Source: a phage
NCBI GenBank assembly: GCA_024682255.1
Contig: GCA_024682255.1_4716.1
Length of the DNA stretch: 64,000 nucleotides
Strand: one strand, 5' to 3'
A model generated the notes under the pieces. That model searched no databases. It saw only the letters and a list, made by a program, of their open reading frames with translations, and was not told the DNA's origin. The position numbers and the translations under genes were made by a program. Of the stretch, positions 1-64,000 are shown piece after piece. Positions within the stretch are counted from its first letter, which is position 1; every line of letters starts with the position of its first letter.

Positions 1-340
1 CACCGGATTCCCGTTAATTGCTGGAACCCCCTAAAGCCTTTCGACCACAGCGGATTCTGAAAAGAAAAACGCGATGGTTAGAAAACAGAAAGGATGTTCG
101 TAAGGAAGCGATAAATGGGCAATCAGCAGCGAAGCTTCTAAGGGCGTGCGTTAGCAATAAGACCTAAGAAGAACGTTCAACGACTATCCGGTCGCGCGGA
201 GTAAGGGACAAGCGTCCCCAAACACGGGAGGGGTGCGAAAGCATTCCATGATATAGTCTGCTCCTAAGTGAAAGCTTAGGCGGGTGGCACACACCGGCAT
301 AAGAGTTGCGTCTTATGTGGACAATGGCTTGACATCTCCT
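1..340 (+). ncRNA. Group I self-splicing intron, catalytic core (5' end and upstream exon outside window; 3' boundary approximate)
   Basis: Conserved group I elements in canonical order: P AATTGCTGG 16-24, Q AATCAGCAGC 121-130, R GTTCAACGACTAT 174-186, S GATATAGTC 250-258; hairpins 205-218 and 263-280; no long ORF. Confidence 0.6.
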
Positions 341-366
341 CGTCCTACCCGAATGGGCAGATCCTG

Positions 367-582
367 TTGAATCTATCCAGAGCATGTGTTTTTCGTGAGC
401 TCTCACGCATTGAGGGCGTCTCTGACTATCAATTCAGGAAGTTAGGTATCAACTTTATTACCGGAGGTAAAACGAACGCTGTAGACTTCTGTAGAATCGT
501 TTATAAAGCACCGTCGATGTTTGAACTTTTAGAACATTTCGATGCGACGCGTCCAAAAGAGGAAGCACGGACCATCGAATGA
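367..582 (+). CDS. Possible 3' exon or C-terminal coding segment downstream of the intron (frame open from 280; splice junction unknown)
   Basis: Only + strand ORF here, followed by hairpin 631-662; TTG start in ORF track, so more likely continuation of an interrupted gene. Confidence 0.3.
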   Translation: MNLSRACVFRELSRIEGVSDYQFRKLGINFITGGKTNAVDFCRIVYKAPSMFELLEHFDATRPKEEARTIE

Positions 583-630
583 ATCAAGTATGTTGATCCT
601 CGTTTAACAAAAAAGAAAACGCATGCGAAG

Positions 631-662
631 CCCCTCCCCCTGGCGGAAGCCGGAGGGAGGGG
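631..662. terminator. GC-rich hairpin with GNRA tetraloop between convergent genes (bidirectional terminator candidate)
   Basis: CCCCTCCCCCTGGC-GGAA-GCCGGAGGGAGGGG perfect extended stem. Confidence 0.5.
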
Positions 663-668
663 TGGGGT

Positions 669-1154
669 TTATGTGTGTTCGTTGCCAACTTTCACTTTGT
701 AATCAGCATCGGTTAAGAAAATAGACAGGAATCCATGTTCTTTGCAAATCTGACTAAGGATGTCAGCAATGATTTCGTTGATCATCGGTTTGTTTGCAAG
801 GGCATAGATGTACCCGGGTGTAAAAGAAAGTGCATGATTGATCATAGGCTCATGAGAAGCCAAGATAAGGATCACGTGATGCTTCCCATCGTCGGTAACG
901 ACCGCTTGCGTAGACACGAAGAAATCAGTGAAGCAGCAGCGATCACAGGCTTTAGGTATATACAAATCACCCAGAGCTTCGTCACGTGCTTTTACGTGTG
1001 TTTCAGGGGTAATGCTGCTAAGTTGATCTTCAGCGAGATCCAAGACATCCTCAATCGTTTTAAGAATAGCGTTGCGGAAATCCTCGCGGTAGAATGGGAT
1101 GATATCACGATCGTTCATGTAATCGCCGGATTCGATAGTAAAGTTGATGTTCAT
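669..1154 (-). CDS. Hypothetical protein (161 aa), small-gene island member
   Basis: ORF with AGGAG RBS upstream of ATG; hairpin downstream. Confidence 0.6.
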   Translation of the reverse strand: MNINFTIESGDYMNDRDIIPFYREDFRNAILKTIEDVLDLAEDQLSSITPETHVKARDEALGDLYIPKACDRCCFTDFFVSTQAVVTDDGKHHVILILASHEPMINHALSFTPGYIYALANKPMINEIIADILSQICKEHGFLSIFLTDADYKVKVGNEHT

Positions 1155-1224
1155 TGAATGCTCCTAGTGGTTATGTCGATTGATTGATGTATTGATTTAT
1201 GTTTGAAGGTGTTGTTCACCTTCG

Positions 1225-1665
1225 TTAGATATCATCATCCGTGGTGCCGTAGGACATATGCTGAATTAATTTTCTCGGCTCGATGAAAATACGACATGTG
1301 ATAAACACATCGGGATCGTATTGCTCCACGCAACGTCCGAAGGCTTGTTTTGCGGCTTGACGCACCGATGTTATTTCCTGATCGTTCATCGCATTATCGA
1401 ATTCGATGTTGATCGTGATTTTATCGGGAAATAAATAGATAAAGTAATCGCCACTGATACCACCATCATCAAAGTGACGTTCATTGTAACACTGGACGAG
1501 CTTACCTTCACGTTCTTTCTGATACCATCCAAGGATACTATTAAGACCTCTGTCCACGCATTCGAATGCTTGAGTAATAACATCCTCAACGACGGAGGCT
1601 GCCGTGGGACCATTGAATAGACGATCTAAGCGCTTTTTCATCGATTTGTCGGTTTTCATGTTCAT
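1225..1665 (-). CDS. Hypothetical protein (about 146 aa), small-gene island member
   Basis: ORF 1225-1692; likely start at internal ATG 1665 preceded by AGGAAAAG RBS; shares an I.I.F.N.MND.(D/E)I motif with the 669-1154 product. Confidence 0.6.
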   Translation of the reverse strand: MNMKTDKSMKKRLDRLFNGPTAASVVEDVITQAFECVDRGLNSILGWYQKEREGKLVQCYNERHFDDGGISGDYFIYLFPDKITINIEFDNAMNDQEITSVRQAAKQAFGRCVEQYDPDVFITCRIFIEPRKLIQHMSYGTTDDDI

Positions 1666-1742
1666 TGTTTCTTTTCCTGTTATAGTCAACATATAGCCCT
1701 TCCCCGGCCTTGACGGCTAGGGAAGGGTATGTTTACGTATAT

Positions 1743-2138
1743 TTACTCTTTGACGTCAGTTGTCGTTTCGACATGCTTCTCACTACTGACGTACCAGAGC
1801 AGGTACGCTGGGAAAAGATTGACCTCTAAGCTAAATGGGATATTGTATTTCTCTTCCATTTTACAGAGATGTTCTTTAAGTAAATTTCTCGCGTCTCTGT
1901 CACCACGAACAGAGTGCCAGTCTAGTTCTTTGTTCTCCTTTACCAGGACCTCTACGATGATACGTTGCTCGTGAACCTCGGTTTTCACAGTGAAAAGTAA
2001 ATCGCTGCTATCAAAACGGGTAAAACGAATGTATGAACCTGGTGTTTTTTCTTGTTTAATAATATCGATCATGGTAGAAATGCGCGGATGATCGATGTTG
2101 TCGTTAACAGCTTTAACGATGGATTCTACAATGCTCAT
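1743..2138 (-). CDS. Hypothetical protein (131 aa)
   Basis: ORF with AAGGA RBS before ATG; hairpin 1696-1728 downstream. Confidence 0.6.
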   Translation of the reverse strand: MSIVESIVKAVNDNIDHPRISTMIDIIKQEKTPGSYIRFTRFDSSDLLFTVKTEVHEQRIIVEVLVKENKELDWHSVRGDRDARNLLKEHLCKMEEKYNIPFSLEVNLFPAYLLWYVSSEKHVETTTDVKE

Positions 2139-2295
2139 TTTTTATCCTTAATGTTATCGATTTAGAAATATTACTTAATTACTGTTTTATTTATCGATGG
2201 TTGTTACCCATGATGGGAAAGCCGGATGGAAACAGAGCGTGAACGTAACCTTCGTATCGTATTTAATCGCTGAACTTTATCTTTGATAGACATGA

Positions 2296-2754
2296 TTACC
2301 CCTTAGCTCCTTCTTCGTCTGGAGAGTATTCCATCGTGTAGAATTCATAACCATCGGAAAACTTGAGTGTTAATGTAATAGGGAAATCGCACGGCATAGC
2401 TGATTTCGTAAATGCGTTATTAGCAACATCAGCCAACCGACGTATAGCATCGGTCCCGCTGACGCTGAACGGTAGTTGTATGTTGATAAGGATACGACGC
2501 TTGTAAACATAGAAAACAACGGTACTGTCGAGATAAACGCTATGGAACGGTATTGTTGGGATGCGTTCCACAATGGTAAAATACGTCCCGTCATTATCGC
2601 TATGCCCCATCGACCAAATATCGGATTTGCGTAGATTTTGTTTGAGGGATTCGATACTTCGAGTGACGGTCTCAGCAACAGGCGTGACGTAAGTGTCTCT
2701 ATGCGAGTCGAAAAGTTCGTTGACGTTAGATTCGAATGAATACATTGTTGCCAT
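2296..2754 (-). CDS. Hypothetical protein (152 aa), acidic C-terminus
   Basis: ORF in minus-strand array; hairpin 2783-2807 upstream. Confidence 0.55.
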   Translation of the reverse strand: MATMYSFESNVNELFDSHRDTYVTPVAETVTRSIESLKQNLRKSDIWSMGHSDNDGTYFTIVERIPTIPFHSVYLDSTVVFYVYKRRILINIQLPFSVSGTDAIRRLADVANNAFTKSAMPCDFPITLTLKFSDGYEFYTMEYSPDEEGAKG

Positions 2755-2820
2755 TTTCTACCTCAATAGTTTAACCGGCACGTGTCCCCACCTAACAAGG
2801 GACACGATATCATCGATTAA

Positions 2821-3321
2821 TTACTCTTCTGTGTTTTCATTGTCAGGATCGTAGTGGAATTCGAACAGCCCTGAACCGTCGTGCCCGTTGATTGTTAGTA
2901 TAACGGGCATATCGAATCCTCGGACGCGCGAATGAAAACACTGTGCTAATTTGAGTTTGGCGTATGCCACTATTTCATTGACGGCAATGCACGACTCACC
3001 TGTTATACTCAGTATAACGTCGATACTAACAATGTTGTCGTGCAACGCAAAACGCCAGCGATCGATACGATTATTATCTTTAGCAGGTGTCTCGTTTACG
3101 AGATAGACTTTATCGTCAACCGACAAAGCGGGACTCCAGCAACGTTCGTTTATTAAATTCGCCTGGAGTTTTAGTATCGTCTGATCAATAATATCCCAAC
3201 ACGCAACCAGCGTGGCGTCAGACACTGAATTGAGAAGGGTGAGTACTTTATCCTTTATTTTAAGTGCTTCCGCAGGACGCCCGCAAATACCATGCATTTC
3301 AACTTTCTTATTCATATTCAC
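2821..3321 (-). CDS. Hypothetical protein (166 aa), acidic C-terminus
   Basis: ORF in minus-strand array. Confidence 0.55.
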   Translation of the reverse strand: MNMNKKVEMHGICGRPAEALKIKDKVLTLLNSVSDATLVACWDIIDQTILKLQANLINERCWSPALSVDDKVYLVNETPAKDNNRIDRWRFALHDNIVSIDVILSITGESCIAVNEIVAYAKLKLAQCFHSRVRGFDMPVILTINGHDGSGLFEFHYDPDNENTEE

Positions 3322-3360
3322 TTCTTTCTTAATCTAAATGTTAGTTGGGGGATGGGATGC

Positions 3361-3993
3361 TTACATGCTTTCTAGCATATTGACGATCATGGAACCCATA
3401 CCGAAACTCGGTCTCTCACCGATATACTCAGCAAGTTGACGGTGTACGTCTTTTGGATTTCCTTCTTCACCGTCAGCATCGATGTAGACCGAAAAAGAAA
3501 CCGAATCGGAATCCACGCTGATAACCAGACGACGTTCATTGCGTTCCTTGAGCGTGTCGACGATAGATGCTTTCAGTACCGGGATCGCATTCATCGCGTG
3601 CAAGATATCTCCATCAGGTCTCGCCAGATCGATCTTTTCTTTCAGGTCGATATTGATGTTGGTTACAATTGGGTTGAGGTCGACCTTGACATAATCGTTG
3701 GGATACATGCGAATAATCGCACGATCGATATCTGAACCGTAAAAGTCAACACGTGGCTTTAACACCTCTTTGTTTGGATCCATGTTTTCATCCATACCCG
3801 CCTGCAAGAAACGTTCTACGTTATCCAGTTCACGATAAACTGACGCTTCGATTTCTTTCAGATAGTTGGCTGCGGTTTCATGTTCTTTACGTAGCTCGTC
3901 TTTAAGGAGCTGTACGGTGGTTTCACTGGAACGAATGCTGTTCGCGAATTGGGTAATTGACATATCGAATTCCTTAAATTCTCTTGAGTTCAA
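3361..3993 (-). CDS. Hypothetical protein (210 aa)
   Basis: ORF in minus-strand array; strong terminator 4028-4045 upstream. Confidence 0.6.
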   Translation of the reverse strand: MNSREFKEFDMSITQFANSIRSSETTVQLLKDELRKEHETAANYLKEIEASVYRELDNVERFLQAGMDENMDPNKEVLKPRVDFYGSDIDRAIIRMYPNDYVKVDLNPIVTNINIDLKEKIDLARPDGDILHAMNAIPVLKASIVDTLKERNERRLVISVDSDSVSFSVYIDADGEEGNPKDVHRQLAEYIGERPSFGMGSMIVNMLESM

Positions 3994-4027
3994 TTGATGA
4001 TGAAAAGCTGTAAAAAAGGTGGGGCGA

Positions 4028-4045
4028 ACCCCACCAAAACGTCAG
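4028..4045 (-). terminator. Rho-independent terminator (minus strand) after gene 4061-4486
   Basis: GGTGGGG-CGAA-CCCCACC stem-loop followed on minus strand by T6. Confidence 0.7.
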
Positions 4046-4060
4046 ACACACGCAGGAAAA

Positions 4061-4486
4061 TTAATTCAGTGACGCATATAAGGCATAACGACTGTAGATT
4101 TCAACCGCCGGTCCGTTATGCGTTAACAGACCATCCCGGTTGTAATACTGGAAAAATGAATAACGTTTGTCGAAGTGATAAACAAAAGCAATGTCTTTGC
4201 CGTCAAAACCTGTGATGCGTGGTCTGTTTTTATCTAGCAATGCTTTAACTTTTAACAGTGTTGCCGCACGTGCTTTAACGTTAGGGATCAAGCCATCACA
4301 ATCGATATAAACAGTGTAACCTGTTTCAGATGTTGCGACGGTCGTATTGCGATTGACGCGGAAGATTTTTGTTTCGTATGTACTATCTTCAAGAATTGGG
4401 TTTTGTTTTTCGTATTTTCGTTTACGCAGAAATTCTACAACGGTGATATAGTTAGCGGTAATATGCCCGGTTATAGCTTGTAACAT
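4061..4486 (-). CDS. Hypothetical protein (141 aa)
   Basis: ORF with conserved leader ATCCAATATAAAAGGATGTCGAG before ATG. Confidence 0.6.
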   Translation of the reverse strand: MLQAITGHITANYITVVEFLRKRKYEKQNPILEDSTYETKIFRVNRNTTVATSETGYTVYIDCDGLIPNVKARAATLLKVKALLDKNRPRITGFDGKDIAFVYHFDKRYSFFQYYNRDGLLTHNGPAVEIYSRYALYASLN

Positions 4487-4658
4487 CTCGACATCCTTTT
4501 ATATTGGATTGATTGCAATTGTCTTAAATAGATGATAAGATATTTTGCTCTTATCACTAAGGTAACGCTTACGCGTCGCGTTCATGATGCATGGCATCAT
4601 GAAGGTAATGTAGTCGTGAAATAAACTGCGTTAACACGAAATAAAAAACAGCATAGAA

Positions 4659-4690
4659 CCCTCTCCCAACCCGTAAGGGAAGGGAGAGGG
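4659..4690 (-). terminator. Conserved 32-nt hairpin element, copy 1
   Basis: CCCTCTCCC-AACCCGTAAGGGAA-GGGAGAGGG; identical copy at 11827-11858, variant at 51905-51936. Confidence 0.6.
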
Positions 4691-4703
4691 AATATTAAAA
4701 TTG

Positions 4704-5159
4704 TCACTTTATATTGAACGCTTTTCGCAACGCATTAAGAACTAAATTAATTTCTTGCGCTTGTAACTTTAATCCCTGTGCTGAGCCATCAAACCCAAGC
4801 CAACGCCATACAAGGCATTTTACAGGTTTGTTGCTATCGTCGATACTATATGTGATCTCCAGTGTACTTTGATACGCGTAGTCACCATGTGTTTTCAGTG
4901 ACTGATTGAAATAAATATCAAATGCTTCTTCTATAGCCTGTTTACCGCGATCGTTACAAACAAACGCGATGTATCCGTCGGAATATCCAACTTCCTCTGG
5001 ATGTCCTTGGCAGGAGAAAATACTGATGGCGTCTTGCTGAGCAAGATTGAACACCGTGAAGAAATCACCAAATAAAGGATCGAGATTTAATGCGTTGTTA
5101 TCGATAAGGTTCCTTACCGCTTTACGGTATTCTCCCAGACTATTGTTCGCTGTAAACAT
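4704..5159 (-). CDS. Hypothetical protein (151 aa)
   Basis: ORF in minus-strand array followed by conserved hairpin. Confidence 0.6.
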   Translation of the reverse strand: MFTANNSLGEYRKAVRNLIDNNALNLDPLFGDFFTVFNLAQQDAISIFSCQGHPEEVGYSDGYIAFVCNDRGKQAIEEAFDIYFNQSLKTHGDYAYQSTLEITYSIDDSNKPVKCLVWRWLGFDGSAQGLKLQAQEINLVLNALRKAFNIK

Positions 5160-5169
5160 TCTTTTACCT

Positions 5170-5571
5170 TTAAATATCGTGGATAGCGGTGCCGTTTAGC
5201 CAACAATACAACTTAATGCGACACGGATAGCGATTCGTAGCCAAGAGCAGTTCATCGCGTAAACGCTGGTAGATTTCATCCTGGTGTTCGCGATCAATGG
5301 GGTAATCGGCCCAACATTCGATCATGACGTCACCATTCGTCAGAATCGTCGTACGCATCCTGTCCTGGATACGGCGGTCTTTCCCGGCATTAGGGAAATA
5401 CATTCCTTCGGTACGAATAAGGTCGCCGCAGGGCATGACTAACCATTCGTTCGTTTTGCCGGTATTCTTATAATCCATTACAGCTTGCATTGCGGTGTCA
5501 ACGCTAAAAGAAACATAATTCCAAACGGATGTCCAACGATAGATTGCGGGTTGTTCGAGTGTTTCGTTCAT
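5170..5571 (-). CDS. Hypothetical protein (133 aa)
   Basis: ORF in minus-strand array. Confidence 0.55.
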   Translation of the reverse strand: MNETLEQPAIYRWTSVWNYVSFSVDTAMQAVMDYKNTGKTNEWLVMPCGDLIRTEGMYFPNAGKDRRIQDRMRTTILTNGDVMIECWADYPIDREHQDEIYQRLRDELLLATNRYPCRIKLYCWLNGTAIHDI

Positions 5572-5785
5572 GGAGTGCTTGTCCTATTTTTATTTTCTGC
5601 ACAGGATAAATTCAACGGCATAAAGCCCTTCCCTGCCCTTATATGGGGCGGGAAGAGTTTATGACCGCAATGAGAATCTCTCACGACAAGCTCACGACGA
5701 TTATCGCATCACCCCGCGAGTGAGGGAGATCAGGATCACCTCCTACGTCGTAACGACAGTAATCCCGTTAACGCCACCTTAGGCA

Positions 5786-6412
5786 TTATGCAAAGCGACG
5801 CATGTAACCTGCCAGATAGTTACGCGTATCGAAGTAAGCAATTTCAGGAATTGCGATGTTAAGGTCGATAGCGCGGATTTCAACTTGGCGACGGCTTTCA
5901 TCATAGATCGCATCCATCAGACGCAGTACTGTCAGGAAAGCCATGCGGGTATGGTAGTCCAGCGGCATGTTGTCGATACCGCGATACAGATAACGGTTTG
6001 CGTTAAATGCCCCTTCGCTGTTATCTTTCCAGATCTTCAGAATATCAGCAAAGGCGGTGCGGAAAACCTCAGGATTATCCACATCCAGTAACGCACGGAA
6101 GGCAGACATTAAAGACCGCTGATGGCGGATCAACGACTGCGGCGTTTGCGGCATGGTTGGACCCATTTCTTCCGCATATTTCTGGAACGGGGCAACCAGG
6201 GTTGCGGCACGAGAAGCCACGATAGAAACAGCAGGCGATTCTTTCACCGCTGGTTTCGCAGGCTTTTCTTCAACAACGGTTTCCTTCTTCTCAACAGCGA
6301 CCGTTTCCGGCTGTGCTACAACATCACTAACCGGAGCATCTGCAACGGTGGTTTCTACCGCAGTAATCTCCTCGTCCATTTTTGCAGAACGTTGGTCTTT
6401 ATTCTTGCTCAT
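5786..6412 (-). CDS. Hypothetical protein (208 aa) with low-complexity acidic/Pro/Val-rich N-terminal half
   Basis: ORF; hairpin 5625-5656 about 130 nt downstream. Confidence 0.6.
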   Translation of the reverse strand: MSKNKDQRSAKMDEEITAVETTVADAPVSDVVAQPETVAVEKKETVVEEKPAKPAVKESPAVSIVASRAATLVAPFQKYAEEMGPTMPQTPQSLIRHQRSLMSAFRALLDVDNPEVFRTAFADILKIWKDNSEGAFNANRYLYRGIDNMPLDYHTRMAFLTVLRLMDAIYDESRRQVEIRAIDLNIAIPEIAYFDTRNYLAGYMRRFA

Positions 6413-6437
6413 GTTTATTTCCTTTTGTTTAACAAGG

Positions 6438-7739
6438 TTAACTAATATAAAGTTCAGGATCGTAAGGCGCTAACGATACACTGGCGTTATGCATTGCTTT
6501 CATCATAGTGTTCATGAAAACGTTGTTTACACCGGTGATCTCTGCCCCGATCGCATCTGGGGTTGGAGCCATCGCGTTACCGCAACAGGTAGCACAGTAT
6601 TCCAATGGGCCTGCTTTACAACGTTGAGGATCACGTAACTTGATGGTCTGTCCTTCCAAGGAAGCGAGTAATTCAGCATCAATAAGTTTAAGCGCCGCGC
6701 CGTCGATCATGTAACGGCCGACAAGCAGCTTATCTTTGATGTGGTCGCGGTTTACCGTGAACAGAATATGTTCGTGGGTACCACAGTCGTCCATCGTGAT
6801 TTTAAGGTTCTGTGTCGCACGTTGCGATTCTTTCGCCGTCTGTCCAGCTAAAGCGGTCAACGCACCACGTGAGAACGAACCAGCACGTGCGCTGTTGTTG
6901 TACTCCGCCCAATGGTCGACACGCATCCCTTCAGCCAGGCTGTGTGTGATAACGTTACGTTTACCGGGGTCAACGAAGTCGGCTTCAACCCCCATCATGA
7001 TGTGCGTTTTCTTTCGAGTATTACCGAAACTCTTGCCTGGGTTAATATAGAACCCTTCCGATTCATCGCCCTTAAAGGATTCCTTATCCATTTTGGTTAG
7101 CGTGGCTTCGAGTTTGATCAGTTCTTCAGGCGTGAACTTACCTTCCTCTTGTAAGCGTGCTAACTCTTTATCGCGATAGGCAATAATATCATCATCGACC
7201 GTTAACGCTTTATCGCTCATCGATGGGACAATTAAACGGTTGATAGCGGTTAACGCACTGATATTGTTGGTGAATTTCTTCACTTCGCTTGCGTACAGCG
7301 GGCCAATAGGACGTTCGTTAGGATCGGGTATTCCCTCTTCGGGATCGTCAGCTACGCGTGGCGCAATCAGTGACTCCAGTGTGCCGCTGGTCAACCGTCC
7401 TGCCTGGTATTCAATCTGAATACCGAAAGCATCATAAAGGACGTACATATTGAACAGAGCTTCGCCGAAGGTTGTGGTGGTTGTGTTCTTAACCGACGGT
7501 AGATCGCCAGGTGCGAGCTCCAATGGCTCCCAGAAACTCAACAAGGGTTTTGTTGGCTCGGTTTCCCATTGGTGTTCTTCACCGTCGATGGTAACCGTAA
7601 CGACGTTACCTTGACGACGTAATTTAGGCTGATACTTCTCAGCGCCGCCTTCCGTAAAAGCAAATGCGTCGTTAATCCATTCAAGATAACGGTAGTGCCC
7701 TTCACGCATCGCGTAAAGGAAATATTCACGAGGTGTCAT
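6438..7739 (-). CDS. Hypothetical protein (433 aa)
   Basis: Long ORF; Cys cluster CATCCGNAM near C-terminus; no recognised catalytic motif. Confidence 0.7.
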   Translation of the reverse strand: MTPREYFLYAMREGHYRYLEWINDAFAFTEGGAEKYQPKLRRQGNVVTVTIDGEEHQWETEPTKPLLSFWEPLELAPGDLPSVKNTTTTTFGEALFNMYVLYDAFGIQIEYQAGRLTSGTLESLIAPRVADDPEEGIPDPNERPIGPLYASEVKKFTNNISALTAINRLIVPSMSDKALTVDDDIIAYRDKELARLQEEGKFTPEELIKLEATLTKMDKESFKGDESEGFYINPGKSFGNTRKKTHIMMGVEADFVDPGKRNVITHSLAEGMRVDHWAEYNNSARAGSFSRGALTALAGQTAKESQRATQNLKITMDDCGTHEHILFTVNRDHIKDKLLVGRYMIDGAALKLIDAELLASLEGQTIKLRDPQRCKAGPLEYCATCCGNAMAPTPDAIGAEITGVNNVFMNTMMKAMHNASVSLAPYDPELYIS

Positions 7740-7752
7740 GTAACAACTCCTT

Positions 7753-8631
7753 TTAAACCCGGGTCAGGTCACCGTGACGTGAAACGAACTCTGATAACGC
7801 TCGGGTTGCTTCTTTGGATTCTTCAGCCATCGGGAAGTTTGCGGTAATAAGTTCTCGTAAGACAGGGACGAGTTCGTTATCTTCGAGATCAGAAGCTAAA
7901 GCGAATGCAATCAGTTCTTGGGTGTATGCATACGGTTGCTGACGTAATGCAGTAAGCTGATCCCGACACTGCGACATTAGCAGGTCCAGTGGAACCGCTA
8001 TCGTACCCCCTTCATCAATATACTGGCTGAACACCGGTGGGAACGCATCGCTGATGACACGAATACGTCGACGAATATGATCCGGAATCTGGACGTTTTC
8101 TTCGTCGACGACGTTTTCGCTATCTTTCTCCAGCTTCTTGGTCAGTACCTGTTGAATGCGTGGGAGTAAGCTTGAATGTACGAAACCGATTAATGGGGTT
8201 ACATTCGCAGCATCGACGCCGTAAATGTGACGCGTACATTCTGCTAACGCTTCAGCTGCGGTGTAGTCTTCATCTTCAACGATAGCAAGTAGAAAAGCGG
8301 TATCGTCGTGTGTTTCCAGGTCTAATAACGTAGACGCTAGCGCATGAAGATATTTCAGGCTATCCAGCGATAGCTGTCCTTCGTTAATTCGGATCCCGAA
8401 GGCAAGCAATTGTTGTTTATAAAGTTCGATACATCCGTTTGTTAAAATGATGTCTAATTCGTTTAAATCGTATTGTTCCCCAGCACCTGACAACATCGTA
8501 CTGCAGAACGTTTCCAGTTGTTCACATTTAAAATCTTGGTATAAACGATGCGTGCAGTGCTGTAACAGCGTACGCCTTGTTTCAGGGATCTTACCTTCTA
8601 ACAAAGCCAAGACGGAATCAATCATATCCAC
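7753..8631 (-). CDS. Hypothetical acidic protein (292 aa)
   Basis: Long ORF with GGAGTGG RBS; first gene of minus operon diverging from + cluster. Confidence 0.7.
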   Translation of the reverse strand: MDMIDSVLALLEGKIPETRRTLLQHCTHRLYQDFKCEQLETFCSTMLSGAGEQYDLNELDIILTNGCIELYKQQLLAFGIRINEGQLSLDSLKYLHALASTLLDLETHDDTAFLLAIVEDEDYTAAEALAECTRHIYGVDAANVTPLIGFVHSSLLPRIQQVLTKKLEKDSENVVDEENVQIPDHIRRRIRVISDAFPPVFSQYIDEGGTIAVPLDLLMSQCRDQLTALRQQPYAYTQELIAFALASDLEDNELVPVLRELITANFPMAEESKEATRALSEFVSRHGDLTRV

Positions 8632-8721
8632 TCCGATGCGGTAAATGTCTACTAGCTCTCATAATCTATTGAAGAAACTACCAGCTTACGCCAACTTAGA
8701 TTAATCAGGAGTAACCATCCC

Positions 8722-9195
8722 ATGCCAGTTTCATCCAAACCAAGAAAAAAATCCGTAGGAAACCCTAAAGCTCAGGAAACAACAGCAATTCGTTGGGACG
8801 AGTTACGTGAACCTATCGAAAACTGCGAATTGTTATTAGGTACCCTGGGTGCGGCTATTTACCAAGCGACGCAGCCCTGTCGTTTACGATTAACCCAAAA
8901 CAAACGTGATGAGTTCGTTGCGTTATCAACAAGCACGAATAAAGATCTGACCGAACTTCAAACCGAATTGACGACGATCAAGAACTCCATTACGCCGATG
9001 TACGGTAAAGAAGTTGATGAACAAAGTATTCTGTTACAGTACAACTACGGGATGTCGTTAATGAACATCCTGGAACGCGCATCCGATATTCTGCGTCCTG
9101 ACGTTGCACGCCTGAGCCAACTGCGTGTTGAAGGGATGGAGAACCAGATCCGATTCGCTAACAGCGTTAAATCTCAAGGAGCCACCGAAGCATGA
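8722..9195 (+). CDS. Hypothetical protein (157 aa)
   Basis: ORF with AGGAG RBS; stop overlaps next start (ATGA). Confidence 0.65.
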   Translation: MPVSSKPRKKSVGNPKAQETTAIRWDELREPIENCELLLGTLGAAIYQATQPCRLRLTQNKRDEFVALSTSTNKDLTELQTELTTIKNSITPMYGKEVDEQSILLQYNYGMSLMNILERASDILRPDVARLSQLRVEGMENQIRFANSVKSQGATEA

Positions 9196-10877
9196 GCGAA
9201 CAAGAAAAAGAAGTCGTGACGAATCAGGAAGCCGTTGAGCGTTCAGAGTCGTCTGTTGAAACAACGATTCCGGCAAGTTCCGAGCCTGTTGGTTCCGTAC
9301 AGCAGGAAAGTAAAGACGAAGTCAACACTACTAAAGAAGATGTAGTGGCTCCAGAAGCAACCCGTGAAGAAGAACCGTCACATCCACCGCTAATCGATTT
9401 CTCGAAGGCGACGATACGTTTCCAATGCGAAGACATTCGTCCTAAGAGTCCGAAGAAAACAAAACGTCAGCCGTTGGTGTTACCGTTATATTCTCCGCGT
9501 GTGCAGACAACGTATTACCGGGAATACATCAACGAAGCAATGGATACCGTGCAAGCCATTGTCGCTCAACGCGGTAAACCGACAGACGAACAGTTTGATA
9601 AATTCAGTAAAGCGGTGGTGCAATCGGTTGCTGATGGACAATATCATCCGCGTGGTCCAGCTCACGATCGCGCGTTGGAACGTAAAGGCAGTCAGTGGAC
9701 TAACGTACCCGTAGACTCATCGGGTGTTGGTCGCGTTATTCCTGGCATTCCGCAACCGAACCATATTCCTGATGATGTCGAAGCGCCGCTGACAGGAACC
9801 GATGCGATCTATTTTGCTATCCGTAATACGAAATCAGGCGCACCTGCGGTAATGCCGTTATGGCATAGCGGTATTAAGCTGCAGTTCAATCCGCCGTCAA
9901 ATGAACGTGTTGCAATTATGCACGAACGTATTGCACGCGATAAAATCCTGGGTGGTCGTGATAGCACCGGTTTCCTGTTTTCGGCAACCTCGATTATCAC
10001 CATGAAGCACGCAATCGAATTAGCGTTAGAATGCTGTTACATGGCCAACGTACCGAACCTGGATATCCAGCGTTTGAAAGACATTATTCCGGTTACCGAT
10101 GTTCCGGCGTTGTTGTTGAACGTGCTGGTAACCATGTATCCGTACGGGTATCCTTACGTACAGACCTGCTATCAGAATCCAGAAACCTGCGACTATCGTG
10201 TCGAAGATACCGTAAGCTTTGCGAAGCTCTATCAAGTTGACAACAGCGCAATTACCAAACGTATGCGACAGATCATGACCGAAGGTCCGGTCATGACAGA
10301 TGAACTTTTGCGTGAGTATGCGAACGAGCTGGGTGAAACGAACTCCCGTACGCTGGATCTGTCCGACAACGGTTCTGTTATCATTGAACTCGAAGTACCG
10401 AAGATCTCACGACAAATCGCCATGGGTGAACGTTGGTTAAGCGATACGCTGGAAGATCTGCGTGATATTCTATCGCGTCCGTCGATGACCGAAGAAGAGC
10501 GTGATCGTGTTATTCGTGAACGTCAGTTCTATAGCTGGATGCGTCAGTATGATGCGTGGATCAAATCGATGCATGTGTCGGTAAACGGTACCATGCGTCG
10601 TGTAAGCGATGCAGATACGGCAACGGTATTAGCACAGCTGTCTCGTGACAGCGACCTTCGTGAACGCTATATCGATGGGCTGATGCAATTCATCGGTGAT
10701 TCGACGATTGCGCTCGCAGCGATGCCTGCCTGGAAATGTCCGAAATGTAATGCCGATATTGCTGACAATCTGCGTGACCAGAAATACTACGATCTGATTG
10801 CTTTGGATGTACCCCAGCTTTTTTTTACCCTAAACTCCGTCCAATCTCTTCAGGAGGGGATGGACGCGGTATTCTAA
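9192..10877 (+). CDS. Hypothetical protein (561 aa); zero-frame product of a candidate frameshift gene
   Basis: Long ORF translationally coupled to upstream gene; U7 slippery run 10820-10826 near 3' end. Confidence 0.75.
   Translation: MSEQEKEVVTNQEAVERSESSVETTIPASSEPVGSVQQESKDEVNTTKEDVVAPEATREEEPSHPPLIDFSKATIRFQCEDIRPKSPKKTKRQPLVLPLYSPRVQTTYYREYINEAMDTVQAIVAQRGKPTDEQFDKFSKAVVQSVADGQYHPRGPAHDRALERKGSQWTNVPVDSSGVGRVIPGIPQPNHIPDDVEAPLTGTDAIYFAIRNTKSGAPAVMPLWHSGIKLQFNPPSNERVAIMHERIARDKILGGRDSTGFLFSATSIITMKHAIELALECCYMANVPNLDIQRLKDIIPVTDVPALLLNVLVTMYPYGYPYVQTCYQNPETCDYRVEDTVSFAKLYQVDNSAITKRMRQIMTEGPVMTDELLREYANELGETNSRTLDLSDNGSVIIELEVPKISRQIAMGERWLSDTLEDLRDILSRPSMTEEERDRVIRERQFYSWMRQYDAWIKSMHVSVNGTMRRVSDADTATVLAQLSRDSDLRERYIDGLMQFIGDSTIALAAMPAWKCPKCNADIADNLRDQKYYDLIALDVPQLFFTLNSVQSLQEGMDAVF
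10820..10826 (+). other. Candidate -1 programmed ribosomal frameshift site (T TTT TTT)
   Basis: Heptamer in X_XXY_YYZ register of the 561-aa frame; -1 frame open 10778-11299. Confidence 0.35.
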
Positions 10878-10939
10878 TCGATCCGCGATACGGGTTACAT
10901 GACGGACAACTTGTTCGTAATGATGAAAAAATCTGGGAA

Positions 10940-11299
10940 TTGCTGTTAGCGCGTAAAGGCGATGGTGGCATGAAACTGAACATCGAAATGGGTATAGCGT
11001 ACGATACCATGTTTGGTTTGTACGACCGCGTTAACGAATGGACACCGTTGAAATGGGTGGCTCAGCATCCCGCTGAAGATCCCTGGGACAGATTAGGGAT
11101 TAAACCCTTAATCGAGGATTATGTTCGATTCGGTATTAAAGAGTTCATGACGCTGGATGCGTTTTTAAAAGCACCGTATCCTTACGCGCAAACGGTACTC
11201 AAAATCGCACAAGACGAACTGCGGAAACGTAGTGCGGTACTGGACGACGATGAGGACAAGTTACGACGAGAAGAAGAACGTTTACGAAACGGAAAATAA
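10940..11299 (+). CDS. Hypothetical protein (119 aa) or -1 frame extension of the 561-aa protein
   Basis: ORF track uses TTG start; frame is open upstream back to 10778 overlapping the 561-aa ORF end; internal ATG at 10968. Confidence 0.5.
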   Translation: MLLARKGDGGMKLNIEMGIAYDTMFGLYDRVNEWTPLKWVAQHPAEDPWDRLGIKPLIEDYVRFGIKEFMTLDAFLKAPYPYAQTVLKIAQDELRKRSAVLDDDEDKLRREEERLRNGK

Positions 11300-11300
11300 A

Positions 11301-11810
11301 ATGGCGAGATTTACCAGTTTGATTGGGTTGGATATTTGGGAAACACCGGCTGACGTTCGGGTTATTCCTGTTAACACCGTCGGTGTGATGGGACGTGGTC
11401 TTGCTAAGCAGGCAGCCGATCGTGTGCCCGGTCTTCTTGAAGCGTACCGTAAGCAATGTCAAGATGGGTTTAAGGTGGGAGAAGTCGTGTCATATCAACA
11501 CGGTGATAACGATCAACTCACTTACGTGCTGTTTCCATCAAAATCGGATTGGCGTGAAAGAACACGACGCGAGTATATCGTTAACGGTTTACTGGCGTTA
11601 AAAGCGTGGTTATTGGAGCTTCAGTTCGAAAGAGACGGCTTCTCATATCGGCGTCCGGCTGAACCGCTGATCGTTGCAATTCCTCCGGTTGGTTCTGGCT
11701 GCGGTAATATCGGCTACGGACAATCCGAAACAATCCAGCCTCAATGGGTACGCGCACAAATCAAACAGTATCTTGCCACCGTGCCAAACGTTCATTTCTA
11801 CTTGTTCTAA
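11301..11810 (+). CDS. Macro domain protein, TARG1/OARD1-like (putative ADP-ribose processing enzyme)
   Basis: Motifs VNTVGVMGRGLA and IPPVGSGCGNIGYG match macrodomain ADP-ribose binding loops; ATG at 11301 one nt after upstream stop. Confidence 0.55.
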   Translation: MARFTSLIGLDIWETPADVRVIPVNTVGVMGRGLAKQAADRVPGLLEAYRKQCQDGFKVGEVVSYQHGDNDQLTYVLFPSKSDWRERTRREYIVNGLLALKAWLLELQFERDGFSYRRPAEPLIVAIPPVGSGCGNIGYGQSETIQPQWVRAQIKQYLATVPNVHFYLF

Positions 11811-11826
11811 TGTAAAGGTAACATAA

Positions 11827-11858
11827 CCCTCTCCCAACCCGTAAGGGAAGGGAGAGGG
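11827..11858. terminator. Conserved 32-nt hairpin element, copy 2, between convergent genes
   Basis: Identical to 4659-4690; flanked by CATAA and CTTATGCTGTTATGCTGTT. Confidence 0.65.
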
Positions 11859-11875
11859 CTTATGCTGTTATGCTG

Positions 11876-12250
11876 TTAATCTTCGTTCCAGATGGCATCT
11901 TCCGGTGGAACAATAGGATCTTTCTTCGGCATTGATGGCACTTCATGACGATGCTTACGGAACTGCCTATCAATAACCTCACGAAGCCGGTACGCATCAA
12001 CCCATGTTGATTTATTGAACAGCTCCAACGTCACAGTTAGCCGTGTTCTCGACATTGAATAGCTTTTCTTTGCAATCAAATTGGGATAATTCAGTTGAGC
12101 GAACCACGCACGTATTTGTGCTTCGGTAAAAGCGATGCTGTAATAACTAAGTTTACCGTCATTAAAATCGTGCGCGTGGGTGTAGCGTCCAGCGTAACGC
12201 CAGACAAGATGCACATTCAGATCGATCCATGGTGGGGTGGTATCAGCCAT
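11876..12250 (-). CDS. Hypothetical protein (124 aa)
   Basis: ORF at end of minus operon, followed by bidirectional hairpin. Confidence 0.55.
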   Translation of the reverse strand: MADTTPPWIDLNVHLVWRYAGRYTHAHDFNDGKLSYYSIAFTEAQIRAWFAQLNYPNLIAKKSYSMSRTRLTVTLELFNKSTWVDAYRLREVIDRQFRKHRHEVPSMPKKDPIVPPEDAIWNED

Positions 12251-12259
12251 GTGTTACCC

Positions 12260-12829
12260 TCAACGATTCTTCATCACTTTACCTAGGCTTTCGATATTAT
12301 CCCAAAAGCGATTTTTACTTGGCGCATCACCGACGATAACCGACATCAAATCACGACGTTCACGACTGATGATGCCTTGTGATTTCCAGATCACCATCGT
12401 CCAGCAAGCTGCCAGAACGAACAGATGGTTAATGCTTGGTTTGGTTTGCGCAATGAACGCAAGCCATGCCCAGATACCGGTGTATACTATCGTCACTAAA
12501 AAGAGCGAGATTGTTGCAACGACAACAACGAAGTTTTGGACAGCGGGTTGATTCGCGTTATCATGAATAGCGGTAAGATCAGGAAGGTTACCTTCAACTG
12601 AACTCGTTTCATCGATTTCCAATTCTTCGATTTCTTTTCGTGTGTCAGGAGCTAATCCAGCATCATCGAGATGCTTTTTTAACCGCTGTATGCTTAATCG
12701 TTGACCGACAGGAATGTTGATGTTGTCGTAACTATTAAGCGCATCGACCAGGGAGCGTCCGTCAACGAGAACCAAGCTCGCGGTACCCATCGTTTGCGGT
12801 TTTATTTTGTAAAGGTCTTTTACTTTCAT
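12260..12829 (-). CDS. Membrane protein (189 aa), two predicted transmembrane helices
   Basis: Hydrophobic segments FVVVVATISLFLVTIVYTGIWAWLAFI and LFVLAACWTMVIW. Confidence 0.6.
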   Translation of the reverse strand: MKVKDLYKIKPQTMGTASLVLVDGRSLVDALNSYDNINIPVGQRLSIQRLKKHLDDAGLAPDTRKEIEELEIDETSSVEGNLPDLTAIHDNANQPAVQNFVVVVATISLFLVTIVYTGIWAWLAFIAQTKPSINHLFVLAACWTMVIWKSQGIISRERRDLMSVIVGDAPSKNRFWDNIESLGKVMKNR

Positions 12830-12850
12830 GTAGACACCACCTCCAACGTG

Positions 12851-15463
12851 TTAAGCGTCCGGCGTAAAATCAAAAGGAATGTCCGTACGAATGATATCAT
12901 AACGTTTTCCGAGGAAATAGAACTCTTCGGGAACCTGGCCTGGAATGATGCTATCACCGATGAACTGCGGATACGCCCAGATGTACTGGGTGAGTCCTTC
13001 GAACATATCCAGGTTATTTGCGTGGTTGCCCATGATACGTTTCCAGAGTTCGCGTTTATACGGCGTTTTAACATCGAACCCATAAAGCGGTGCGAGGTCT
13101 TCACCAGGAACAAATCCCAGGTAATAGTGGATCTGACTAACTGGGAAACCAAGGGTATCTCGCGGAATGGTGATCGCTTGCTCAGCCTTGGTGACATGCG
13201 TCTCAATAATCCAGTCATAGCACTCTGAATAGAACCGATCGAATTTCTCTGGATTATACCACGCTTTGGGAAGATTGAGTTTCTCCGTGAACGCGTTCGA
13301 CATGATCGTCGGCAAGAACGGAAGAACGCCGGTTTTGATCTGCGTGTATTTCGATTTTACCCGGTTAACGAGATTCCAGCAACTGTATCCTAACTGTTCG
13401 TTACAAAACTCAACATAGAGATCGTAGTCACCACCGGATAACGGGTTGTTAATATCACCGATGTCTGCGGCGTATTTGTTGGGATATCGGTTATTGAAAG
13501 CCAGTTTGGTTTGGTAGTCGTAGATACACGGTTTGTTGTTCGCTGTATTGATCCACCACCAGGGTTCACCTACTTGTACACAAATGTCCTGGACATGAGG
13601 GTAAATGATATCAGCAAACGCGGTTAACACATCCCCTAACCACGTCATCGCCTGTTGGTTACATGGAGACAACAACCAAGACGGTGGCGTATATCCGGTT
13701 GCTGCGATGTTTCCTTCCCAATCCTGCTGCGCCCACTCGAACGGGCATGCGGTACTCATCAATTCGTAACTTAAACTGATGGTGACGGAGAAATGGTGTT
13801 TTGCAGCATATGCGGCGAAAGCTTCATGCCACGCGATACAGGCCGGATTTAATACATCCGTGGTGTTCACCAGTAACTTACCCGCACTTGGCGTCCAGAC
13901 AGTATCGTAGAAATGCGACATCCCAACATAATGCACTAATTCATCTTGATACCCCGCATAAACCAGGTTCTCAAATACGCGCTCCGGCGTGATGTTGTAA
14001 TGGTCATCATAAGCGGTTATCGCACGAAGTTCGTGTGGCGTACAGTGGTGGCGACTAACCGTCATTTCCTGATACACCCCATCGATAGGAAGAATCTCGA
14101 TGGTTAAACCGAGGTCGATTGGCGTTTCCAGATAGGTCGTTTCAGTCGCATCTTCCTTATAATGTCGAGAACTCATGCTGAACATCAACGACGTTACCGA
14201 TTCGAGTTCGATGGGTTCGTCAGCATAGAACCCCGCCATTGCGTCATTGAAATCGATCGTCACGATTGCGCTTCTACCGTCTTCAGAGACATCGGTCGCA
14301 TATCGGGTTAATGAGATATACTGACGGCTATCGTCTTTGTGTACGACGGTTAAAACCGGCGGGTGTTCGGTATCTGCAAAGTTACGCTGATCGCCAGTAA
14401 ACGTGACCTTCGCTTTAAAGATCAAACCGAGTAACGATGTCATGGGATCATACGCAATACATCCGTGATCCAGCGTATCCGTTGTCCGCCATTCTATCCC
14501 GACCAACCCGTTAGCGGTATGACATCGCATATACGCATTAAGTGTCATGTCCTCACTGACAACCGCGAAGTTCTCTGTTGACTGACCGTTGATAATCCAA
14601 TACATCGGTTGCCAGAGGTTACGCGTACCTTTTGCGTAGCGGTAGGTTGGTGCGCCTTTGGGGTTGCCATTATTAAGATGGAATACGGCAGTACCTTGAT
14701 AATGGTCGTTCGTATTAATCGGAACACTGTAAGCATCGCCGAGGTCCGTACGTTCCACCTTCGTGACTGTCGCGTTTTCAAATAACCCACGTAGCGCGGG
14801 TAAACCGATATCTTCCGGCGCGTTTTCTCGACGAATCGCATCCGCGATGCGGTGGGCTAAGGCGGGGTAAATGACCTCACCCTGTTGTAGGTTTGCAAGA
14901 CCTACAAAGCGATCGGGAGCGATACCAGCAATCAATAACTCGACATCACCCTTCGTTCTATCGTCGTTAAGATATTTCAGTCCGGTAAGGTCAAGATGCT
15001 GAATAAGCGACAACAGGTTGTATTTACGGTTTTCAACAGTTAGTACAAGATCGCCCGCCCAAACCAAACTTCCCTCATCCGCTGTTACTTTAACGGATTG
15101 TCGGCCCGTGGTAGACGTTGTTGTCGTTTTATTTAATTGTCCTTGTAGGAAGTCGGTTGCGAGGTCAAAGGCGATACCGTAACGGTCAGCGACCGCTTGC
15201 ATGATTTCACGTAACTGGGTATCTTCTTCAATGATAATCTTGACAGGTATTCCCAAGAACGCTTTAGCGAGGTCTCGTTTAACCAACGAGACGAATACGG
15301 ATTTGTAGTATCGGCTTCCATCTTTCCCTTTAAAAAGAATGGAGGTTGTTTCGGGTGCCGATAGAACACGTGCAAATACAACATCGTCGGAAGTAAGAGA
15401 AAGTCCGTTTTTCTCGTTGACCAATCTTAGTATTTCATTTTGCGCGGTTTCATGTAACTTCAT
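12851..15463 (-). CDS. Large receptor-binding or tailspike-like structural protein (870 aa) with shared N-terminal anchor module
   Basis: N-terminus shares RD(I/L)AKAFLGIPVKI and DRYG(I/F)(A/V)FD motifs with 21250-21777 and 62527-end products; position in tail fibre cluster. Confidence 0.6.
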   Translation of the reverse strand: MKLHETAQNEILRLVNEKNGLSLTSDDVVFARVLSAPETTSILFKGKDGSRYYKSVFVSLVKRDLAKAFLGIPVKIIIEEDTQLREIMQAVADRYGIAFDLATDFLQGQLNKTTTTSTTGRQSVKVTADEGSLVWAGDLVLTVENRKYNLLSLIQHLDLTGLKYLNDDRTKGDVELLIAGIAPDRFVGLANLQQGEVIYPALAHRIADAIRRENAPEDIGLPALRGLFENATVTKVERTDLGDAYSVPINTNDHYQGTAVFHLNNGNPKGAPTYRYAKGTRNLWQPMYWIINGQSTENFAVVSEDMTLNAYMRCHTANGLVGIEWRTTDTLDHGCIAYDPMTSLLGLIFKAKVTFTGDQRNFADTEHPPVLTVVHKDDSRQYISLTRYATDVSEDGRSAIVTIDFNDAMAGFYADEPIELESVTSLMFSMSSRHYKEDATETTYLETPIDLGLTIEILPIDGVYQEMTVSRHHCTPHELRAITAYDDHYNITPERVFENLVYAGYQDELVHYVGMSHFYDTVWTPSAGKLLVNTTDVLNPACIAWHEAFAAYAAKHHFSVTISLSYELMSTACPFEWAQQDWEGNIAATGYTPPSWLLSPCNQQAMTWLGDVLTAFADIIYPHVQDICVQVGEPWWWINTANNKPCIYDYQTKLAFNNRYPNKYAADIGDINNPLSGGDYDLYVEFCNEQLGYSCWNLVNRVKSKYTQIKTGVLPFLPTIMSNAFTEKLNLPKAWYNPEKFDRFYSECYDWIIETHVTKAEQAITIPRDTLGFPVSQIHYYLGFVPGEDLAPLYGFDVKTPYKRELWKRIMGNHANNLDMFEGLTQYIWAYPQFIGDSIIPGQVPEEFYFLGKRYDIIRTDIPFDFTPDA

Positions 15464-15485
15464 TAAAAACCTCAGCCCTTTAGAA

Positions 15486-16127
15486 TTAGATGTACTGCTT
15501 ACCGCCCACGAAGGAAGTTAACCAGTTCCCGCTGACGAGTTGTGATACCCAGCCTGGAACGGCTCTACCATTCTGGCTCATGATGTTACCACACCAACCA
15601 GGGAATCCGGGACGGATGTAATAGAAAGTTAAATTGTAGAGATGACAGTTCCATACCGCAACGTTATGTTTACCAGAAACCGCTTTAAAGACAAACGCGA
15701 CAGGTAACGGAGACGATAACAATTCGGTCACAGGGACAGCTGACCAGTTCGCATTCGCGTTCCATGGTTGCCAGGTATGACTACGCGAGTCGCAATATAC
15801 GTTACCGTTGCTACCGCGTCCGCCCGCGTTCCACCATAGCGACGGACTCATGTTTTTAAGTGAGGTAAATTGCTGTGGTGGTATATTCGGAATGATAACA
15901 GGGTTGGTACCTTGTCCGTGTTTCTTTTCTTTTGTGTTCACATAGCCGTTTATCGATTCGAGGTATTTCGTACCAGGATAATTGTTCTGGACTTGTGTCG
16001 CAATATCACGAACGTCGAACGTCCAGCAGATCATGGTGTTATAGTAAGCGTCGGTGTTATCGTGCCATGAGTTACCATCTTGTAAACGTGCGCCGCTATT
16101 CGGTGTTTTATCTGTACTTATAGCCAT
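15486..16127 (-). CDS. Hypothetical Trp-rich protein (213 aa) in tail fibre cluster
   Basis: ORF immediately upstream of 870-aa gene. Confidence 0.55.
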   Translation of the reverse strand: MAISTDKTPNSGARLQDGNSWHDNTDAYYNTMICWTFDVRDIATQVQNNYPGTKYLESINGYVNTKEKKHGQGTNPVIIPNIPPQQFTSLKNMSPSLWWNAGGRGSNGNVYCDSRSHTWQPWNANANWSAVPVTELLSSPLPVAFVFKAVSGKHNVAVWNCHLYNLTFYYIRPGFPGWCGNIMSQNGRAVPGWVSQLVSGNWLTSFVGGKQYI

Positions 16128-16304
16128 GGTCTTGTCCTATACGTTGGTGGTTGAAGTGGCGGATATCGGATGCATGCTGGACGTGAACCCTATAGTTCGC
16201 GCTATCGCCATTTTCTACCTCGTTTCTATTCTCAAAAAGGAAATTTCATACGATGACGCCATAGCAGCTCCTCCTTCCCTGACGGGTTGGAGGAGCATAC
16301 TTAA

Positions 16305-16811
16305 TTACTTACTGATAACCTCAACGGAGTTGGGATCAGCGATCAATGCACGGTCGGTAGAACAATTGAAGAAGACCATCCCAACACCATCGCCGTTCGA
16401 GTTCAGGGTCGAACTTGCGTAAGACAATGTTGGTTTGTTCATGCGGTAGAAGCGTTCGCTGGTTGCGGTATTGAACCCCAGGTCAACGTAGTCTTTCACC
16501 GTGGTATACAACTGGGTGGACTCGAAAACGGTTACCGGAGAGTCAACGGTAAACTGACTGCCTTCATCCACAACCAGAACTTTATCGTTCCAGATTTCAG
16601 TGGTTGAGAACTTCGGTTTCCAATGTTCGAATTCCTGGGTTGCACCCCAGCAAGAATACACAGCGAGATTGCTGTTCTTCTCAACAGGTTTTAACCCCAC
16701 CAGTTGCGTCAGGTCTTTATCCAGGTTCGGTAAACCTTCCAGCGTAGCACACCCACCCAGAGAAAGCACCATCAACATACCAAGAACGATCGCGCAAAGT
16801 TTCTTTGTCAT
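16305..16811 (-). CDS. Lipoprotein (168 aa); candidate superinfection-exclusion or receptor-masking factor
   Basis: Signal peptide plus lipobox MLMVLSLGGC; located between Tfa and receptor-binding protein genes. Confidence 0.6.
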   Translation of the reverse strand: MTKKLCAIVLGMLMVLSLGGCATLEGLPNLDKDLTQLVGLKPVEKNSNLAVYSCWGATQEFEHWKPKFSTTEIWNDKVLVVDEGSQFTVDSPVTVFESTQLYTTVKDYVDLGFNTATSERFYRMNKPTLSYASSTLNSNGDGVGMVFFNCSTDRALIADPNSVEVISK

Positions 16812-16852
16812 CGGATTTCCTCATGTGTTAACGGGAGTGATTTCCATAGTAA

Positions 16853-17269
16853 TTACACAGTTGTAGGAAATTCCGGCCAATCGATATTTGGTGCAGCATC
16901 GGTATCGACAGCAGTCACCGCATCAGTGTAATCCAAAACAGCATTAAGTCGGGTCGTTTCTTCCGGAGTCAGTTTTCGCCCAGCCCGTAATTTTAACTGA
17001 ATAAGATCGATGGAAGCCAGCGCAGAATCAATCAAAGATTGTTTTATCTGTTCTGCTTCGGCGACGAGATCTTCGTGTTGCCGCTCGGGTTCCGGAGGTG
17101 CGGTAAACTCACCATTTGAGTATGACCAACCTATTCCAGGTGACACAGCCTCCTTATCGTCGATATGAACCAACTGCTGATTGTCGAATATATCGAGCTC
17201 TGCTTCACCATCGTAAACAATCGTGTTTACTACCACTCCATTTTCAATAACAGCGTATAATGTACTCAT
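16853..17269 (-). CDS. tfa: Tail fibre assembly chaperone (Tfa; lambda Tfa / P2 gpG family)
   Basis: C-terminal motif TPEETTRLNAVLDYTDAVTAVDTDAAPNIDWPEFP typical of Tfa; ATG overlaps fibre stop (TAATG). Confidence 0.8.
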   Translation of the reverse strand: MSTLYAVIENGVVVNTIVYDGEAELDIFDNQQLVHIDDKEAVSPGIGWSYSNGEFTAPPEPERQHEDLVAEAEQIKQSLIDSALASIDLIQLKLRAGRKLTPEETTRLNAVLDYTDAVTAVDTDAAPNIDWPEFPTTV

Positions 17270-20200
17270 TACATAAACTCCTCGATGATGCAAATCCCAT
17301 TAGCACCGCGCCCACCAGGCTTAGCGGTTCCTGAGTAAGAGTTATCGTAAGCAGCACCACCACCCGAACCAGGCGCGAGGCCGTTATGGGCGGTGCCGAC
17401 ACCAGCACGGCCGCCACCGCCCCAATATGACGCACCCCCACATCCACCGGCGGCAAGAGTACCGGCTTGTCCATCGCTACCGTCTCCGCCCGGAATGCGT
17501 ATATCCCCGGTAGTAGGTACGCCCCCATAGCCACCGCCAGTGTTTGTGACAGTTGTTTTTCCTGCGCCTTGCCCGCCGGGAGCAGTTAGCAGGGATGCAA
17601 ATTTACTATCTCCACCCCCGTTCCCATTCGTCGCCCCAGAGCCACCGGAACCACCAGAACCAATTATAACAGAATAACTAGCAGCTGCTACCGTTATAAC
17701 CGAAATTACTGTTCCGCCAGCTCCTCCTCCAGCGCCAAAAAACGTTTCGCTGTTGGAATAAGCCTGACAACCGCCACCGCCACCGCCACCACCGGTTATC
17801 GTTACTCTAATCCGTTTTGTTCCTTGTGTTGGGGTGTACGTCCCTGACGATGTGAAAACACGCATATTCAGTAAACGCCCGACATATCCACTAGAATCGG
17901 CTAAACCAAGATCTTTAGCTGCTAACGTGATATTAGCCGTACCGTCGAAAGGTTTACCGTTAATCGTGCGCGCAGTTTGCAGCTTCGTCGCCGTTGCTGC
18001 GTTCCCTGATGTATTCTGGTTCCCCGCGGCGTTAACACCTGGTAGATTGATGTTCGCACTACCGTCGAACGCGACACCACCGATCGTCCTTGCTGTTTGC
18101 AGTTTTGTCGCCGTGGCGGCATTACCGGTCGTGTCTTGGTTACCGGTGGTGTTTACCCCAGGCAGGTTGATATTTGCCGTTCCGTTAAATGAGACACCAC
18201 CAATCGTCCTTGCCGTTTGCAACCTCGTTGCGGATGCCGCATTCCCCGTGGTGTTTTGGTTACCTGTTGCATTCACACCTGGGATACTATCCTTAGATGT
18301 GTAGATCTGTGCCCATTCCGACCAGTTCGCATCGGTTGAATCACGACGTGAACGTAAATAAGCTGGAGCGTGTGCACCTGAGGTACCTGACCACCCAATG
18401 AGGATTTCGCCTTCGCCGACCGATGAAGCACCTTTAAGATGAACAATGTTGCCGTAGGCTGTAGGGTATCCGTTATTGTACGCTTCATACATCTGGATAC
18501 CCGTGTTGCTGCCCTGGGTCGCATTAGCTAAAGCGGTGACCCGTCCTTTGGAAGCGAGCACGTTAATGCTAAAGCTAATATCGGTTGTACCGTCAAAGGC
18601 GACCCCGTTAATCTTCCGTGCTGTTTGGAGTTTCGTGGCAGTAGCCGCATTACCAGAGGTACTCTGATTACCTGCTTTGTTCACACCCGGTAAATCAATG
18701 TTGGCTGTTCCATCAAAGGACACGCCCCCTATGGTTCTCGCTGTCTGGAGTTTTGTTGCTGAACCAGCGTTTCCGGAAGTGCTTTGATTACCTGCCGCGT
18801 TGACACCTGGTAGGTTAATGCTAGCAGAGCCATCAAAAGAAACTCCGCCGATCGTGATCGGTGTTTTCAATTTCGTGGCTGTCGCGGCGTTACCCGTCGT
18901 ATTCTGATTGCCAGCCGCATTAACGCCTGGTAATGCGATATCGGTCGTACCATCGAACGCAACACCACCGATTTTACGGGCGGTCTGTAGCTTGGTCGCT
19001 GTAGCCGCGTTGCCGCTGGTATTTTGCGTGCCCGCTTCATTTACGCCTGGTAAATCAATGTTCGCAGTACCATCAAAAGAAACACCCCCGATGGTTCTCG
19101 CGGTCTGCAACTTCGTTGCACTTCCTGCGTTTCCGCTGGTGCTTTGATTTCCCGCTGCATTAACACCTGGTAGACTGATGCTGGCTGAACCATCGAAACT
19201 CACACCACCGATCGTAACAGCGGTTTTCAATTTCGTGGCGGTTGCTGCGTTACCGGTTGTATTTTGGTTGCCTGTCGCATTCACGCCAGGTAATGCAATA
19301 TCCGCTGTTCCGTCAAAGGCAACGCCACCGATTTTACGTGCAGTTTGTAGCTTGGTTGCACTAGCAGCGTTACCGCTGGTATTCTGGGTGCCTGCTTTGT
19401 TAACACCGGGGAGATCGATGTTAGCAGAACCATCGAAGCTGACGCCACCTATCGTTCTTGCGGTAGCGAGTTTAGCTGCTGTGGCTGCATTATTACCCAC
19501 TTTCAGCCAATCATCCCATGGACCATCCTGGCCGTTCCATGATGCCGTTAAACTACGTACGTAAATATTGCCGGTACGTACAGTGTAACGTTGCGTTCCA
19601 CCGAATTGCCCGGTTGGGAGCACTTCAATGTAACCTGCGGCGTTTGCTTCAGGGAAATTGTGGGCGATGTCCGCGTTCGTTGTTACTGGTTTAGACCAAA
19701 TACCAACAGACGCTTCGACTGGGCCGAAGGTATTCAGATTTGCGTCTATCGCCATAGCGCCATTAAATTTCAGGTATGTCTCTGGCGATAATCCGATCGT
19801 TTTAGCAAACGCAGCTTTATCTACGATATCACTACCGTTATTCCCTGCTTGCAACGCCGTCTTAGCTGCCTTTATGGTTTCGGTCAATCCAAGATATTGT
19901 AAGATCGCATCAACGCTTCCTTTGTTTAGCAGATTCAGACCTGTTGACGTTACGTTAGTTAGTCCGATTTGGTTCCGTCCAGTAAAATAAGGGAGTTTAT
20001 TCGCTTCTGTTGTTAGGTTAGACCACGCAGTCAACAACGCGTTCAAAGGCTGTTTACCCGCCAACGCATTGGTTACTGTCGTTGCGAAATTAGGATCGTT
20101 CCCTAAAGCTTGAGCCAGCTCATTAAGCGTATTTAGCGCTTCTGGAGACGAGTCGATCAGCGATGCGATAGCGCGCATCACAAATTCCGTGTTGGCAATC

Positions 20201-21243
20201 TGTCGACTGCTATCGTTCTCTGCAGCCGTAGGCGCTGCCGGGATACCGGTGAACACGGGGCTATTAAGATCTGCCTTGAGCGCGATGAGACGTTTAAGTG
20301 CGTCGACATCGACTTTCAGGTTTTCCCACCCGATGAGAGAACCACCACTGCTGGCATGATAACGGTTATACCAGAAGTCACCGTTAATGCCTAAAAAGAA
20401 TATTCCCTTCTCTTCGTTTTGTGGGCCAGAACTGTTCCGTGACGAGCTGATGTAATTGATTTCAATAAGACCGGTAAACGTCACTCCTGGAATTATTTTA
20501 TTGTCTCCAGCTGACTGTGATACCTGGTAAATCCCCGGGGTTGCGGCTTTAACCCATGTTAAGAATTCTGTTACTCCAGCGGTGCCGCTAAAATTCTTAA
20601 CGTCGGTAAGTATTGCCCCATAACCGAACATACCGGGTAGAGCCACTCGTCCGCTGGTACGGTCACGAATATCTGTTACAACAACGGGCAATTGTTTACG
20701 AACGGCATTAACCGCTTTAGGCGTGGCCGATTTTGTCTCGTCGTCGCTATCGGTTGCATTACTTAGAATAGTTAAACCGCGTGTAGCAGTAGTTGCATCA
20801 GGAAGAAATGCGTTATCCAACACCTTAAGCTGTACTGCACTCGTATTACTAACAACGACATGCACTTGACAGTTAAGAACGCTGGTTGCGCCTTCGGCAG
20901 GCGTAGGCTTATATCTTTCTGGTGCACTGCAGACGGCAATCAGAACACCTTGATCATCATACAGACCGATCTCACGTACCCAGAACCCACCTTGACCAGC
21001 AGGAATAATACCCTCAACGATAATCCTGGTTGTGCTATCACCATCCGCATGGATATTAGAAACTTCCCCACGATAAACTTCGTGGACAAGCGCTGTTTGG
21101 CTGGCGGACGGGGTTGGGATCGAGCCGTTACCATCACCAACGGCAAAGTGTGTGATTTTTAGTTTCTCACCGTCGGGAAGTAACGCAGCGGTGATACGTT
21201 CTGCTCCTTTATCGGTAACTACCGTTATATATGCTGTACTCAT
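17269..21243 (-). CDS. Long tail fibre protein (1324 aa), P2 gpH / lambda Stf-like N-terminal domain, 40-aa tandem repeats, Gly-rich C-terminal domain
   Basis: N-terminal motifs AVGDGNG, GGFWVREIGLYDD, ETKSATPKAV, ALNTLNELAQALGNDPNFATT as in P2 gpH; about 11 repeats of ATKLQTARTIGGVSFDG..LPGVN.GNQNTSGNA; poly-Gly run at residues 1151-1158. Confidence 0.85.
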   Translation of the reverse strand: MSTAYITVVTDKGAERITAALLPDGEKLKITHFAVGDGNGSIPTPSASQTALVHEVYRGEVSNIHADGDSTTRIIVEGIIPAGQGGFWVREIGLYDDQGVLIAVCSAPERYKPTPAEGATSVLNCQVHVVVSNTSAVQLKVLDNAFLPDATTATRGLTILSNATDSDDETKSATPKAVNAVRKQLPVVVTDIRDRTSGRVALPGMFGYGAILTDVKNFSGTAGVTEFLTWVKAATPGIYQVSQSAGDNKIIPGVTFTGLIEINYISSSRNSSGPQNEEKGIFFLGINGDFWYNRYHASSGGSLIGWENLKVDVDALKRLIALKADLNSPVFTGIPAAPTAAENDSSRQIANTEFVMRAIASLIDSSPEALNTLNELAQALGNDPNFATTVTNALAGKQPLNALLTAWSNLTTEANKLPYFTGRNQIGLTNVTSTGLNLLNKGSVDAILQYLGLTETIKAAKTALQAGNNGSDIVDKAAFAKTIGLSPETYLKFNGAMAIDANLNTFGPVEASVGIWSKPVTTNADIAHNFPEANAAGYIEVLPTGQFGGTQRYTVRTGNIYVRSLTASWNGQDGPWDDWLKVGNNAATAAKLATARTIGGVSFDGSANIDLPGVNKAGTQNTSGNAASATKLQTARKIGGVAFDGTADIALPGVNATGNQNTTGNAATATKLKTAVTIGGVSFDGSASISLPGVNAAGNQSTSGNAGSATKLQTARTIGGVSFDGTANIDLPGVNEAGTQNTSGNAATATKLQTARKIGGVAFDGTTDIALPGVNAAGNQNTTGNAATATKLKTPITIGGVSFDGSASINLPGVNAAGNQSTSGNAGSATKLQTARTIGGVSFDGTANIDLPGVNKAGNQSTSGNAATATKLQTARKINGVAFDGTTDISFSINVLASKGRVTALANATQGSNTGIQMYEAYNNGYPTAYGNIVHLKGASSVGEGEILIGWSGTSGAHAPAYLRSRRDSTDANWSEWAQIYTSKDSIPGVNATGNQNTTGNAASATRLQTARTIGGVSFNGTANINLPGVNTTGNQDTTGNAATATKLQTARTIGGVAFDGSANINLPGVNAAGNQNTSGNAATATKLQTARTINGKPFDGTANITLAAKDLGLADSSGYVGRLLNMRVFTSSGTYTPTQGTKRIRVTITGGGGGGGGCQAYSNSETFFGAGGGAGGTVISVITVAAASYSVIIGSGGSGGSGATNGNGGGDSKFASLLTAPGGQGAGKTTVTNTGGGYGGVPTTGDIRIPGGDGSDGQAGTLAAGGCGGASYWGGGGRAGVGTAHNGLAPGSGGGAAYDNSYSGTAKPGGRGANGICIIEEFM
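17929..18291 (-). repeat. Coding tandem repeat block 2 (three 120-bp units) within tail fibre gene
   Basis: Three 40-aa repeat units at protein residues about 985-1105. Confidence 0.75.
18574..19491 (-). repeat. Coding tandem repeat block 1 (about 7.5 units of 120 bp, in 360-bp higher-order units) within tail fibre gene
   Basis: Residues about 585-890; units recur with period 40 aa and superperiod 120 aa. Confidence 0.8.
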
Positions 21244-21249
21244 GGTGTT

Positions 21250-21777
21250 TTATCCTGGATAAATAGTGATGATATCACCAATGACGGTTGTGGCACCGGC
21301 GTAAAGATGAGCCGGAGATACATCGTGTTGGTTTGTCACAGTAAGATCCAATCGACCACGCCAAACCATGGAGGTATTCGCGATGGGGATAGAAATCTTT
21401 TTGGATATATCGTCACGAAAATCAATAACAGTGGCAAGGGTAACCGCATCAAAATCAACGTCGGGGTCAAAGACGAACCCGTATCGATCTGAAATAGCTC
21501 GAATAATCGCATGTATAGTTGTTGTCTCAACAGACTCTAAAACGATTTTTACCGGTATGCCTAAAAATGCCTTCGCGATATCGCGTCGGGCGTAAACGAT
21601 AAAGCATTCACCGCACCACTTTGTTCCTTCATTTGCTGTGACGATCACTTTTGCCCTGTTAGCACCAGAACTCCCATCCAAGGTTAATGTAAGATCGGAG
21701 CTGCTGAACACGCTACCGTTACGTTGGTTTATCAACGTAATCAGTTCGTCTTTCCATGGCGGGTAAAGTGAACGCAT
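21250..21777 (-). CDS. Small protein (about 176 aa) consisting of the shared N-terminal anchor module only
   Basis: Start at ATG 21777 with GGAGGAGG RBS; motifs WKDELITLINQRNG, RRDIAKAFLGIPVKI, SDRYGFVFD shared with 870-aa and 62527-end proteins. Confidence 0.65.
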   Translation of the reverse strand: MRSLYPPWKDELITLINQRNGSVFSSSDLTLTLDGSSGANRAKVIVTANEGTKWCGECFIVYARRDIAKAFLGIPVKIVLESVETTTIHAIIRAISDRYGFVFDPDVDFDAVTLATVIDFRDDISKKISIPIANTSMVWRGRLDLTVTNQHDVSPAHLYAGATTVIGDIITIYPG

Positions 21778-21890
21778 AAGCGCACCCTCCTCCAACAATC
21801 AAATTAAAATATATAACTCCTCGAAACCAGAGTGCGATTCGAGGTAAGCGTAAACAGTCCAGACGACCGCATAAAATTCCGCGCATATTG

Positions 21891-21922
21891 CCCCTCTATC
21901 TCGACAAAGCGAGATAGAGGGG
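21891..21922 (-). terminator. Long hairpin (13-bp stem) downstream of the 1198-aa gene
   Basis: CCCCTCTATCTCG-ACAAAG-CGAGATAGAGGGG; two further hairpins at 21816-21842 and 21960-21977. Confidence 0.5.
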
Positions 21923-21982
21923 AGGATAATACGATTATGCTGCCGCACTCCAAAGTTCATGGGGCGGTAACCGCCCCATCGG

Positions 21983-24900
21983 TTAAATGGTTGGTTTTAC
22001 ATCACGTAATAAGGCAATATAATAGCCTAATCCTCGGAGGATCTCCCCACTCCAGAAACCAAAATACATTCCGTCTCTGCCGAGATTAGCGCTATCTGGT
22101 GCAGGACTCCACCCACCATTCATTACGTCGTCAACAGTGTAATGGTTGATGTAGTTCTCAACGATTTCGTTATAAGCATTAACCGCAACAGAATAGCCTT
22201 TATCGTTGGGATGTCCGTACAACATTGCTAACGACGCACCCGCCAACCATAATCCCGCCATGTGACCAGTAAAGTCATTAGGGATAAAAGCAGGGGGTTT
22301 ATCCATCGGAAAATCCGTAGGGGATTGATAAGCGTTTTCCTGTTGATACGTAAACAAGAAATCGATCCAATGACTGATGTAAGTGGTTAATTTCTCAGGG
22401 ACAGCCAAACCATGATCAAGCAGCCCAGCATAAAGCCTCACCGCTGAGAAGAAAGCCCTCGGCTGATAACCGGACCATGCCGTCTGATCGCCGAAGTGGT
22501 ACATCGTAAAATCGTTAACTTTTGATCCGCTTGGCGCATCCCAACGATCCCACACGTACGCACTTGCCCCTGGCCCTAAAACCCCGAATTTCTGATAATA
22601 CCACTGTTGTGAGTCATACCAGAAATTCACAACGTTCTGAATCATGAGGTCACGTCGTTCAGTCGGTACTTCCATATCCAGGAAGACCCATGGATGTTGG
22701 TAGCCGGGATAAGGCTGACCACGCCAACTGTCGAACGTCGGTGCGTTAGGGATATAGTTGTTCGAGAACGGAATAATACCCGGAGTATAAGGCAACGGAT
22801 CGAGACGTTGGTTAACGATCGTGCAATCACCAACACGTAATGTTCCCTCTGCCTCAAAGGTTGCTTTTAACGTAAACAACATGGTATATCCGTCATCCGT
22901 GGTGTATGTTGACGGTGGATTGTTGATGGCGTAAAGCTTAAATACCCCTTCAGCGATATCGCTGTCGTCAGGCAAGAACAGAATTTCAGTTGAGCCATCG
23001 CCCCACACAGGTGCAGAAGGTCTAGGGTCAGTATCAGTGTGGTTCGGTTGATACCCTGAGAGCGTCCATCCGTTCGTCGAAAGCGTCAGCGTATTTCTTG
23101 CTGTGGTAGCCGGTAGCATCTGCCACCATCGCCAACCATTTGCATCTTCTACACGAACGTTGTAGTCAATCGACGCGAAATAACTGACCTGCCTTACGAT
23201 CTGTTTTGCGGTTGGATTGAATTCAAATTGCCCGCCTGCTGCAGTAAGCTGTGCTTTTAGGAACAACCCATCCCAGGAATCTTCCACTGCTTCGCTGAAT
23301 TCTGTTGTGATGGCGACATCATCTTTCCAGCCGACTTTATCAGCCGATACCAACACAGAACCTGTAACAGCATCACCGGTTGGTGTTGATGCTTCATCAA
23401 CCGCATCAGCAGGAATCAACGAGCCTATTTTGAAATCCCATCCTTTCGGTTCAGCGCTGGAAGGTAATACCAGTTTGTACGTTTTGGCGTTCGCTTCGGT
23501 TTTGTCCAAAGAAAGCGATAATGAGATCTCAACCGGAATTGCGACACCGGCTGTATCTTTACCTCCGCAGGTTACACGAAGAATTGAATCCCGATTTACG
23601 CGGAACGGAATGGCCTGCTGCTCAAGGTAAATTTGTGCTGAAGATGCTTGAATCACGATCCAGCCATCGGTATCACGCGTGATTGTAAATGGTGCTTTCG
23701 ATGGGTATGTATACGTGTAAGCGATACCGTCGGTGTCGTAACGATCGGTTCCTTTTACCTGACGGAAGAACTTATCGTTGGCGTCGATACGGGTATATTC
23801 TTCAATCGTAAACAACGATGCCTTGTACGCTTTCTGATAGCGCTCCTGCTGCGTTAAACGATATAAGGTGTAGGCTGCTTCACAAAACCACTGTTCGGCG
23901 TCTGATGCGTTTCCCATGTAGTCTCTGGTGACCGGCACCTGGATCGGTCGGTTATGCTGACATTCGTTTGTTTTGATGAGGTATCCACCATATTCAACAG
24001 GAACGCGGGGTGCCCATGCAACCAAGTAAGAACCGCTGACGGATTTATCTTTGAGTACGATGGTACCTACTTCATCGTCGGTACACGCTTCAAGATCGTC
24101 TCCGTCAGCACTTACGTAACGTTTTGTGCGTAACGCAACTTTCTCGATAGGGAACACCGTACCCTTTGTATCCCAGTCAATTGTCCCATCATCATTGGTT
24201 TTGAACACATCCGCGTTCAAATTCTGCCAGCCGAGTTTACCCTCATAGACCTGAACAACAAGATCCATGTATTCCCCGAACGTGGGCGCGCCATGTGTTA
24301 TTTTTCCGATACCGTTGGTGAATGTAACCGCTGTGTCATGGAAACCGCCATGTGTTGGGTAATCGTCTTTTGCAAGAGGATAATGGGCCAACACAGGTTG
24401 TTTACCATTAACAATCCAGTTAGCGATCCAGCGTGCTGGTGTATCCGGTGGTTCAAGGCCTGCATAGAACGCATTTATATACGCATCGAACGATGCCTCC
24501 GCTAATGTGAGATAATGCGCTTTAAGCTTGGTATCATCCGTTGTATGACTGAATATACCCGCACCCAGAATTAACAACGACTGTCCTTCTGTTGTTGCGT
24601 CACCGTCCGGTTGTGCTTCTTGTCGTGTTGCTGCAATGAAATGACGGTTGTTTACCATGACTCCGCTTTCATTTAACACGTAATGATCGGTTTCTGGATC
24701 GGTAAACGTTCCTGTGTTTCGGGTTAAGAATCTTGCATGACCATAACCAACGAAATTAACCGGCGACGCCGTAAGCACCCATTTACCGATAAGTTGAGCG
24801 ACGTCATTATAACGCTCCGATGCGGTGATTTGTTTCACGTACCAATCTTTACGGTTAAATGTCCAGAGCAAGAAGTAATAGGTCGTATTGATTTCCATTA

Positions 24901-25579
24901 CCGGAAACGTTGGTGTTAACGGCTCCAGCGTTAAGTAGTTGCTCCAATCAATCTGTCCACCAACAACCGATGAGGTAATCTCTAATAACTGACACCATTC
25001 ATAACGGTTCGGTACACTACTGGACGTTGTTGGTAAAGGTAACTTGTATACGCCAGTACGATTCAGATCGAACGCTTTTCTAGCCGATCCTAAATCAACA
25101 TAAATACTCGATGATGCGCTTGCATCAGATGCCTCCAAAGCACCTAGCGTTGACCGATACATTGAGATGAACAACGTATCTTTCCAGTAAGGGTTATCCT
25201 CGGTTGGTTCTAAAGCGATTTGTGCGGAGATGCTGTTCCATGTCCCTAACTGGTATGCTGCATTTAAAGATTCTTCCGTGAAATAACTTTCCGCAATCGC
25301 CAGATGGAACTGTTCATTCAATAACGCGAGTGCACTGCGACCGGTAACATCCTCATTACCGGTTTCTTTTTTCATGATCGCGCCGAACGGAAACAGTGTC
25401 GCGAATGACCGTTTTGGTTTATTAACCGTAATCGTCCCCGTGTAGTTTCCAACACCGTCAAGTTTTTGACTATCGCCAACAGCAGTGACTGCGATACCAT
25501 CAGCCGGGATATCTGTTTTATTTAGTACATTGAGTTGGTCAACCAGATCCTGCTTATCGTCGGGTAAGAATGTCGCCAT
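21983..25579 (-). CDS. Large structural protein (1198 aa), putative tailspike or fibre with Trp-rich C-terminal domain
   Basis: Longest ORF in tail fibre cluster; C-terminal 330 aa rich in W/Y/G; enzymatic assignment unverified. Confidence 0.65.
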   Translation of the reverse strand: MATFLPDDKQDLVDQLNVLNKTDIPADGIAVTAVGDSQKLDGVGNYTGTITVNKPKRSFATLFPFGAIMKKETGNEDVTGRSALALLNEQFHLAIAESYFTEESLNAAYQLGTWNSISAQIALEPTEDNPYWKDTLFISMYRSTLGALEASDASASSSIYVDLGSARKAFDLNRTGVYKLPLPTTSSSVPNRYEWCQLLEITSSVVGGQIDWSNYLTLEPLTPTFPVMEINTTYYFLLWTFNRKDWYVKQITASERYNDVAQLIGKWVLTASPVNFVGYGHARFLTRNTGTFTDPETDHYVLNESGVMVNNRHFIAATRQEAQPDGDATTEGQSLLILGAGIFSHTTDDTKLKAHYLTLAEASFDAYINAFYAGLEPPDTPARWIANWIVNGKQPVLAHYPLAKDDYPTHGGFHDTAVTFTNGIGKITHGAPTFGEYMDLVVQVYEGKLGWQNLNADVFKTNDDGTIDWDTKGTVFPIEKVALRTKRYVSADGDDLEACTDDEVGTIVLKDKSVSGSYLVAWAPRVPVEYGGYLIKTNECQHNRPIQVPVTRDYMGNASDAEQWFCEAAYTLYRLTQQERYQKAYKASLFTIEEYTRIDANDKFFRQVKGTDRYDTDGIAYTYTYPSKAPFTITRDTDGWIVIQASSAQIYLEQQAIPFRVNRDSILRVTCGGKDTAGVAIPVEISLSLSLDKTEANAKTYKLVLPSSAEPKGWDFKIGSLIPADAVDEASTPTGDAVTGSVLVSADKVGWKDDVAITTEFSEAVEDSWDGLFLKAQLTAAGGQFEFNPTAKQIVRQVSYFASIDYNVRVEDANGWRWWQMLPATTARNTLTLSTNGWTLSGYQPNHTDTDPRPSAPVWGDGSTEILFLPDDSDIAEGVFKLYAINNPPSTYTTDDGYTMLFTLKATFEAEGTLRVGDCTIVNQRLDPLPYTPGIIPFSNNYIPNAPTFDSWRGQPYPGYQHPWVFLDMEVPTERRDLMIQNVVNFWYDSQQWYYQKFGVLGPGASAYVWDRWDAPSGSKVNDFTMYHFGDQTAWSGYQPRAFFSAVRLYAGLLDHGLAVPEKLTTYISHWIDFLFTYQQENAYQSPTDFPMDKPPAFIPNDFTGHMAGLWLAGASLAMLYGHPNDKGYSVAVNAYNEIVENYINHYTVDDVMNGGWSPAPDSANLGRDGMYFGFWSGEILRGLGYYIALLRDVKPTI

Positions 25580-25592
25580 TATTTACTCCACC

Positions 25593-26423
25593 TTAATCGT
25601 AACTAAAATAAAGTTTGCTGCTGACGCCGCTATCGGAATGAGGTTTTAATACCAGAACAGAACTTCCGAACGACGGAAGTATTGGAACATTTAAATCGTT
25701 TGCGTCGGCAACTTTTCCATTATAAACGACACTGGCTGTTGTGATGAGTTCCCAAGCCGAGGCATAACTCATTGAAATCAGCGATGAGGCTAAACGGAAT
25801 GCGTTGTATCCTTCTGGAGTATCTCCAACTGACATCGAACGTATCGCATCTTGCGGCGGTAAATTTAGCTTGATGCCGTAGGTACTGAATGTGTGGAAAT
25901 CCCCTTGTTTACTATCTTCTGGATAGTACGAGGTTAGTGGTTCTCGCACCGTAAACAGTTCGCTAATATCGGTACTTACCGCTTTTCGTGCGAGGAATTG
26001 AAACGTACCGTACCACGATGCTGATGCATCAGAACGAACGGGAACAGATATGGTTTTCTCGCCGCTTTCAAATTTAACCTGTGATGCTAACGCTGAAGAA
26101 TCAAAGATCGTTAAATCGATCTTCAGCCCATACTTCTTAAACAGCTGCGTTAAGCAATCTGCTATCGTCGTCTTATCAGCAACGACAATAAAAGGTTGGT
26201 GTTTGATAAAGAGCTTATTAATGTCACGACGTTGAAGATAAACCTGTACGGGGTCTTCGATATAGTAAGTCGATTGTGGTGTGGGGACTATAGAAAGGCG
26301 TAACCGACCTGATGCACCATACCAGGCTGGCGTTAACGTAATGTCTGACAGGGATAACGGATGCTGGAGATAGGTGTTTATTTTAGATAACACTTCCTCC
26401 TGCCATGATGCTTCAGGATACAT
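25593..26423 (-). CDS. Hypothetical structural protein (276 aa), weakly related to the shared N-terminal module
   Basis: Contains RRDINKLF and FKKYGLKID resembling RRDIAK / DRYGxxFD motifs. Confidence 0.55.
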   Translation of the reverse strand: MYPEASWQEEVLSKINTYLQHPLSLSDITLTPAWYGASGRLRLSIVPTPQSTYYIEDPVQVYLQRRDINKLFIKHQPFIVVADKTTIADCLTQLFKKYGLKIDLTIFDSSALASQVKFESGEKTISVPVRSDASASWYGTFQFLARKAVSTDISELFTVREPLTSYYPEDSKQGDFHTFSTYGIKLNLPPQDAIRSMSVGDTPEGYNAFRLASSLISMSYASAWELITTASVVYNGKVADANDLNVPILPSFGSSVLVLKPHSDSGVSSKLYFSYD

Positions 26424-26507
26424 GCTGACCTCATAGATGATCGTTGATAGGAAAGAGACCTAATTCATACCATGGGAACCTTAAAAAAAAAAAGAAAAAT
26501 AGGAAAA

Positions 26508-26537
26508 CGGTGTTCATCCCTAAAAGGATGAACACCG
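26508..26537 (-). terminator. Strong rho-independent terminator (minus strand)
   Basis: 12-bp stem CGGTGTTCATCC/GGATGAACACCG followed on minus strand by long T-tract (A-rich 26483-26507 on + strand). Confidence 0.8.
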
Positions 26538-26557
26538 CGTACCGTTATATCGAACGA

Positions 26558-27133
26558 TTAGTAAGGAATCAGATCGTTAAGCTTTTCTTCTTCAATGACA
26601 AAGAAGTTGTTCTGGTCGTCTAAATCTGTTAACAGGACTTGCCCAACAGTAAAGCAAGTGCCGCCTTTCTTAGGCACCCATACAGGCTCGTTCGTTACCT
26701 TATCGGGATACCATTTGAAACGATTGGTATCTAAGAAGAACGCTGCTTTGTTCGCTTTATCAGTTGAACGATAGCTAACTAGCGCAGGCCACTCAATCCA
26801 GGTGTTTGTGCACGGCACATGTAAAGGATACCATGCGCGCCAGCGTTTGCCTGGCCTGTTAGGATCAACCCAATACTCGGCAGTCAATACAGCATCTTTA
26901 TAATGTTTCTGCATTAACATTTCGAGCACAAGCTCATTGCCTTTTGATGCGTCTAACGTCACTTCCGTCATATAAAGCGATTTAGGTAATTCAGACTGTT
27001 TTGCGGGTGTTACAACACCGGTAACCAACGGTCTGCTCGGTTTACGTTTCTGTTCTTTCCGACGTGTGTAAAAGAATAGTCCGACAGATACGGCAACAAG
27101 TATAATAAACAACACTACCTTAATCCAATTCAT
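26558..27133 (-). CDS. Membrane-anchored protein (191 aa), N-terminal TM then Trp-rich domain
   Basis: N-terminus MNWIKVVLFIILVAVSVGLFFY followed by basic stretch. Confidence 0.6.
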   Translation of the reverse strand: MNWIKVVLFIILVAVSVGLFFYTRRKEQKRKPSRPLVTGVVTPAKQSELPKSLYMTEVTLDASKGNELVLEMLMQKHYKDAVLTAEYWVDPNRPGKRWRAWYPLHVPCTNTWIEWPALVSYRSTDKANKAAFFLDTNRFKWYPDKVTNEPVWVPKKGGTCFTVGQVLLTDLDDQNNFFVIEEEKLNDLIPY

Positions 27134-27918
27134 TCGTCAATATCTCCTTCTACAAACAGAGTCAATTTGATTTCAGGGTCATAGAACATAGTAATCACAT
27201 CATCCTGCTCTACTGAACGCTGTGCTGTCCATATTAACTGTTCATCCCGAATATCAAATTTATGTCGTTCGTCACTCACCACAGCTTCCGCATCAACGTA
27301 ATGGTAAACCTCACCGAGAGGATTCTCAATCCAACCGCGTACCATCAAACGTTCTTTTTGTTTACGTGTAAAGAAGCGATAAGGATCTTCGCACGTGCGC
27401 CACACGTCCCCGTTCTCGTTAACCAGCTCATCATAAACTTTAGAGAGTTCGTCAGGTACCGGAATCAAAATGTTATCTTGATAGTTAGACCAGAAACGAC
27501 GTACGTCTTGGATCAACTCATCGTCTGGGAGTTTAGTCGCTATGTTACTATAATCGATTTCAACAGTATCGATATCAGGACGGGTAAACGGAAGAGCGTC
27601 TAGATTTCCCACCATGACCTCGATACTATCATGATGAACACGAATCCATCCATCGAACCATCTATACCCATCAGCTTGATATAACGTTGTATGATAAGTG
27701 ACGACGTTAATGTCTTCGAACGATTCTAATAAGGCTTTAGCGGCTAAAAGCGGCGAAAAGTTCTTTGATTGTCCTGGTTTACGTATTTCTTCTTTGATGA
27801 ACAATTTACCAAGCGCCGGGTGTTCGATAACAAAACCACAGGAGAGCATGATGCTTCCTTGATAACGTGCTTCTTGCATTTTCCATTCCTTAAACAAAGT
27901 GTGTCTTTTACGCGACAT
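27130..27918 (-). CDS. Hypothetical protein (262 aa)
   Basis: ORF with 4-nt overlap to downstream gene. Confidence 0.6.
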   Translation of the reverse strand: MSRKRHTLFKEWKMQEARYQGSIMLSCGFVIEHPALGKLFIKEEIRKPGQSKNFSPLLAAKALLESFEDINVVTYHTTLYQADGYRWFDGWIRVHHDSIEVMVGNLDALPFTRPDIDTVEIDYSNIATKLPDDELIQDVRRFWSNYQDNILIPVPDELSKVYDELVNENGDVWRTCEDPYRFFTRKQKERLMVRGWIENPLGEVYHYVDAEAVVSDERHKFDIRDEQLIWTAQRSVEQDDVITMFYDPEIKLTLFVEGDIDE

Positions 27919-27955
27919 GATTACAAGTACACAGGTTACTGAATTTCTGTAAAAG

Positions 27956-28486
27956 TTAATGTTTGTTCTTTACGAACTCTATCGCCTCCAGAATACCAGC
28001 GTTTAATCGTTGACCGCGTTCCTCCATTGTCCCACCATCGCGATGTTTGAAATTAACCGAGTGGATATCCCAAGCCCAGTAATGTGTCTCCGGCGTGTCG
28101 TCTTCTTTGGTGGGATCGCTCAATCTGTTAACCCCAATTCGCCAAATATAATCAGCGGGTTGTCGTCGTAAGCATTCACCTATAGCGTCTATATAAGACA
28201 ACCCTTCGGTCGTCACAGCGACGACAACGTGTGGGTGTTTTTTGACTTCTTTGGTTGTTTGTTTGCCGTCCAATGTCACGCTGATCTTTTGAATTTCGTG
28301 TCCTTCGCACGACCATATCGGTGCAATACCTGGCGCATCTAACAACGCCTGGCATGCGGGTAATATACCAGGTTCAATGACTCCTTCCTTGATAGCCATC
28401 CATGCACGTTCTTTGAATTTCGCTAATTGTTCTTCGGTGACAACAAAAGAAAACATGATTACTCCTTTCTGGTTCTTCCCCTCCAC
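27956..28486 (-). CDS. Hypothetical protein (176 aa)
   Basis: ORF in minus operon. Confidence 0.55.
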   Translation of the reverse strand: MEGKNQKGVIMFSFVVTEEQLAKFKERAWMAIKEGVIEPGILPACQALLDAPGIAPIWSCEGHEIQKISVTLDGKQTTKEVKKHPHVVVAVTTEGLSYIDAIGECLRRQPADYIWRIGVNRLSDPTKEDDTPETHYWAWDIHSVNFKHRDGGTMEERGQRLNAGILEAIEFVKNKH

Positions 28487-28528
28487 AGCCTCAGGAAGAG
28501 AAGAACCGTTTGCTAAGTTGCTAAGTAA

Positions 28529-28786
28529 TTAAAATGCGTTGATTGGGTTGTTCAGCGCTTTATCGCGGATTTGAATCGCCGCCAGCATTGCTTTCTGGTA
28601 CGAATCGTAAGCATCAACAGAAACCGTCATATCAACCAATTTCTCTAATACGGATTCAGCCGCTTTTACGCGGATGCGGAACTTGGTGATGGCGTTATCT
28701 TTGTTACGATAAACCGTGATGTGGTGCAACGGTTGAACGTTAGTTTTATTCGTTTTAACGGATTTAGTTGCTTTGATCGTTTTCAT
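28529..28786 (-). CDS. Small basic protein (85 aa), possible DNA-binding
   Basis: ORF; Lys/Arg-rich N-terminus. Confidence 0.45.
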   Translation of the reverse strand: MKTIKATKSVKTNKTNVQPLHHITVYRNKDNAITKFRIRVKAAESVLEKLVDMTVSVDAYDSYQKAMLAAIQIRDKALNNPINAF

Positions 28787-28840
28787 GGTGATTTCCTTCT
28801 TTATTAGGATGATTACATTTAGTCAGTTTAACAGCATAAA

Positions 28841-28865
28841 CCCTTCCTGCCTTACGCAGGAAGGG
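28841..28865 (-). terminator. Terminator hairpin downstream of endolysin gene
   Basis: CCCTTCCTGC-CTTAC-GCAGGAAGGG preceded by CATAAA. Confidence 0.6.
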
Positions 28866-28879
28866 CATACGGATTTGTT

Positions 28880-29377
28880 TTACGTGTGTCGTCGTTTACC
28901 AAAGAAAATGTGACTGTCTACCACGGTGATATTGGTAGCATGTTTTCTGAAATGTTTAGGGCGAAGATGTTTCGCGTTAAAGAATACGGCTCCTCGTGTT
29001 GGGTCGGCTTTATGGTAAGCCGCAATGTCAATATAACGTAATGTTGCGACCTCTCGCGCTATTGCTCTTGCTCGCTCAAAAGCAGCATGATCGCGTATGA
29101 CAATACGCCTTTGTTTTGTCCAGGGGAATTGACCTCTTTGCAGTACGACGTCTTTGACGTTCGTAGGGAATCGGTAGTCCATAGATCGATTATGTATTAA
29201 AAACGCCACGGAGTATTGCCCTTTTACAGATTCGCCTCTGGCTTCCATATACACAGCACATGCGACGATCTCTTTCCGGCAATCGATTCTAGGTCCTGCG
29301 TTCACTGATGCTTGACTGAACGGTGTGATAAGCAACATAACAAGCCCTAAAATCAACGTGTGTAAAATACCTTGCAT
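28880..29377 (-). CDS. Secreted endolysin, SleB/CwlJ-like cell wall hydrolase (Hydrolase_2 family) with N-terminal signal peptide
   Basis: Signal peptide ending SQA-SV; motifs YMEARGES, VAFLIHNR, FPTNVKDVVLQRGQF, GAVFFNAKH matching SleB-type hydrolases; GAGGT RBS. Confidence 0.75.
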   Translation of the reverse strand: MQGILHTLILGLVMLLITPFSQASVNAGPRIDCRKEIVACAVYMEARGESVKGQYSVAFLIHNRSMDYRFPTNVKDVVLQRGQFPWTKQRRIVIRDHAAFERARAIAREVATLRYIDIAAYHKADPTRGAVFFNAKHLRPKHFRKHATNITVVDSHIFFGKRRHT

Positions 29378-29629
29378 CTTAATAACCTCACGATAAGGTG
29401 CTGTCCACTGGCGTCTTGATAACGCATCCCATCATCGGGTTGTTCTATTCAGCGGGCAGCAGGTTAGCGTCAGATGTTTGCCCGACATCCACGACAGAAA
29501 TAAGCGGTACTGAAATTACGGTCTCCTCTGGTTTGGCAATAAACATAACGTTGGATAACAGAACCCATTTCCCGCATCCAACGCGGTAAAGGTGTACATC
29601 GTTTGAATTCATATAGTTTCTCAAAGATG

Positions 29630-29950
29630 TTAACCTCTACCGTCAAGCCATAGGTTGTATTTATCCCGAACATACGGATCGCGATAAATACGTCGATAGA
29701 CTTGATGTGGTATAAACTTGCAATGTACGAGTTCATCGCTTAATTTATGCCGTCGTTCCACACCGTTGTGAATACGACGTATCTCCCGGATATTAAAGGT
29801 TGTTTTATTCAAGAGAATAGACATAATGGCGGATCGATGATCCAGATTAAAGATCGCCATCACGCTTCGTATCTCACGTAAAACAACTTCTCTATCGACA
29901 AGGATGCGATTAGTTAACTTAAGATTCTCCGTGATACCCATAACCTTCAT
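29630..29950 (-). CDS. Hypothetical protein (start uncertain) in lysis region
   Basis: ORF 29630-29998 overlaps upstream membrane-protein gene; internal start assumed. Confidence 0.3.
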   Translation of the reverse strand: MKVMGITENLKLTNRILVDREVVLREIRSVMAIFNLDHRSAIMSILLNKTTFNIREIRRIHNGVERRHKLSDELVHCKFIPHQVYRRIYRDPYVRDKYNLWLDGRG

Positions 29951-30290
29951 CCTCGACACGTCGACACATCGGTAAAAATAAACACCAGCTTGTTGCACTG
30001 AGGATCGCCGTTGCGATGATATTTGCGATATCGCTCAGTCGGGCATCGACCTGCCACATAACAAGCATAAAAAGAACGTATGCGAACCCATACACGACAA
30101 ACCGTCTGATGTTACGCGTCGACCACGTACAAATATACAAAAGGGGAAGCTGCCCTATAACACAAACGATGGTTCGGATAACGTAATAAACGCGTTCCGT
30201 CGTTGTTTCAAAATCGATATTCGTTGCAGAAATCCCGATCATTATAAAAGTGAAAATGAAATAGATTTTTGCGTATGTCTTTAAACTCAT
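29919..30290 (-). CDS. Multi-pass membrane protein (123 aa), holin or antiholin candidate
   Basis: Three to four hydrophobic helices; adjacent to holin-like gene and upstream of endolysin. Confidence 0.5.
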   Translation of the reverse strand: MSLKTYAKIYFIFTFIMIGISATNIDFETTTERVYYVIRTIVCVIGQLPLLYICTWSTRNIRRFVVYGFAYVLFMLVMWQVDARLSDIANIIATAILSATSWCLFLPMCRRVEDEGYGYHGES

Positions 30291-30306
30291 GGCTTTTCCC
30301 GATCGT

Positions 30307-30540
30307 TTATTTGTGTTTTCCTACATTCCTCAACAAGGTAACGATAACGAATACCGCTATCATCAAGAAGACGAACCATAACCCTACGTTAATTCGGGCG
30401 GCTGGTACATCCACCATGAAGAACATCGTCCCACAAAACCCAATGACTATCCATGCTAGAACCATCCCTGTTAATCCCCGCAGCAACTTAAGCCAGATCA
30501 TAAACTTCTCCTTACTTTTTCTGATAAAGCGATGATTCAA
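30307..30540 (-). CDS. Small membrane protein with two TM helices (holin-like)
   Basis: Hydrophobic segments LTGMVLAWIVIGFCGTMFFMV and VGLWFVFLMIAVFVIVTLL, basic C-terminus. Confidence 0.5.
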   Translation of the reverse strand: MNHRFIRKSKEKFMIWLKLLRGLTGMVLAWIVIGFCGTMFFMVDVPAARINVGLWFVFLMIAVFVIVTLLRNVGKHK

Positions 30541-30674
30541 ATTTTAGAAACATCCCTAATGCGAATGCGAGTAATAACGCACGTATCCACATACCTCCTT
30601 GACAACTGTTGTACAACATAAAGACCAGAGCGATGCCGCCCATATGCAGGCGGCACTTATCGAACAGTGTTGGT

Positions 30675-30902
30675 TTATACATAAGAGATCAATCGTTGAA
30701 TGATTTTTACTTTGCCTTTACCTGGGCCTTTCTTGCGGCGATTCAACAGACGGATACTGTTTCCAGTTACGGTGTCGCCATCATAATCAGCCCGGAACTG
30801 TGATAAAAAAGCAGGTTGTATCTGATCGACACCAGGATTGCTGTAGAAAGGATTGAGACTTAAAAGAGGGTTAGCTGGAATCATCGTATCGTCCTTACTC
30901 AA
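30675..30902 (-). CDS. Hypothetical small protein (75 aa)
   Basis: ORF immediately downstream of 30903-31253. Confidence 0.35.
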   Translation of the reverse strand: MSKDDTMIPANPLLSLNPFYSNPGVDQIQPAFLSQFRADYDGDTVTGNSIRLLNRRKKGPGKGKVKIIQRLISYV

Positions 30903-31253
30903 TTATTTACCCAGATAGAGGTATTCACCACCCTGAACAACACCGGTTGCTGGATCAACAAGTATACGAACCCGCGCGTAGGTCTTGAAAGAGGGGTTGA
31001 AGACTTCGAAGTCTGCCACTTTCAATTTCACGCTGGGGTTGGTAGGGTTCTTAACTCCGGGAAGTTCTTTCGGGGTACCGAAATCAACACCACATTCTTC
31101 AAGGTCTGCTGGCGTCATGCTCTCCATGGCCATGTAGATTGCTTTTGCTTTATCGTAAACTTCCGGGCTATCCAGCAACCCAGCCTGTGCTGAACCGACA
31201 ACACTACCGAACAGAATAGCAACAGCAACAAACAATTTAGTTAACGTTTTCAT
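30903..31253 (-). CDS. Secreted periplasmic protein (116 aa)
   Basis: Signal peptide MKTLTKLFVAVAILFGSVVGSAQA. Confidence 0.6.
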   Translation of the reverse strand: MKTLTKLFVAVAILFGSVVGSAQAGLLDSPEVYDKAKAIYMAMESMTPADLEECGVDFGTPKELPGVKNPTNPSVKLKVADFEVFNPSFKTYARVRILVDPATGVVQGGEYLYLGK

Positions 31254-31289
31254 GATATTTTCCTCGAAAGTAAAATGTTACAATACCTA

Positions 31290-31712
31290 TTAACGTACGG
31301 CCGCTACGCTGTTAGCGCATGCCTGAATATCATCGGTATTTACGATGATGGTTTCGTTAAACGCACGAATACGCGCACGACGTGCTTCTTTAAGGCTGGC
31401 GATTGCGCTAGCAGCTTGATCTGTATTCGCAAGGCTAATAACCGGGATCAAACGCATATCGGGACTGCAGATATTCAATGCTTGGTATACACGTCCATTG
31501 ATTCCTACGGTATCAGACATCGGATAGTGCGCACGGCATTGAAATTGACCCATGACAACAAGCGAACGATCGGAGATACCAATCTGATAACGACCGTCTT
31601 CGCTGTAGGCGTAACAGTTATTCCCACGAGCCATCCAGTTAGCCTGTGCTTGCGTGCTAACAAAAGCCAGAGTGGTGACGATAGCGAATGCGATATTTTT
31701 GAACAGTTTCAT
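31290..31712 (-). CDS. Secreted periplasmic protein (140 aa)
   Basis: Signal peptide MKLFKNIAFAIVTTLAFVSTQAQA. Confidence 0.6.
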   Translation of the reverse strand: MKLFKNIAFAIVTTLAFVSTQAQANWMARGNNCYAYSEDGRYQIGISDRSLVVMGQFQCRAHYPMSDTVGINGRVYQALNICSPDMRLIPVISLANTDQAASAIASLKEARRARIRAFNETIIVNTDDIQACANSVAAVR

Positions 31713-31772
31713 GATAAAGATCCTCGTTGAAATAAAATCGGTATAAAGGCCCCCCCATTTAGGGGGACCTGA

Positions 31773-32090
31773 TTAGTTTGCACGTAAGAAATGACCCAGA
31801 ACCGTTACGATTGGAAACAGCCCTGTAACAGTATCATCGCCCGAAAACATCATCATTGTTCCGTTAACGGTGATGAAACGGATGTCGGTTGCGGACCCAT
31901 CGATAGCGACAAAACGCATCGAGTTCGGTGGAAGGTCCTCAACAACTTCCACGAGATACTCGCGATTATCAAAGGCTTCTTTAACACGACGCATGAAACG
32001 AATCAATGTTCCTTCCGCGTCGGCTTCCAAATGACCTAAGATATCGCGATTATTACGAATAGCGAATACAGCCATTTTAAACATACTCAT
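31773..32090 (-). CDS. Hypothetical protein (105 aa)
   Basis: ORF with conserved leader ATCCAATATAAAAGGATGTCAAG before ATG; terminator 31748-31769 downstream. Confidence 0.55.
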   Translation of the reverse strand: MSMFKMAVFAIRNNRDILGHLEADAEGTLIRFMRRVKEAFDNREYLVEVVEDLPPNSMRFVAIDGSATDIRFITVNGTMMMFSGDDTVTGLFPIVTVLGHFLRAN

Positions 32091-32156
32091 CTTGACATCC
32101 TTTTATATTGGATTGGTTGCTAATAATTCAAGGTGAAGCTGATTACTGCATTGCTT

Positions 32157-32180
32157 CACCTAAGTAATATAGCCGTGAAA
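32157..32180. promoter_or_regulatory. Conserved 24-nt intergenic motif CACCTAAGTAATATAGCCGTGAAA (copy 1)
   Basis: Near-identical copy at 60177-60200; both upstream of minus-strand gene starts. Confidence 0.4.
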
Positions 32181-32198
32181 ATTAATGTATTAACCTAT

Positions 32199-33155
32199 TC
32201 ACGCTTTTGCTAAGTAGGGTTGGATCTCATTAATCCGTTTAACCACAACCTCAGGGAAAAGTTTGAGTATTTTATCAGGTGGTATTGAACCTTCCGTCCA
32301 ACGATAGCGTTCAACCATCTCAATGCGTGGACTCCCTCCGACGTCAGCGATACGAAAGATACAGGCGATGCCTAAATCGAAGCATACGCTGTAAATATCT
32401 TCCGTACCTCCTTTATCAGCAAGTATTTTCGCAAAATGCTCGTTATCGGGAAGAATGGCTAAATTACGGATACACCAAACATTATTCCCCATTTCTTCAA
32501 GTTTTGGGTAGGTTAAAGTGTGCCCGTATTGCGTTAACCATCGATGATTTTCGAGGTAGAAGTCCTTATCCCCTGGCCGATAACCCAGTATCACTCCCGT
32601 GTAGAAGAGATTGGGCATATCAAGCAGTTCTTGCACTGTCGGGCCGGTATGCTCCCAAAGACAGATTTGTTTACGGTCTATATCGTAATCTGTGACGTTA
32701 CTCACCTCCCAACTTATCGTAAGTTCATCGGCAACGTGCCAACCTAAAGCGTGTTCGCCGCCAAGCAGATTAACAATGGTTGACACTTCATACTTGTCAA
32801 ATACGCCTAAATTACGCGGTGGTTGCATCGTACGTAATGGCTCCCACAGCACACTGTAATCATAGAGCAAATGGCGACATAAACTTTTTGTTAGGGGCGT
32901 CTGTTCAGTGAACAGGGGAAGAATCACCGTATCCAATAACGGGCGTAACGGATGACCATCCGCTGGTAACGGGGCAGCCAGCCGACCTCCTTCTTTGGGG
33001 TAATCGAGACCAAACCCGTAACGCTCCGAAATGAGCGCAATCAACACTTTTGCTACGCGGTTACGTAGCATGCGATGGATATCATCACTGTAACTGAATT
33101 TCGGTTTATTACCGCAAACGAAGGTGAAGTATCTGGGCGTTAGCACAGCCATCAT
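32199..33155 (-). CDS. Hypothetical protein (318 aa)
   Basis: Long ORF. Confidence 0.65.
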   Translation of the reverse strand: MMAVLTPRYFTFVCGNKPKFSYSDDIHRMLRNRVAKVLIALISERYGFGLDYPKEGGRLAAPLPADGHPLRPLLDTVILPLFTEQTPLTKSLCRHLLYDYSVLWEPLRTMQPPRNLGVFDKYEVSTIVNLLGGEHALGWHVADELTISWEVSNVTDYDIDRKQICLWEHTGPTVQELLDMPNLFYTGVILGYRPGDKDFYLENHRWLTQYGHTLTYPKLEEMGNNVWCIRNLAILPDNEHFAKILADKGGTEDIYSVCFDLGIACIFRIADVGGSPRIEMVERYRWTEGSIPPDKILKLFPEVVVKRINEIQPYLAKA

Positions 33156-33162
33156 CTTTCCC

Positions 33163-33609
33163 TCAATCTAAATAGTACGTGATGGATAGGTCTTTTCCAT
33201 CGAATACAATATCCGTGCAGTCGTGAATGGTCGGTAATACCATTTTTGCTGCTATTGGGACGTATGCCTGCAGTTCCATGTAGTTATTCATACGGAACGC
33301 ACGACGCACCATCAACGGCGTTAATGTAAACGTTACGCTGACGTTACCGCTTGGGAGTAGGTGCATTATCGCATGCCCGTGATCACACCAGCAATGGTTT
33401 TCGATCCATCCGGTGTAAATCAGAATGTCTTTATTCTCGTCGTAATAAGCAATGCCTGACTGCTTTAAGTGGCTGGTAAACCGAGAGGCTTGCTCGTAGC
33501 CTGCGCGCAACATTCGAGCAACCAGTCGAGTATTGTTAGCGATTCGATTCTGTTCGTTGGTTTTTGTGGTTTTGAAAATTTCGATACGTTCTGCTTTTGT
33601 AATTTGCAT
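33163..33609 (-). CDS. Hypothetical protein (148 aa)
   Basis: ORF in minus operon. Confidence 0.6.
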   Translation of the reverse strand: MQITKAERIEIFKTTKTNEQNRIANNTRLVARMLRAGYEQASRFTSHLKQSGIAYYDENKDILIYTGWIENHCWCDHGHAIMHLLPSGNVSVTFTLTPLMVRRAFRMNNYMELQAYVPIAAKMVLPTIHDCTDIVFDGKDLSITYYLD

Positions 33610-33686
33610 GGTTACTGTCCTATTGCATTGTGTTTAGATAAGGAGGATTTACCCGGTATTAAAAAGTTATTTGGTGTGTAATGTTT

Positions 33687-34286
33687 TTACTTAGGTTCCA
33701 GTATTGGTCCGAACAACCAGAATGTCAGGCGCTGGTAAACCTGTTCGATGACTGCGGCTTCTGTTTGTTCTTCTAGTGCTTTCCCTTTCTTATGTTGTAT
33801 TTCTGGCGGGATGTCGCCGTTGTAAACATACCCTGTTGAGAAGTCCCACGCCAACCGTTTACCGAAAGTGGGTAAGAACACCTCTTCGAATCGGAACGCT
33901 TTCGAATTCCAATGAAGCAGCTGATCGGATTCAACATGTAAAGCTTTATTACGTTTGCTTGGCATGTTTCCGAAGTACTGAACGATAGCTGATTTCATAA
34001 CCTGATCTGCGAAGTCTTTAGCTTCGGCCTCATCGAGGGGAGGCAGACGATGTGATAGATTCAGCTTGCGTTGTTCAACATCAATCTTACGCATCGCTTT
34101 AATCAAATCACCAGGAACGATTTTACCCTTATGGCCTTCCTGTCGGTGTACGAAACACCCCTGGAATAACACGCAAAGTTCTTGAGGCGCGCTGCTTTCC
34201 ATTCGTCCGTAAGCAACGATCACCGATCGACGACGATCGATAACTTCGCGGATAAACCGCGGCTCAGTAATACTCACCACTGTCAT
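33687..34286 (-). CDS. Hypothetical protein (199 aa)
   Basis: ORF in minus operon. Confidence 0.6.
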   Translation of the reverse strand: MTVVSITEPRFIREVIDRRRSVIVAYGRMESSAPQELCVLFQGCFVHRQEGHKGKIVPGDLIKAMRKIDVEQRKLNLSHRLPPLDEAEAKDFADQVMKSAIVQYFGNMPSKRNKALHVESDQLLHWNSKAFRFEEVFLPTFGKRLAWDFSTGYVYNGDIPPEIQHKKGKALEEQTEAAVIEQVYQRLTFWLFGPILEPK

Positions 34287-34330
34287 TTAAAGCCCTCTTT
34301 ATCTTTTTCCATTTCTCTTTACATAACCAC

Positions 34331-35017
34331 TTAAGACGTTGCCATCTTATCTTCCAGAGACTTCTTCGGTAAACCATGGATAACTCCTTCCGGGGTTAAG
34401 AACACACAGTCTGGATTCTGCGTTCGTGAACGGTCGTCTGGACTGTTCAACGAAAACAGCAATGCAGAAATACCTTTTGTCCGATTTAACGTTGCGACGA
34501 TCACGTCAAGCTGCCGTAGCGCATCCGATACGGTTCGATGAGGAACGATTCGTGACTGTTTGAAGCTGGCTAACCGCCAAGTCTCGAACAAACAACGCAG
34601 TTTAAACACGTCGGACGGAATAGCTGTAGATCCCTGTTCAATAACCTCAACCCGATCCGCTTCAGGATAACCTACAGCAACCGCACTAAAGTGTCTTACC
34701 CCATTATGAAAATCATCGATAGACGCTTCAGCGTATTTACATACCGTGCCAGAAACGACCATCACTTTTGCTAAACCGCGATAATTGATCGTTAACGGAA
34801 TACGAAATACGCGTAAAGCATGTTCCGGATTTAATGAGACGTCATTCACTTTCGCAGATACCAACGCACCTCGTTCATATCGAGCTTTGAACGGCAGCCC
34901 ATTATAAACAGGATTGATCACAACGCCCCCTGGGGAGGCGTTAGCGTTAAGATGAATGTTAAGCCAATCGGATACTTCCTGTCTGCTGGTTACGATTAAC
35001 ATAAAACGGTCCTCCAT
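34331..35017 (-). CDS. Hypothetical protein (about 228 aa)
   Basis: ORF 34331-35056; start placed at ATG 35017 with GAAGGAAAAG RBS to avoid overlap. Confidence 0.55.
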   Translation of the reverse strand: MEDRFMLIVTSRQEVSDWLNIHLNANASPGGVVINPVYNGLPFKARYERGALVSAKVNDVSLNPEHALRVFRIPLTINYRGLAKVMVVSGTVCKYAEASIDDFHNGVRHFSAVAVGYPEADRVEVIEQGSTAIPSDVFKLRCLFETWRLASFKQSRIVPHRTVSDALRQLDVIVATLNRTKGISALLFSLNSPDDRSRTQNPDCVFLTPEGVIHGLPKKSLEDKMATS

Positions 35018-35027
35018 TTCTTTTCCT

Positions 35028-35678
35028 TCATTCATGGCGCATATCTTCCAAATCATCCTTTTGTTTTGTAAATTCTGATTGCTTGCGATAAACCTCCCAT
35101 GAGTCGTATATACCGTAAAAGTTCAAATGGCGTGCATTTAAGTTCACAGTAAATTCTTCCACAGAGGCAAAATCCGAACGAAGCATCGAATGGAAGGTGT
35201 CATCTCCAGTGCAGCCTCCGTATCCTTCACCCTGATAGACCAAAAGCTGGTGAGGTTGGATACGTGCGGCAACCAATGCGGCTTGTGGTTCGTCGTAAGG
35301 TGGCCATGACAGTAGAATAACGTCGTACTGTGAAAGATCGATGTTTGTGTAGTCGGCTTGCTGAATGTCCTCGATAAACGGGTGGGGATGTAATTCCGTA
35401 TCGTAAGCGGCAATGTCCTCAACACCAAGTTTACGCAACACATAGGTCAGGTAACCTGTCCCACAACCCAGGTCAGCAACACGTCGCCCGTAACAGATGT
35501 TCGCTAACTGGAGCGCGGTATCCATGGTTAACAACGACCATCCGACGTGTTGGGTATATTCTTCACGCACAATCCATTGTTGATGGTGCGTCATCGGTTC
35601 TAAGATAGCAGCAAGCTGCTGGTACGCCAACGGCATTTTGGTTTCGCCTTGCGTGAGTAATGCAATAACATCGTTCAT
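35028..35678 (-). CDS. Class I SAM-dependent methyltransferase (about 216 aa)
   Basis: Motif I VADLGCGTGYLT; downstream LLSWPPYDEP resembling an xPPY catalytic motif; start at ATG 35678 after hairpin. Confidence 0.6.
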   Translation of the reverse strand: MNDVIALLTQGETKMPLAYQQLAAILEPMTHHQQWIVREEYTQHVGWSLLTMDTALQLANICYGRRVADLGCGTGYLTYVLRKLGVEDIAAYDTELHPHPFIEDIQQADYTNIDLSQYDVILLSWPPYDEPQAALVAARIQPHQLLVYQGEGYGGCTGDDTFHSMLRSDFASVEEFTVNLNARHLNFYGIYDSWEVYRKQSEFTKQKDDLEDMRHE

Positions 35679-35701
35679 TTTGTTTCCTTTTATCGGCATA
35701 A

Positions 35702-35722
35702 GCCCTCCCATGCCGGGAGGGT
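35702..35722 (-). terminator. Terminator-like hairpin
   Basis: GCCCTCCC-ATGCC-GGGAGGGT preceded by CATAA. Confidence 0.55.
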
Positions 35723-35726
35723 ACAA

Positions 35727-36155
35727 TTATTCATTTTCAATAACTTTAAGATTCGGTGTACCGAGCGTTTTCTTCACCAACGCCTCGGCAACACGTTTCT
35801 CGATGAAATCGGTCGCATTGCTTCCGTCTATCGTGCGCATGTCACCACGGAAGTTATTGAAGACCATAAACAAGTCACAACCGTCGATAGGTATCGCAAG
35901 ATCATAACTGACTTGTGATGCTGTGAAATGGACACCCACGACAACGGCGGGAACGAATTTAACCGCTGTGTTATCTCCTTCTTCTCCGGTTCCGAACGGA
36001 AGCTCAACACGATCACCGATAGAGAACTGTGAGACATCATTAATCGCGTGAGTTAGTGCGATTCGTTGCATGTCGGCGATCTTTTCCTTATTCGCGTCGC
36101 AAGGTAGGTTCAAGACTTCTTCCAACGTGAAGAATTTACGATCGAACCAGCTCAT
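35727..36155 (-). CDS. Hypothetical protein (142 aa)
   Basis: ORF immediately downstream of GNAT gene. Confidence 0.6.
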   Translation of the reverse strand: MSWFDRKFFTLEEVLNLPCDANKEKIADMQRIALTHAINDVSQFSIGDRVELPFGTGEEGDNTAVKFVPAVVVGVHFTASQVSYDLAIPIDGCDLFMVFNNFRGDMRTIDGSNATDFIEKRVAEALVKKTLGTPNLKVIENE

Positions 36156-36156
36156 G

Positions 36157-36690
36157 TTAAGCTCCTTTCTGTTTTACGGACGATGTTAACCAGGACGATC
36201 TTACCGTGAAACCCTCAGACTCATAGAACGCCTGGGCTTCAGCGTTATCGGCACGAACATCCAGGCCAATAGAATGCCCACCGCACTGGTAAGCGATGTT
36301 ACGTGCTTCGTTCATCAAGGCGTGGCCGATACCACGTCCGCGATATTCGGGTTTTACAACAATCGATGTAACGTCATGAATGCCCATATGGCTCTCTATA
36401 TTCACTTCCAAGAGGCCTACCGGCATCGAAGCGATGGCGTCGATCATAACGACCAACTTTGCAGTGTCCGGTAAACGCTTTTCTAATTCTAAGGCATCGT
36501 ACTCGCGTTTTAAATCGGGGATATTCTCAAACATAAACGTGGTAGCCCAAGCCTCTGATTCTACGTCGTCGAGAATACGGTACAGCTCACGAATCTGTCG
36601 TTTATGTGGGTAAAGGTGTGGATCGGCGGCCGTTGAGGCGATAACGCAATAGAACGGCCGTTCATTAATAACTACTGTTTTGATGCTCAT
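36157..36690 (-). CDS. GNAT family N-acetyltransferase
   Basis: Acetyl-CoA binding motif VKPEYRGRGIGHALMNEA and C-terminal AFYESEGF; 4-nt overlap with upstream gene. Confidence 0.8.
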   Translation of the reverse strand: MSIKTVVINERPFYCVIASTAADPHLYPHKRQIRELYRILDDVESEAWATTFMFENIPDLKREYDALELEKRLPDTAKLVVMIDAIASMPVGLLEVNIESHMGIHDVTSIVVKPEYRGRGIGHALMNEARNIAYQCGGHSIGLDVRADNAEAQAFYESEGFTVRSSWLTSSVKQKGA

Positions 36691-37193
36691 GCTAAAATTC
36701 CCTCATTACCTAACAGTCGATTACGATGACGTCGGTACATTTGACAAAGTGTTGTGATTTGATAATGTTTGTTGTAACGCACCTCGATACGTTTTTGCAC
36801 CTCTTTCCATGGAAGTTTATCGTATTGCCGATAACGATGGATTTCATTTAACATACGAAGACGAGTAGGATCGGTGTTCTTTATCGTCGTGAGCTTCACG
36901 CGTTGGTATCCGCGCTGTAGTCCCGATTCGGAATACGTGACATCAAACTCATCCTGAATGATGGTAATGATCTCCCGCCACCGACGGTTCTCGCCATCAC
37001 GTAAATGGACAACCCGCGATAAGATATCGTTCCGATTACGATGACTCAGTTTGATGTTAAGCATTGAAGCAATCGCGCTAATGGCTCTCTGACTCCGTCC
37101 TAACGCTTCACCTATTTCTTTCGATGTCATGACGCCCGCGTTTCGGCGTATGAATGCGATTTCGGTTGTTGTGTATTCTTTACCTGCTGCCAT
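36687..37193 (-). CDS. Myb/SANT-like HTH protein, paralog 6 of tandem array
   Basis: HTH repeat TSKEIGEALGRSQRAISAI plus two W..I...I..EF repeats. Confidence 0.65.
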   Translation of the reverse strand: MAAGKEYTTTEIAFIRRNAGVMTSKEIGEALGRSQRAISAIASMLNIKLSHRNRNDILSRVVHLRDGENRRWREIITIIQDEFDVTYSESGLQRGYQRVKLTTIKNTDPTRLRMLNEIHRYRQYDKLPWKEVQKRIEVRYNKHYQITTLCQMYRRHRNRLLGNEGILA

Positions 37194-37657
37194 TTCTTAC
37201 CACGTGTGTTATAATAGTAACGCTGACAAAGATGTGTGTGACGATACTCCCGTTTGAACTCGACGCTAATGATGCGAGCAACTTCTCTCCAGTTAACCCC
37301 TTCACGTCGAAGTGCTGTAATACGGTCTGAAATTTTGCACCATTCATCTGGGTCGTATCGACGTAGCTTAAGTCGTCGTATTACGGAGGCGACGCTCGCT
37401 CTCGATCGGCCAAGATGATTTGACAGCTGTTTAACCGAGTATCTGTGGATATTGTCACGAATATAGGAAATCTCGTTGTTCGTATATGCCTCATTGGTTC
37501 TCGACGAAGGGAACAGCATATACAACTTATTCTTAATCGCGCTTTCTGTGCGTTGAAATACAGCAGCCAGCTCACTAACCGGTGGTCTGGGTATCTGGTC
37601 CGCGTAATTCTCGAGGCGTGAGAGTTCCTCATCTGTCCAGCGACGGTATTTGCGCAT
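37127..37657 (-). CDS. Myb/SANT-like HTH protein, paralog 5
   Basis: Start at ATG 37657 with GGAG RBS; repeats RWTDEELSRL...VSELAAVFQRTESAIKNKL and YSVKQLSNHLGRSRASV. Confidence 0.65.
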   Translation of the reverse strand: MRKYRRWTDEELSRLENYADQIPRPPVSELAAVFQRTESAIKNKLYMLFPSSRTNEAYTNNEISYIRDNIHRYSVKQLSNHLGRSRASVASVIRRLKLRRYDPDEWCKISDRITALRREGVNWREVARIISVEFKREYRHTHLCQRYYYNTRGKKWQQVKNTQQPKSHSYAETRAS

Positions 37658-38132
37658 AGGCAGCTCCTTTGTTTTTCGTGTAGTAACACCAACGTTGATA
37701 CAACGCATGTTTATTCGTTGTAATCCCAAATTTAACAACAACGTCGTAGGTAATAACATCCCAATTTTGGGTGACGTTAAGTCGTTCCGCGATAAACGCG
37801 ATAATCGCTTCCCGTTCTTGCTTGGTGAGCGCACGACGAATTCCGTTAAGCCGTATAAACTGACGAACCGAGTCATACGAACGGTTTAAATCGTACGCAA
37901 TCTCCCGCAGCGATTTTTGTCTGATTACCGACTTGATGTATGCGCGTTCTTCTTCCGTGTACGGCCGATGCTTTTGACGTTGACGTATTCCCAAACGCCC
38001 CAGACGCGCGTCGACGCTGGCGCGTGTTCGTCCTGTCCGTTGCGCAATTTCATCAATCGTCATCGACGTGTTCAAATACAGATGCGTAACATCTTTCAGC
38101 TCGTCGTCACGCCACGGTTGAGATCGTCCCAT
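37629..38132 (-). CDS. Myb/SANT-like HTH protein, paralog 4
   Basis: Repeats WRDDELKDV...IDEIAQRTGRTRASVDARL and YTEEERAYI...LREIAYDLNRSYDSV. Confidence 0.7.
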   Translation of the reverse strand: MGRSQPWRDDELKDVTHLYLNTSMTIDEIAQRTGRTRASVDARLGRLGIRQRQKHRPYTEEERAYIKSVIRQKSLREIAYDLNRSYDSVRQFIRLNGIRRALTKQEREAIIAFIAERLNVTQNWDVITYDVVVKFGITTNKHALYQRWCYYTKNKGAAYAQIPSLDR

Positions 38133-38610
38133 CTTGTATCCCTCTTTTCTTTCTATGATGCCACCAACGCTGATAGACAGCTTGCTTCGTACGTGTTATA
38201 CCGAAATGCTCATTAACCCGTTCAGCAATGTAGTACCAATCCTGTGTTTCTTCCAACAATCTATCAACGAAGGCTATGAAGATCTTAGTATCAGCCTCGC
38301 TTAACCGCTTAAAACCATGACGGTGTGCAATCGTTCTAATACTGTTTGGATCCCTGTTTAAATCGCGTGCGAGTTGTTTGTAACTTTTGTGTTTGCAGTG
38401 CACTCTGATATATTCCAGCTCACCGACGCTGAAACGTTTATGGGGTTTACGACGTTCAACATTTAAGTATACCAACCTCGATTTAATTGCACCGTACGTT
38501 GTTTCCATGATTTCTGCGATTTCACGGATTTTTAATTTCGGGTGACGATAGTACAATTCCAGCAACTGTTCATCATCCTTACGATTCCATCGTCGTACTG
38601 GAGGTTTCAC
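38107..38610 (-). CDS. Myb/SANT-like HTH protein, paralog 3
   Basis: Repeats RWNRKDDEQLLELY...IREIAEIMETTYGAIKSRL and SYKQLARDLNRDPNSI. Confidence 0.7.
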   Translation of the reverse strand: MKPPVRRWNRKDDEQLLELYYRHPKLKIREIAEIMETTYGAIKSRLVYLNVERRKPHKRFSVGELEYIRVHCKHKSYKQLARDLNRDPNSIRTIAHRHGFKRLSEADTKIFIAFVDRLLEETQDWYYIAERVNEHFGITRTKQAVYQRWWHHRKKRGIQDGTISTVA

Positions 38611-38623
38611 AACGAGATTTCTC

Positions 38624-39091
38624 CTATTCTACGCGTTTTAATGCTTGAGTGTAGTAGAGGCTATGAACACCGCTTAACGTGTAATGGGTGTTAAATTCAT
38701 TATTGATGATGTTCCGTATTCTCTCCCAGGTGTTATTCTCTTTTCTAAGGGCGTGTATTCGATAATAAATCATCTCTCGACGTTGCGCTTTGCATGCAAC
38801 AATACCGTAACGGTAGCAGAGTTTAGCGATTGCGTCCACGCTACGATTGAACATCGCTGCAGCTTCTTTTACGCTATGCGTCTTAAGATAATCAGCTAAC
38901 ATCACACGTTCTTCGAAACAACAATAGCGGTGACGCGACATGAGTTTCCAGCGCTTGCGATTGCGGTTAATTCGACCTTGAACAGAGCCTTCTGTTCGGT
39001 CAAGCCGTGCCGCAATCTCTTGCATCGGGATACCGTTTCGGTACAGGGTAATCAATATCGCGTCTTCTTCGGGTGTCCAGTCCTTGACCAT
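38624..39091 (-). CDS. Myb/SANT-like HTH protein, paralog 2
   Basis: Repeats WTPEEDAILITLY...MQEIAARLDRTEGSVQGRI and SVKEAAAMFNRSVDAI. Confidence 0.7.
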   Translation of the reverse strand: MVKDWTPEEDAILITLYRNGIPMQEIAARLDRTEGSVQGRINRNRKRWKLMSRHRYCCFEERVMLADYLKTHSVKEAAAMFNRSVDAIAKLCYRYGIVACKAQRREMIYYRIHALRKENNTWERIRNIINNEFNTHYTLSGVHSLYYTQALKRVE

Positions 39092-39103
39092 AGCGCCACC
39101 CCA

Positions 39104-41839
<2,736 letters not shown>

Positions 41840-41874
41840 GATGGGAGGGACACAGGCAATACGCTTTTATTTCG

Positions 41875-42507
41875 TCAAGACTTCACGACGCATTCGACTT
41901 CGTCGTTCATATAAGCTTCGTATAACGACAGCACTTCCTTCATTTTAATTTCAGGTAACGCGACGGAACGAATCGCTTTCAGGATATTCCGTGTTTGATG
42001 GTGTTTAACCTTCGCTTCACGTAGTTTACAGAATTGACGGATACAGGTATTAACCTTACCCCCTTCAGCACGTTCGAGGGCGACATGCAGTTTCAGGTCA
42101 AGTAATACTTCCGTGAGTTCCTGGGTGGCAGGATCGTTACGAATAAGTCGCACTGTACGCTCATCTGGATTCAGCATCTCGAGATACTGAAGCTTGATAT
42201 GTTCAGGTACGGGTTTCGTGTTCATCATGATGGCATCAAGCTGTTCCTTAACACCCGGCTCATTAAACACGTAACGTTCGATGCTTACGACGTGTGCTTT
42301 TCCTGACTCACCATAAACCGCCATCGCGCGATAGTCATCAAACAACACAGCATACAACAAATCCTGTTCTGGTCCGATGGTACCGTCGATGAGATTCGGC
42401 GCATGCTTCTTCAGGAAGCCGTAGCGAACAGCTTCATCAGGCATGAGTGCCCACGCATTAACGGGTTGCTTTACGAGTTCCATGTAACACCTCATCAAGA
42501 TTATCAC
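41875..42507 (-). CDS. Hypothetical protein (up to 210 aa; likely start ATG 42483)
   Basis: ORF; GAGGTG RBS before ATG 42483. Confidence 0.6.
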   Translation of the reverse strand: MIILMRCYMELVKQPVNAWALMPDEAVRYGFLKKHAPNLIDGTIGPEQDLLYAVLFDDYRAMAVYGESGKAHVVSIERYVFNEPGVKEQLDAIMMNTKPVPEHIKLQYLEMLNPDERTVRLIRNDPATQELTEVLLDLKLHVALERAEGGKVNTCIRQFCKLREAKVKHHQTRNILKAIRSVALPEIKMKEVLSLYEAYMNDEVECVVKS

Positions 42508-42751
42508 TTACACCTGGCGGTACCACGATACCGGTACGAATCACGGCAGCAACTTCCTGCATGCCTTTACCCTTCAACGCATAGGTTTCATGTACCGTAT
42601 TACGTCGCGTCGTTAACCCAACAAATTTACATACAACCATGTTGTTTTCTGAAAGGTAAGCGGTGTCGAGTTCACCGTGCAACAATTCTTTCTCTTTGGT
42701 ATCAATACCCAATAACGCAATTTGATAAGCTGAAAGTTTCCAATAGCGCAT
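42458..42751 (-). CDS. Hypothetical protein (about 97 aa)
   Basis: ORF 42458-42778; internal ATG 42751 with RBS. Confidence 0.5.
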   Translation of the reverse strand: MRYWKLSAYQIALLGIDTKEKELLHGELDTAYLSENNMVVCKFVGLTTRRNTVHETYALKGKGMQEVAAVIRTGIVVPPGVSDNLDEVLHGTRKATR

Positions 42752-42767
42752 GTTATCACCCAAACTG

Positions 42768-43184
42768 TTAAGAAGCATCCTGTTTAATGTCGATGAGTAT
42801 TTCCGTTCGAACCGGATTAGTCAGCACAGCACGCATGCGTTCAAGCATCATCGGGTTATCCGTAACCACCACATCGGCGTAACACAACGGATGGCTTTCG
42901 AATACTTCGGTGTCACTTACTAACAGAACGCCCATCACATTTACGTATTGCGGTATGCGTCCACGGATGCGTTGCCACATGTCTTGAGTAATGTCTTCGT
43001 TTTCTAATGCAACCACGACAACAGGACTGATATTTACCGGGAAACGTGGATGCACCGTGCGGCGAAAGGTTACCCAGCTTTCGACGTGGGTTAATGCAAG
43101 TTCGAGAGAACAGCACTTTGGAGAGATCTGTATGTTTATTTGCTGAATCAATGAAAGGGGGTTTTGTACAGTCGCTTCAGCCAT
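42768..43184 (-). CDS. Hypothetical protein (138 aa)
   Basis: ORF abutting upstream gene. Confidence 0.6.
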   Translation of the reverse strand: MAEATVQNPLSLIQQINIQISPKCCSLELALTHVESWVTFRRTVHPRFPVNISPVVVVALENEDITQDMWQRIRGRIPQYVNVMGVLLVSDTEVFESHPLCYADVVVTDNPMMLERMRAVLTNPVRTEILIDIKQDAS

Positions 43185-44162
43185 TTACTTTTTCCTGAAA
43201 ATTAATGTCGGTAAGCCGTTTCTTACAGCATAATACAACACTAAGAGGTTAATCTTGCCAGCGGATACAGTAAGCATTTTACGACGACGTGGTAAACCAA
43301 CCGGTACGGTAGATGCCATCGTTGCGCTGTTCTTGAACGTTTGGGAATAACGTCGCAGCGACGCTTCACCTAACAATGGAAGGAACAGATCCTCGGTAAG
43401 AATATCATCGCAGATATACGTAATCGCAAGTAACGGCGGATTCCACTCGTTCAGGAACTCGAAAATCTCGTTTGCGATACCCAGCGCGTTATTGGGAAGC
43501 GGAACCTCACGAACGTATTTCTGATTGCCTTTATCCAGCAGGATTCTTGACATACAGTAATCGTGGATTATACCCGAAATATCATCCGCTGTTTCTGCGC
43601 TCTGCATCAACGCCTGTGCTTCTTCCCAGGTCAGTTGACGTTTTGTTTCGTAGTAGGTTGGTTTCAAAACCGCGTAGAAATCATGGATTAAACGACCAAC
43701 GTCGCCACGGGTTTTCTCTGCCAACGCGATCGCGTACGCTTTCTTCTCCGCATCCGTTAAGATCTGATTACGCCACAGTTCGTATTCGTCTAACAGCTCG
43801 GTGTATTTGGCTGTCCATTCAGAGGAAAGATAATAACCAATACTATCAATCAGAGCATGTGTTAAAACACCCAGACGCTCGCGTCTTGGATCGACCGACG
43901 GCTCATAGACAAAAGGTAGCTTCGGTTTTTCAAAGCCGCTGGCTACGACGGTATCTGAAAAAGCGTTAGCGAAAACACCCATCGGTTTCCACGACGTAAG
44001 GAGATCCTGATACAGCATTGGATGAACGTTATTAATCGCTGTGAGTTTATCATCGAAAAGACTCACGCTTGGATGTTCGGCATTCGCAAGCTCAAAATAA
44101 ATTCTTTCGAGCAACGCCTTTACCGCATCGCGTGTCTTATCGATTGGGCCAACAGAAGCCAT
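43185..44162 (-). CDS. Hypothetical protein (325 aa)
   Basis: Long ORF. Confidence 0.65.
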   Translation of the reverse strand: MASVGPIDKTRDAVKALLERIYFELANAEHPSVSLFDDKLTAINNVHPMLYQDLLTSWKPMGVFANAFSDTVVASGFEKPKLPFVYEPSVDPRRERLGVLTHALIDSIGYYLSSEWTAKYTELLDEYELWRNQILTDAEKKAYAIALAEKTRGDVGRLIHDFYAVLKPTYYETKRQLTWEEAQALMQSAETADDISGIIHDYCMSRILLDKGNQKYVREVPLPNNALGIANEIFEFLNEWNPPLLAITYICDDILTEDLFLPLLGEASLRRYSQTFKNSATMASTVPVGLPRRRKMLTVSAGKINLLVLYYAVRNGLPTLIFRKK

Positions 44163-44176
44163 GTAAATTATCCTCG

Positions 44177-44443
44177 TTAAAAAGTACCCATGATCGATAG
44201 GGCAATATGGTCTTTGTTCGCACGCGCTTGTAACGACATATCAAGACCGCTTTTCTTAATATGCCAACGTGCCACCAGTTCCGGTTGGTCAACGGAATAC
44301 AACCCTTCTCGATGTTGATTCAACCATTTAGCAATTGGATGCAATTTATCAGGATCGACCACACCCAATTCCAACCCACCGGGTGTTAATGGTTTAGAAT
44401 AAAAGTCAAGTGCGTTCCGTAAAAAGTCATCCTCGATGCTCAT
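44177..44443 (-). CDS. Hypothetical protein (88 aa)
   Basis: ORF; ATG overlaps stop of upstream small peptide (ATGA). Confidence 0.5.
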   Translation of the reverse strand: MSIEDDFLRNALDFYSKPLTPGGLELGVVDPDKLHPIAKWLNQHREGLYSVDQPELVARWHIKKSGLDMSLQARANKDHIALSIMGTF

Positions 44444-44556
44444 CGTAGCATACCTACCATGCCAATTACGGCAAACAGTACGCCGACGGCGCTATACGCA
44501 AGCAGCGCTTTAGCAACCCAAGATTTTATTTCCGTAAGCTCGTCATTATTCACCAT
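44443..44556 (-). CDS. Small hydrophobic peptide (about 38 aa), not in ORF track
   Basis: ATG 44556 preceded by GAGGTG RBS; sequence MVNNDELTEIKSWVAKALLAYSAVGVLFAVIGMVGMLR. Confidence 0.3.
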
Positions 44557-44633
44557 GTTTCACCTCGTTCGGTTGTTGTCTGATCTCATACCTTTACTTA
44601 AGCGTATCCCCCGTCATTAAGACGGGGTGCTTA

Positions 44634-45008
44634 TCACCAGAGACGATTACCTTCCTCGTCCCACCAAGCAATCGCTCGTGTCGACTCGAATGCGTTAGGG
44701 CGTAATGTCATACCCTTGCGGTCAACGATTAACCGCAACTCAGTACCGAACCATTCAATCGAGATAAACAAACCCTTCCGAATGACTGCTTGATAACCTG
44801 ATAGCCGCTCAAAGAGTCGTTGAAAGATCTCATCGTGCCCACACGACACTAATGCTTCTGAATAGCGTCGCATCGATATTGCATCGCTAGGTAAGCGTGT
44901 TTTACAGTCCCACCATAACACAGCGTACATCAATGCGGCATTACGCAATCGTAAAGATTGAACTGGCGTTAGTTGTCGTCCTTCAACATCATCGATAATA
45001 ACGTACAT
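44634..45008 (-). CDS. Hypothetical protein (124 aa)
   Basis: ORF with hairpin 44604-44628 after stop. Confidence 0.55.
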   Translation of the reverse strand: MYVIIDDVEGRQLTPVQSLRLRNAALMYAVLWWDCKTRLPSDAISMRRYSEALVSCGHDEIFQRLFERLSGYQAVIRKGLFISIEWFGTELRLIVDRKGMTLRPNAFESTRAIAWWDEEGNRLW

Positions 45009-45014
45009 TGCGTC

Positions 45015-45221
45015 TTATTCCGCGCTTGTTTCCTTAACATGGACACATTCCGCATCGATAATCACACCGGTAGAACGACTGGTCTCGTGGGTAGAATCAA
45101 ATCCGCTGTTGAACAACATGGCGAACGTGTTATTATCCATACGAGCAAAGGTCTCCGCAATACGATCGGGATGAAAATCGGTGCGGTTGATGGTCGATTT
45201 CACAAAAACTCCTATAAACAA
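45015..45221 (-). CDS. Hypothetical small protein (68 aa)
   Basis: ORF filling gap between flanking genes. Confidence 0.4.
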   Translation of the reverse strand: MFIGVFVKSTINRTDFHPDRIAETFARMDNNTFAMLFNSGFDSTHETSRSTGVIIDAECVHVKETSAE

Positions 45222-45242
45222 TTTAATTATTGGTATTAAAGA

Positions 45243-45728
45243 TTAAAGCAGGATCTGCGGACAGCAGCATGATTCGTAACCACCTTCATGTGGTAACGTA
45301 TTGCTGGTGTCAGGCCAAACGAGCTGAATACCTGCAACTTTTTTACCATATCGAGCGAAAGCCGCTATCGCATACACTTCGTTGAAGGATTCAATATCCT
45401 CGATTTCGCGTACGTCAAGACGCAAGGTTTCACCCGTACCTTTCAAAGTCAGATTACCATCGAACGCGCCTAACGGGATGGTCTTTGCCTTCACCATGAA
45501 GTTACCCAGTTTGTTGATTGCTGAACCGAGCGCCGGACAGTAACCGGATACGAAGATTTCCGGCATTCCGTGTTCGGTTAGACCAACAGTATACATAAAG
45601 CCAGGCTCGTCGCTTCCCTCATCAGGAGCGACACTGATAATAGCCCATTGCTTTTTCTCGATATATTCTTCGATAAAATCGTCCATTTTTGAAAAATTGT
45701 TTTCATTAAGTTTAACTGTGTTACTCAT
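45243..45728 (-). CDS. DUF4262-like protein (161 aa)
   Basis: Motifs FMYTVGLTEHGMPEIFVSG and QLVWPD recalled as characteristic of DUF4262; unverified. Confidence 0.5.
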   Translation of the reverse strand: MSNTVKLNENNFSKMDDFIEEYIEKKQWAIISVAPDEGSDEPGFMYTVGLTEHGMPEIFVSGYCPALGSAINKLGNFMVKAKTIPLGAFDGNLTLKGTGETLRLDVREIEDIESFNEVYAIAAFARYGKKVAGIQLVWPDTSNTLPHEGGYESCCCPQILL

Positions 45729-46014
45729 GTTCTTTATCCTTTAAAGCGTTTTCTAACCAGCGGACATAACTTTCACGATAAAGGTGAATATGTCTTTTAC
45801 CGTCGCGAAAGTTAGGGTCAATAAGATGAATCGCAGCATGGGTTGAAGTCATCGCATGCTGTAAATGTTTTCGTGTTAATCGCCCAAGTTTTACCCAGCG
45901 TTGAATATACCGCGCGTCTGCCGCTAAACAGGTACGTTCGTCGATGAAAGGTACCAATACCTGAACGATACTACCGTAATACACCATCGAACTGTTGAAC
46001 ATCTGCGTCTCCAT
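45721..46014 (-). CDS. Hypothetical protein (97 aa)
   Basis: ORF with 8-nt overlap to downstream gene. Confidence 0.5.
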   Translation of the reverse strand: METQMFNSSMVYYGSIVQVLVPFIDERTCLAADARYIQRWVKLGRLTRKHLQHAMTSTHAAIHLIDPNFRDGKRHIHLYRESYVRWLENALKDKEHE

Positions 46015-46032
46015 GCAAATGAATGGGGTGGA

Positions 46033-46341
46033 TTAGTGAAGAATTACTGTTTGCGACCCTTTCTCGTATTCGGTAAGTAACTCGTCGTACCGACGATCGA
46101 CCGCCTTGATCGCATTATCGATCTCTGTCGTGTCTGATACAACAGATCGTTTCGCTTCCAGTCGATATACTAACGCATCACGCATACCCTCGGCTGCAGC
46201 GAGTTCGCAAGTTGCTTGATGTTTATTATCCGAAAAGACGAAGAATGGTTTGTTCTCTTCATCAGCCAGGAAGTAGTCACGAATCGCAACCAACCTTTCT
46301 TCTGGAACCAGTTCACAATTGTTTTCGTTCATTTTCATCAT
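46033..46341 (-). CDS. Hypothetical protein (102 aa)
   Basis: ORF in minus operon. Confidence 0.5.
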   Translation of the reverse strand: MMKMNENNCELVPEERLVAIRDYFLADEENKPFFVFSDNKHQATCELAAAEGMRDALVYRLEAKRSVVSDTTEIDNAIKAVDRRYDELLTEYEKGSQTVILH

Positions 46342-46346
46342 CTCTC

Positions 46347-46673
46347 TTAAAGTTTTAACGTATTGACGCCGCTTATAAAGGCGTTGATTTCATTGTCGAT
46401 GTCGCCAGTTTGCTCGATAATCTTCTCCACCATCAATCTTGGTTTGTTATAAGCAATGCTTACAGCATCGGGACCATTTCCATACATGCTCGCGACGTAA
46501 ATTCGAAGTTCTTTTAAACGATCGAGCAACAACTGCGCGATTTCCAGAACTTCTTCTGTGGCGGTCTGTGTGTTGCATTCGCGTAACTTGTGCTCTAACA
46601 GCGAAGTCGCAGCATCGAGCATGGATGTGTATTTACGATAGTTATAAATATCAATTATAGCTGTCTGATTCAT
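46347..46673 (-). CDS. Hypothetical protein (108 aa)
   Basis: ORF in minus operon. Confidence 0.5.
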   Translation of the reverse strand: MNQTAIIDIYNYRKYTSMLDAATSLLEHKLRECNTQTATEEVLEIAQLLLDRLKELRIYVASMYGNGPDAVSIAYNKPRLMVEKIIEQTGDIDNEINAFISGVNTLKL

Positions 46674-46684
46674 ACATACGCTAC

Positions 46685-47053
46685 TTATTTGTTAGGGTCT
46701 ATTAGCGTCAGATACAACGTATACAGATCGGTAATCCCTTTTCTAATATACCGTGCTTGAAGACGTCTCATATCCCGGGTTTTATAAGGGAAATCAGGAT
46801 CCATATACAAACGATAATTCGCTTTCATTAAAACCAACACATCCTCTATAAACCGAAGATATTGCTTGATAGCTGGATCTGTATCATACGCGTAATGGCG
46901 CGCCCCACCGAATCCCAATTCCCTGTTCAGCTCTCTTAGTCGTATCGATACTAATCCGAAATCAACAAGCTCGACGAGCTGACGTAAATTACGATTAAAC
47001 CAATATCGATACCAAAATGACTGTATACCCCAACCAGTTCTATTTAACTTCAT
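46685..47053 (-). CDS. Hypothetical protein (122 aa)
   Basis: ORF in minus operon. Confidence 0.5.
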   Translation of the reverse strand: MKLNRTGWGIQSFWYRYWFNRNLRQLVELVDFGLVSIRLRELNRELGFGGARHYAYDTDPAIKQYLRFIEDVLVLMKANYRLYMDPDFPYKTRDMRRLQARYIRKGITDLYTLYLTLIDPNK

Positions 47054-47684
47054 TGATACCTTCTATTAGTTGTACAGCAACTTCTTTTTCGGTGCTATAA
47101 AAGAACTTGCGGTGGAACTGAACAAGAAGCTTTTCGAATTTACATTGAACGATCTTTTTGCGTTCGATGTGACCCAGGGAGAGCAAAGCACCCATGCAAC
47201 GTACTGCTTGTTCGAGAACCTGTTTCGCGGTATCGTGATCGTCCGGTAACGGTAAATCTTCCTCGTCATCTTTAGCGATAAGACGTCTAATGATGTTATC
47301 GATACGTATCTCATCACCGTTAATAAAAGCCCCCTTCTCCCACTCATCAAATCGTTGATGGATTCGACGTTGTAAGTTGGCCCTGTCTTCCATTAACTCT
47401 TTCAACTGTTTTTCTAGGTGGGATACGGTACGGCGGTCGGTATCAGTGAAGTTTTCCGATTCTTTGTACCACCAATCATTACGCGCTTGTAAGTCATTGA
47501 TGCGAGATATTATCCGACGACACTCGTTAACAAACGCATCACCGTTCGATAGCTCCGTACCGAAATAGCATTTGTATTTATAACGCATAACACGGATTAA
47601 ACGTTTCGCTAGAAAACCTTGTTTCTCCAGTTTCTTTTTCAGTTGGGTGTATTTCTCTTCTTTTGTTTCCGCGATATCTTTCAT
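47040..47684 (-). CDS. Hypothetical protein (214 aa), charged helical
   Basis: ORF; 4-nt overlap with upstream gene. Confidence 0.6.
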   Translation of the reverse strand: MKDIAETKEEKYTQLKKKLEKQGFLAKRLIRVMRYKYKCYFGTELSNGDAFVNECRRIISRINDLQARNDWWYKESENFTDTDRRTVSHLEKQLKELMEDRANLQRRIHQRFDEWEKGAFINGDEIRIDNIIRRLIAKDDEEDLPLPDDHDTAKQVLEQAVRCMGALLSLGHIERKKIVQCKFEKLLVQFHRKFFYSTEKEVAVQLIEGINEVK

Positions 47685-48031
47685 GCCATATTCTCCGTTA
47701 TATGCTTTAAACTGTTACGTATACTTTTCAATCGGTGGTTAAATCCGGAACGATAACATTTCCGTACAACCCTTGGCGCTCGCGCTTTATTCGCCTGATG
47801 AAGCTGTTCATTCACCTGCGACGCTATACGTAAACGCTCTAATAAAGACCTCAACCGAACGACAACCAACGGCTGTTCTTTCACCTTCTCTAGTTTGAGT
47901 AAAGAGTCAATATGAAACTTTATATCGATAATCTGATTCCTGTTTTTGCGGTACTGATGAATATACCAACATCGACGAAAATAGGCGATGTTAAGCATAG
48001 GGTAGATCCTCTTCAACGCTATCTCCAACAA
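47681..48031 (-). CDS. Hypothetical basic protein (116 aa)
   Basis: ORF in minus operon. Confidence 0.5.
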   Translation of the reverse strand: MLEIALKRIYPMLNIAYFRRCWYIHQYRKNRNQIIDIKFHIDSLLKLEKVKEQPLVVVRLRSLLERLRIASQVNEQLHQANKARAPRVVRKCYRSGFNHRLKSIRNSLKHITENMA

Positions 48032-48216
48032 TACATCGGATTAGGTGCTTTATGGCATTTATAAATACTTACTTTCTTCTGTCTGCCTTTACCCGGGCCT
48101 CGTTTAATACGTTTGTTATAAACACGATCCAAATATCGATCAACGATAAATCTAGATAAATACACCGGATCGATATATTCTAGTGTACCTGCTTCTGTCA
48201 CTTCGAGGCATTGCAT
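48019..48216 (-). CDS. Hypothetical small basic protein (65 aa)
   Basis: ORF in minus operon. Confidence 0.4.
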   Translation of the reverse strand: MQCLEVTEAGTLEYIDPVYLSRFIVDRYLDRVYNKRIKRGPGKGRQKKVSIYKCHKAPNPMYCWR

Positions 48217-48241
48217 GCGTAACCTCTCTTTCCTCTAAAAG

Positions 48242-48445
48242 TCAGTCCAACATAAGCCACGGCATCGCTTTCGCGATAGAATCCACCGCAGCATTTGCGA
48301 TCCTCCGTTCAGTCGTTGGTACCACATGCGCAACGAACCGTTTCCCTTTATTGCAACCTTTCTTGTGTTTCCCTTTGACTAAACGAACACCAATCATGTC
48401 ATTGATAACATGATTTAGTATGTGGCGCTGTAGAGAATTAATCAT
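48242..48445 (-). CDS. Hypothetical small basic protein (about 67 aa)
   Basis: ORF; ATG 48445. Confidence 0.4.
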   Translation of the reverse strand: MINSLQRHILNHVINDMIGVRLVKGKHKKGCNKGKRFVAHVVPTTERRIANAAVDSIAKAMPWLMLD

Positions 48446-48614
48446 CACTTTTACTCCAGGTAGAGAAGATCCTCGGTTTTAGTTCTATCTGTCCGCATAT
48501 CCAGGTGTATCTCCATTTACCTTTACGAGGACCTTTCTTATTTTTAACACCTATCAGAATACGATAGGGATATGACCAAGCCATTCTAACCTCCTAAAAT
48601 AAATCTCGATATTC

Positions 48615-48941
48615 TTAATGCAGTTGCTTCTTAAAACCTAATTTAAGAAGCGTCATTCTCTTGTCGATGGTATCTAATGCTTCCAGCAAGGATTCACGCT
48701 GTTCTTTCGTAAGCATATCGACGCGGAGACGTTCGTTAATTTCCGCTTTAAGCTGTATAGGAAGAGTTTGTGTAAGTATGCTATCAGCCTCCATCTCGTA
48801 ACTATTTTTCGGTATGGGTAATGCTTCAGTAACACCAGTGAGATAAAAACCGATAGTGGTTACTCGTTCATCCATTGCTTCTAGCAGTTCAGAACTTACT
48901 TCATCCACGATAGTCCTCCGTATTAGGGTGGGCGTACCCAC
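48615..48941 (-). CDS. Hypothetical protein (108 aa)
   Basis: ORF downstream of thymidylate synthase gene; hairpin 48925-48945. Confidence 0.5.
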   Translation of the reverse strand: MGTPTLIRRTIVDEVSSELLEAMDERVTTIGFYLTGVTEALPIPKNSYEMEADSILTQTLPIQLKAEINERLRVDMLTKEQRESLLEALDTIDKRMTLLKLGFKKQLH

Positions 48942-48955
48942 CCCCAGTTGTTAAT

Positions 48956-49975
48956 TTACACCGCCACCTTAGCCTTGATAGCCGGATGTGATTGATATCC
49001 GACGAACACGAAGTCTTCGTAACGGTAATCCGTAATACTTTCCGGTTTACGTACGATCGTTAGCTTCGGTAACGGATACGGTTCACGGCTGAGCTGCTCT
49101 TTAACCTGTTCGAAGTGGTTGTGATAGATGTGGCAGTCTCCACCCGTCCACACGAACTCGCCAACATCCATATTCAGCTGTTGGGCAAGCATGTGCGTTA
49201 GCAACGAATATGATGCGATGTTGAACGGTGTTCCGAGTAGCACGTCCTGTGATCTCGCGGTCAACATACACGACAAGGCACGCGTCGGTACGTTATGTGC
49301 ATTCAACCAAAGTTCCGTTTCACTATGTCGTACATCATCCGTAACCCACTGAGTTCTTAGTACGTCGTTACGTTGGACATAATCAACGCGTTCATCGATC
49401 GTGAGTTTGTGGGTATAGAACTGATAGAAACTGTGGCATGCGGGAAGCGCCATATCGTCTAAATCACCTACGTTCCACGCGCTAACGATGATCCGTCGAG
49501 AATCAGGATCTTCTTTAAGCTGGCGCATCACGTTTGCAATCTGATCGTGAGGTTTAACATACAAGAGATGTTTGACCATACCGGCGTCAACAACACCGCA
49601 ATACTCATAGCCGCGTTGCATCAACTCACGAGTACGTTCTGTATCGTGCGGAACAACCACTTTGTAGTCGATCCATTCCCGCCATTGTTTGCCGTAAATT
49701 GGTCCTAGATTCCCTTCTTCGTCAGCCCATTCATTCCAAATACGAACACCGTTATCTTGAAGATAAGCAACGTTTGTGTCACCGTTAAGAAACCAGAGCA
49801 GTTCGTGGATAACGCTCTTAAGGTGAATCTTCTTGGTGGTTACCAGCGGGAATCCTTTCTTCAAGTCAAAACGCATCTGACGTCCGAATACGGAACGGGT
49901 CCCGGTGCCTGTACGATCAGCTTTATCGCGACCGTTATCCATGATGTCTTGCAAAAGGTCCAAATACTGTTTCAT
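48956..49975 (-). CDS. thyA: Thymidylate synthase (ThyA family) with two insertions
   Basis: Motifs [41 protein letters not shown], catalytic Cys in [23 protein letters not shown]; 339 aa versus 264 in E. coli. Confidence 0.9.
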
Positions 49976-50175
49976 TTTAATCCTCTAAGTGTTTCAAGTA
50001 GTTCCTGAAATTTATAACGATATTTAGAATCACGTAACGTGTAACAGCAACCAAGTAACACGTTATACGCGTAATCAACTTGTAAACCACGAACCTTCGG
50101 ATCTGACGAAAGATTCAATTGTACATCATCAAAAATCCACGCTTCAACGTTCCTCTTGTGTTCCTTCGTTAACAT
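49972..50175 (-). CDS. Hypothetical small protein (about 67 aa)
   Basis: ORF 49972-50184; ATG 50175 with GAGGTG RBS; overlaps thyA start by 4 nt. Confidence 0.5.
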
Positions 50176-50306
50176 CGTTTTCACCTCGTCGTAAAAGTAA
50201 ATAGAGTTTTGTCGAGACGCCCTAATTACTTACAACGTCGGTTCCCCCGGCTTCAGAGAATTCTCAAAATCCGTTAGTTTTGATAGACAGGGTAAGACGG
50301 CATAAA

Positions 50307-50327
50307 AGCCTCCCGTAACGGGAGGCT
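50307..50327 (-). terminator. Terminator-like hairpin
   Basis: AGCCTCCCG-TAA-CGGGAGGCT preceded by CATAAA. Confidence 0.55.
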
Positions 50328-50339
50328 CCATTAATCAGT

Positions 50340-50888
50340 TTATTTCACAAGAACAGCGAATTCGAGAACGTAAATATTCTCGTCATCCATCGGATTTGTC
50401 GTGGTATAACCAACGAAACAATAACCCATATCCACGATAAATTCATTAAGTTTATCGATGGCCGATGCCTGGATGCGATCGTCAACAGACAAACAGCATT
50501 TACGGGTTATGTTCCGCCCACGAGGAACGCCAGCTAACACGCACAGGAAATGCACAATCCGGTTATTGGTTGCGAACTGCGCGTAATCATTGTAGCGTTT
50601 AAGGTCTTTCATCGTAGACTCTACCGTCATACGGCGACCGGGCGACACGTACTCAGAATAAGAATAAGCTGTGATTGTACGACGGTCTTCAGTTAAGTAA
50701 GTGTTCCCTTCGGGGTAGTAGTCTACGCCATCGCCATCAGCATCCACCACGGTTACAACAGGTGCACCGTACTCGTTACGATCAAAGTAAACTTTGCTCT
50801 TTTCCGAAATAGGAACGATAGTGCAAGGTTTTGCGTTGTTCTCATCTGGAAGATCGTAACCGCTCATCATTTTCAAAAACATAGACAT
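50340..50888 (-). CDS. Paralog family protein A (182 aa)
   Basis: Homologous along its length to 50975-51508 (shared NNAKP, TITAYSYS, conserved C-terminal half). Confidence 0.65.
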   Translation of the reverse strand: MSMFLKMMSGYDLPDENNAKPCTIVPISEKSKVYFDRNEYGAPVVTVVDADGDGVDYYPEGNTYLTEDRRTITAYSYSEYVSPGRRMTVESTMKDLKRYNDYAQFATNNRIVHFLCVLAGVPRGRNITRKCCLSVDDRIQASAIDKLNEFIVDMGYCFVGYTTTNPMDDENIYVLEFAVLVK

Positions 50889-50974
50889 AATAGAACCTCA
50901 TGATAATAGATAATAGAAATGATAGATAGTACAACAAATTGAGGGGGTATTATCCCACCCCCTCGTAGGGATTA

Positions 50975-51508
50975 CTACTTAACGATCGCGATGATTTTAC
51001 CGGCCGCACCGGCGTAATATGCCGTTAATTCACCAGTAAACAACTCTTGTAAAAGACGATTTACGTGACTAACAAAGTTAGGATTGTCTGATTTTACAAA
51101 CTCGATATTGCGCGTTTGTTTTATATCACGATCGATTAAACGGATTTCTAACAACGCACAAATAAGGCGATCGTCGAGTTTACCACTCGTATCCAACACT
51201 TCCCCATACGTCGTAGCACGGACGTCCGCATACATACGGTCAACATCATCCTTCCCAAAACCACAGGAATAGGCGTACGTTGCGATGGTATTACCGTTGT
51301 CCATCACGTAAACGTTACCGCCCGGGTAATCGATAAATCGTTGATCCTTATCGCCATGAGCGACGAACTCCAGTGTCGGTCTACCCATCGAATCACGGTT
51401 GAATTCAATTGTGGTCAAGCGATCTGGTACCACATGCAACGTAAACGGTTTTGCATTGTTACGATCGCTAGTATCACAGTTAGCCATTACTTTTACAATA
51501 ACACTCAT
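50975..51508 (-). CDS. Paralog family protein B (177 aa)
   Basis: Homologous to 50340-50888. Confidence 0.65.
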   Translation of the reverse strand: MSVIVKVMANCDTSDRNNAKPFTLHVVPDRLTTIEFNRDSMGRPTLEFVAHGDKDQRFIDYPGGNVYVMDNGNTIATYAYSCGFGKDDVDRMYADVRATTYGEVLDTSGKLDDRLICALLEIRLIDRDIKQTRNIEFVKSDNPNFVSHVNRLLQELFTGELTAYYAGAAGKIIAIVK

Positions 51509-51582
51509 GTTTTATTCCTTAGTAGTCCTAGTAGTAGTATTGAGGAATTTCACCTCATTAGATAGTCTAATTTAGTAATGTT

Positions 51583-51915
51583 TTACTGAAACAAGACATT
51601 AAATTCGACGAGATACCCATCGGATCTATCGCCGCGATATCTGTTGCAGAAAACACCGAATTTCATCAAGAACTCGCATAACTCTTCGGCTTTGTATAAC
51701 GGAATACGATTTTCGTCGAGCAGAGGACACTTATGGCTAACCCGCTCCGACGAATCAACGCAACACAAATAAAGAAGGAATCGAACAATAGCTCGGTTCT
51801 TAGTGAAGCTCTCGAATTCACCCGCGGTTCTGAACTCATCGAGGAGCTTTGTCGTTTTCTTCAATCGTTCACGATCAAGCATGTTAACCTCAATACGAAC
51901 ATAACCCTCCTCCAA
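51583..51915 (-). CDS. Paralog family protein C (110 aa; C-terminal domain only)
   Basis: Aligns with C-terminal halves of paralogs A and B (NR.IV.FL..L, C.L.D..RI, Y..EF.VL). Confidence 0.6.
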   Translation of the reverse strand: MEEGYVRIEVNMLDRERLKKTTKLLDEFRTAGEFESFTKNRAIVRFLLYLCCVDSSERVSHKCPLLDENRIPLYKAEELCEFLMKFGVFCNRYRGDRSDGYLVEFNVLFQ

Positions 51916-51936
51916 CCCATCAGGGAAGGAGGAGGG
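51905..51936 (-). terminator. Conserved 32-nt hairpin element, copy 3 (variant)
   Basis: CCCTCCTCC-AACCCATCAGGGAA-GGAGGAGGG with the same CATAA and ATATGCTGTTATTCTGTT flanks as copies 1-2. Confidence 0.6.
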
Positions 51937-51945
51937 AATATGCTG

Positions 51946-52260
51946 TTATTCTGTTTTCGGTGTCGAACCGTTCTTCTTGAAGTCGGATTCGTATTTCACG
52001 TTAGAATCGAGAACCTCACGAACGGTTTTATCTGTACAACCACGGGCGATGTATGCATTAAGATCGTCGCGTAATTTACGCATCGTTGTTTTATCCGCAT
52101 CAGAAATATCTGACTTGGTAAGACGGAATGCAATTGCATCACGAACTTTATTCAGCGTTGCTGGATTATTACGCTGTTCTGCAAATACCGCTTTGATGAA
52201 TGTACCGCTATCTTTCGAAGCGATGGCGGCATCAAGAATTTCAATATGCTTTTCAGACAT
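51946..52260 (-). CDS. Hypothetical protein (104 aa)
   Basis: ORF in minus operon. Confidence 0.55.
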   Translation of the reverse strand: MSEKHIEILDAAIASKDSGTFIKAVFAEQRNNPATLNKVRDAIAFRLTKSDISDADKTTMRKLRDDLNAYIARGCTDKTVREVLDSNVKYESDFKKNGSTPKTE

Positions 52261-52311
52261 CTTCTTTCCTTTAATAAACGATCATCGTCATATTCATTGC
52301 GCAGGGTGCTA

Positions 52312-53637
52312 TCACTTCAGTAGCTTAGACGTCGCCATGCTTCGCGCTAACGCAACGTCATACGCATCCATGATCGCGTCACCGATAGCGGTATGACGGA
52401 TCAACGGAATACCCATGTCTGGATACTCTTTGGTGCCTAAGATGGATACCGGTTTGTCTTGATACGCAGCAATCATCGAACGGATATCCTGAACCTGGTT
52501 ATAACGACAAACTGGCTTAAAGCCCGCTTTACGGAACCAATGCTCTAATTGAGGCCAATCTGTTTCACCGCGAGCAAGATAATAGAAGGTATCTTTACCG
52601 TAGTATTCAGTCATTTTGTCACGAATACTGTTGACGAACGCATTTACTTCGGCGATGGCTTCTTTATAACCCATTGCCTTACAATGTTGAAAACAATAGT
52701 CGCGCGCTTCCTTTGGTGCTTTGGTTTGCCACCATTCTACTGTTGATTCACTGATACGACCGCCGTCAGCGATTTGACCATGAACGTCAGGGAAGATATC
52801 TATACGCGGACCGTTAACAATGGATTCTGGATTAGCCAGATCGAAGAACACGATACCGATTTCCAGCAATACTCCATTCTTTTCCAGACTAAGGTTTTCA
52901 ACATCTAAACAAAATGCAGGCTTCTCTACCGCTAACGGCTCGAACGAATGGTTGCTGGTATCCGATTCGGTTTTAAGTTCGACGACAACCGGATCGGTAT
53001 CCGTAGGTTTCAGTTCTACTACAGCATCATCGAGTCCCGATAACGAAAAATAGTCTTCGAAGAAATCGGGTATCGTCATACCATGCAAATTGATATCGCA
53101 ATCTTCCAACCATTGCTTCAACTGGTGCTCACCGGCATGAATCGCTAAACGACATGGTCCGGAACGATCATCTAGCGCTGCATCGATCCAGAAGAAAGCA
53201 CGTATAAGTAAGTAAGGATTATACTCCGCGATGATTTCTTGGCTAGCCGAGAAATCGTACACCATTAGTTGTATTATTCCCTTACGTGTGTTATACGGAT
53301 CAACTTTCAATCGACGCACTATTTCTTCTACGAATTCCAGCGCACGCGTGTACGATGTGGACCCACCTTGTTCATACGAACATATACCCGTCAAAAGTTC
53401 CTTATAGGACGCATATGGAACCATAGGCGATAATTTGTACGACAGTTCAGTATTGTAATTATCGCATAATTTCTTCGGGGCGATAGCATCCTGTATCGCT
53501 GTAATAAACGCCGGTCCATCAATATCAAACAACCATCCTTGACGCCGGTATGCAGTGTATCGTAATAACGCACCGATAACTGCCTGGGGCGGTGTATATT
53601 CTTTCCCGTTAATTTCAAACAGTAGTTTGCTCATCAT
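52312..53637 (-). CDS. Two-domain protein (441 aa): unknown N-terminal domain fused to DEDDh-type 3'-5' exonuclease domain
   Basis: C-terminal half carries Exo I-like LDVENLSLE and Exo III-like HTAIGDAIMDAYDVA (H.A..DA) motifs. Confidence 0.6.
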   Translation of the reverse strand: MMSKLLFEINGKEYTPPQAVIGALLRYTAYRRQGWLFDIDGPAFITAIQDAIAPKKLCDNYNTELSYKLSPMVPYASYKELLTGICSYEQGGSTSYTRALEFVEEIVRRLKVDPYNTRKGIIQLMVYDFSASQEIIAEYNPYLLIRAFFWIDAALDDRSGPCRLAIHAGEHQLKQWLEDCDINLHGMTIPDFFEDYFSLSGLDDAVVELKPTDTDPVVVELKTESDTSNHSFEPLAVEKPAFCLDVENLSLEKNGVLLEIGIVFFDLANPESIVNGPRIDIFPDVHGQIADGGRISESTVEWWQTKAPKEARDYCFQHCKAMGYKEAIAEVNAFVNSIRDKMTEYYGKDTFYYLARGETDWPQLEHWFRKAGFKPVCRYNQVQDIRSMIAAYQDKPVSILGTKEYPDMGIPLIRHTAIGDAIMDAYDVALARSMATSKLLK

Positions 53638-53649
53638 AACACCTTTTCA

Positions 53650-53985
53650 TTATTCTGGTTTATCTGTTGTCAGGCCGAGTCCAGTCAATATCGCGTAGTC
53701 GTACCAAGCTTTTACTTTTGCTTTCGCTTCATCTAAACTATCGGCGTTGATGTGTGGAAACTCATCGTTGACTGGGAAAGGTAAATCGCAGTCGTAGCTG
53801 GTATAATCCTTCCAACCTTTCCACTCGATAGTTAAAGAACCAAAAACGGTCTCAGCGACAACATGGTTATAGCGGCATTCTTCACATGGCGTACGCTCTT
53901 CCGACCAAACAAGCTCGTGTTGCGCTAAAAGTTGTTGTACGACCGATAATGGCTGCTCTTCATTAAGTTCGATGCTGTCTATCAT
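53650..53985 (-). CDS. Hypothetical protein (111 aa)
   Basis: ORF; 4-nt overlap with upstream gene. Confidence 0.5.
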   Translation of the reverse strand: MIDSIELNEEQPLSVVQQLLAQHELVWSEERTPCEECRYNHVVAETVFGSLTIEWKGWKDYTSYDCDLPFPVNDEFPHINADSLDEAKAKVKAWYDYAILTGLGLTTDKPE

Positions 53986-54578
53986 CGCATACCCTCCTTT
54001 TCCTTATCGTAATCGCTGCAAATATTGACAAACGCCGTATTATCAGACAGCGTGCTGACCATCTGACGGATTGCGTCCAACGGTTCAAGTTTAGGATTGA
54101 TTGATTCACCGGTCAACGCGCTTATTGCTCGTGTGATCTCAACCAAATCAACGTTCGGGTCTTTGTCATCAATAATGAGCAGATTCTTCGCCGGTTTCTG
54201 ACGACGTTTGATGATCAACAAATACGTGATGAGGTTCTCACGCCAAGCGTCAGAATCCAGATTGCGTATCAGGGTTAACGCACGACGTTCTTCCGCCCAT
54301 GATGGTTTCTCGCGGATAACAGGCATGTAAGATAATTGCTCAGCAAGCCCTTTCAAACTGACGCGGTTTGTACCACCGGGGTGCTCACTAATCCGCAACA
54401 TCTCGGCTAACAGACGGACATAGGCGGTTGTTGTCGAAACACCCCGCAACGGCAGGAACACATTATGTCCTGGAACCCCATCATGACTCAGCGGTGCGAT
54501 ATATGCCATGAATCGCCGAATGTCATCGTCGGTCTGTTCTCCAGCAACGAACTTAAACGCTTCACGTAAAACGCTCAC
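53982..54578 (-). CDS. Hypothetical protein (198 aa)
   Basis: ORF in coupled operon. Confidence 0.6.
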   Translation of the reverse strand: MSVLREAFKFVAGEQTDDDIRRFMAYIAPLSHDGVPGHNVFLPLRGVSTTTAYVRLLAEMLRISEHPGGTNRVSLKGLAEQLSYMPVIREKPSWAEERRALTLIRNLDSDAWRENLITYLLIIKRRQKPAKNLLIIDDKDPNVDLVEITRAISALTGESINPKLEPLDAIRQMVSTLSDNTAFVNICSDYDKEKEGMR

Positions 54579-54864
54579 TATGAAGTCTCCTTAATGTTTC
54601 TTGTATACGCAGTCTCTCCGGCAGGTACAGACGTTTGTATAGATCAACTAACAGATAACGCATAACGGAAGCAACCACCAGGTATTCACCTTCAGCTTCC
54701 GAATAACGTATCATGTTAATTGGGTAATTCAAATAAGAATAAGAAAAGAGATCATCGTTGGTGAGGCGATGATCTTCAAGATACTGACGAAACAATTTTG
54801 CTAAGGCATCGTACTCCATTCCGTAGTAACACAACGACACCTGTCTTGCAGATAGTCGTTTCAT
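54562..54864 (-). CDS. Hypothetical protein (100 aa)
   Basis: ORF in coupled operon. Confidence 0.5.
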   Translation of the reverse strand: MKRLSARQVSLCYYGMEYDALAKLFRQYLEDHRLTNDDLFSYSYLNYPINMIRYSEAEGEYLVVASVMRYLLVDLYKRLYLPERLRIQETLRRLHSERFT

Positions 54865-55703
54865 GCTGGGTTACCTTTTAGTTTTCCACGTACCATGTCG
54901 ACAACGCGTGAGGGATCAGAAATAACAGTGGCGATAAGATGATCGATAGGTAAGTCGAGAATGATATTCTTCAGCTGGAAAGCCGTATCTTTACGACGCA
55001 CGCCGTAGAACACACCATCTTTAAACACAACCTCGTACGAAATGGGGAGCTGGCTAATAACCGTGTTAGCGTAATCACCCAACCACATCGACCCCGCCAT
55101 CAGATGCGCACAAACCGCATGACTAATACGCACATCTTTGTTCTTCCGGCTAACGTCTTTGGTTTTCGACATGGTAACCAGAAGCTCACCGATCTTACTC
55201 AGCATATCGTCGTATACCCCAAAGAACTTAATCAGTTGTCGGGCACCTAACGATATATATGTTTCTCGCGGTAAGACACAACACACCTGCGGTAACGTTC
55301 CAACCCCATAGACACAACTGTGTGGTGATAATGGGAGCAAATCAGCAACCGCGTTCTTGATGTTGTTATACTCAACGATATCGTTGAACGGTGAAAGACC
55401 TTTCGTAATCGGTTTATCGATCGCCACATCGAACTCCGCGAACGTCCATGCTGCTTTACGGGGTTCCCCTGTCAGGTACGGTGGAGCCAGTACCGCAACA
55501 ACACGAAGTCGATGTTCATGGGTATCACGTAGCTTAAGTTGGATACTCCCATCGTCACCCTCACGCACAAGTGAGTAGCGGCTTGCGCAGTCATCACATA
55601 CCACCGTTGGTTCGTGTTGACCGTATGCTGCAAGCATCGGTTTACTAAGATCTTTATCACAGTGTTTACAGCGATGATCCTGTTCCTGATAACTGATTTT
55701 CAC
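54861..55703 (-). CDS. Zinc-ribbon protein (280 aa)
   Basis: N-terminal CKHC...CDDC four-Cys motif. Confidence 0.6.
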   Translation of the reverse strand: MKISYQEQDHRCKHCDKDLSKPMLAAYGQHEPTVVCDDCASRYSLVREGDDGSIQLKLRDTHEHRLRVVAVLAPPYLTGEPRKAAWTFAEFDVAIDKPITKGLSPFNDIVEYNNIKNAVADLLPLSPHSCVYGVGTLPQVCCVLPRETYISLGARQLIKFFGVYDDMLSKIGELLVTMSKTKDVSRKNKDVRISHAVCAHLMAGSMWLGDYANTVISQLPISYEVVFKDGVFYGVRRKDTAFQLKNIILDLPIDHLIATVISDPSRVVDMVRGKLKGNPA

Positions 55704-55718
55704 ACCGAGACTCCTTTG

Positions 55719-56675
55719 TTAATGCAAGACACGATCTGCCGGAATTATCGAGGCATTGCTGTCGGACAGATTCGTCGCTTTACGATCAGGACTGAATCGA
55801 CGAGCGTTCTCTTCATGGTGGTTGACAGGATTATCCTGTTTTAACAGTTCCATTGCCTCATCAAACGTTAGTTCCCGAAATCCTCGTGGATAGAGGAACA
55901 GGGGTTCATCAACATCCAGCCCTTTAACAAACCCGTGCGACAACCAGACGCTACCATCAGCACTGTAAAGAACCGGCTCAACGTCATAATCCAAGACGTA
56001 TTGATACCAATAATTAAACAGTTGAGCAATCCACCGATTACGTAATAAGTAATCGATCACAACCGCACTACGCACGCTGTGGCACCAGCCGATCTTACCA
56101 TCAACTTTCTGCAACAACGTACCCTCATTTGCTTGATGAATAACCGCATTAAATAACCACGCAAGATCGGTTGCGAAAAGTGCGGCTTCTTGAATATCGC
56201 TGATGTAACGCATGGGTATCGTCAGATGTGTGCGGTAATGCGACATCGCCTCTTCGTAGTTGTCTCCTTCGATACAGAGAGTCCCGTTTGGTGACAGATG
56301 CCCTTGATTCAACGACTGACCAATATAAAGATCAGCGATCGCGTTAATATGTTCTACGGTGCCCAAGGTTAACTCAGACATAAAACAATCGACATCAACA
56401 GCCATCGATGTACTGGAAACAAACGGATTGGTTGGGCGAGTTGTATTAGAGAAAATAATCGACCAAATCGCTTCGTGTTTTTCATCCGATGGTAAAAACG
56501 AAATATGGCGTTCTGCGCTATTATCGACAACAAATACCTTTACGGTTTTCAAACAGCTAGTACAAACGTAACATGTGTTCGGCAACGGCATATCCGAAAA
56601 CATATCGTAACGAATCGATGCCAACGAAATATCATATCCGCAATGAGGGCATGTCGTATCAATAAGCGTTTTCAT
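55719..56675 (-). CDS. Zinc-ribbon protein (318 aa)
   Basis: N-terminal CPHC...CYVCTSC Cys cluster. Confidence 0.6.
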   Translation of the reverse strand: MKTLIDTTCPHCGYDISLASIRYDMFSDMPLPNTCYVCTSCLKTVKVFVVDNSAERHISFLPSDEKHEAIWSIIFSNTTRPTNPFVSSTSMAVDVDCFMSELTLGTVEHINAIADLYIGQSLNQGHLSPNGTLCIEGDNYEEAMSHYRTHLTIPMRYISDIQEAALFATDLAWLFNAVIHQANEGTLLQKVDGKIGWCHSVRSAVVIDYLLRNRWIAQLFNYWYQYVLDYDVEPVLYSADGSVWLSHGFVKGLDVDEPLFLYPRGFRELTFDEAMELLKQDNPVNHHEENARRFSPDRKATNLSDSNASIIPADRVLH

Positions 56676-56938
56676 TATTGAATTCCTTTTGATAAGAATA
56701 ACTGAATATCGGTAAACTGTTCTTCAGGAACATCGTCAGCGGCCGTTAGAACCTTAGGGCCGTGTTCATTGAGGTAAGCTTCCCGTTGACAACGATGACG
56801 TCGATTGGCTTCCTGGAACTCAGTGTCCGTCATGTAAACCAGCGTAAACTTCGAACGTTTATTCGGATTGTATCTCTTATTACGTTTCTTTGGTTTCTTC
56901 GCCATAATAGCCTCGTGAAGGTGGATGGATACACCCAT
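56675..56938 (-). CDS. Small basic protein (87 aa)
   Basis: ORF; Lys/Arg-rich N-terminus KKPKKRNKRYNPNKRSK; 1-nt overlap with downstream gene. Confidence 0.5.
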   Translation of the reverse strand: MGVSIHLHEAIMAKKPKKRNKRYNPNKRSKFTLVYMTDTEFQEANRRHRCQREAYLNEHGPKVLTAADDVPEEQFTDIQLFLSKGIQ

Positions 56939-56953
56939 CCACCTCCCTCCATG

Positions 56954-57475
56954 TTAAAGTGCGTTCAATTCTTCAGGTGTACGTACAGTACGCGTGTTGG
57001 GGTCAACCATTGCTGGCACGCCCGCTGGACATTTACGGACATCGATTCGCATCTCCGGCTCGATCGGACGAACGCGATACGTTTTGCCATCATCGGTTAA
57101 CACCGAAATGGTCAACGCCTGATTCAATTCACTAACGAAGTTCACCAAACGTTGTTGTCCGCCCTTCGACCAGAAGTTAAGATCGGTTTCTCCATTGAAA
57201 TAACTGATTCCATCAGCGGTTCCAATCGTGATTTTAACGATACCTGGATAGTCACGAAGAAGAGGTGCCTGATAACCTTCATCTTCCGTATCCAGTTTTA
57301 CCCACGCGCCTCCCGTAGACAAGCAGTTAACTTCCAAGGCGGTTGGTGCGCTGACTTCCGCCGATGACCAGGTATACATCGTGCCTAGTTTAGCGTGTCC
57401 GGTTTCCAGTTCGCTATAATCCCAAGCATGTGCTGAAGCCGTAATAAATAAAGCCGCAAGAAACAACTTTTTCAT
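56954..57475 (-). CDS. Secreted periplasmic protein (173 aa)
   Basis: Signal peptide MKKLFLAALFITASAHA. Confidence 0.6.
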   Translation of the reverse strand: MKKLFLAALFITASAHAWDYSELETGHAKLGTMYTWSSAEVSAPTALEVNCLSTGGAWVKLDTEDEGYQAPLLRDYPGIVKITIGTADGISYFNGETDLNFWSKGGQQRLVNFVSELNQALTISVLTDDGKTYRVRPIEPEMRIDVRKCPAGVPAMVDPNTRTVRTPEELNAL

Positions 57476-57529
57476 TCTTTCGATTCCTATTAAAAGTGAC
57501 CGATTTCTGTGGTCGAGATTGCTAATAAA

Positions 57530-57991
57530 TTAATTCCGGTTTTGTTTCCGTATTGCACGGTTACGTTTACGTTCTTGGTCTTTGACCGCACCAAGAAACT
57601 TCTTTAATTCTGACGGTTCGAGTGTACCCTCCCGTACCGCACCGTTTTGTTCGATATGGTACGACCAGTAACCAACTTCAGCCGTTAAGGATAACGTTGT
57701 CGGTTGCTCATCGGGTAACGATCGGGGTGAAAAAATAAAGAGTAATTCAAAAGGCGTTTCTCGGCTGATGGTAGGACGGATACTCACGTCAAGCCCCTCC
57801 CATCGCTGAGGTTTAAATATTCCTCCGGCGGCGATGATTGTCTCCGAGCGCTGGTCTACAAGCTCAGCTAATTCACGATCATCATTGAAATAAATATCGT
57901 GAAGGATATCCGTATCGATAAAAAACCCGCGATCCGAATCGTGACGAACAATGGAATTCTTCATTCTAACGCCTTTATTGTTTGTTTTCAT
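57530..57991 (-). CDS. Hypothetical protein (153 aa)
   Basis: ORF in minus operon. Confidence 0.55.
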   Translation of the reverse strand: MKTNNKGVRMKNSIVRHDSDRGFFIDTDILHDIYFNDDRELAELVDQRSETIIAAGGIFKPQRWEGLDVSIRPTISRETPFELLFIFSPRSLPDEQPTTLSLTAEVGYWSYHIEQNGAVREGTLEPSELKKFLGAVKDQERKRNRAIRKQNRN

Positions 57992-58038
57992 GTCCTATAC
58001 GAACATGAAAAACCGTTAATTTTTACCGTAGTCGTGTG

Positions 58039-58314
58039 TTAAAAATCCACACCGCGACCCATCATCGACGAAGGAACCGCGCGATAATAGAAGTAGATGT
58101 AATGGTCACGATGGCTAAAATAGTTTTTGCAAGCATAGAACTCTCCAGATCCAATGAATGATTTAATACGTGTAACTTGAGGGTGTCGTGTGAGTAACGC
58201 CTGTAGAACGATTTCCATTTGGTGTGCGCTCAAACCCGGTCGAGCTGCAACATGATAATGAAGCTCCTTAAGAAATCGCTTCCAGGGATCGGGTTGTGTC
58301 AATGATCGAGGCAT
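58039..58314 (-). CDS. Hypothetical protein (91 aa)
   Basis: ORF; terminator hairpin 58352-58371 upstream. Confidence 0.5.
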   Translation of the reverse strand: MPRSLTQPDPWKRFLKELHYHVAARPGLSAHQMEIVLQALLTRHPQVTRIKSFIGSGEFYACKNYFSHRDHYIYFYYRAVPSSMMGRGVDF

Positions 58315-58351
58315 CTTTATCTCCTTAACAGGTGCTGGTAACGCAGCATAA

Positions 58352-58371
58352 GCCCTCCCCGAAGGGAGGGC
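58352..58371 (-). terminator. Terminator-like hairpin with GNRA loop
   Basis: GCCCTCCC-CGAA-GGGAGGGC preceded by CATAA. Confidence 0.6.
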
Positions 58372-58380
58372 GGTTAACGA

Positions 58381-58938
58381 TCACTCCATCCATACTTCTT
58401 CGTCGTAATGATTCTCTATCGCATTACGCCAAAAACGCACGGTGTCCAAACTAATCGGTGCGTAAAAGTGTTGGTCAACGCCTACGTTAAGTCCGTTGGC
58501 CTTCGCTAACATACAGCGATGAATATGCCCGAATAGATTAAAGTAGCCTGGATTTCTTTCGCTGGGCTTATGACAGAGCCAGTAGGATTCGTCATTGCTA
58601 ATCGGCAATACCAACGGATGTTCATAAACCGCAGCAAACCCCATACCGAGCAATTTATCACGCCACGCTTCAAAGCTTAATCCTGTCGCTTTGTATGCGT
58701 CTTCGTCCCAATTCCCCAATACCAATTGAACCTGGATATCAGAACGAATGGCTTCCACGAACTCGAACTTACCCCAATCACCTAAATGCCACAACACGCT
58801 GTTCTTTGGAAGGGTGTTGATGGCTTTCAGCATATGCTGATTCATATCGGCGACGCTTGCGAACGGACGGCGTGAATACGTCCATGTACGCTCGCTATCA
58901 AAATGGGTATCCGATATAAAGAAGATGGGTGGGGTCAT
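58381..58938 (-). CDS. Calcineurin-like metallophosphoesterase (Ser/Thr phosphatase-like)
   Basis: Motifs ISDTHFD, HLGDWG, GNWDED, GHIH consistent with PPP-family metal-binding signature. Confidence 0.7.
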   Translation of the reverse strand: MTPPIFFISDTHFDSERTWTYSRRPFASVADMNQHMLKAINTLPKNSVLWHLGDWGKFEFVEAIRSDIQVQLVLGNWDEDAYKATGLSFEAWRDKLLGMGFAAVYEHPLVLPISNDESYWLCHKPSERNPGYFNLFGHIHRCMLAKANGLNVGVDQHFYAPISLDTVRFWRNAIENHYDEEVWME

Positions 58939-59417
58939 TGATTTAATTGCTCCAGAAATGCACGACCCGATTTACTTGCTTTTAAATGCTGTTCTGCGGA
59001 AGTAAGCAGAAGATCGGTTGGCGTGTATGCAGCGCTACCTTTCCACGCTGTTTTCAGTTTACCCTTTTCGATACTGAACTGAATCAGTTGTTGGGTACCG
59101 AAGTTAAGCGTGTTCGTCGCAGCGCTAAATACACCACCCATCATGCTGTAACCAAAGACTTTCACATTTTCCGTGTAGAAGTCGTTATCGATCAATTTGT
59201 TCTGGAGCTCTAGTTGGTCGGACGGCAGCAATCCCCCATCAAAGATGCTTAAAATACCAGCCAGGCGATACATACTTACCTTTCCTGAAACACCCACCAC
59301 GTAATTGCCGTACAGGGTTTCTTCCAGTTTAGCAACAACGGTGCGATCGTCGGAGGTTTTCATCGAAACCTCAATACCATCACCAACTTCTGTTAACGTT
59401 AAATCAACGATACTCAT
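58935..59417 (-). CDS. Hypothetical protein (160 aa)
   Basis: ORF; 4-nt overlap with phosphatase gene. Confidence 0.6.
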   Translation of the reverse strand: MSIVDLTLTEVGDGIEVSMKTSDDRTVVAKLEETLYGNYVVGVSGKVSMYRLAGILSIFDGGLLPSDQLELQNKLIDNDFYTENVKVFGYSMMGGVFSAATNTLNFGTQQLIQFSIEKGKLKTAWKGSAAYTPTDLLLTSAEQHLKASKSGRAFLEQLNQ

Positions 59418-59440
59418 TTATTATTCTCCTCATTCATGTT

Positions 59441-60127
59441 TCAACACATGATTTCACCATGTTTCTTTTCAACATACGTATAAACATCATCCAAATAAGC
59501 AATGAGTTTATCACGATCCACACAGAGCGATTTAATCACCGCAATCTCTTTCATATAAAGCTGCTGACCTAACGCCGGATAGGTAATCCAAGCGTAGCCG
59601 TCAGGCGCAAATTTAGAGATAAGATAATCGGCGGTTTCCTGTAATGCGAACTCTTTGCTCATCTGGCCGTAACGGTGTTCGATTGCACGGATACCAAAAC
59701 GTTCGCTATCGAGACGACCCATATCCGCCAGACGAAGCACCTGAGAAGCAACAGAACTACGTGGACCAGAGTACGAGGCACGATGTTCAGCAATAAGTAC
59801 GTGTATCTCCTCGATGTCTTCCGGTGTGAAAATATGCTGCTCGTTACGAAGCAGAATAACCGATGCACGAATACCCCCGATAAGGTGGTGGTATGTTCTG
59901 TTTTCGTGGCAAGCGATATCATGCATAAAAGCAGCGGTTAATAAACGACGACGTTCCGTGGGTCTGATGATGCCAACCACATCGGCCAGTTCATTTGCCA
60001 GTTCAACAACGGCAAGCACATGTTCTTCTTGATGTGCAAGATCGTTCTTCCGAATATTTTCAATTACTTCAGCGCGAGTTTCCTGAGATAAGAAATTTAA
60101 ACAATCCAACGAATATAAAGATTTCAT
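59441..60127 (-). CDS. HD-domain phosphohydrolase (possible 5'-deoxynucleotidase)
   Basis: His...HD...D signature: EEHVLAV and AAFMHDIAC. Confidence 0.7.
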   Translation of the reverse strand: MKSLYSLDCLNFLSQETRAEVIENIRKNDLAHQEEHVLAVVELANELADVVGIIRPTERRRLLTAAFMHDIACHENRTYHHLIGGIRASVILLRNEQHIFTPEDIEEIHVLIAEHRASYSGPRSSVASQVLRLADMGRLDSERFGIRAIEHRYGQMSKEFALQETADYLISKFAPDGYAWITYPALGQQLYMKEIAVIKSLCVDRDKLIAYLDDVYTYVEKKHGEIMC

Positions 60128-60176
60128 CGCACGTACCTCTTTGAATCGGTAGATAGATTAATAGATATTGATTACT

Positions 60177-60200
60177 CACGTAAGTAATATAGCCGTGAAA
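60177..60200. promoter_or_regulatory. Conserved 24-nt intergenic motif CACGTAAGTAATATAGCCGTGAAA (copy 2)
   Basis: 23/24 identity with 32157-32180; in divergent intergenic region. Confidence 0.4.
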
Positions 60201-60279
60201 GGATTTGTGTTGGTCCGCCTCGATGCCCATCGTATTTTATGGATTGTCGAATGACGTCATTTTAAGGGACATCCCCGGC

Positions 60280-60315
60280 CTCCTCCCCAGGAAAGGTGTG
60301 GGGAGGAGTTTTTAT
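60280..60315 (+). terminator. Strong plus-strand rho-independent terminator-like hairpin immediately upstream of helicase start
   Basis: CTCCTCCCCA-GGAAAGGTG-TGGGGAGGAG followed by TTTTTAT. Confidence 0.6.
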
Positions 60316-60343
60316 CATACATTCTATTAAATCGAGCGCGATT

Positions 60344-62425
60344 ATGTTGGATAGAATCAATCGTTTAATGAACCGAATAACGGTTAAAAATCAGAGTAAC
60401 AATACCGTGCATATCGGGGGTATCGATGCCTGGCGTCTTTCAGATGACATTCAGCGAATATGGGGTACCTCCCGATTTATGAAACATATGTTTCGTAATT
60501 TCTCTTCTAGTGGACTCAGTCTCCACAACTTTTACCTTCCCGATTTCGTTTATATTCTCGAAACGATCATCGAGGCAAAGAATACTCGCAGTAATAAACG
60601 CATGCTGAAACACCTTATTGAGGTACTGCTGCAGGAAACCTGGTTGCAAAATACCACAATCGAGCAACCTGCAATCCTCGATAAAGCACGCATGAACAAA
60701 ATGCTAACGCTCTCCCTGTTCGATTATCAAGATGAGTTTATCGACATCTATAACCGTAACGTACCTAAATATCGACTGAAAGGATACGTGTGCGCGATGG
60801 GTGCGGGTGCGGGTAAAACAATCACCGCATTGGCTTTAAGCGCCGCAATGAACGTCGACGTATTTGTGGTCTGCTGTCCTAAGAACACCATGCGTTCAGC
60901 ATGGCAATCCGATGTAAACAAAGCCATCGTTGACCCCGCAACAGAAACCGCGTTCTGGTCAGATACAATGCCCCCATCACAGCTGCAGAAAAGCGATAAG
61001 TATTATTTTCTGCATTACGAGTCGATGGGTTTATTAAACGAAGTAATGATCAAGCATAAACGCACAGCGAAGCGCGTGTTGATCGTGGTTGATGAAAGCC
61101 ATAACTTCAACGACAAGAACAGCCAACGTTCCCAACGGCTGGTCGATCTCGTACAGACGATGCGTCAGACCATGAATGCGGATGTGCATGTCTTGTTTAT
61201 GTCGGGTACACCTGTTAAACAAATGGGTTCTGAGATGATCCCCTGTTTAGGTTGTATCGACCCGATGTTCCAAGGACAAGTGGTCGATAGCTTCAAAGCA
61301 ATTTACGGTTTAACCAGCAGTCGTGCTAACGATATCCTCAGACATCGTCTTGGGTTCATGATGCATGTCGTACCTAAAGAGGCTTACCGTAAAACCCGGC
61401 CGGAAGTTCAGGATGTTTACGTGAAGCTCCCTAACGGTAGCGATTATACCATCTCAAGTATCCGCGACGACATGGCGATATTTGTACGCGATCGGGCGAA
61501 GTATTACAAGGATAACTGGGGGCATTACCGAAAGATTTTTGATGATGCCTTGGACTACTATCGTAAGACTATTCGTACCGATGGTGAACGTAAAGAGCTA
61601 TCTCGATACGAATCGATTGTTGCTCGTTTCCAGAAAGGTTACGATCCCGTCAGAGACAAAGAAGATGCGATGTTCTGCAACACGTTTGAAAAACGAGCGA
61701 TCATGCCGGTTCTTCCTTCTGATTTAAGGATTGCTTTCAAAGACGCCAAGAGCGTCATCAAGTACGTTGGGTTGAAAATTCAGGGTGAAGCGTTGGCACG
61801 TGTTCTAGGTGCAGCCCGCATTCGGTGTCATGTCGACATGGTGGAGTACATCGACTTCGAAGGGTACATCAACAACGCTGAAGCCAAGGTGTTGATCTTC
61901 ACGTCGTATGTTCAGGTGGTTGAGCGCGTCGACAACCTGCTTCGTGATGCGGGTTTCTTACCGGAACCCATTTACGGGAAGACCAACAAGAACATCAACC
62001 AGATACTCGCTCGTCTACGGGACGATCCTGACAGCGGTCCCGCTATTGCAACATTTGATAGCTTAGCTGAAGGGGTTCCGATGCTGATGTGTAATGTGGG
62101 TCTTTTCCTGAACAATCCATGGCGTTCATCCGATGAAATCCAAGCCATCAGCCGTCTCGATCGTGTAGGACAAACGCAGCCTGTTCGGATTTATCGTTTC
62201 ATGTTAGATACGGGAAGCGAGGGTAACGTTTCTACACGTAGCCACGAAATCATGGAGTTAAGTCGACAGCTTGTTGAAGAGATCACGGGTGTCAAATATG
62301 TAGTGAACAAGCAAGACGATGTTAACTTGCAAGAAACGTTGGCGATGGAAGGATACGATCAATACGTTACCGTAAACACCACGGAATACGATATTAAACC
62401 GCGACCTGCGTTCTTGGAATGGTGA
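60344..62425 (+). CDS. SNF2-like superfamily 2 helicase/ATPase
   Basis: Walker A GAGAGKT, DExH box VVDESHN, motif III SGTP, motif VI QAISRLDRVGQ; start taken at ATG 60344 (ORF track start lies inside the hairpin). Confidence 0.8.
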   Translation: MLDRINRLMNRITVKNQSNNTVHIGGIDAWRLSDDIQRIWGTSRFMKHMFRNFSSSGLSLHNFYLPDFVYILETIIEAKNTRSNKRMLKHLIEVLLQETWLQNTTIEQPAILDKARMNKMLTLSLFDYQDEFIDIYNRNVPKYRLKGYVCAMGAGAGKTITALALSAAMNVDVFVVCCPKNTMRSAWQSDVNKAIVDPATETAFWSDTMPPSQLQKSDKYYFLHYESMGLLNEVMIKHKRTAKRVLIVVDESHNFNDKNSQRSQRLVDLVQTMRQTMNADVHVLFMSGTPVKQMGSEMIPCLGCIDPMFQGQVVDSFKAIYGLTSSRANDILRHRLGFMMHVVPKEAYRKTRPEVQDVYVKLPNGSDYTISSIRDDMAIFVRDRAKYYKDNWGHYRKIFDDALDYYRKTIRTDGERKELSRYESIVARFQKGYDPVRDKEDAMFCNTFEKRAIMPVLPSDLRIAFKDAKSVIKYVGLKIQGEALARVLGAARIRCHVDMVEYIDFEGYINNAEAKVLIFTSYVQVVERVDNLLRDAGFLPEPIYGKTNKNINQILARLRDDPDSGPAIATFDSLAEGVPMLMCNVGLFLNNPWRSSDEIQAISRLDRVGQTQPVRIYRFMLDTGSEGNVSTRSHEIMELSRQLVEEITGVKYVVNKQDDVNLQETLAMEGYDQYVTVNTTEYDIKPRPAFLEW

Positions 62426-62430
62426 TTAAG

Positions 62431-62458
62431 AAGCTCTGCCTGACATCATGCAGAGCTT
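62431..62458 (+). terminator. Terminator-like hairpin after helicase gene
   Basis: AAGCTCTGC-CTGACATCAT-GCAGAGCTT followed by TAT. Confidence 0.5.
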
Positions 62459-62526
62459 TATACTTGCATTTGTTACAACAATCGTATGACGTATATGCGT
62501 TGTACTTATTTAATAGGACAGAATAA

Positions 62527-64000
62527 ATGAAACTCAAACAAAGCTGGAAAGACGAACTTCTCGCGTTAGTAAATAGAAAAAACGGTTTACAGCTGACACT
62601 AGACGACGTAAAATTTGAGTTAACTGAACCGGTAAGCGAAGTGCCCGGAACGGTTGTTGTTACGATCAAACCGAACGATAATAGCCGTTACTTTCATGAG
62701 CAGTCTCTGACCTACATCCGTCGAGACATCGCTAAAAACTTCACCGGGATCCCGTTACGGGTTATCGTTAAAAATGATACCGCCGTAAGGGATATCATCA
62801 ACACGATCGCTGAACGTTACGGATTGGTATTTGACACAACCGTCGACTTCCTCGAATCCGAACTGAATAAACAAATTACGTTCGAAGACACCGGTATTAA
62901 AGACATTACGGTTCCGGTTGCAAACACGTCCTATGTTTGGGCTGGTAATCTTCAGTTCAATATCGCTAACGATACGTTGAGCTTGATTACAATCATCAAG
63001 CAAACCAATCTTACGAATCTGGTTTATCTGGATGGTGTTGAAGCTGACACATCGGGTTCGTTACTATTAGCGACGACCTCGATTATTGACGAAAACGGAC
63101 ATACCGTAGCGCCTGAAGGTGTTATACCCGTCGAGTACTTCCTGAATATCCTGAACGTCATGGTTCGTTATGGTGATATTACCAGCGAACAAATGCGACA
63201 AGCATTACAGACAATTGAGCAAAGCGAAGTTGTTGATGGCTCATACGACGCATGTAGAGTAGTGACGAGGTCATACGGTGACGTCGAATTACTGGTAACC
63301 GCCAAGGAAGATTGGGTTATCGGTAACCTTAAGGGTGTTATGGCTGTTGCTCGCGTTCCACCTAAACCAATCCAATACATTTTTAAAACAAAAGGCGGCA
63401 GCGTTACAATGATGTTAGCAGCTTGGAGAAATGTTTCCATCGATTGGGGTGATGGGACTAAGACGACGGAGGACGCCAGCGATTATCAATATAAGCACGA
63501 TTATGCGGACGGTGACACTACAGAACGTACGATCGTCGCTACGGGTACTCCCTTCTATGACGACCCTGCATACGCACTATCAGCCATCATGGGTAGGAAC
63601 ATCACTGAAATCGTTGACTGGAACAACGGAACACCTATGGCCCCATCATTCTATGGGGCGAACAGTTTAATTAAGGTTCCCGATTATATCCCGTCATATT
63701 GGACATCGTTAAATGCTTTGTTTGCGCAATGCGACCATATTAACGACGTGAACATCACCAAATGGAACACCAGCAACATTACTGAAATGTATAACCTCTT
63801 CTTAGATTGCGCTGCGTTCAATCAGCCGATCGGTTCGTGGGATGTTTCGTCCGTTAAGGATGTAGGCAACATGTTTTCTGGGTGCGTGTCGTTCAATCAG
63901 GATCTGAGTGGTTGGACATTCCCGTCAGGCATTCCACACACCGACTACGACGCCAACACCCCCGCATGGCAGTCTGATTACAAACCACACTTCACCGAGT
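62527..64000 (+). CDS. Receptor-binding-like protein (partial, 3' end beyond window) with shared N-terminal anchor module and DUF285/BspA-type repeats
   Basis: ATG 62527, open to window end (not in ORF track); N-terminus WKDELLALVNRKNG, RRDIAKNFTGIPLRVI, AERYGLVFD; C-terminal repeats NITKWNTSNITEMYNLF..CAAFNQPIGSWDVSSVKDVGNMFSGCVSFNQDLSGW. Confidence 0.7.
   Translation, partial: MKLKQSWKDELLALVNRKNGLQLTLDDVKFELTEPVSEVPGTVVVTIKPNDNSRYFHEQSLTYIRRDIAKNFTGIPLRVIVKNDTAVRDIINTIAERYGLVFDTTVDFLESELNKQITFEDTGIKDITVPVANTSYVWAGNLQFNIANDTLSLITIIKQTNLTNLVYLDGVEADTSGSLLLATTSIIDENGHTVAPEGVIPVEYFLNILNVMVRYGDITSEQMRQALQTIEQSEVVDGSYDACRVVTRSYGDVELLVTAKEDWVIGNLKGVMAVARVPPKPIQYIFKTKGGSVTMMLAAWRNVSIDWGDGTKTTEDASDYQYKHDYADGDTTERTIVATGTPFYDDPAYALSAIMGRNITEIVDWNNGTPMAPSFYGANSLIKVPDYIPSYWTSLNALFAQCDHINDVNITKWNTSNITEMYNLFLDCAAFNQPIGSWDVSSVKDVGNMFSGCVSFNQDLSGWTFPSGIPHTDYDANTPAWQSDYKPHFTE

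What the first reader, a model, noticed from the sequence alone, without database searches (positions are those of the whole stretch)
1..582. Window opens inside a group I intron with all four conserved core elements
P, Q, R and S elements occur in canonical order and spacing with P4 pairing (TGCTG/CAGCA), a P7 pair (GACTAT/ATAGTC) and flanking hairpins, and there is no intron ORF. The interrupted gene is not identifiable: the upstream exon is outside the window and the downstream segment (frame open 280-582) has no recognisable motif. A minimal ORF-less group I intron in an enterobacterial-type phage gene is notable.
Basis: partly seen in the sequence, partly recalled or inferred. Interest (0 to 1): 0.6.

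Follow-up and report, generated by a model that had tools for sequence, protein, structure and literature searches.

The report
Endonuclease-carrying intron splitting phage DNA polymerase
The window opens in the last 327 bases of a 1.5-kb self-splicing group I intron that carries its own HNH homing-endonuclease gene and interrupts the catalytic motif A of the DNA polymerase gene of a Goslar-like jumbo phage: a classic mobile phage intron, real but not ORF-less or unusual in kind.

Summary
The group I intron call is correct. Rfam RF00028 scores 59.8 bits (E 1e-12) on window 1-280, and 68.7 bits once upstream sequence is added.

1. **The intron is not ORF-less.** A Logan contig identical to the window (0 mismatches in 4,588 nt) shows a 1,536-nt intron. 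It carries a 368-aa HNH/NUMOD1 endonuclease ORF that ends 33 nt before window base 1.
2. **The host gene is identifiable.** It is the chimallivirus DNA polymerase (phiKZ gp082 family). The window phage is a relative of Escherichia phage Goslar.

About 286 intron-less homologues fix the junction at ...RLFVAD|LDISSSYPNG. The 5' splice site follows a U, and the TAA stop of the 499-aa upstream ORF is the first intron codon. The last intron base is G327, and exon 2 is 328-582, not 280-582. The insertion lies two codons before the motif A catalytic Asp.

Goslar carries a divergent intron and endonuclease at the same site, unannotated in GenBank and RefSeq. Synonymous changes cluster around the site, which suggests homing. 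This is a new member of a well-known kind, of modest interest.

The parts
1..327 (+). 3' terminal 327 nt of a 1,536-nt group I intron (full intron = L004 5797..4262, minus strand of that locus). Contains the ribozyme core from the end of P2 to the terminal G.
   Evidence: RF00028 59.8 bits in the window and 68.7 bits with upstream sequence. The 3' boundary comes from the protein alignment with intron-less homologues.
1..5 (+). Last 5 nt (CACCG) of the P2 3' strand. P2 is CGGUGGGG/CCCCACCG, and the rest lies upstream of the window.
   Evidence: Sequence of L004 and mini-construct fold.
8..14 (+). P3 5' strand (UUCCCGU), pairing with 224-230.
   Evidence: Rfam alignment and constrained fold. G13-C225 becomes U-A in the Goslar intron.
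19..24 (+).
   Evidence: 100% of cells paired across 6 introns (helix 3).
28..119 (+). P5 (28-30/117-119) with a roughly 85-nt P5 extension (helices 37-47/75-93 and 98-101/108-111).
   Evidence: Constrained fold and covariation in helices 4-6.
129..176 (+). P6 (129-131/174-176) and P6a (135-139/167-171, 141-143/163-165).
   Evidence: helices 7-8, 93-100% paired.
182..187 (+).
   Evidence: Direct complementarity. There is a compensatory U185-A255 to C-G change in the Goslar-type intron (GACCAU/AUGGUC).
188..218 (+). P7.1 (188-190/197-199) and P7.2 (205-209/214-218) hairpins between P7 and P3', as in subgroup IA phage introns.
   Evidence: Constrained fold. The subgroup assignment rests on my recollection of the Michel & Westhof classification and was not tested.
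224..230 (+). P3 3' strand (ACGGGAG).
231..246 (+). P8 hairpin GGGUGC-GAAA-GCAUUC.
253..258 (+). P7 3' strand AUAGUC.
   Evidence: helix 9.
263..280 (+). P9 hairpin CCUAAGU-GAAA-GCUUAGG. The Rfam model ends here, but the intron does not.
   Evidence: 90.5% of cells paired, with 5 pairs changed on both sides (helix 13).
283..318 (+). P9.1 (283-286/292-295) and P9.2 (297-304/311-318) 3' extension hairpins.
   Evidence: The P9.2 stems differ but stay complementary in the PhiPA3 and KEN49 introns.
327..327 (+). Terminal intron guanosine (omega-G). The 3' splice site lies between G327 and C328.
   Evidence: Protein-level junction ...VAD|LDI.... Goslar homology begins at 327. Splicing at G280 would shift the frame into a stop.
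328..582 (+). Exon 2 of the DNA polymerase gene: 84 codons (LDISSSYPNG...ARTIE) plus the TGA stop at 580-582.
   Evidence: The spliced 583-aa product matches PHROG 3011 'DNA polymerase' end to end (594.6 bits).
331..351 (+). Family-B polymerase motif A (D-I-S-S-S-Y-P). D501 aligns with the catalytic Asp of RB69 motif A (FDLTSLYP).
   Evidence: Profile versus PDB alignment and pattern scan.
631..662 (.). GC-rich hairpin (13 of 14 bp) between the convergent polymerase gene and the minus-strand gene 669-1154. Probably a bidirectional terminator.
   Evidence: Fold at -39 kcal/mol, z = -4.6. It does not meet the T-run terminator rule. It is conserved in Goslar.

Best explanation
Window 1-327 is the catalytic 3' portion of a 1,536-nt mobile group I intron. 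The intron interrupts the DNA polymerase gene (phiKZ gp082 family; PolB-like exonuclease domain plus motif A) of a Goslar-like nucleus-forming jumbo phage of E. coli.

**Boundaries.** The intron sits between codons D499 and L500, two codons upstream of the motif A catalytic aspartate. Exon 1 ends ...GCG GAU. The intron begins UAA, which acts as the stop of the unspliced 499-aa ORF, and ends at G327. Exon 2 is 328-582.

**Splicing (inferred, not shown).** The RNA is expected to self-splice by the standard group I route.
1. An external guanosine attacks after the U of a U-G pair in P1. The exon sequence GGAU|U pairs with the guide sequence GGUCC that lies directly 5' of P2.
2. The freed exon 1 then attacks after the terminal G327. 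This gives mRNA for a 583-aa polymerase.

**Endonuclease ORF.** A 368-aa HNH/NUMOD1 ORF lies in the terminal loop of an extended P1. The loop is closed by a 13-bp long-range helix that spans the ORF's stop codon, and the ORF's Shine-Dalgarno sequence is buried in a hairpin. By analogy with I-HmuI, I-BasI and PhiPA3 gp210, the enzyme is inferred to nick or cut intron-less (or rival-intron) polymerase alleles of co-infecting relatives. That would drive homing with co-conversion of the flanking exon sequence.
For: **Ribozyme.**
- RF00028 scores 59.8 bits, E 1.2e-12 in the window, and 68.7 bits, E 1.3e-16 with upstream sequence.
- The full helix set P3-P9.2 was derived.
- Covariation over 6 related introns gives 75% of cells paired versus 37-48% in slid controls, 31 pairs changed on both sides versus 10-18, and 0/500 shuffles reaching the observed score.
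- P7 U-A becomes C-G and P3 G-C becomes U-A in the Goslar-type intron.

**Upstream sequence.** L004 is identical to the window over 4,588 nt. It carries the 499-aa ORF and the HNH ORF.

**Junction.**
- 286 of 291 chimallivirus records have one uninterrupted ORF across the junction.
- The alignment shows invariant D499-L500-D501 with no gap only for ...VAD|LDI....
- That junction independently satisfies both group I rules: U before the 5' splice site and G before the 3' splice site.
- The spliced product covers PHROG 3011 positions 5-570 of 576, E 4e-178.

**Exon 2 is translated in the spliced frame.** Codons 328-366 differ from Goslar at 11 of 39 nt with no amino-acid change. No in-frame start codon exists before 367.

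**Endonuclease.** Pfam HNH_3 scores 33.5 and NUMOD1 24.9 bits, both above their cut-offs. PHROG 59 HNH endonuclease scores E 2e-22.

**P1 extension.** The 13-bp helix was reached by 1 of 2,000 shuffles. Goslar has an 8-bp helix of different sequence at the same place, and the MFE fold of its mini-construct recovers P1, the P1 extension and P2 exactly.

**Mobility signature.** Substitution density is 5- to 10-fold higher, and purely synonymous, within 60 nt either side of the site. Flank variants are shuffled relative to intron type among four genomes.
Against: - No experimental evidence of splicing or of endonuclease activity exists.
- The P1 core is only 5 bp, two of them G-U. It is not recovered in the MFE fold of the window-type mini-construct.
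- P10 is only about 2 bp.
- The Goslar 8-bp P1 extension is not significant on its own (262 of 2,000 shuffles).
- The Goslar-type ribozyme scores 44.7 bits, below the Rfam gathering score of 50.
- No intron-less allele was found among close relatives, so homing targets are hypothetical.
- The HNH protein has no sequence-level match to any solved structure.
- The upstream part of the intron rests on a second assembly (L004), not on the window itself.
Confidence: 0.9

Rival explanations
1. One reading: a minimal, ORF-less group I intron of a few hundred nt in an unidentifiable gene, with exon 2 starting about 280.
For: Within the window there is no sizeable ORF in 1-327, and the Rfam model alignment ends at 280.
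Against: The identical contig L004 shows a 368-aa HNH ORF between the 5' splice site and the ribozyme core. The segment 281-327 is 47 nt, so splicing at G280 onto the codon-phase-0 exon 1 reads into a stop after 29 codons. Homologues have no insertion at ...VAD|LDI.... The segment 281-327 forms the P9.1 and P9.2 hairpins, which are shared with the PhiPA3 and KEN49 introns.
Confidence: 0.02
2. A small (about 370 nt) intron whose 5' splice site lies just after the HNH stop codon, as the full-length Rfam alignment places P1. The HNH gene would then be free-standing, between polymerase exon 1 and the intron.
For: cmscan aligns model positions 1-38 (P1/P2) to L004 4634-4590, directly after the ORF.
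Against: That 'P1' has several non-canonical pairs and is forced by the glocal alignment. This model would leave the polymerase ORF terminated at TAA, with the HNH gene in between, and no way to join ...VAD to LDI... The strong hairpin there is better read as P2, preceded by the guide sequence GGUCC, which complements the real exon 1 end GGAU|U. The GGUCC sequence is conserved in Goslar although the surrounding sequence is not.
Confidence: 0.03
3. A decayed, non-splicing intron remnant. The polymerase would be made as a truncated 499-aa protein, with or without a separate small C-terminal peptide started at TTG 367.
For: GenBank and RefSeq annotate Goslar gp068 as a 499-aa protein. The Goslar ribozyme scores below the Rfam gathering threshold. 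A TTG-initiated 71-aa ORF exists at 367-582.
Against: Motif A (328-366), including the catalytic Asp, lies upstream of any possible start codon. It is nevertheless perfectly conserved at the protein level despite 11 of 39 nt changes. All core helices, the U at -1 and the terminal G are intact in four genomes and two divergent intron types, with compensatory changes. The gene is a core chimallivirus gene, uninterrupted in 286 records.
Confidence: 0.05

Closest known systems
Group I introns with HNH nicking endonucleases in phage DNA polymerase genes (Bacillus phages SPO1/SP82 I-HmuI/I-HmuII, Bastille I-BasI; cyanophage Pf-WMP3 I-PfoP3I)
   Same: A self-splicing group I intron in a conserved catalytic region of a DNA polymerase gene, carrying an HNH-family homing endonuclease with a NUMOD-type DNA-binding module. 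Related phages carry similar introns with highly divergent ORFs at the same site. These systems are cited in PMC12908238 and PMC11620839.
   Different: The host polymerase here is the divergent chimallivirus gp082-type protein, not a PolA-type enzyme as I recall for SPO1. The Pfam I-HmuI_NUMOD-like model scores only 12.4 bits against a cut-off of 27, and there is no sequence match to solved I-HmuI. The ORF appears to sit in the P1 loop. Activity is untested.
PhiPA3 gp210 intron (HNH endonuclease in a group I intron of an RNA polymerase subunit gene; Birkholz et al. 2024, PMC11620839), and the PhiPA3/phiKZ-like nvRNAP-gene introns
   Same: The same virus family (nucleus-forming Chimalliviridae). 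The PhiPA3 gene-065 and KEN49 introns share the ribozyme core and the P9.1/P9.2 extension with the window intron, at 66-78% nt identity over parts.
   Different: The interrupted gene is different (DNA polymerase, not RNAP), and so is the host genus (Escherichia, not Pseudomonas). No functional data exist. Interference competition is only an extrapolation here.
Escherichia phage Goslar gp068-gp069 locus (MK327938 / NC_048170)
   Same: The same insertion site to the nucleotide (GAU|UAA ... G|CUY GAY) and the same layout: exon 1, HNH ORF, ribozyme, exon 2. Exons are 93-97% identical.
   Different: The intron is a different variant. It is 1,762 nt rather than 1,536 nt. The HNH proteins are only 41% identical. 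The ribozyme is not alignable by blastn except for short patches. It scores 44.7 rather than 68.7 bits. In the database records the intron and exon 2 are not annotated.
T4 td / nrdB / nrdD introns (subgroup IA2 phage introns with looped-out endonuclease ORFs)
   Same: A phage group I intron with P7.1/P7.2 hairpins, an ORF looped out of a peripheral helix, and the endonuclease ribosome-binding site sequestered in RNA structure (the comparison is from my own knowledge).
   Different: The T4 endonucleases are GIY-YIG (I-TevI/II) or HNH (I-TevIII), placed in the P6 or P9 loops, and the host genes are in nucleotide metabolism.

Membership tests
Group I catalytic intron (Rfam RF00028) | Covariance-model score at or above the curated gathering score (50 bits) | tested here: met
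   59.8 bits, E 1.2e-12 on window 1-280, truncated at the 5' end. 68.7 bits, E 1.3e-16 with upstream sequence.
Group I catalytic intron (Rfam RF00028) | Conserved core helices P3-P4-P6 and P7-P3-P8, with the P7 pseudoknot formed by the R and S elements | tested here: met
   Helices located. Covariation: 75% of cells paired versus 37-48% in slid controls, 0/500 shuffles. There are compensatory changes in P7 and P3 against the Goslar intron.
Group I catalytic intron (Rfam RF00028) | 5' splice site after a U that forms a U-G wobble with an internal guide sequence in P1 | tested here: inconclusive
   Exon 1 ends in U (GAU|UAA). The candidate guide GGUCC lies directly 5' of P2, is conserved in both intron types, and pairs with GGAU|U. 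The Goslar mini-construct folds this way, but the window type does not in its MFE fold. The helix is only 5 bp.
Group I catalytic intron (Rfam RF00028) | Intron ends in a guanosine (omega-G), and excision restores a continuous conserved ORF | tested here: met
   G327|C328. The junction ...VAD|LDI... matches 286 uninterrupted homologues. The spliced product covers PHROG 3011 end to end.
Group I catalytic intron (Rfam RF00028) | Guanosine-dependent self-splicing activity | not testable with these tools
   Needs in-vitro transcription and splicing, or RT-PCR.
HNH homing endonuclease (I-HmuI-like, intron-encoded) | HNH (beta-beta-alpha-metal) nuclease motif | tested here: met
   Pfam HNH_3 scores 33.5 bits against a cut-off of 24.8 at residues 185-211. 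The NH.NGIK.D..N.EW.TY.ENN.HA pattern is conserved between the window and Goslar proteins. PHROG 59 scores E 2e-22.
HNH homing endonuclease (I-HmuI-like, intron-encoded) | NUMOD-type DNA-binding module C-terminal to the nuclease | tested here: met
   NUMOD1 scores 24.9 bits against a cut-off of 22.8 at residues 312-338. The I-HmuI_NUMOD-like model scores only 12.4 against 27, so specific I-HmuI-subfamily membership is not shown.
HNH homing endonuclease (I-HmuI-like, intron-encoded) | Site-specific nicking or cleavage of the intron-less allele, and intron homing | not testable with these tools
   There is only indirect support: synonymous hot spots and shuffled flanks around the insertion site. 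No intron-less close allele was found.
Family B DNA polymerase (host gene) | 3'-5' exonuclease domain of PolB type | tested here: inconclusive
   Pfam DNA_pol_B_exo1 scores 16.4 bits, below its cut-off of 23. The five-sequence profile hits RB69/T4-type polymerase chains at E 0.004 over the Exo III region.
Family B DNA polymerase (host gene) | Motif A DxxSLYPS | tested here: met
   LDISSSYPNG aligns collinearly with RB69 FDLTSLYPS. D501, Y506 and P507 are invariant in the chimallivirus proteins.
Family B DNA polymerase (host gene) | Motifs B (Kx3NSxYG) and C (YGDTDS) downstream of motif A | tested here: not met
   The protein ends about 80 aa after motif A. No motif B or C pattern occurs in any frame of the 64-kb window. 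I therefore file the host protein as 'chimallivirus DNA polymerase, phiKZ gp082 / PHROG 3011 family', not as a demonstrated complete PolB.

The most novel reading that the evidence does not exclude
The two sharply divergent intron/HNH variants that occupy the identical motif A site in otherwise about 97%-identical Goslar-lineage polymerase genes may be rival 'weapons'. Each endonuclease would attack the polymerase gene of a co-infecting relative that carries the other variant or none, as with I-HmuI/I-HmuII and PhiPA3 gp210. The dense synonymous recoding of the flanking 60 nt would then be target-site immunity or co-conversion scars. This would extend intron-mediated interference competition to the replication machinery of an E. 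coli nucleus-forming phage.
Probability: 0.25. Interest if true: 0.55.

Novelty: new member of a known kind. Interest (0 to 1): 0.3.

Why it matters
1. **Gene-model correction.** Goslar is a model chimallivirus, and its DNA polymerase is annotated as a 499-aa protein that stops two codons short of the catalytic aspartate. The real product is predicted to be a spliced 583-aa protein. The intron, exon 2 and the homing-endonuclease role of gp069 are missing from GenBank and RefSeq. This affects proteomics searches, knock-down or editing designs, and core-genome comparisons.
2. **A tractable E. coli system.** Intron-endonuclease competition between nucleus-forming phages has so far been shown only for PhiPA3 and phiKZ. 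Here there are two natural rival intron variants at one site, which could be studied in E. coli.
3. **Kind of element.** An HNH-bearing group I intron in a phage polymerase active-site motif is textbook biology, so the conceptual novelty is low.

Tried and rejected
- **Splice acceptor at G280, the end of the Rfam model.** Rejected: it gives a frame shift and a stop, and 281-327 forms the conserved P9.1/P9.2 hairpins.
- **The Rfam 'P1' just after the HNH stop.** Rejected as a forced alignment, because the true 5' splice site is 1.2 kb upstream.
- **Goslar locus at Rfam gathering threshold.** No hit. The intron appears only at E-value threshold, at 44.7 bits, because of large P5, P6 and P8 insertions.
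- **Intron-less close alleles.** I searched with the exon1-exon2 junction as a DNA pattern. There was no hit in IMG/VR. The single metagenome hit, L015, is a chance match with no homology and no ORF.
- **HNH protein against PDB sequences.** No hit.
- **Sigma-70 promoter and intrinsic-terminator scan of 1-1300.** Nothing above shuffle expectation.
- **Pol B motifs B and C in all six frames of the window.** None found.
- **Goslar genome paper (PMC6563267).** It does not mention introns or homing endonucleases.

Full report

Yes. A scan of the whole 64-kb window against all 4,227 Rfam families gives one hit at gathering level. It is Intron_gpI (RF00028) at window 1-280 on the + strand, 59.8 bits (gathering score 50), E 1.2e-12. 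The hit covers model positions 39-253 and is flagged as cut off at the 5' end.

- P4 is UGCUGG 19-24 with UCAGCA 123-128.
- P7 is GACUAU 182-187 with AUAGUC 253-258.
- A constrained fold adds P3 (8-14/224-230), P5 with a long extension (28-119) and P6/P6a (129-176).
- It also adds P7.1 and P7.2 (188-218), P8 with a GAAA loop (231-246), P9 (263-280), P9.1 (283-295) and P9.2 (297-318).

**2. What genome is this, and what lies upstream?**

The window is a relative of Escherichia phage vB_EcoM_Goslar, a nucleus-forming jumbo phage, at 89% nt identity from position 345 onward.

In Goslar the homologous point is preceded by three things. The first is gp068, a 499-aa protein with a weak DNA_pol_B_exo1 match. 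The second is gp069, a NUMOD1/HNH_3 protein. The third is 820 unannotated nt, the last part of which matches window 327-600. RefSeq annotates no join there.

An exact-protein look-up of the neighbouring gene (window 669-1154, minus strand) recovered a Logan contig, L004 (SRR13870916_223). It is identical to window 1-4588 with 0 mismatches and extends 9,332 nt upstream.

Two ORFs lie upstream of window base 1 on that contig.
- A 368-aa ORF ends 33 nt before the window start. Pfam gives HNH_3 at 33.5 bits and NUMOD1 at 24.9 bits, both above their cut-offs. PHROG 59 HNH endonuclease scores E 2e-22.
- Upstream of that is a 499-aa ORF ending ...RLFVAD-TAA.

With this sequence added, RF00028 scores 68.7 bits, E 1.3e-16. 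The 'ORF-less' impression is therefore an artefact of where the window begins.

**3. The interrupted gene and the exact splice sites**

The segment downstream of the ribozyme reads LDISSSYPNGQILLNLS, which resembles family-B polymerase motif A.

- A tblastn search with the joined peptide found 291 phage records, all chimalliviruses. In 286 of them a single uninterrupted ORF spans the junction. These are annotated 'DNA polymerase', for example phiKZ gp082.
- Alignment with four such proteins shows invariant D499-L500-D501. It is gap-free only for the junction ...RLFVAD|LDISSSYPNG.
- At the nucleotide level exon 1 ends GAU. The intron starts UAA, which is the stop of the unspliced ORF, and ends at G327. 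Exon 2 starts at C328.
- The two canonical group I rules, U before the 5' splice site and G as the last intron base, are both met at exactly this protein-defined junction.
- The intron is 1,536 nt (L004 5797..4262). Exon 2 is 328-582.
- Splicing at G280, where the Rfam model ends, is impossible. The segment 281-327 is 47 nt, and that frame hits a stop.
- The spliced 583-aa product matches PHROG 3011 'DNA polymerase' from profile position 5 to 570 of 576, at 594.6 bits.
- A profile of the chimallivirus proteins hits RB69/T4-type family-B polymerases at E 0.004 on the exonuclease region. It then aligns collinearly, with 'hvaDLDisssyP' on RB69 'YVMSFDLTSLYP'. The insertion is thus two codons before the motif A catalytic Asp.

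Exon 2 must be translated in the spliced frame. Codons 328-366 differ from Goslar at 11 of 39 nt without any amino-acid change. Yet no ATG, GTG or TTG precedes 367 in that frame.

**4. Architecture of the 5' part (outside the window)**

- Directly 5' of a strong P2 hairpin (CGGUGGGG/CCCCACCG, whose last 5 nt are window 1-5) lies GGUCC. This sequence is conserved in both intron types and complements GGAU|U at the 5' splice site.
- Intron nt +9 to +21 (AAAUCGGUUAAGU) pair with GCUUAACCGAUUU, which spans the HNH stop codon. This gives 13 bp, reached by 1 of 2,000 shuffles.
- Goslar has an 8-bp helix of different sequence (UCGUUCUG/UAGAACGA) at the equivalent place. It is not significant alone (262 of 2,000 shuffles). 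However, the MFE fold of the ORF-deleted Goslar mini-construct gives exactly P1, then an internal loop, then the P1 extension, then P2.

I infer that the endonuclease ORF sits in the terminal loop of an extended P1. The P1 core is short (5 bp, two of them G-U) and is not recovered in the window-type MFE fold. I therefore rate this feature as probable, not shown.

In both intron types the endonuclease Shine-Dalgarno sequence is buried in a stable hairpin (-15.7 and -26 kcal/mol). This is reminiscent of translational control of T4 intron endonucleases (my own knowledge).

**5. Comparative evidence**

IMG/VR holds three Goslar-lineage genomes.
- One is Goslar itself.
- L012 carries a Goslar-type intron.
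- L011 carries a window-type intron, 95% identical.

All four genomes carry an intron at this site, and there are two types. The types differ as follows.
- The HNH proteins are only 41% identical.
- The ribozymes are barely alignable by blastn.
- The Goslar ribozyme scores 44.7 bits, below the gathering score, because of large insertions.
- The types show compensatory changes: P7 U185-A255 becomes C-G, and P3 G13-C225 becomes U-A.

The window ribozyme is also related to introns in RNA polymerase genes of PhiPA3 and a phiKZ-like phage. These share the P9.1/P9.2 extension, with different but complementary P9.2 stems.

Counting my structure on that alignment gives 75% of cells paired versus 37-48% for slid controls. 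There are 31 pairs with changes on both sides versus 10-18, and 0 of 500 shuffles reach the observed score. Two caveats apply. The structure was derived from one of the aligned sequences, and the MAFFT alignment was not fitted to structure.

**6. Signature of mobility**

Across the polymerase coding sequence the four genomes differ at 1-5 sites per 100 nt. Within 60 nt either side of the insertion site they differ at 7-25 per 100 nt, and every change there is synonymous.

The flank variants are shuffled relative to intron type. L011 has the window-type intron with a Goslar-like exon 1 flank. L012 has the Goslar-type intron with a largely window-like exon 1 flank.

This is what co-conversion during homing, or selection for altered endonuclease target sites, would produce. 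It parallels the SPO1/SP82 situation cited in PMC12908238. It is indirect evidence only, and no intron-less close allele was found. The single metagenome hit to the junction pattern is a chance match.

**7. Mechanism**

Shown:
- the ribozyme core, by covariance model and covariation;
- the junction that restores a conserved ORF;
- an intact HNH/NUMOD1 ORF within the intron.

Inferred:
- guanosine-initiated two-step self-splicing;
- P1 formed with the guide sequence GGUCC;
- nicking or cleavage of cognate intron-less (or rival) alleles by the endonuclease;
- homing with co-conversion.

**8. Comparison with what is known, and novelty**

HNH-bearing group I introns in phage DNA polymerase genes are classical. 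Examples are SPO1/SP82 I-HmuI/II, Bastille I-BasI and Pf-WMP3 I-PfoP3I. Intron endonucleases in chimalliviruses are documented for PhiPA3 gp210 (PMC11620839, PMC12908238).

I found no report of this intron in the Goslar lineage. The Goslar genome paper does not mention introns, and the database records truncate the polymerase at 499 aa. This is therefore a new member of a known kind. Its main value is as an annotation correction, and as a possible E. coli model for intron competition.

**9. Verdict**

The intron is real, and its identity and splice sites are now defined. I score interest at 0.3.

Noticed in passing
window 328-390, and the last 60 nt of exon 1 (L004 5798-5857): There is a hot spot of purely synonymous differences around the intron insertion site: 13-25 per 100 nt versus 1-3 elsewhere between the window phage, L011, Goslar and L012. 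It includes TCN to AGY serine codon switches. Flank variants are shuffled relative to intron type.
   Followed up: partly
L004 5727-5775 (minus strand; upstream of the window) and L001 4245-4313: The Shine-Dalgarno sequence of the intron endonuclease ORF is sequestered in a stable hairpin in both intron types (-15.7 and -26 kcal/mol). This suggests translational down-regulation of the endonuclease.
   Followed up: partly
window 328-582 and the whole window: The chimallivirus 'DNA polymerase' (phiKZ gp082 family) ends only about 80 aa after motif A. No Pol B motif B or C pattern occurs in any frame of the 64-kb window. The rest of a canonical PolB palm, fingers and thumb is therefore either encoded elsewhere or too diverged to recognise.
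   Followed up: partly
window 631-662: A GC-rich 14-position hairpin (13 pairs, GGAA loop) sits between the convergent polymerase gene and the minus-strand gene 669-1154. The fold is -39 kcal/mol, z = -4.6. It is conserved in Goslar and L011. It is probably a bidirectional terminator, although it fails the simple T-run rule.
   Followed up: partly
L001 4222-6235 (Goslar MK327938 81187-83200): The GenBank and RefSeq records of Goslar annotate only exon 1 (gp068, 499 aa) and the endonuclease (gp069). The 1,762-nt intron and the 84-codon exon 2 are unannotated.
   Followed up: yes
window 669-3993, minus strand: A run of at least six tandem minus-strand ORFs of about 130-210 aa (669-1154, 1225-1692, 1743-2138, 2296-2754, 2821-3321, 3361-3993) has no Pfam hits on record. 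They correspond to Goslar hypothetical proteins gp070-gp074. They may be a paralogous small-protein array.
   Followed up: no
phage record PQ287644.1 (Pseudomonas phage HHBS8_1) 46512-46826: This EL-like phage matches only the C-terminal half of the junction query, and the match lies under two 'DNA polymerase' features. The same gene may be interrupted or split at a different position there.
   Followed up: no
L003 2132-4261 (Pseudomonas phage KEN49): Three group I introns at gathering level (76-89 bits) lie within about 2 kb of an RNA polymerase beta-subunit region. The gene callers fragmented this region into many tiny 'hypothetical protein' ORFs.
   Followed up: no

What the first reader, a model, noticed from the sequence alone, without database searches (positions are those of the whole stretch)
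669..5571. Island of nine small minus-strand genes, each with its own hairpin, showing weak shared motifs
Nine consecutive ORFs of 131-210 aa, most separated by GC-rich hairpins, none with recognisable enzymatic motifs. Several share a short beta-strand-like motif (INFTIESGDYMNDRDI in one, ITINIEFDNAMNDQEI in the next; similar I.I..D segments in others) and acidic C-termini, suggesting an old diverged paralog family with shuffled domains. This layout is typical of phage accessory host-takeover or anti-defence islands.
Basis: partly seen in the sequence, partly recalled or inferred. Interest (0 to 1): 0.5.

Follow-up and report, generated by a model that had tools for sequence, protein, structure and literature searches.

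The report
Variable accessory-gene array in Goslar-like phage
This stretch of a Goslar-like nucleus-forming jumbo phage is a gene-content hotspot in which four of the nine small genes are fast-diverging tandem copies of one orphan protein family; it is a typical phage accessory region of unknown function, not a new kind of system.

Summary
The window is about 92% identical to Escherichia phage Goslar, a nucleus-forming jumbo phage. The nine minus-strand genes are real. Six of the nine have a significantly stable hairpin directly downstream, not all nine.

- **Paralogy.** Four contiguous genes, W2-W5 (1225-3321), are diverged paralogs of one orphan alpha/beta family. W4, W5 and W2 are linked by profiles. 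W3 is linked by structure: its AF2 model's only significant hit in the viral structure library is the W5 orthologue. W1, W6, W7, W8 and W9 show no relationship by sequence, and their folds were not tested. The W1/W2 motif is not significant.
- **Variability.** In 22 relatives the island holds 7-13 genes from 13 families, in a fixed order between conserved flanks. One in-frame fusion of adjacent paralogs was found. The variable core has dN/dS 0.20-0.38, against about 0.1 for W1/W6/W7/W9 and the flanking genes.
- **Distribution.** Only six proteins among 1.84 billion representatives match the family profile.
- **Expression.** Published mass spectrometry detects all seven Goslar orthologues in virion preparations. 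gp70 (W1) is at about 166 copies per virion, and the paralogs are at trace level.

Function is unknown. A host-interaction or counter-defence role is inferred only from the evolutionary pattern. This is a new member of a known kind, of moderate-low interest.

The parts
669..1154 (-). W1, 161 aa, acidic (pI 4.7). A conserved 'frame' gene and the orthologue of Goslar gp70 (99% identical).
   Evidence: dN/dS 0.10. No profile link to any other island family. gp70 is at about 166 copies per virion in Goslar LFQ mass spectrometry. It is replaced by a 148/149-aa gene in L022, L023 and L025.
1225..1665 (-). W2, 146 aa from ATG 1665 (the listed ORF runs to 1692). A member of the paralog family and the orthologue of Goslar gp71 (72% identical).
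   Evidence: The merged family profile against W2 gives hhalign 90.6%, E 1.3e-6 over 148 columns. The W4/W5 HMM and the 148-aa HMM each pick W2 out of all 243 window ORFs (E 3.2e-5 and 2.4e-4). dN/dS 0.27.
1743..2138 (-). W3, 131 aa. A remote member of the paralog family, supported by structure. Absent from Goslar. Often found in tandem with a 132-aa copy that is 38% identical.
   Evidence: AF2 model with pLDDT 77 and pTM 0.70, with the same order of structural elements as W5. Its top hit in Foldseek BFVD, and the only one with E <= 1e-3, is Goslar gp73, the W5 orthologue (E 1.3e-5, TM 0.51, 149 columns). Sequence alone gives 8.8% but is colinear. Tandem copies are shown.
2296..2754 (-). W4, 152 aa. 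Paralog family, 'W4-type' (last position). Orthologue of Goslar gp72 (86% identical).
   Evidence: blastp W4 against W5 gives E 7e-6 over the full length. hhalign gives 94%, E 1.2e-7. W4 and W5 fall into one BLAST cluster once divergent members are added. dN/dS 0.38 within the type.
2821..3315 (-). W5, 164 aa from ATG 3315. Paralog family, 'W5-type' (first position). Orthologue of Goslar gp73 (82% identical).
   Evidence: AF2 model with pLDDT 84 and pTM 0.75: an N-terminal long helix, a 4-strand meander, two helices and a beta-hairpin. 61 homologues from 94% down to 47% identity, the named ones labelled E. coli, Salmonella or Shigella and many on contigs of about 236-259 kb. dN/dS 0.20.
3361..3963 (-). 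W6, 200 aa from ATG 3963. Very acidic (net charge -14 for the listed 210-aa ORF). A conserved frame gene and the orthologue of Goslar gp74 (95% identical).
   Evidence: dN/dS 0.13. No profile link to other families. gp74 is at about 8 copies per virion, similar to the vRNAP subunits.
4061..4486 (-). W7, 141 aa, basic (pI 9.4). A conserved frame gene, 100% identical to Goslar gp75.
   Evidence: dN/dS 0.11. Trace level in virion mass spectrometry.
4704..5159 (-). W8, 151 aa. A sporadic insert, absent from Goslar and from 19 of the 21 compared loci. It starts 10 nt after the W9 stop codon.
   Evidence: Present in L015, L027 and L018. Weak hit to phrog_21654. Residues 25-85 are 36% identical to jumbo phage KpGz_1 (E 6e-6).
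5170..5571 (-). W9, 133 aa. A conserved frame gene and the orthologue of Goslar gp76 (92% identical).
   Evidence: dN/dS 0.11. About 2.6 copies per virion in mass spectrometry.
631..662 (-). GC-rich hairpin followed by a T-run, downstream of W1. It marks the end of the array.
   Evidence: z -3.25, 0 of 200 shuffles fold as well. Coordinates.
1205..1223 (-). Hairpin downstream of W2.
   Evidence: z -3.48. Coordinates.
1697..1727 (-). GC-rich hairpin downstream of W3 and upstream of W2. Conserved in relatives.
   Evidence: z -4.28. Conserved across loci. Coordinates.
2782..2805 (-). Hairpin downstream of W5. It is flipped in relative L026.
   Evidence: z -2.61..
4018..4035 (-). Canonical intrinsic-terminator-like hairpin with a T-run, downstream of W7. 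Annotated as a terminator in Goslar.
   Evidence: The T-run length varies from 5 to 11 among relatives.
4581..4690 (-). Two hairpins downstream of W8 (4659-4690, GC-rich with a T-run; 4581-4604, palindromic and present in only some relatives).
   Evidence: z -6.72..
5626..5657 (-). GC-rich hairpin between gp77 (capsid decorator) and W9. It marks the upstream boundary of the array.
   Evidence: z -4.39. Conserved in relatives. Coordinates.

Best explanation
The region is a lineage-restricted accessory-gene array (a plasticity hotspot) in a Goslar-like nucleus-forming jumbo phage. It lies between an intron-interrupted polB-like gene and the genes for the capsid decoration protein and a virion RNA polymerase subunit.

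It has three layers:
(a) A variable core of tandem, fast-diverging copies of a single orphan alpha/beta protein family. In this window these are W5, W4, W3 and W2 (1225-3321). Relatives also carry a mid-type copy, a 254-aa form, and 148/149-aa and 169-aa forms. The core expands and contracts by duplication and deletion, by in-frame recombination between neighbouring copies, and by allele replacement.
(b) Conserved 'frame' genes W9, W7, W6 and W1. They are not detectably related to that family or to each other, and they are under purifying selection like the flanking core genes. The orthologues of W1 and W6 are enriched in purified virions.
(c) A sporadic insert, W8.

Most genes are separate cassettes bounded by stable hairpins, so copies can be gained or lost without disturbing their neighbours.

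The family has no catalytic signature. The most likely role is therefore as non-essential binding proteins that tune the interaction between phage and host (counter-defence, host range or persistence). The anatomy and evolutionary dynamics are shown. The function is inferred.
For: Identity of the genome: about 92% nucleotide identity to Goslar. The exact proteins occur on contigs of about 235-247 kb from E. coli, Salmonella and Shigella assemblies.

Hotspot: 22 architectures with 7-13 genes from 13 families, in a fixed order between conserved flanks. The island is the only part of the first 49 kb with unaligned sequence against Goslar (67-83% aligned, against 100% in almost every other 1-kb bin).

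Paralogy: W4 against W5 gives blastp E 7e-6 and hhalign 94%. The superfamily links to the 148-aa form (97%), the 254-aa N-half (92-96%), W2 (90.6%, E 1.3e-6) and the 169-aa form (88.7%). Family HMMs pick only W2, W4 and W5 out of the 243 window ORFs. The W3 model's top BFVD hit is the W5 orthologue, and the order of secondary-structure elements is the same.

Recombination: P0150/L015 is a fusion of halves that are each 89% identical to a different paralog, and L015 has only two copies.

Rates: dN/dS is 0.20-0.38 within the three W4/W5-family orthologue classes and 0.24-0.32 for W2, W3, the 254-aa and the 122-aa genes. It is 0.10-0.13 for W1, W6, W7 and W9, and 0.02-0.14 for gp77, gp78 and gp79.

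Lineage restriction: only six hits for the family profile among 1.84 billion representatives. tblastn of W1 and W6 finds only Goslar even at E <= 1.

Expression: peptides of gp70-gp76 are all detected.

Concept: accessory regions in phages are defined as variable gene clusters between conserved genes and are enriched for counter-defence genes (bioRxiv 10.1101/2023.04.06.535777). AdfM, a proven chimallivirus anti-defence family, has a homologue about 6 kb away.
Against: No functional evidence of any kind exists for a host-interaction or counter-defence role, and there is no match to any known anti-defence family.

No gene-wide positive selection was found: no pair has dN/dS above 1. The elevated rates could therefore be relaxed constraint.

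The island lies in a virion or late-gene neighbourhood, and gp70 is abundant in virion preparations. This fits a virion-associated role at least as well for W1.

The folds of five of the nine proteins were not determined, so the split into 'family' and 'frame' genes could partly reflect the limits of sequence detection. W3 itself was invisible to profile comparison.

Expression timing is unknown.
Confidence: 0.6

Rival explanations
1. One reading: all nine genes are one ancient paralog family with shuffled domains, together forming a host-takeover or anti-defence island.
For: Four of the nine are one family. W3 was undetectable by sequence (8.8%) yet shares the fold, so sequence-negative members can exist. 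By eye, W7 and W9 have a similar pattern of N-terminal helix, beta-meander, helix and hairpin (my inference from the sequences). Halves are exchanged between paralogs.
Against: W1, W6, W7, W8 and W9 give under 1% hhalign probability against the merged profile and against each other. They evolve under clearly stronger constraint. The W1/W2 motif has P about 0.015 among 78 comparisons. W8 has a different distribution, with a partial relative in an unrelated jumbo phage. W1 and W6 behave differently in virion mass spectrometry.
Confidence: 0.12
2. A polymorphic locus for virion cargo or ejected proteins, analogous to the T4 internal proteins. Under this reading the island encodes non-essential proteins that are packaged in or on the capsid and delivered to the host with the DNA.
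For: gp70 (W1) is at about 166 copies per virion and gp74 (W6) at about 8, comparable to the vRNAP subunits. gp71 and gp76 are at about 3-4 copies. The neighbours gp77 (capsid decorator), gp78 (vRNAP subunit) and gp65/66 (vertex binding complex) are virion proteins on the same or adjacent transcription units. W1 is dispensable, being absent from 3 of 21 related loci. From my own knowledge (not checked here), T4 internal-protein genes are likewise non-essential and polymorphic among T-even phages.
Against: The paralog core proteins gp72 and gp73, and gp75, are at 0.4-0.5 copies, the same level as the non-virion RNAP subunits and a helicase, which are contaminants. Chimallin and PhuZ co-purify at about 126-171 copies, so abundance alone does not prove packaging. 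None of gp70-76 was modelled in the cryoEM map or discussed in the paper. No capsid-targeting or protease-processing signal was identified.
Confidence: 0.2
3. The paralog family is a degenerate or active PD-(D/E)XK-type nuclease family, like herpesvirus UL24.
For: Both independent models (W5 and W3) give recurrent weak Foldseek hits to UL24/ORF20/UL76 and to phage PD-(D/E)XK proteins (E 2e-3 to 1e-1). The order of elements, helix then beta-meander then helix then beta, resembles the PD-(D/E)XK core.
Confidence: 0.05
4. The ORFs are non-functional filler or decaying pseudogenes, and the variability is neutral junk turnover.
For: They are orphans with no known domains. Presence and absence vary among relatives. 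dN/dS is elevated in the core.
Against: All reading frames are intact in 22 genomes. dN/dS is 0.1-0.38, well below 1. Peptides are detected for all seven Goslar orthologues. The AF2 folds are confident. Ribosome-binding sites and terminators are conserved.
Confidence: 0.03

Closest known systems
Phage accessory regions (ARs) / hyperplastic regions, as defined by Silas et al. (bioRxiv 10.1101/2023.04.06.535777) and, from my own knowledge, the plastic regions of T4-like genomes
   Same: Small, fast-evolving orphan genes of variable presence, clustered between conserved core genes in otherwise near-identical genomes. Individual cassettes have their own regulatory signals. Members are non-essential, judging by natural presence and absence.
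   Different: No member has a demonstrated or predicted counter-defence activity. Much of the variability here comes from tandem paralogs of a single family rather than from unrelated imported genes. The region is embedded in a virion-gene neighbourhood of a nucleus-forming phage.
T4 internal proteins (IPI/IPII/IPIII), a polymorphic locus of packaged and ejected proteins (comparison from my own knowledge)
   Same: Small, mostly acidic, non-essential proteins encoded in a polymorphic locus. At least one member (the W1 orthologue gp70) is present at over 100 copies in virion preparations.
   Different: No capsid-targeting sequence or protease processing was shown. Most island proteins, including the whole paralog core, are at trace level in virions. 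Injection has not been shown.
Paralogous PF12699 / inner-body-type head protein families of phiKZ-like phages (as described in the Goslar virion paper)
   Same: Lineage-specific paralog families in Chimalliviridae genomes, encoded near structural genes.
   Different: There is no Pfam PF12699 match. The island proteins are much smaller (130-200 aa) and have a different predicted fold. The core paralogs are not abundant in virions.
AdfM, the chimallivirus macrodomain anti-DarT factor (PMC13309987)
   Same: A chimallivirus accessory counter-defence gene in the same genome neighbourhood (homologue at window 11250-11810).
   Different: AdfM is a recognisable enzyme (a macrodomain) conserved across Chimalliviridae. 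The island genes have no recognisable domain and are restricted to Goslar-like phages.

Membership tests
Phage accessory region (variable gene cluster between conserved flanks) | Gene content differs among closely related genomes while the flanking genes are conserved and syntenic | tested here: met
   22 architectures with 7-13 genes. The gp77/gp78/gp79 flank is conserved on one side and the polB-like gene on the other. The island is the only gene-content difference against Goslar in 49 kb.
Phage accessory region (variable gene cluster between conserved flanks) | Genes are small, fast-evolving and individually dispensable | tested here: met
   Sizes are 121-255 aa. Core dN/dS is 0.20-0.38 against 0.02-0.14 for the flanks. 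W1, W3, W8, the mid-type copy and the 254-, 139-, 122-, 169- and 148-aa genes are each absent from some genomes. W9, W7, W6, W5, W4 and W2 were present in every genome sampled.
Phage accessory region (variable gene cluster between conserved flanks) | Members antagonise host defences or competing elements | not testable with these tools
   No match to any characterised family. Genetics would be needed.
Single paralog family comprising all nine genes | Statistically supported sequence or profile similarity between members | tested here: not met
   Met for W2, W4 and W5. Not met for W1, W6, W7, W8 and W9 (under 1%). W3 reaches only 8.8% by sequence.
Single paralog family comprising all nine genes | Shared three-dimensional fold | tested here: inconclusive
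   Shared by W5 and W3.
Intrinsic (rho-independent) terminator after each gene | Stable GC-rich stem-loop immediately downstream of the stop codon | tested here: met
   Met for six of the nine genes, with z from -2.0 to -6.7. Absent after W4, W6 and W9.
Intrinsic (rho-independent) terminator after each gene | A run of U directly after the stem | tested here: inconclusive
   Clear after the W7 hairpin. T-rich tracts follow within about 10-15 nt of the W1 and first W8 hairpins. Absent or weak after the W2, W3 and W5 hairpins. The termination rules of chimallivirus RNA polymerases are not known to me.
T4-type internal / ejected virion proteins | Present in purified virions at high copy number | tested here: inconclusive
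   From the literature: gp70 is at about 166 copies and gp74 at about 8, while gp72, gp73 and gp75 are at about 0.4-0.5. Chimallin and PhuZ co-purify at similar levels to gp70.
T4-type internal / ejected virion proteins | N-terminal capsid-targeting sequence removed by the prohead protease, and delivery into the host | not tested
   No signal was searched for rigorously. N-terminal proteomics and localisation experiments would be needed.
PD-(D/E)XK nuclease superfamily | Core alpha-beta-beta-beta-alpha-beta fold | tested here: inconclusive
PD-(D/E)XK nuclease superfamily | Conserved catalytic D...(D/E)xK residues | tested here: not met
   No such constellation appears among the positions conserved across the five subfamilies or among the invariant positions shared by W4 and W5.

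The most novel reading that the evidence does not exclude
The array is a polymorphic locus of virion-delivered effectors in a nucleus-forming phage. Under this reading W1/gp70 (and perhaps W6/gp74 and low-copy paralogs) are packaged and injected with the genome. They would act in the first minutes of infection, before the EPI vesicle and chimallin shell protect the DNA. The tandem paralog family would diversify by duplication and in-frame recombination to match different host defence or surface repertoires across E. coli, Salmonella and Shigella, possibly contributing to the persistent carrier-state lifestyle of Goslar-like phages.
Probability: 0.12. Interest if true: 0.7.

Novelty: new member of a known kind. 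Interest (0 to 1): 0.35.

Why it matters
Nucleus-forming phages are thought to rely mainly on physical shielding of their DNA, yet recent work (AdfM, Avs5/JADA) shows that they also need dedicated counter-defence genes and are targeted by dedicated host systems. This array is the main gene-content hotspot in this part of the Goslar-like pangenome. It offers a compact set of expressed candidates (a 7-13 gene cassette array and one orphan protein family with natural duplications, fusions and losses) for screens of host range, counter-defence or persistence in a phage that infects E. coli and is genetically tractable. The natural presence/absence variants already amount to a ready-made allelic series. 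In itself, though, a variable island of orphan genes is common in large phages, so the finding is useful rather than surprising.

Tried and rejected
- A concatenated 1400-aa query in the search for homologous proteins returned nothing, not even the proteins themselves. This was a method failure that cost one of three searches. The exact proteins were later shown to be in the collection.
The first block alignment was also misaligned by MAFFT. Only W5 and W3 could therefore be modelled.
- Pfam, PHROGs, NCBIfam, PADLOC and PDB sequence searches gave no significant family for any of the nine.
- Sigma-70-type promoters were fewer than expected by chance (9 against 14.4). I did not pursue them, since from my own knowledge (not checked here) chimalliviruses transcribe with their own RNA polymerases.
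- The search for related loci anchored on gp78 found only near-identical genomes.
- The idea that the island proteins are relatives of the adjacent capsid decorator gp77 was rejected (all under 1%).
- The PD-(D/E)XK nuclease idea was rejected as a membership claim because no catalytic motif is present.
- My first search of the Goslar virion paper for 'gp70' to 'gp76' gave zero hits because the table uses zero-padded names. After correcting this, all seven proteins were found.
- Rfam at the gathering threshold on the Goslar locus missed the intron, presumably because the endonuclease ORF interrupts it. The window's 3' part does score above the gathering threshold.

Full report
**What the window is.** The region 400-5800 matches Escherichia phage vB_EcoM_Goslar at about 92% identity, but only 79% of it is covered. 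Goslar is a 237-kb nucleus-forming jumbo phage (genus Goslarvirus, family Chimalliviridae). Six of the nine island proteins occur with exactly this sequence in public data, on contigs of about 235-247 kb from E. coli, Salmonella and Shigella isolate assemblies and from metagenomes. This agrees with a preprint reporting Goslar-like phages as persistent infections in bacterial isolates (10.1101/2024.12.31.630880).

**Check of the observation.**
- Comparison with relatives suggests shorter true starts for W2 (ATG 1665, 146 aa), W5 (ATG 3315, 164 aa) and W6 (ATG 3963 after an AAGGA Shine-Dalgarno sequence, 200 aa).
- Folding each intergenic region on the transcribed strand against dinucleotide shuffles shows significantly stable hairpins directly after W1, W2, W3, W5, W7 and W8 (z from -2.0 to -6.7). 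Another lies between gp77 and W9. There is none after W4, W6 or W9. 'Most' is therefore correct and 'each' is not.
- The hairpins are conserved in relatives.
- None of the nine proteins matches Pfam, NCBIfam, PADLOC or PDB sequences at a meaningful level. W8 alone has a weak hit to a PHROG of unknown function.
- Eight of the nine are acidic (pI 4.7-5.6), and W7 is basic.
- The motif shared by W1 and W2 exists as a string match (39% over 18 residues), but its P of about 0.015 is what one expects among 78 pairwise profile comparisons.

**Is it a paralog family?** Partly.
- Plain BLAST links only W4 and W5 (E 7e-6, full length, 21% identity).
- I collected the island from 21 further Goslar-like genomes and clustered all the proteins, which gave 13 families.
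- Profile-profile comparison then defines a solid superfamily: W4/W5 with a 148/149-aa form (97%) and the N-terminal half of a 254-aa form (92-96%).
- Progressive merging of those profiles brings in W2 (90.6%, E 1.3e-6, 148 columns) and a 169-aa form (88.7%).
- Independently, the W4/W5 HMM and the 148-aa HMM each pick only W4, W5 and W2 out of all 243 ORFs of at least 70 aa in the window.
- W3 is not significant by sequence (8.8%, though colinear over about 120 columns with a shared P-x-x-L signature before the last hairpin).
- Structure settles W3. AF2 models of W5 (pLDDT 84, pTM 0.75) and W3 (pLDDT 77, pTM 0.70) have the same order of elements: N-terminal helix or helices, a beta-meander, a short plus a long helix, and a C-terminal beta-hairpin.
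- When the W3 model is searched against the viral structure library, its best hit, and the only one with E <= 0.001, is Goslar gp73, the orthologue of W5 (E 1.3e-5, probability 1.00, TM 0.51, 149 columns, 13% identity).
- W2, W3, W4 and W5 are therefore four contiguous diverged paralogs (1225-3321).
- W1, W6, W7, W8 and W9 give under 1% probability against the merged profile and against each other. Their folds remain open. The W3 case shows that a negative sequence result is not proof of a different fold.

**How the island varies.** The order of families is fixed:

W9 - [W8] - W7 - W6 - [122 aa] - W5-type - [mid-type, 153-162 aa] - W4-type - [254 aa] - [139 aa] - [W3] - [W3', 132 aa] - W2 - [169 aa] - (W1 and/or 148/149 aa)

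- Bracketed genes are present in only some genomes. Totals range from 7 genes (Goslar) to 13 (L023).
- The three W4/W5-family copies keep their relative positions and are only about 20-30% identical to one another.
- In L015 the first copy is 89% identical to W5 in its N-terminal half and 89% identical to the mid-type in its C-terminal half, and that genome has two copies instead of three. This is an in-frame fusion and deletion between adjacent paralogs.
- W5-type alleles are themselves mosaics. Goslar's is 89% identical in the N-half and 70% in the C-half, while L010's is 76% and 94%.
- Against Goslar, the island is the only part of the first 49 kb of the window that has unaligned sequence. 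It also has the lowest identity apart from the tail-fibre gene and two short dips.

**Evolutionary rates** (Nei-Gojobori estimates).
- Flanking genes: gp78 0.02, gp77 0.14, gp79 0.13.
- Frame genes: W9 0.11, W7 0.11, W6 0.13, W1 0.10.
- Core: W2 0.27, W3 0.32, 254-aa 0.24.
- Within orthologous classes: W5-type 0.20, mid-type 0.28, W4-type 0.38, with dN up to 0.25 and no pair above 1.
- The core therefore evolves several-fold faster at the protein level, but I have no evidence of gene-wide positive selection.

**Distribution.**
- The family profile finds only six representatives among 1.84 billion proteins. The full-length ones (152-170 aa) have the sizes of the W5-, W4- and mid-type genes. That library carries no names or genomic context, so their origin was not confirmed directly.
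- W5 and W3 homologues range down to 47% and 44% identity. All named hits are labelled E. coli, Salmonella or Shigella, and many lie on contigs of Goslar genome size.
- tblastn of W1 and W6 against 50,697 phage genomes finds only Goslar, even at E <= 1.
- W8 is the exception, with a partial relative in the jumbo phage KpGz_1.

**What the fold says.**
- Both models give repeated weak Foldseek hits to herpesvirus UL24 and other PD-(D/E)XK-like proteins (TM 0.2-0.34).
- The positions conserved across the five subfamilies are almost all hydrophobic or aromatic, and there is no D...(D/E)xK constellation.
- I therefore do not file the family as a nuclease. A small non-enzymatic alpha/beta scaffold, meaning a binding protein, is the more likely reading. 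This is inference.

**Context from the literature.** A 2026 preprint on the Goslar virion (10.64898/2026.04.21.720040) identifies gp77 (window 5786-6412) as a capsid decoration protein, gp78 (6438-7739) as a subunit of the virion RNA polymerase, and gp65/gp66 as vertex-binding-complex proteins. Its Table S4 lists label-free mass spectrometry of purified virions:

| Goslar protein | Window gene | Estimated copies per virion |
|---|---|---|
| gp70 | W1 | about 166 |
| gp74 | W6 | about 8 (like the vRNAP subunits) |
| gp71 | W2 | about 3.7 |
| gp76 | W9 | about 2.6 |
| gp72 | W4 | about 0.5 |
| gp73 | W5 | about 0.4 |
| gp75 | W7 | about 0.5 |

- All seven Goslar orthologues are therefore expressed proteins.
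- The lowest values are at the level of the non-virion RNAP subunits and a helicase, which are contaminants.
- Chimallin and PhuZ co-purify at about 126-171 copies, so abundance alone does not prove packaging.
- None of gp70-76 is discussed in that paper or in any other paper I could search.
- W1 is nevertheless dispensable in nature: three relatives have a 148/149-aa paralog-family gene in its place.

**Most likely explanation.**
- The region is an accessory region in the sense used for phage genomes: a hotspot of variable, fast-evolving small genes between conserved genes (10.1101/2023.04.06.535777).
- Its variable core is unusual in being built largely from one orphan family that duplicates, fuses and is lost in place.
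- The hairpin-bounded cassette layout would allow such changes without polar effects.
- A short ATCRAT element upstream of the ribosome-binding sites of W1, W3, W6 and W7 may be a shared regulatory signal. There are eight composite hits in the window against 0.43 in shuffles, and only two at gene starts outside the island. This was not followed further.
- The functional reading (non-essential binding proteins that tune phage-host interaction, with W1 and perhaps W6 associated with the virion) is inference from pattern and context.
- I put the anatomy at about 0.9 and the functional reading at about 0.35.

**Verdict.** The finding is a new member of a known kind, a phage accessory region containing a new orphan paralog family. 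It would not surprise a specialist, but it gives a well-defined, expressed and naturally variable candidate set in an E. coli-infecting nucleus-forming phage.

Noticed in passing
window 1-582 (+); L019 7988-9739; L001 2670-5449: A group I intron carrying an HNH/NUMOD1 homing endonuclease splits a polB-like gene right next to the island. Window 1-280 matches RF00028 at 59.8 bits (gathering score 50), cut off at the window edge. Exon 2 is 328-582 (LDISSSYPNG...TIE*) and continues exactly where Goslar gp68 stops (...RLFVAD*). From my own knowledge, this looks like the D-x-x-S-L-Y-P-type motif of family-B DNA polymerases. Eight of the 20 relatives in which this flank could be read have the uninterrupted 583-aa allele, and the others carry endonuclease variants of 368, 378 or 396 aa. 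Goslar's annotation treats exon 2 as non-coding.
   Followed up: yes
window 11250-11810 (+): A homologue (97% identical) of Goslar gp83, which a 2026 paper (PMC13309987) lists among AdfM proteins, the chimallivirus macrodomain anti-DarT2 factors. This counter-defence gene family lies about 6 kb from the island, but outside it.
   Followed up: partly
window 1161-1188, 2145-2161, 3971-3998, 4494-4513 (-): A short ATCRAT element 4-18 nt upstream of the Shine-Dalgarno sequence of W1, W3, W6 and W7. The composite pattern (ATCRAT, spacer, SD, start codon, ORF of at least 60 aa) occurs 8 times in the window against 0.43 in shuffles. Only two hits are at gene starts outside the island (39424 and 44162). 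It could be a promoter or UTR element, or the trace of duplicated cassettes.
   Followed up: partly
L026 (intergenic region between the W5-type and W4-type genes); L020 (upstream of W7, about 2480-2540): Micro-inversions in relatives. The whole hairpin between W5 and W4 is flipped in L026. In L020 a 26-nt segment upstream of W7 is exactly inverted, and in the same genome W9 is truncated to 102 aa.
   Followed up: no
window 4581-4604 (-) and 4012-4017: A palindromic hairpin (CTTCATGATGCCATGCATCATGAA), part of an indel of about 43 nt, is present only in the window, L005, L023 and L027. The T-run after the W7 terminator varies from 5 to 11 T among relatives.
   Followed up: no
window 17272-21243 (-), about 40000-41000, about 46000-47000: Other divergence dips against Goslar without gene-content change: the tail-fibre gene gp90 (82-90% nucleotide identity, 89.6% protein identity), and two 1-kb bins at 88% and 84% identity, against a background of about 95-97%.
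   Followed up: partly
window 4704-5159 (-); MN871444.1 154420-154593: Residues 25-85 of W8 are 36% identical (E 6e-6) to an unannotated ORF in the 269-kb jumbo phage KpGz_1. W8 also weakly matches phrog_21654. It is the only island gene with a relative outside the Goslar lineage.
   Followed up: partly
BFVD entry UPI001F132C75: An unnamed 166-aa viral protein matches the W5 model with TM 0.52 and E 4.5e-5 at 9% identity. It may be a member of the same fold in another virus. Its identity could not be looked up.
   Followed up: no
window 5786-7739 (-): According to the 2026 Goslar virion preprint, the two genes just upstream of the island, annotated as hypothetical in GenBank, are the capsid decoration protein (gp77) and a virion RNA polymerase subunit (gp78). 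GenBank's note on gp78 mentions only a weak similarity to an RNAP beta subunit.
   Followed up: yes

Follow-up and report, generated by a model that had tools for sequence, protein, structure and literature searches.

What are the GC-rich, CATAA-flanked hairpins that recur between the genes of this phage DNA, among them a 32-nt element present three times? The window, the whole 64,000-nt stretch that was analysed (contig GCA_024682255.1_4716.1), matches Escherichia phage Goslar (Chimalliviridae) at ~94–95% identity and most likely comes from a Goslar-like nucleus-forming jumbo phage (chimallivirus). In the comparison with Goslar-like genomes, an RNA polymerase beta subunit is an annotated gene within the region. 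This identity and the annotated beta subunit place the window with the chimalliviruses that have their own multisubunit RNA polymerases. Sigma-70-like promoters are about two-fold depleted (stretches 1–20000 and 44001–64000). The minus strand holds ~93% of the window's genes; therefore, CATAA is a downstream TTATG read in reverse complement, and CATAA and TATGCTGTT are one box on opposite strands. On the transcribed strand, the element is a hairpin followed after 0–3 nt by TATG-Y-Y-G.

An earlier, sequence-only reading had taken the elements in the antisense direction and missed the identity of the two flanks. Its inventory was accurate, since the 32-nt copies at 4659–4690 and 11827–11858 are identical (32/32 nt), the copy at 51905–51936 is a compensated variant, and ten further CATAA-flanked hairpins were counted where at least eight had been claimed. 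Of the CATAA and TATGCTGTT flanks described as common to the three copies, the plus-strand TATGCTGTT is missing from copy 1, where this flank lies on the minus strand instead (TTCTATGCTGTT). The reported GNRA loops mostly result from the antisense reading, and the sense loops are UUCG, UUAC and similar. The remark that several members lack a proper U-tract was borne out. The first 8 nt past the stem contain 2–6 T over the 13 members (at most 4 in 9/13), and a scan for canonical terminators (5 T or more in 8, beginning 0–2 nt past the stem) called 0/8 family hairpins in stretches 1–20000 and 44001–64000, where canonical calls stood at chance (24 vs 19.9; 15 vs 18.4). The folding energies that it had proposed to compute lie between −14.6 and −33.9 kcal/mol, and z ranges from −2.0 to −6.6.

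The hairpins and their position relative to genes

The window contains 13 hairpin + TATG elements, namely the three 32-nt copies and ten others whose hairpins start at 1697, 5626, 16267, 21891, 28841, 29549, 35703, 41823, 50305 and 58352. The elements, two near-members and two contrasting structures are as follows (dG in kcal/mol).

1687–1727, minus: putative family terminator, hairpin 1697–1727 CCCTTCCC...GGGAAGGG, then CTATATGTTG; 15 nt past the stop codon of 1743–2138; TATG on the plus-strand side too; dG −28.4, z −5.3
4649–4690, minus: 32-nt hairpin copy 1 (4659–4690), then TTCTATGCTG; 13 nt past the stop of 4704–5159; dG −25.9, z −5.5
5616–5657, minus: putative family terminator, hairpin 5626–5657, then CTTTATGCCG; the end of a conserved, structured 214-nt intergenic region; 1 mismatch to the phiKZ consensus half
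11819–11877, no single strand: 32-nt hairpin copy 2 (11827–11858), a putative two-sided terminator between convergent genes, with TTATG (minus strand) and CTTATGCTGTTATGCTGTT (plus strand); the Goslar record labels the orthologue 'putative transcriptional terminator'
16257–16296, minus: related to the 32-nt hairpin but with an inverted inner stem-loop (16267–16296), then TGCTATGGCG; 8 nt past the stop of 16305–16811; dG −25.4, z −4.7
21881–21979, minus: tandem pair, hairpin 21959–21979 (3 nt past the stop of 21983–25579), then family hairpin 21891–21922, then CAATATGCGC
28832–28865, minus: putative family terminator CCCTTCCTGC-GTAAG-GCAGGAAGGG, then TTTATGCTG; 1 mismatch to the consensus, z −6.4
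29541–29583, minus: family member whose stem is less GC-rich, then TTATGTTT; dG −17.9, z −2.3; the weakest member
35694–35721, minus: putative family terminator CCCTCCC-GGCAT-GGGAGGG, then CTTATGCCG; z −2.0
41815–41858, minus: putative family terminator, imperfect long hairpin (from 41823), then TTATGCTG; 16 nt past the stop of 41875–42495; dG −33.9, z −5.9
50298–50329, minus: putative family terminator GCCTCCCG-TTA-CGGGAGGC, then TTTTATGCCGT; the window's sole full-length match to the 30-nt phiKZ consensus; the orthologue (of 50305) is labelled a putative terminator in the Goslar record
51897–51945, no single strand: 32-nt hairpin copy 3, compensated allele (51905–51936), with TTATG (minus strand) and AATATGCTG (plus strand); dG −32, z −6.1
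58344–58371, minus: putative family terminator GCCCTCCC-UUCG-GGGAGGGC, then TTATGCTG; 1 mismatch to the phiKZ consensus
631–662, minus: near-member, highly stable CCCCTCCC...GGGGAGGGG hairpin, 6 nt past the stop codon, with the tail CTTCGCATG and not TTATG; dG −26.6
31739–31770, minus: near-member hairpin, then TTATACCG (TTAT, without the G); 3 mismatches to the consensus
4010–4035, minus: contrast, canonical intrinsic terminator GGTGGGG-UUCG-CCCCACC (4018–4035), then TTTTTT; a Goslar-annotated terminator
26485–26538, minus: contrast, canonical hairpin 26507–26538, then a long T-rich tract

The stems are of the CCYCCC/GGGRGG type, and 12/13 have a pyrimidine-rich 5' arm and a purine-rich 3' arm. 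All 13 elements sit after a gene in sense orientation, including each of the nine one-sided ones (binomial P = 0.002). The distance from the stop codon to the hairpin is 5–17 nt in 10/13, with three members farther away (46–128 nt), and the next start codon follows the hairpin by ~3 to 172 nt. At 11827, where two genes converge, both strands carry the box. The phiKZ motif sites between convergent genes are two-sided too.

The 32-nt element has an inner tier of the form CCC-GNNA-GGG and exists as two compensated stem alleles, the arms of copy 3 differing by compensated changes (CCCTCTCCC/GGGAGAGGG vs CCCTCCTCC/GGAGGAGGG). The hairpin at 16267–16296 is a fourth relative. Each of three Goslar-like genomes carries at least seven near-identical copies beside unrelated genes; for example, the genes next to copies 2 and 3 are not paralogues. 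The copy positions are mostly orthologous among genomes, which speaks against a mobile element. The 32-nt hairpin is an extended-stem, presumably stronger, version of the putative terminator.

The tail box and stem evolution

In phiKZ, 61 terminators have been identified from ONT-cappable-seq 3' ends, with the consensus BCCYCCCCHWWDGGGRRGGBYTTATKYYGT (Putzeys et al. 2024, Microlife, PMC10914365). The 3' half of this consensus was searched with up to 3 mismatches and compared with 100 shuffles. The window has 13 matches vs 2.48 expected, a number reached by 0/100 shuffles. Goslar has 7 vs 0.98 expected (0/100 shuffles), and phiKZ, the positive control, 15 vs 1.70 (0/100 shuffles). SPN3US, another chimallivirus used as the negative control, shows no enrichment (3 vs 2.37 expected). 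SPN3US has ordinary T-tracts; therefore, the TTATG motif is not a family-wide requirement. The same box emerges when no motif is supplied: among all 4-mers within 8 nt past the stable hairpins of the window, TATG shows the strongest enrichment (15 vs 2.4 expected, minus strand, Poisson P = 4e-8). The scans used on the window found the phiKZ motif again in phiKZ DNA, where TATG ranks second among 4-mers after hairpins on both strands (6 vs 1.7; 5 vs 0.8). Across the 13 members the tail reads TATG in 13/13, then Y in 12/13, Y in 12/13 and G in 9/13, the same as the KYYG of phiKZ.

The elements were followed across four genomes: the window, Goslar and two related contigs (A and B). Six two-sided compensated pair changes were found, together with five one-sided changes that keep pairing, four of them as G·U in the sense RNA only. 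No change breaks pairing on both strands in the four genomes, and 30 changes fall in loops or unpaired positions. TATG is retained in ~33/34 orthologue instances. At 21891, two A>G changes in Goslar create U·G pairs in the sense RNA only; the 28841 stem shows a compensatory T-A>C-G in contig A; and the basal pair at 58352 passes from G-C to G·U to A-U across Goslar and contig A. The 50305 orthologues combine a G·U change with a flipped loop, while the 29549 element is identical in Goslar and contig A. Compensatory and sense-only G·U stem changes, free loops and a nearly invariant TATG together point to a terminator acting at the RNA level.

Probable termination and its alternatives

Very probably, a Goslar-like chimallivirus uses the elements as factor-independent transcription terminators of the kind first mapped in phiKZ. 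Structure, strand and gene position, RNA-level conservation and sequence identity to the phiKZ motif are directly supported; termination in this phage is argued by homology to phiKZ. The terminator labels on the orthologues of 11827 and 50305 were assigned independently by the depositors of the Goslar genome. The literature searched holds no transcript 3'-end data for Goslar-like phages, and the Goslar short-read RNA-seq came without terminator analysis. A GC-rich hairpin with a pyrimidine-rich 5' arm and a purine-rich 3' arm would form in the sense transcript a few nt past the stop codon. The place of a U-tract would be taken by UAUG-Y-Y-G (mostly UUAUGYYG), 0–3 nt past the hairpin. The short UUAU may give a weak RNA:DNA hybrid, and the conserved G residues, 4–7 and 7–10 nt past the stem, could provide pauses of the pyrimidine-then-G kind at the usual release distance, where the phage's own multisubunit RNA polymerases would stop. 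With the box on both strands (CATAA...TTATG), transcription would be stopped from either direction.

The tail also holds the exact core of the phiKZ late promoter, 5'-TATG-3' (Yakunina et al. 2015, PMC4666361; nvRNAP promoter structure, PMC12809450). The elements could thus be dual terminator–promoter modules in which one unit is ended and the next restarted at the G, on both sides where the element is two-sided. Late transcription by the phiKZ nvRNAP needs TATG with G at +1, and its beta-like subunit reads this box on the non-template strand. The invariance of the G (13/13, and ~33/34 among orthologues) agrees with such a start site, as does a next start codon 17–50 nt downstream in ~7/12 cases, which would leave a plausible 5' UTR. 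However, the elements are tied to the upstream stop codon while the spacing to the downstream start varies, and at convergent genes a promoter on both sides would give antisense RNA only. Strict adjacency to the stem (0–3 nt) and the conserved YYG are typical of the terminators; beyond TATG nothing is conserved in phiKZ late promoters, the phiKZ promoter P119L lacks a hairpin upstream, and the phiKZ terminator consensus permits T for G. Copy 1 also has a separate early-promoter-like box ~40 nt farther downstream. We consider the dual function unlikely. Translation signals, with the GGGAGGG arm as a Shine-Dalgarno sequence and, 4–6 nt on, the ATG within TTATG as the start codon of a small ORF or of the next gene, can be given hardly any credence. 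Most members do have GGAGG and then ATG at near-ideal spacing, the ATG at 35703 coincides with the next gene's start as annotated in Goslar, and that at 1697 shares the reading frame of the gene that follows. Nevertheless, the ORFs from 11/13 of these ATGs span only 4–55 codons, the stem that locks up the Shine-Dalgarno-like arm has a dG between −14 and −34 kcal/mol, and the box is found at convergent genes and on the antisense side as well.

Two further explanations accept the hairpins without transcription termination. If the polymerase read through, 3' ends would come from trimming back to the hairpin or from cleavage of the AU-rich tail, and the hairpin would only protect the mRNA. Such a role fits very stable hairpins at gene 3' ends and a tail that is a weak U-tract, and ONT or long-read 3' ends do not tell termination from processing. 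Nonetheless, trimming leaves the conserved, fixed-spacing 7–9 nt box past the stem unexplained, two-sidedness at convergent genes suits a stopping polymerase, and the related terminators of 201phi2-1, when placed between two reporter genes in uninfected cells, prevent read-through. Processing or stability as the sole function is therefore quite unlikely; as terminators, the hairpins probably serve also as protective 3' stem-loops on the mRNA. The other explanation is a dispersed palindromic repeat at the DNA level (REP- or PeSL-like), mainly a site of recombination and cassette shuffling. It draws on the near-identical 32-nt copies beside unrelated genes, on the swapped and flipped alleles and on several indel junctions. 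Local DNA recombination at the hairpins is clear. Loops or inner hairpins are exact reverse complements between orthologues at 28841 (CTTAC in Goslar), 51905 (inner hairpin inverted in contig A), 50305 and two further sites, at least five inversions in all, and at 11827 contigs A and B carry a different stem allele through compensated changes, an allele swap at an orthologous site. One Goslar gene-indel junction lies inside the 3' arm of hairpin 4659–4690, Goslar and contig A junctions (1745 and 1727) adjoin hairpin 1697–1727, and another adjoins hairpin 28472–28506. Even so, junctions fall within 20 nt of a hairpin in 5/12 gene-scale indel events vs ~4.8 expected from random intergenic placement (~0.4 per event). 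Moreover, orientation tracks gene direction, and the G·U-only substitutions pair in the sense RNA and mismatch in DNA and antisense RNA. Recombination at the palindromes is better viewed as a side effect, and a primarily DNA-level role is very unlikely.

The sequence-only reading is thus partly supported. Among the options it had listed, termination gains from the match to the 3'-end-mapped phiKZ motif (which recurs in 201phi2-1), gene-sense placement, the two-sided element at 11827 and the compensatory and G·U changes in the stems. Its recombination hotspots find weak support in the local inversions, the allele swap and the junction in 4659–4690, and the association with synteny breakpoints that it had suggested looking for did not exceed, over the 12 indel events, the level given by intergenic placement.

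Comparison with known systems

T4-type PeSL ("promoter-early stem-loop") cassettes have repeated intergenic stem-loops beside variable genes, and in chloroplast spacers hairpin-mediated minute inversions flip loops via recombination between the palindrome arms. The elements described here resemble both in their repeated intergenic stem-loops and loop flipping. Unlike PeSLs, they show no excess of cassette junctions and have no recognisable promoter of their own. With canonical Rho-independent terminators they share a GC-rich hairpin right after the gene, bidirectional where the flanks are palindromic, but the UUAUGYYG tail stands in place of the U-tract. They also differ from the phiKZ late promoter, as TATG is here joined to a hairpin, followed by YYG, and tracks stop codons.

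In 201phi2-1, the commonest terminator motif resembles that of phiKZ, and a reporter assay showed stronger termination with longer stems (PMC11512511). Short core and extended-stem types occur in one genome there (motif A; A+B, the 'elongated hairpin'; PMC11512511), as do the 20–25-nt hairpins and the 32-nt element here, motif B being set alongside by its description. The closest likeness is to the phiKZ motif, with CCYCCC and then GGGRGG arms, a TTAT(G)YYGT tail directly past the stem, and placement after genes that is two-sided where genes converge. The differences are that the source is an E. coli Goslarvirus, a distant relative of phiKZ, that the G after TTAT is invariant whereas phiKZ takes G or T, and that many members have longer, two-tier stems. 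The finding is real, yet largely explained by the known phiKZ terminator type, to which these elements most likely belong.

Reading strand and members of the hairpin family

By megablast the window matches Escherichia phage vB_EcoM_Goslar (Goslar; Goslarvirus, a nucleus-forming jumbo phage), with 95.5% identity over 4000-12500 and 93.8% over 1-25000. The window is distinct from Goslar and from two Goslar-like IMG/VR contigs, here called A and B. The Goslar annotation and an ORF model agree that almost all genes lie on the minus strand, the exceptions being plus-strand blocks at 8722-11810 and 60344-62425. For this reason the minus strand is the one on which the hairpin elements are read. Promoter-like sites of the sigma-70 type number about half of those in shuffled sequence (13 vs 30.5 in 1-20000; 20 vs 39.7 in 44001-64000), consistent with a phage that makes no use of the host polymerase.

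Several other features of the stretch were recorded. A group I intron, truncated by the window start, occupies 1-280 (plus strand; Rfam RF00028, 59.8 bits, E = 1e-12), and in Goslar a NUMOD1/HNH homing-endonuclease ORF lies immediately upstream of it. The tail-fibre repeat protein gene at 17269-21243 (minus strand) carries 120-nt periodic repeats at 17930-19477, in seven 300-nt registers that are 61-74% identical. The small genes 1743-2138, 4704-5159, and 27956-28456, missing from Goslar or contig A and without a Pfam match, are accessory genes.

Every window position was scanned for closed hairpins, and the 4-mers in the next 8 nt were counted without a preset motif. TATG ranks first on either strand: the minus strand has 15 where 2.4 are expected (P = 4e-8), the plus strand 4 where 1.1 are expected. 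Curation gave a family of 13 members, each a hairpin followed by a TTATG-type box.

Members of the hairpin family (single numbers are start coordinates)
4659-4690, copy 1 of the 32-nt extended hairpin, box on the minus strand only
11827-11858, copy 2, box on both strands
51905-51936, copy 3, box on both strands
16267-16296, fourth relative of the 32-nt element, inner stem-loop oriented oppositely
1697, 5626, 21891, 28841, 29549, 35703, 41823, 50305, 58352, remaining members
631, 31747, near-members

The sequence-only reading had placed the three 32-nt copies correctly: copies 1 and 2 are identical, and the arm changes of copy 3 are compensated, with two further loop-side changes. The CATAA flank that it described is real, but it had been read antisense and is a downstream TTATG on the sense strand. 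The second flank, TATGCTGTT, is the same box on the opposite strand, and it holds for copies 2 and 3 but not for copy 1. The reported lack of a proper U-tract was borne out, since none of the eight family hairpins in two scanned stretches passes a hairpin plus T-run scan; such calls are at chance level in the window. The folding energies of the 13 members range from -14.6 to -33.9 kcal/mol (z -2.0 to -6.6). Their tail reads TATG in 13/13, followed by Y (12/13), Y (12/13), and G (9/13), and by its sequence this is the terminator box of phage phiKZ. No Rfam family exists for the elements, and Rfam and tRNA scans are empty at the hairpins.

The tetranucleotide also shows a strand bias of its own. 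In the minus-strand gene regions (1-8600, 11880-60100), sense-strand TATG is about twice as frequent as antisense (221 vs 114), and of 120 4-mer pairs only two are more asymmetric. Both counts are below Markov expectation, and this excess may be codon bias only. At copy 2 the box is doubled in tandem (TTATGCTGTTATGCTGTT). The reverse complement of the tail (TAACAGCATAA) provides a TAA stop codon for the oppositely arriving gene at 11860-11877 (plus strand) and at other two-sided elements.

Gene-end position and the phiKZ terminator motif

The 3' ends of phiKZ transcripts have been mapped by ONT-cappable-seq (Putzeys et al. 2024, PMC10914365); the 61 intrinsic terminators predicted there have in common a stem-loop with a 5'-TTAT-3' region behind it and the consensus BCCYCCCCHWWDGGGRRGGBYTTATKYYGT. 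The commonest terminator motif of phage 201phi2-1 is similar (PMC11512511). As a fixed pattern, the full 30-nt consensus matches only one site in the window, because loop and stem lengths vary. The ungapped 3' half, with at most 3 mismatches, was used instead. A covariance model built from phiKZ instances was dropped because the MAFFT alignment lost the stem register.

Matches to the 3' half of the phiKZ consensus (observed; expected; shuffles reaching the observed count)
Window: 13; 2.48; 0/100
Goslar, 35 kb: 7; 0.98; 0/100
phiKZ, 50 kb: 15; 1.70; 0/100
Salmonella chimallivirus SPN3US, 50 kb: 3; 2.37; 47/100

On the minus strand lie 11 of the 13 window matches, and both plus-strand matches fall at two-sided sites. 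Two intragenic matches (14220-14237, 22425-22442) lack a genuine hairpin and are about as many as chance predicts (~2.5). When phiKZ was scanned for hairpins, sites such as TCCCCTCC-ATAT-GGAGGGGA-TTTATGCTGTT were recovered. Among distant relatives with 35-47% protein identity (L024-L027), only two convincing hairpin plus TTATG sites were found, both in L024. The gene ends of SPN3US (100-150 kb) carry ordinary hairpin plus T-tract terminators (TTTT enriched, 9 vs 1.7) without a TTATG tail, so that chimallivirus lineages do not all share one tail type.

All 13 members lie downstream of a gene in the sense orientation. Stop codon and stem start are 5-17 nt apart in ten of them; the next start codon follows at anything from about 3 to 172 nt. 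The one-sided members are all oriented with the genes (9/9, P = 0.002). Between the convergent genes at 11810/11876 both strands carry the box, and phiKZ sites between convergent genes are two-sided too.

Covariation among paralogues that had been picked as hairpins would be circular, and orthologues in the window, Goslar, and contigs A and B were therefore compared. Across these four genomes the stems show six two-sided compensated pair changes and five one-sided changes that retain pairing, and in no case is pairing lost on both strands; 30 changes lie in loops or at unpaired positions. Four of the one-sided changes are U·G in the sense RNA and a mismatch on the other strand, a pattern which indicates that selection acts on the RNA. 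On a reading of the orthologue comparison, TATG is kept in about 33 of 34 orthologue instances and the two Y positions alternate between C and T. The spacing from stem to TATG is fixed at 0-3 nt, so stem and box form one unit.

The sequence-only reading had offered terminators, RNA-stability or processing elements, and recombination hotspots. The first is favoured by the gene-end position, sense orientation, two-sidedness, stem evolution, and phiKZ motif match, and the best account of the elements is that they are phiKZ-type terminators carried by a Goslar-like phage. The depositors of Goslar had independently given the label of putative terminator to the orthologues of both 11827 and 50305. 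Cloned 201phi2-1 terminators of this kind stop read-through in uninfected cells, longer stems doing so better (PMC11512511), which fits the two-tier 32-nt hairpin as a strong version. The ChmC eCLIP paper reports no link to a hairpin or motif.

The 214-nt intergenic stretch 5572-5785 (minus strand), between a stop codon and the terminator 5626-5657, is strongly structured (z = -4.2) and near-identical in Goslar, and its first hairpin shows compensatory changes. Either a small RNA or a structured 3' UTR may be encoded here.

Stem alleles and local recombination

A degenerate pattern finds seven copies of the 32-nt element in each of Goslar, contig A, and contig B, and none elsewhere in IMG/VR. 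The genes adjoining the copies are unrelated to one another. Gene duplication was considered as the origin of the flank common to copies 2 and 3 and was rejected, the adjacent proteins being unrelated (E = 0.46) and without Pfam domains. The stem of the element comes in two alleles, CCCTCTCCC/GGGAGAGGG and CCCTCCTCC/GGAGGAGGG, and the orthologues of site 11827 are divided between them, the window sharing its allele with Goslar and contig A sharing the other with contig B. Exact reverse-complement loops or inner hairpins distinguish orthologues at 28841 (GTAAG vs CTTAC), 51905, 50305, and two further sites. These are palindrome-mediated flips or conversions.

For the 500-nt gene 4704-5159, missing from Goslar, the junction falls within the 3' arm of copy 1; the Goslar hairpin at this site is another one, and its tail is likewise TTCTATGCTG. 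Other indel junctions adjoin 1697-1727 and 28472-28506. Among 12 gene-scale indel events counted against Goslar and contig A, five have a junction at most 20 nt from a hairpin, where ~4.8 would be expected for random intergenic placement. The idea of recombination hotspots is weakly supported: the hairpins recombine locally, but they are not demonstrably hotspots for the shuffling of gene cassettes.

A proposed stopping step and the late-promoter core

With the structure, strand, placement, conservation, and family identity of the elements established, a stopping step can be proposed. The hybrid formed by UUAU would be short and weak. Counted from the stem, the conserved G residues are at 4-7 and 7-10 nt, of which the latter is the distance at which release usually occurs. 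They would yield pyrimidine-then-G steps with the G-rich 3' arm ~10 nt upstream, an arrangement that resembles the elemental pause rule of multisubunit polymerases.

Late promoters of phiKZ require a TATG core whose G is at +1 (PMC4666361), and this core is recognised in the non-template strand by the beta-like subunit (PMC12809450). The terminator-motif papers do not discuss the identity of the tail with this core, and "TATG" is absent from their text (PMC10914365, PMC11512511). It is conceivable, though improbable, that TATG at the hairpins is not a degenerate U-tract and is read by the same non-template-strand pocket, for termination or restart. A polymerase at T(-3)A(-2)T(-1)G(+1) past the hairpin could be caught in a register like that of a promoter and then let go; such termination would be sequence-specific and would need no U-tract. 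Alternatively, the same four bases could allow immediate restart, so that where one unit ends the next begins. If the promoter pocket is used, the promoter core and the terminator tail should co-vary across chimallivirus lineages; the hairpin plus TATG motif is present in phiKZ-like and Goslar-like phages and not in SPN3US.

A simple promoter role is opposed by the anchoring of the elements to the stop codon, the occurrence of the box at convergent gene ends, and the conservation of the extra YYG. Also, the phiKZ promoter P119L has no hairpin, and a separate early-promoter-like box lies downstream of copy 1. A dual terminator-promoter role, or promoter-pocket-assisted termination, may nevertheless apply. 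Beyond the known terminator type, the TATG coincidence and the frequent hairpin flips add modest interest.

Two further repeats lie upstream of genes, the first 60-110 nt upstream of minus-strand genes and presumably akin to the AT-rich early (virion-polymerase) promoter of phiKZ-like phages. The second, a 33-nt cassette of 5' UTR, ribosome-binding site, and start, is 94% identical before two unrelated genes.

Repeats upstream of genes
32156-32180 and 60176-60200, minus strand, TTTCACGGCTATATTACTTA(G/C)GTGA box
4597-4621, degenerate copy of this box
4484-4516 and 32088-32120, minus strand, GCAAYCAATCCAATATAAAAGGATGTCRAGATG cassette
28784-28816, weaker third copy of the cassette

For Goslar-like phages, a main E. 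coli model of phage-nucleus biology, the elements provide a practical map of where transcription units end. Six putative terminators are marked for this stretch in the Goslar record, only two of them family members, while there are at least 13 family sites; standard terminator predictors will miss the rest. The compact two-sided elements of 50-60 nt are candidate insulators for engineering Goslar-like phages. Why the terminator tail equals the late-promoter core is a question that these elements raise. The comparison shows that the hairpin plus UUAUGYYG terminator is conserved between distantly related phages with different hosts and is missing from another chimallivirus, SPN3US, which points to particular phage polymerases and not to the host.
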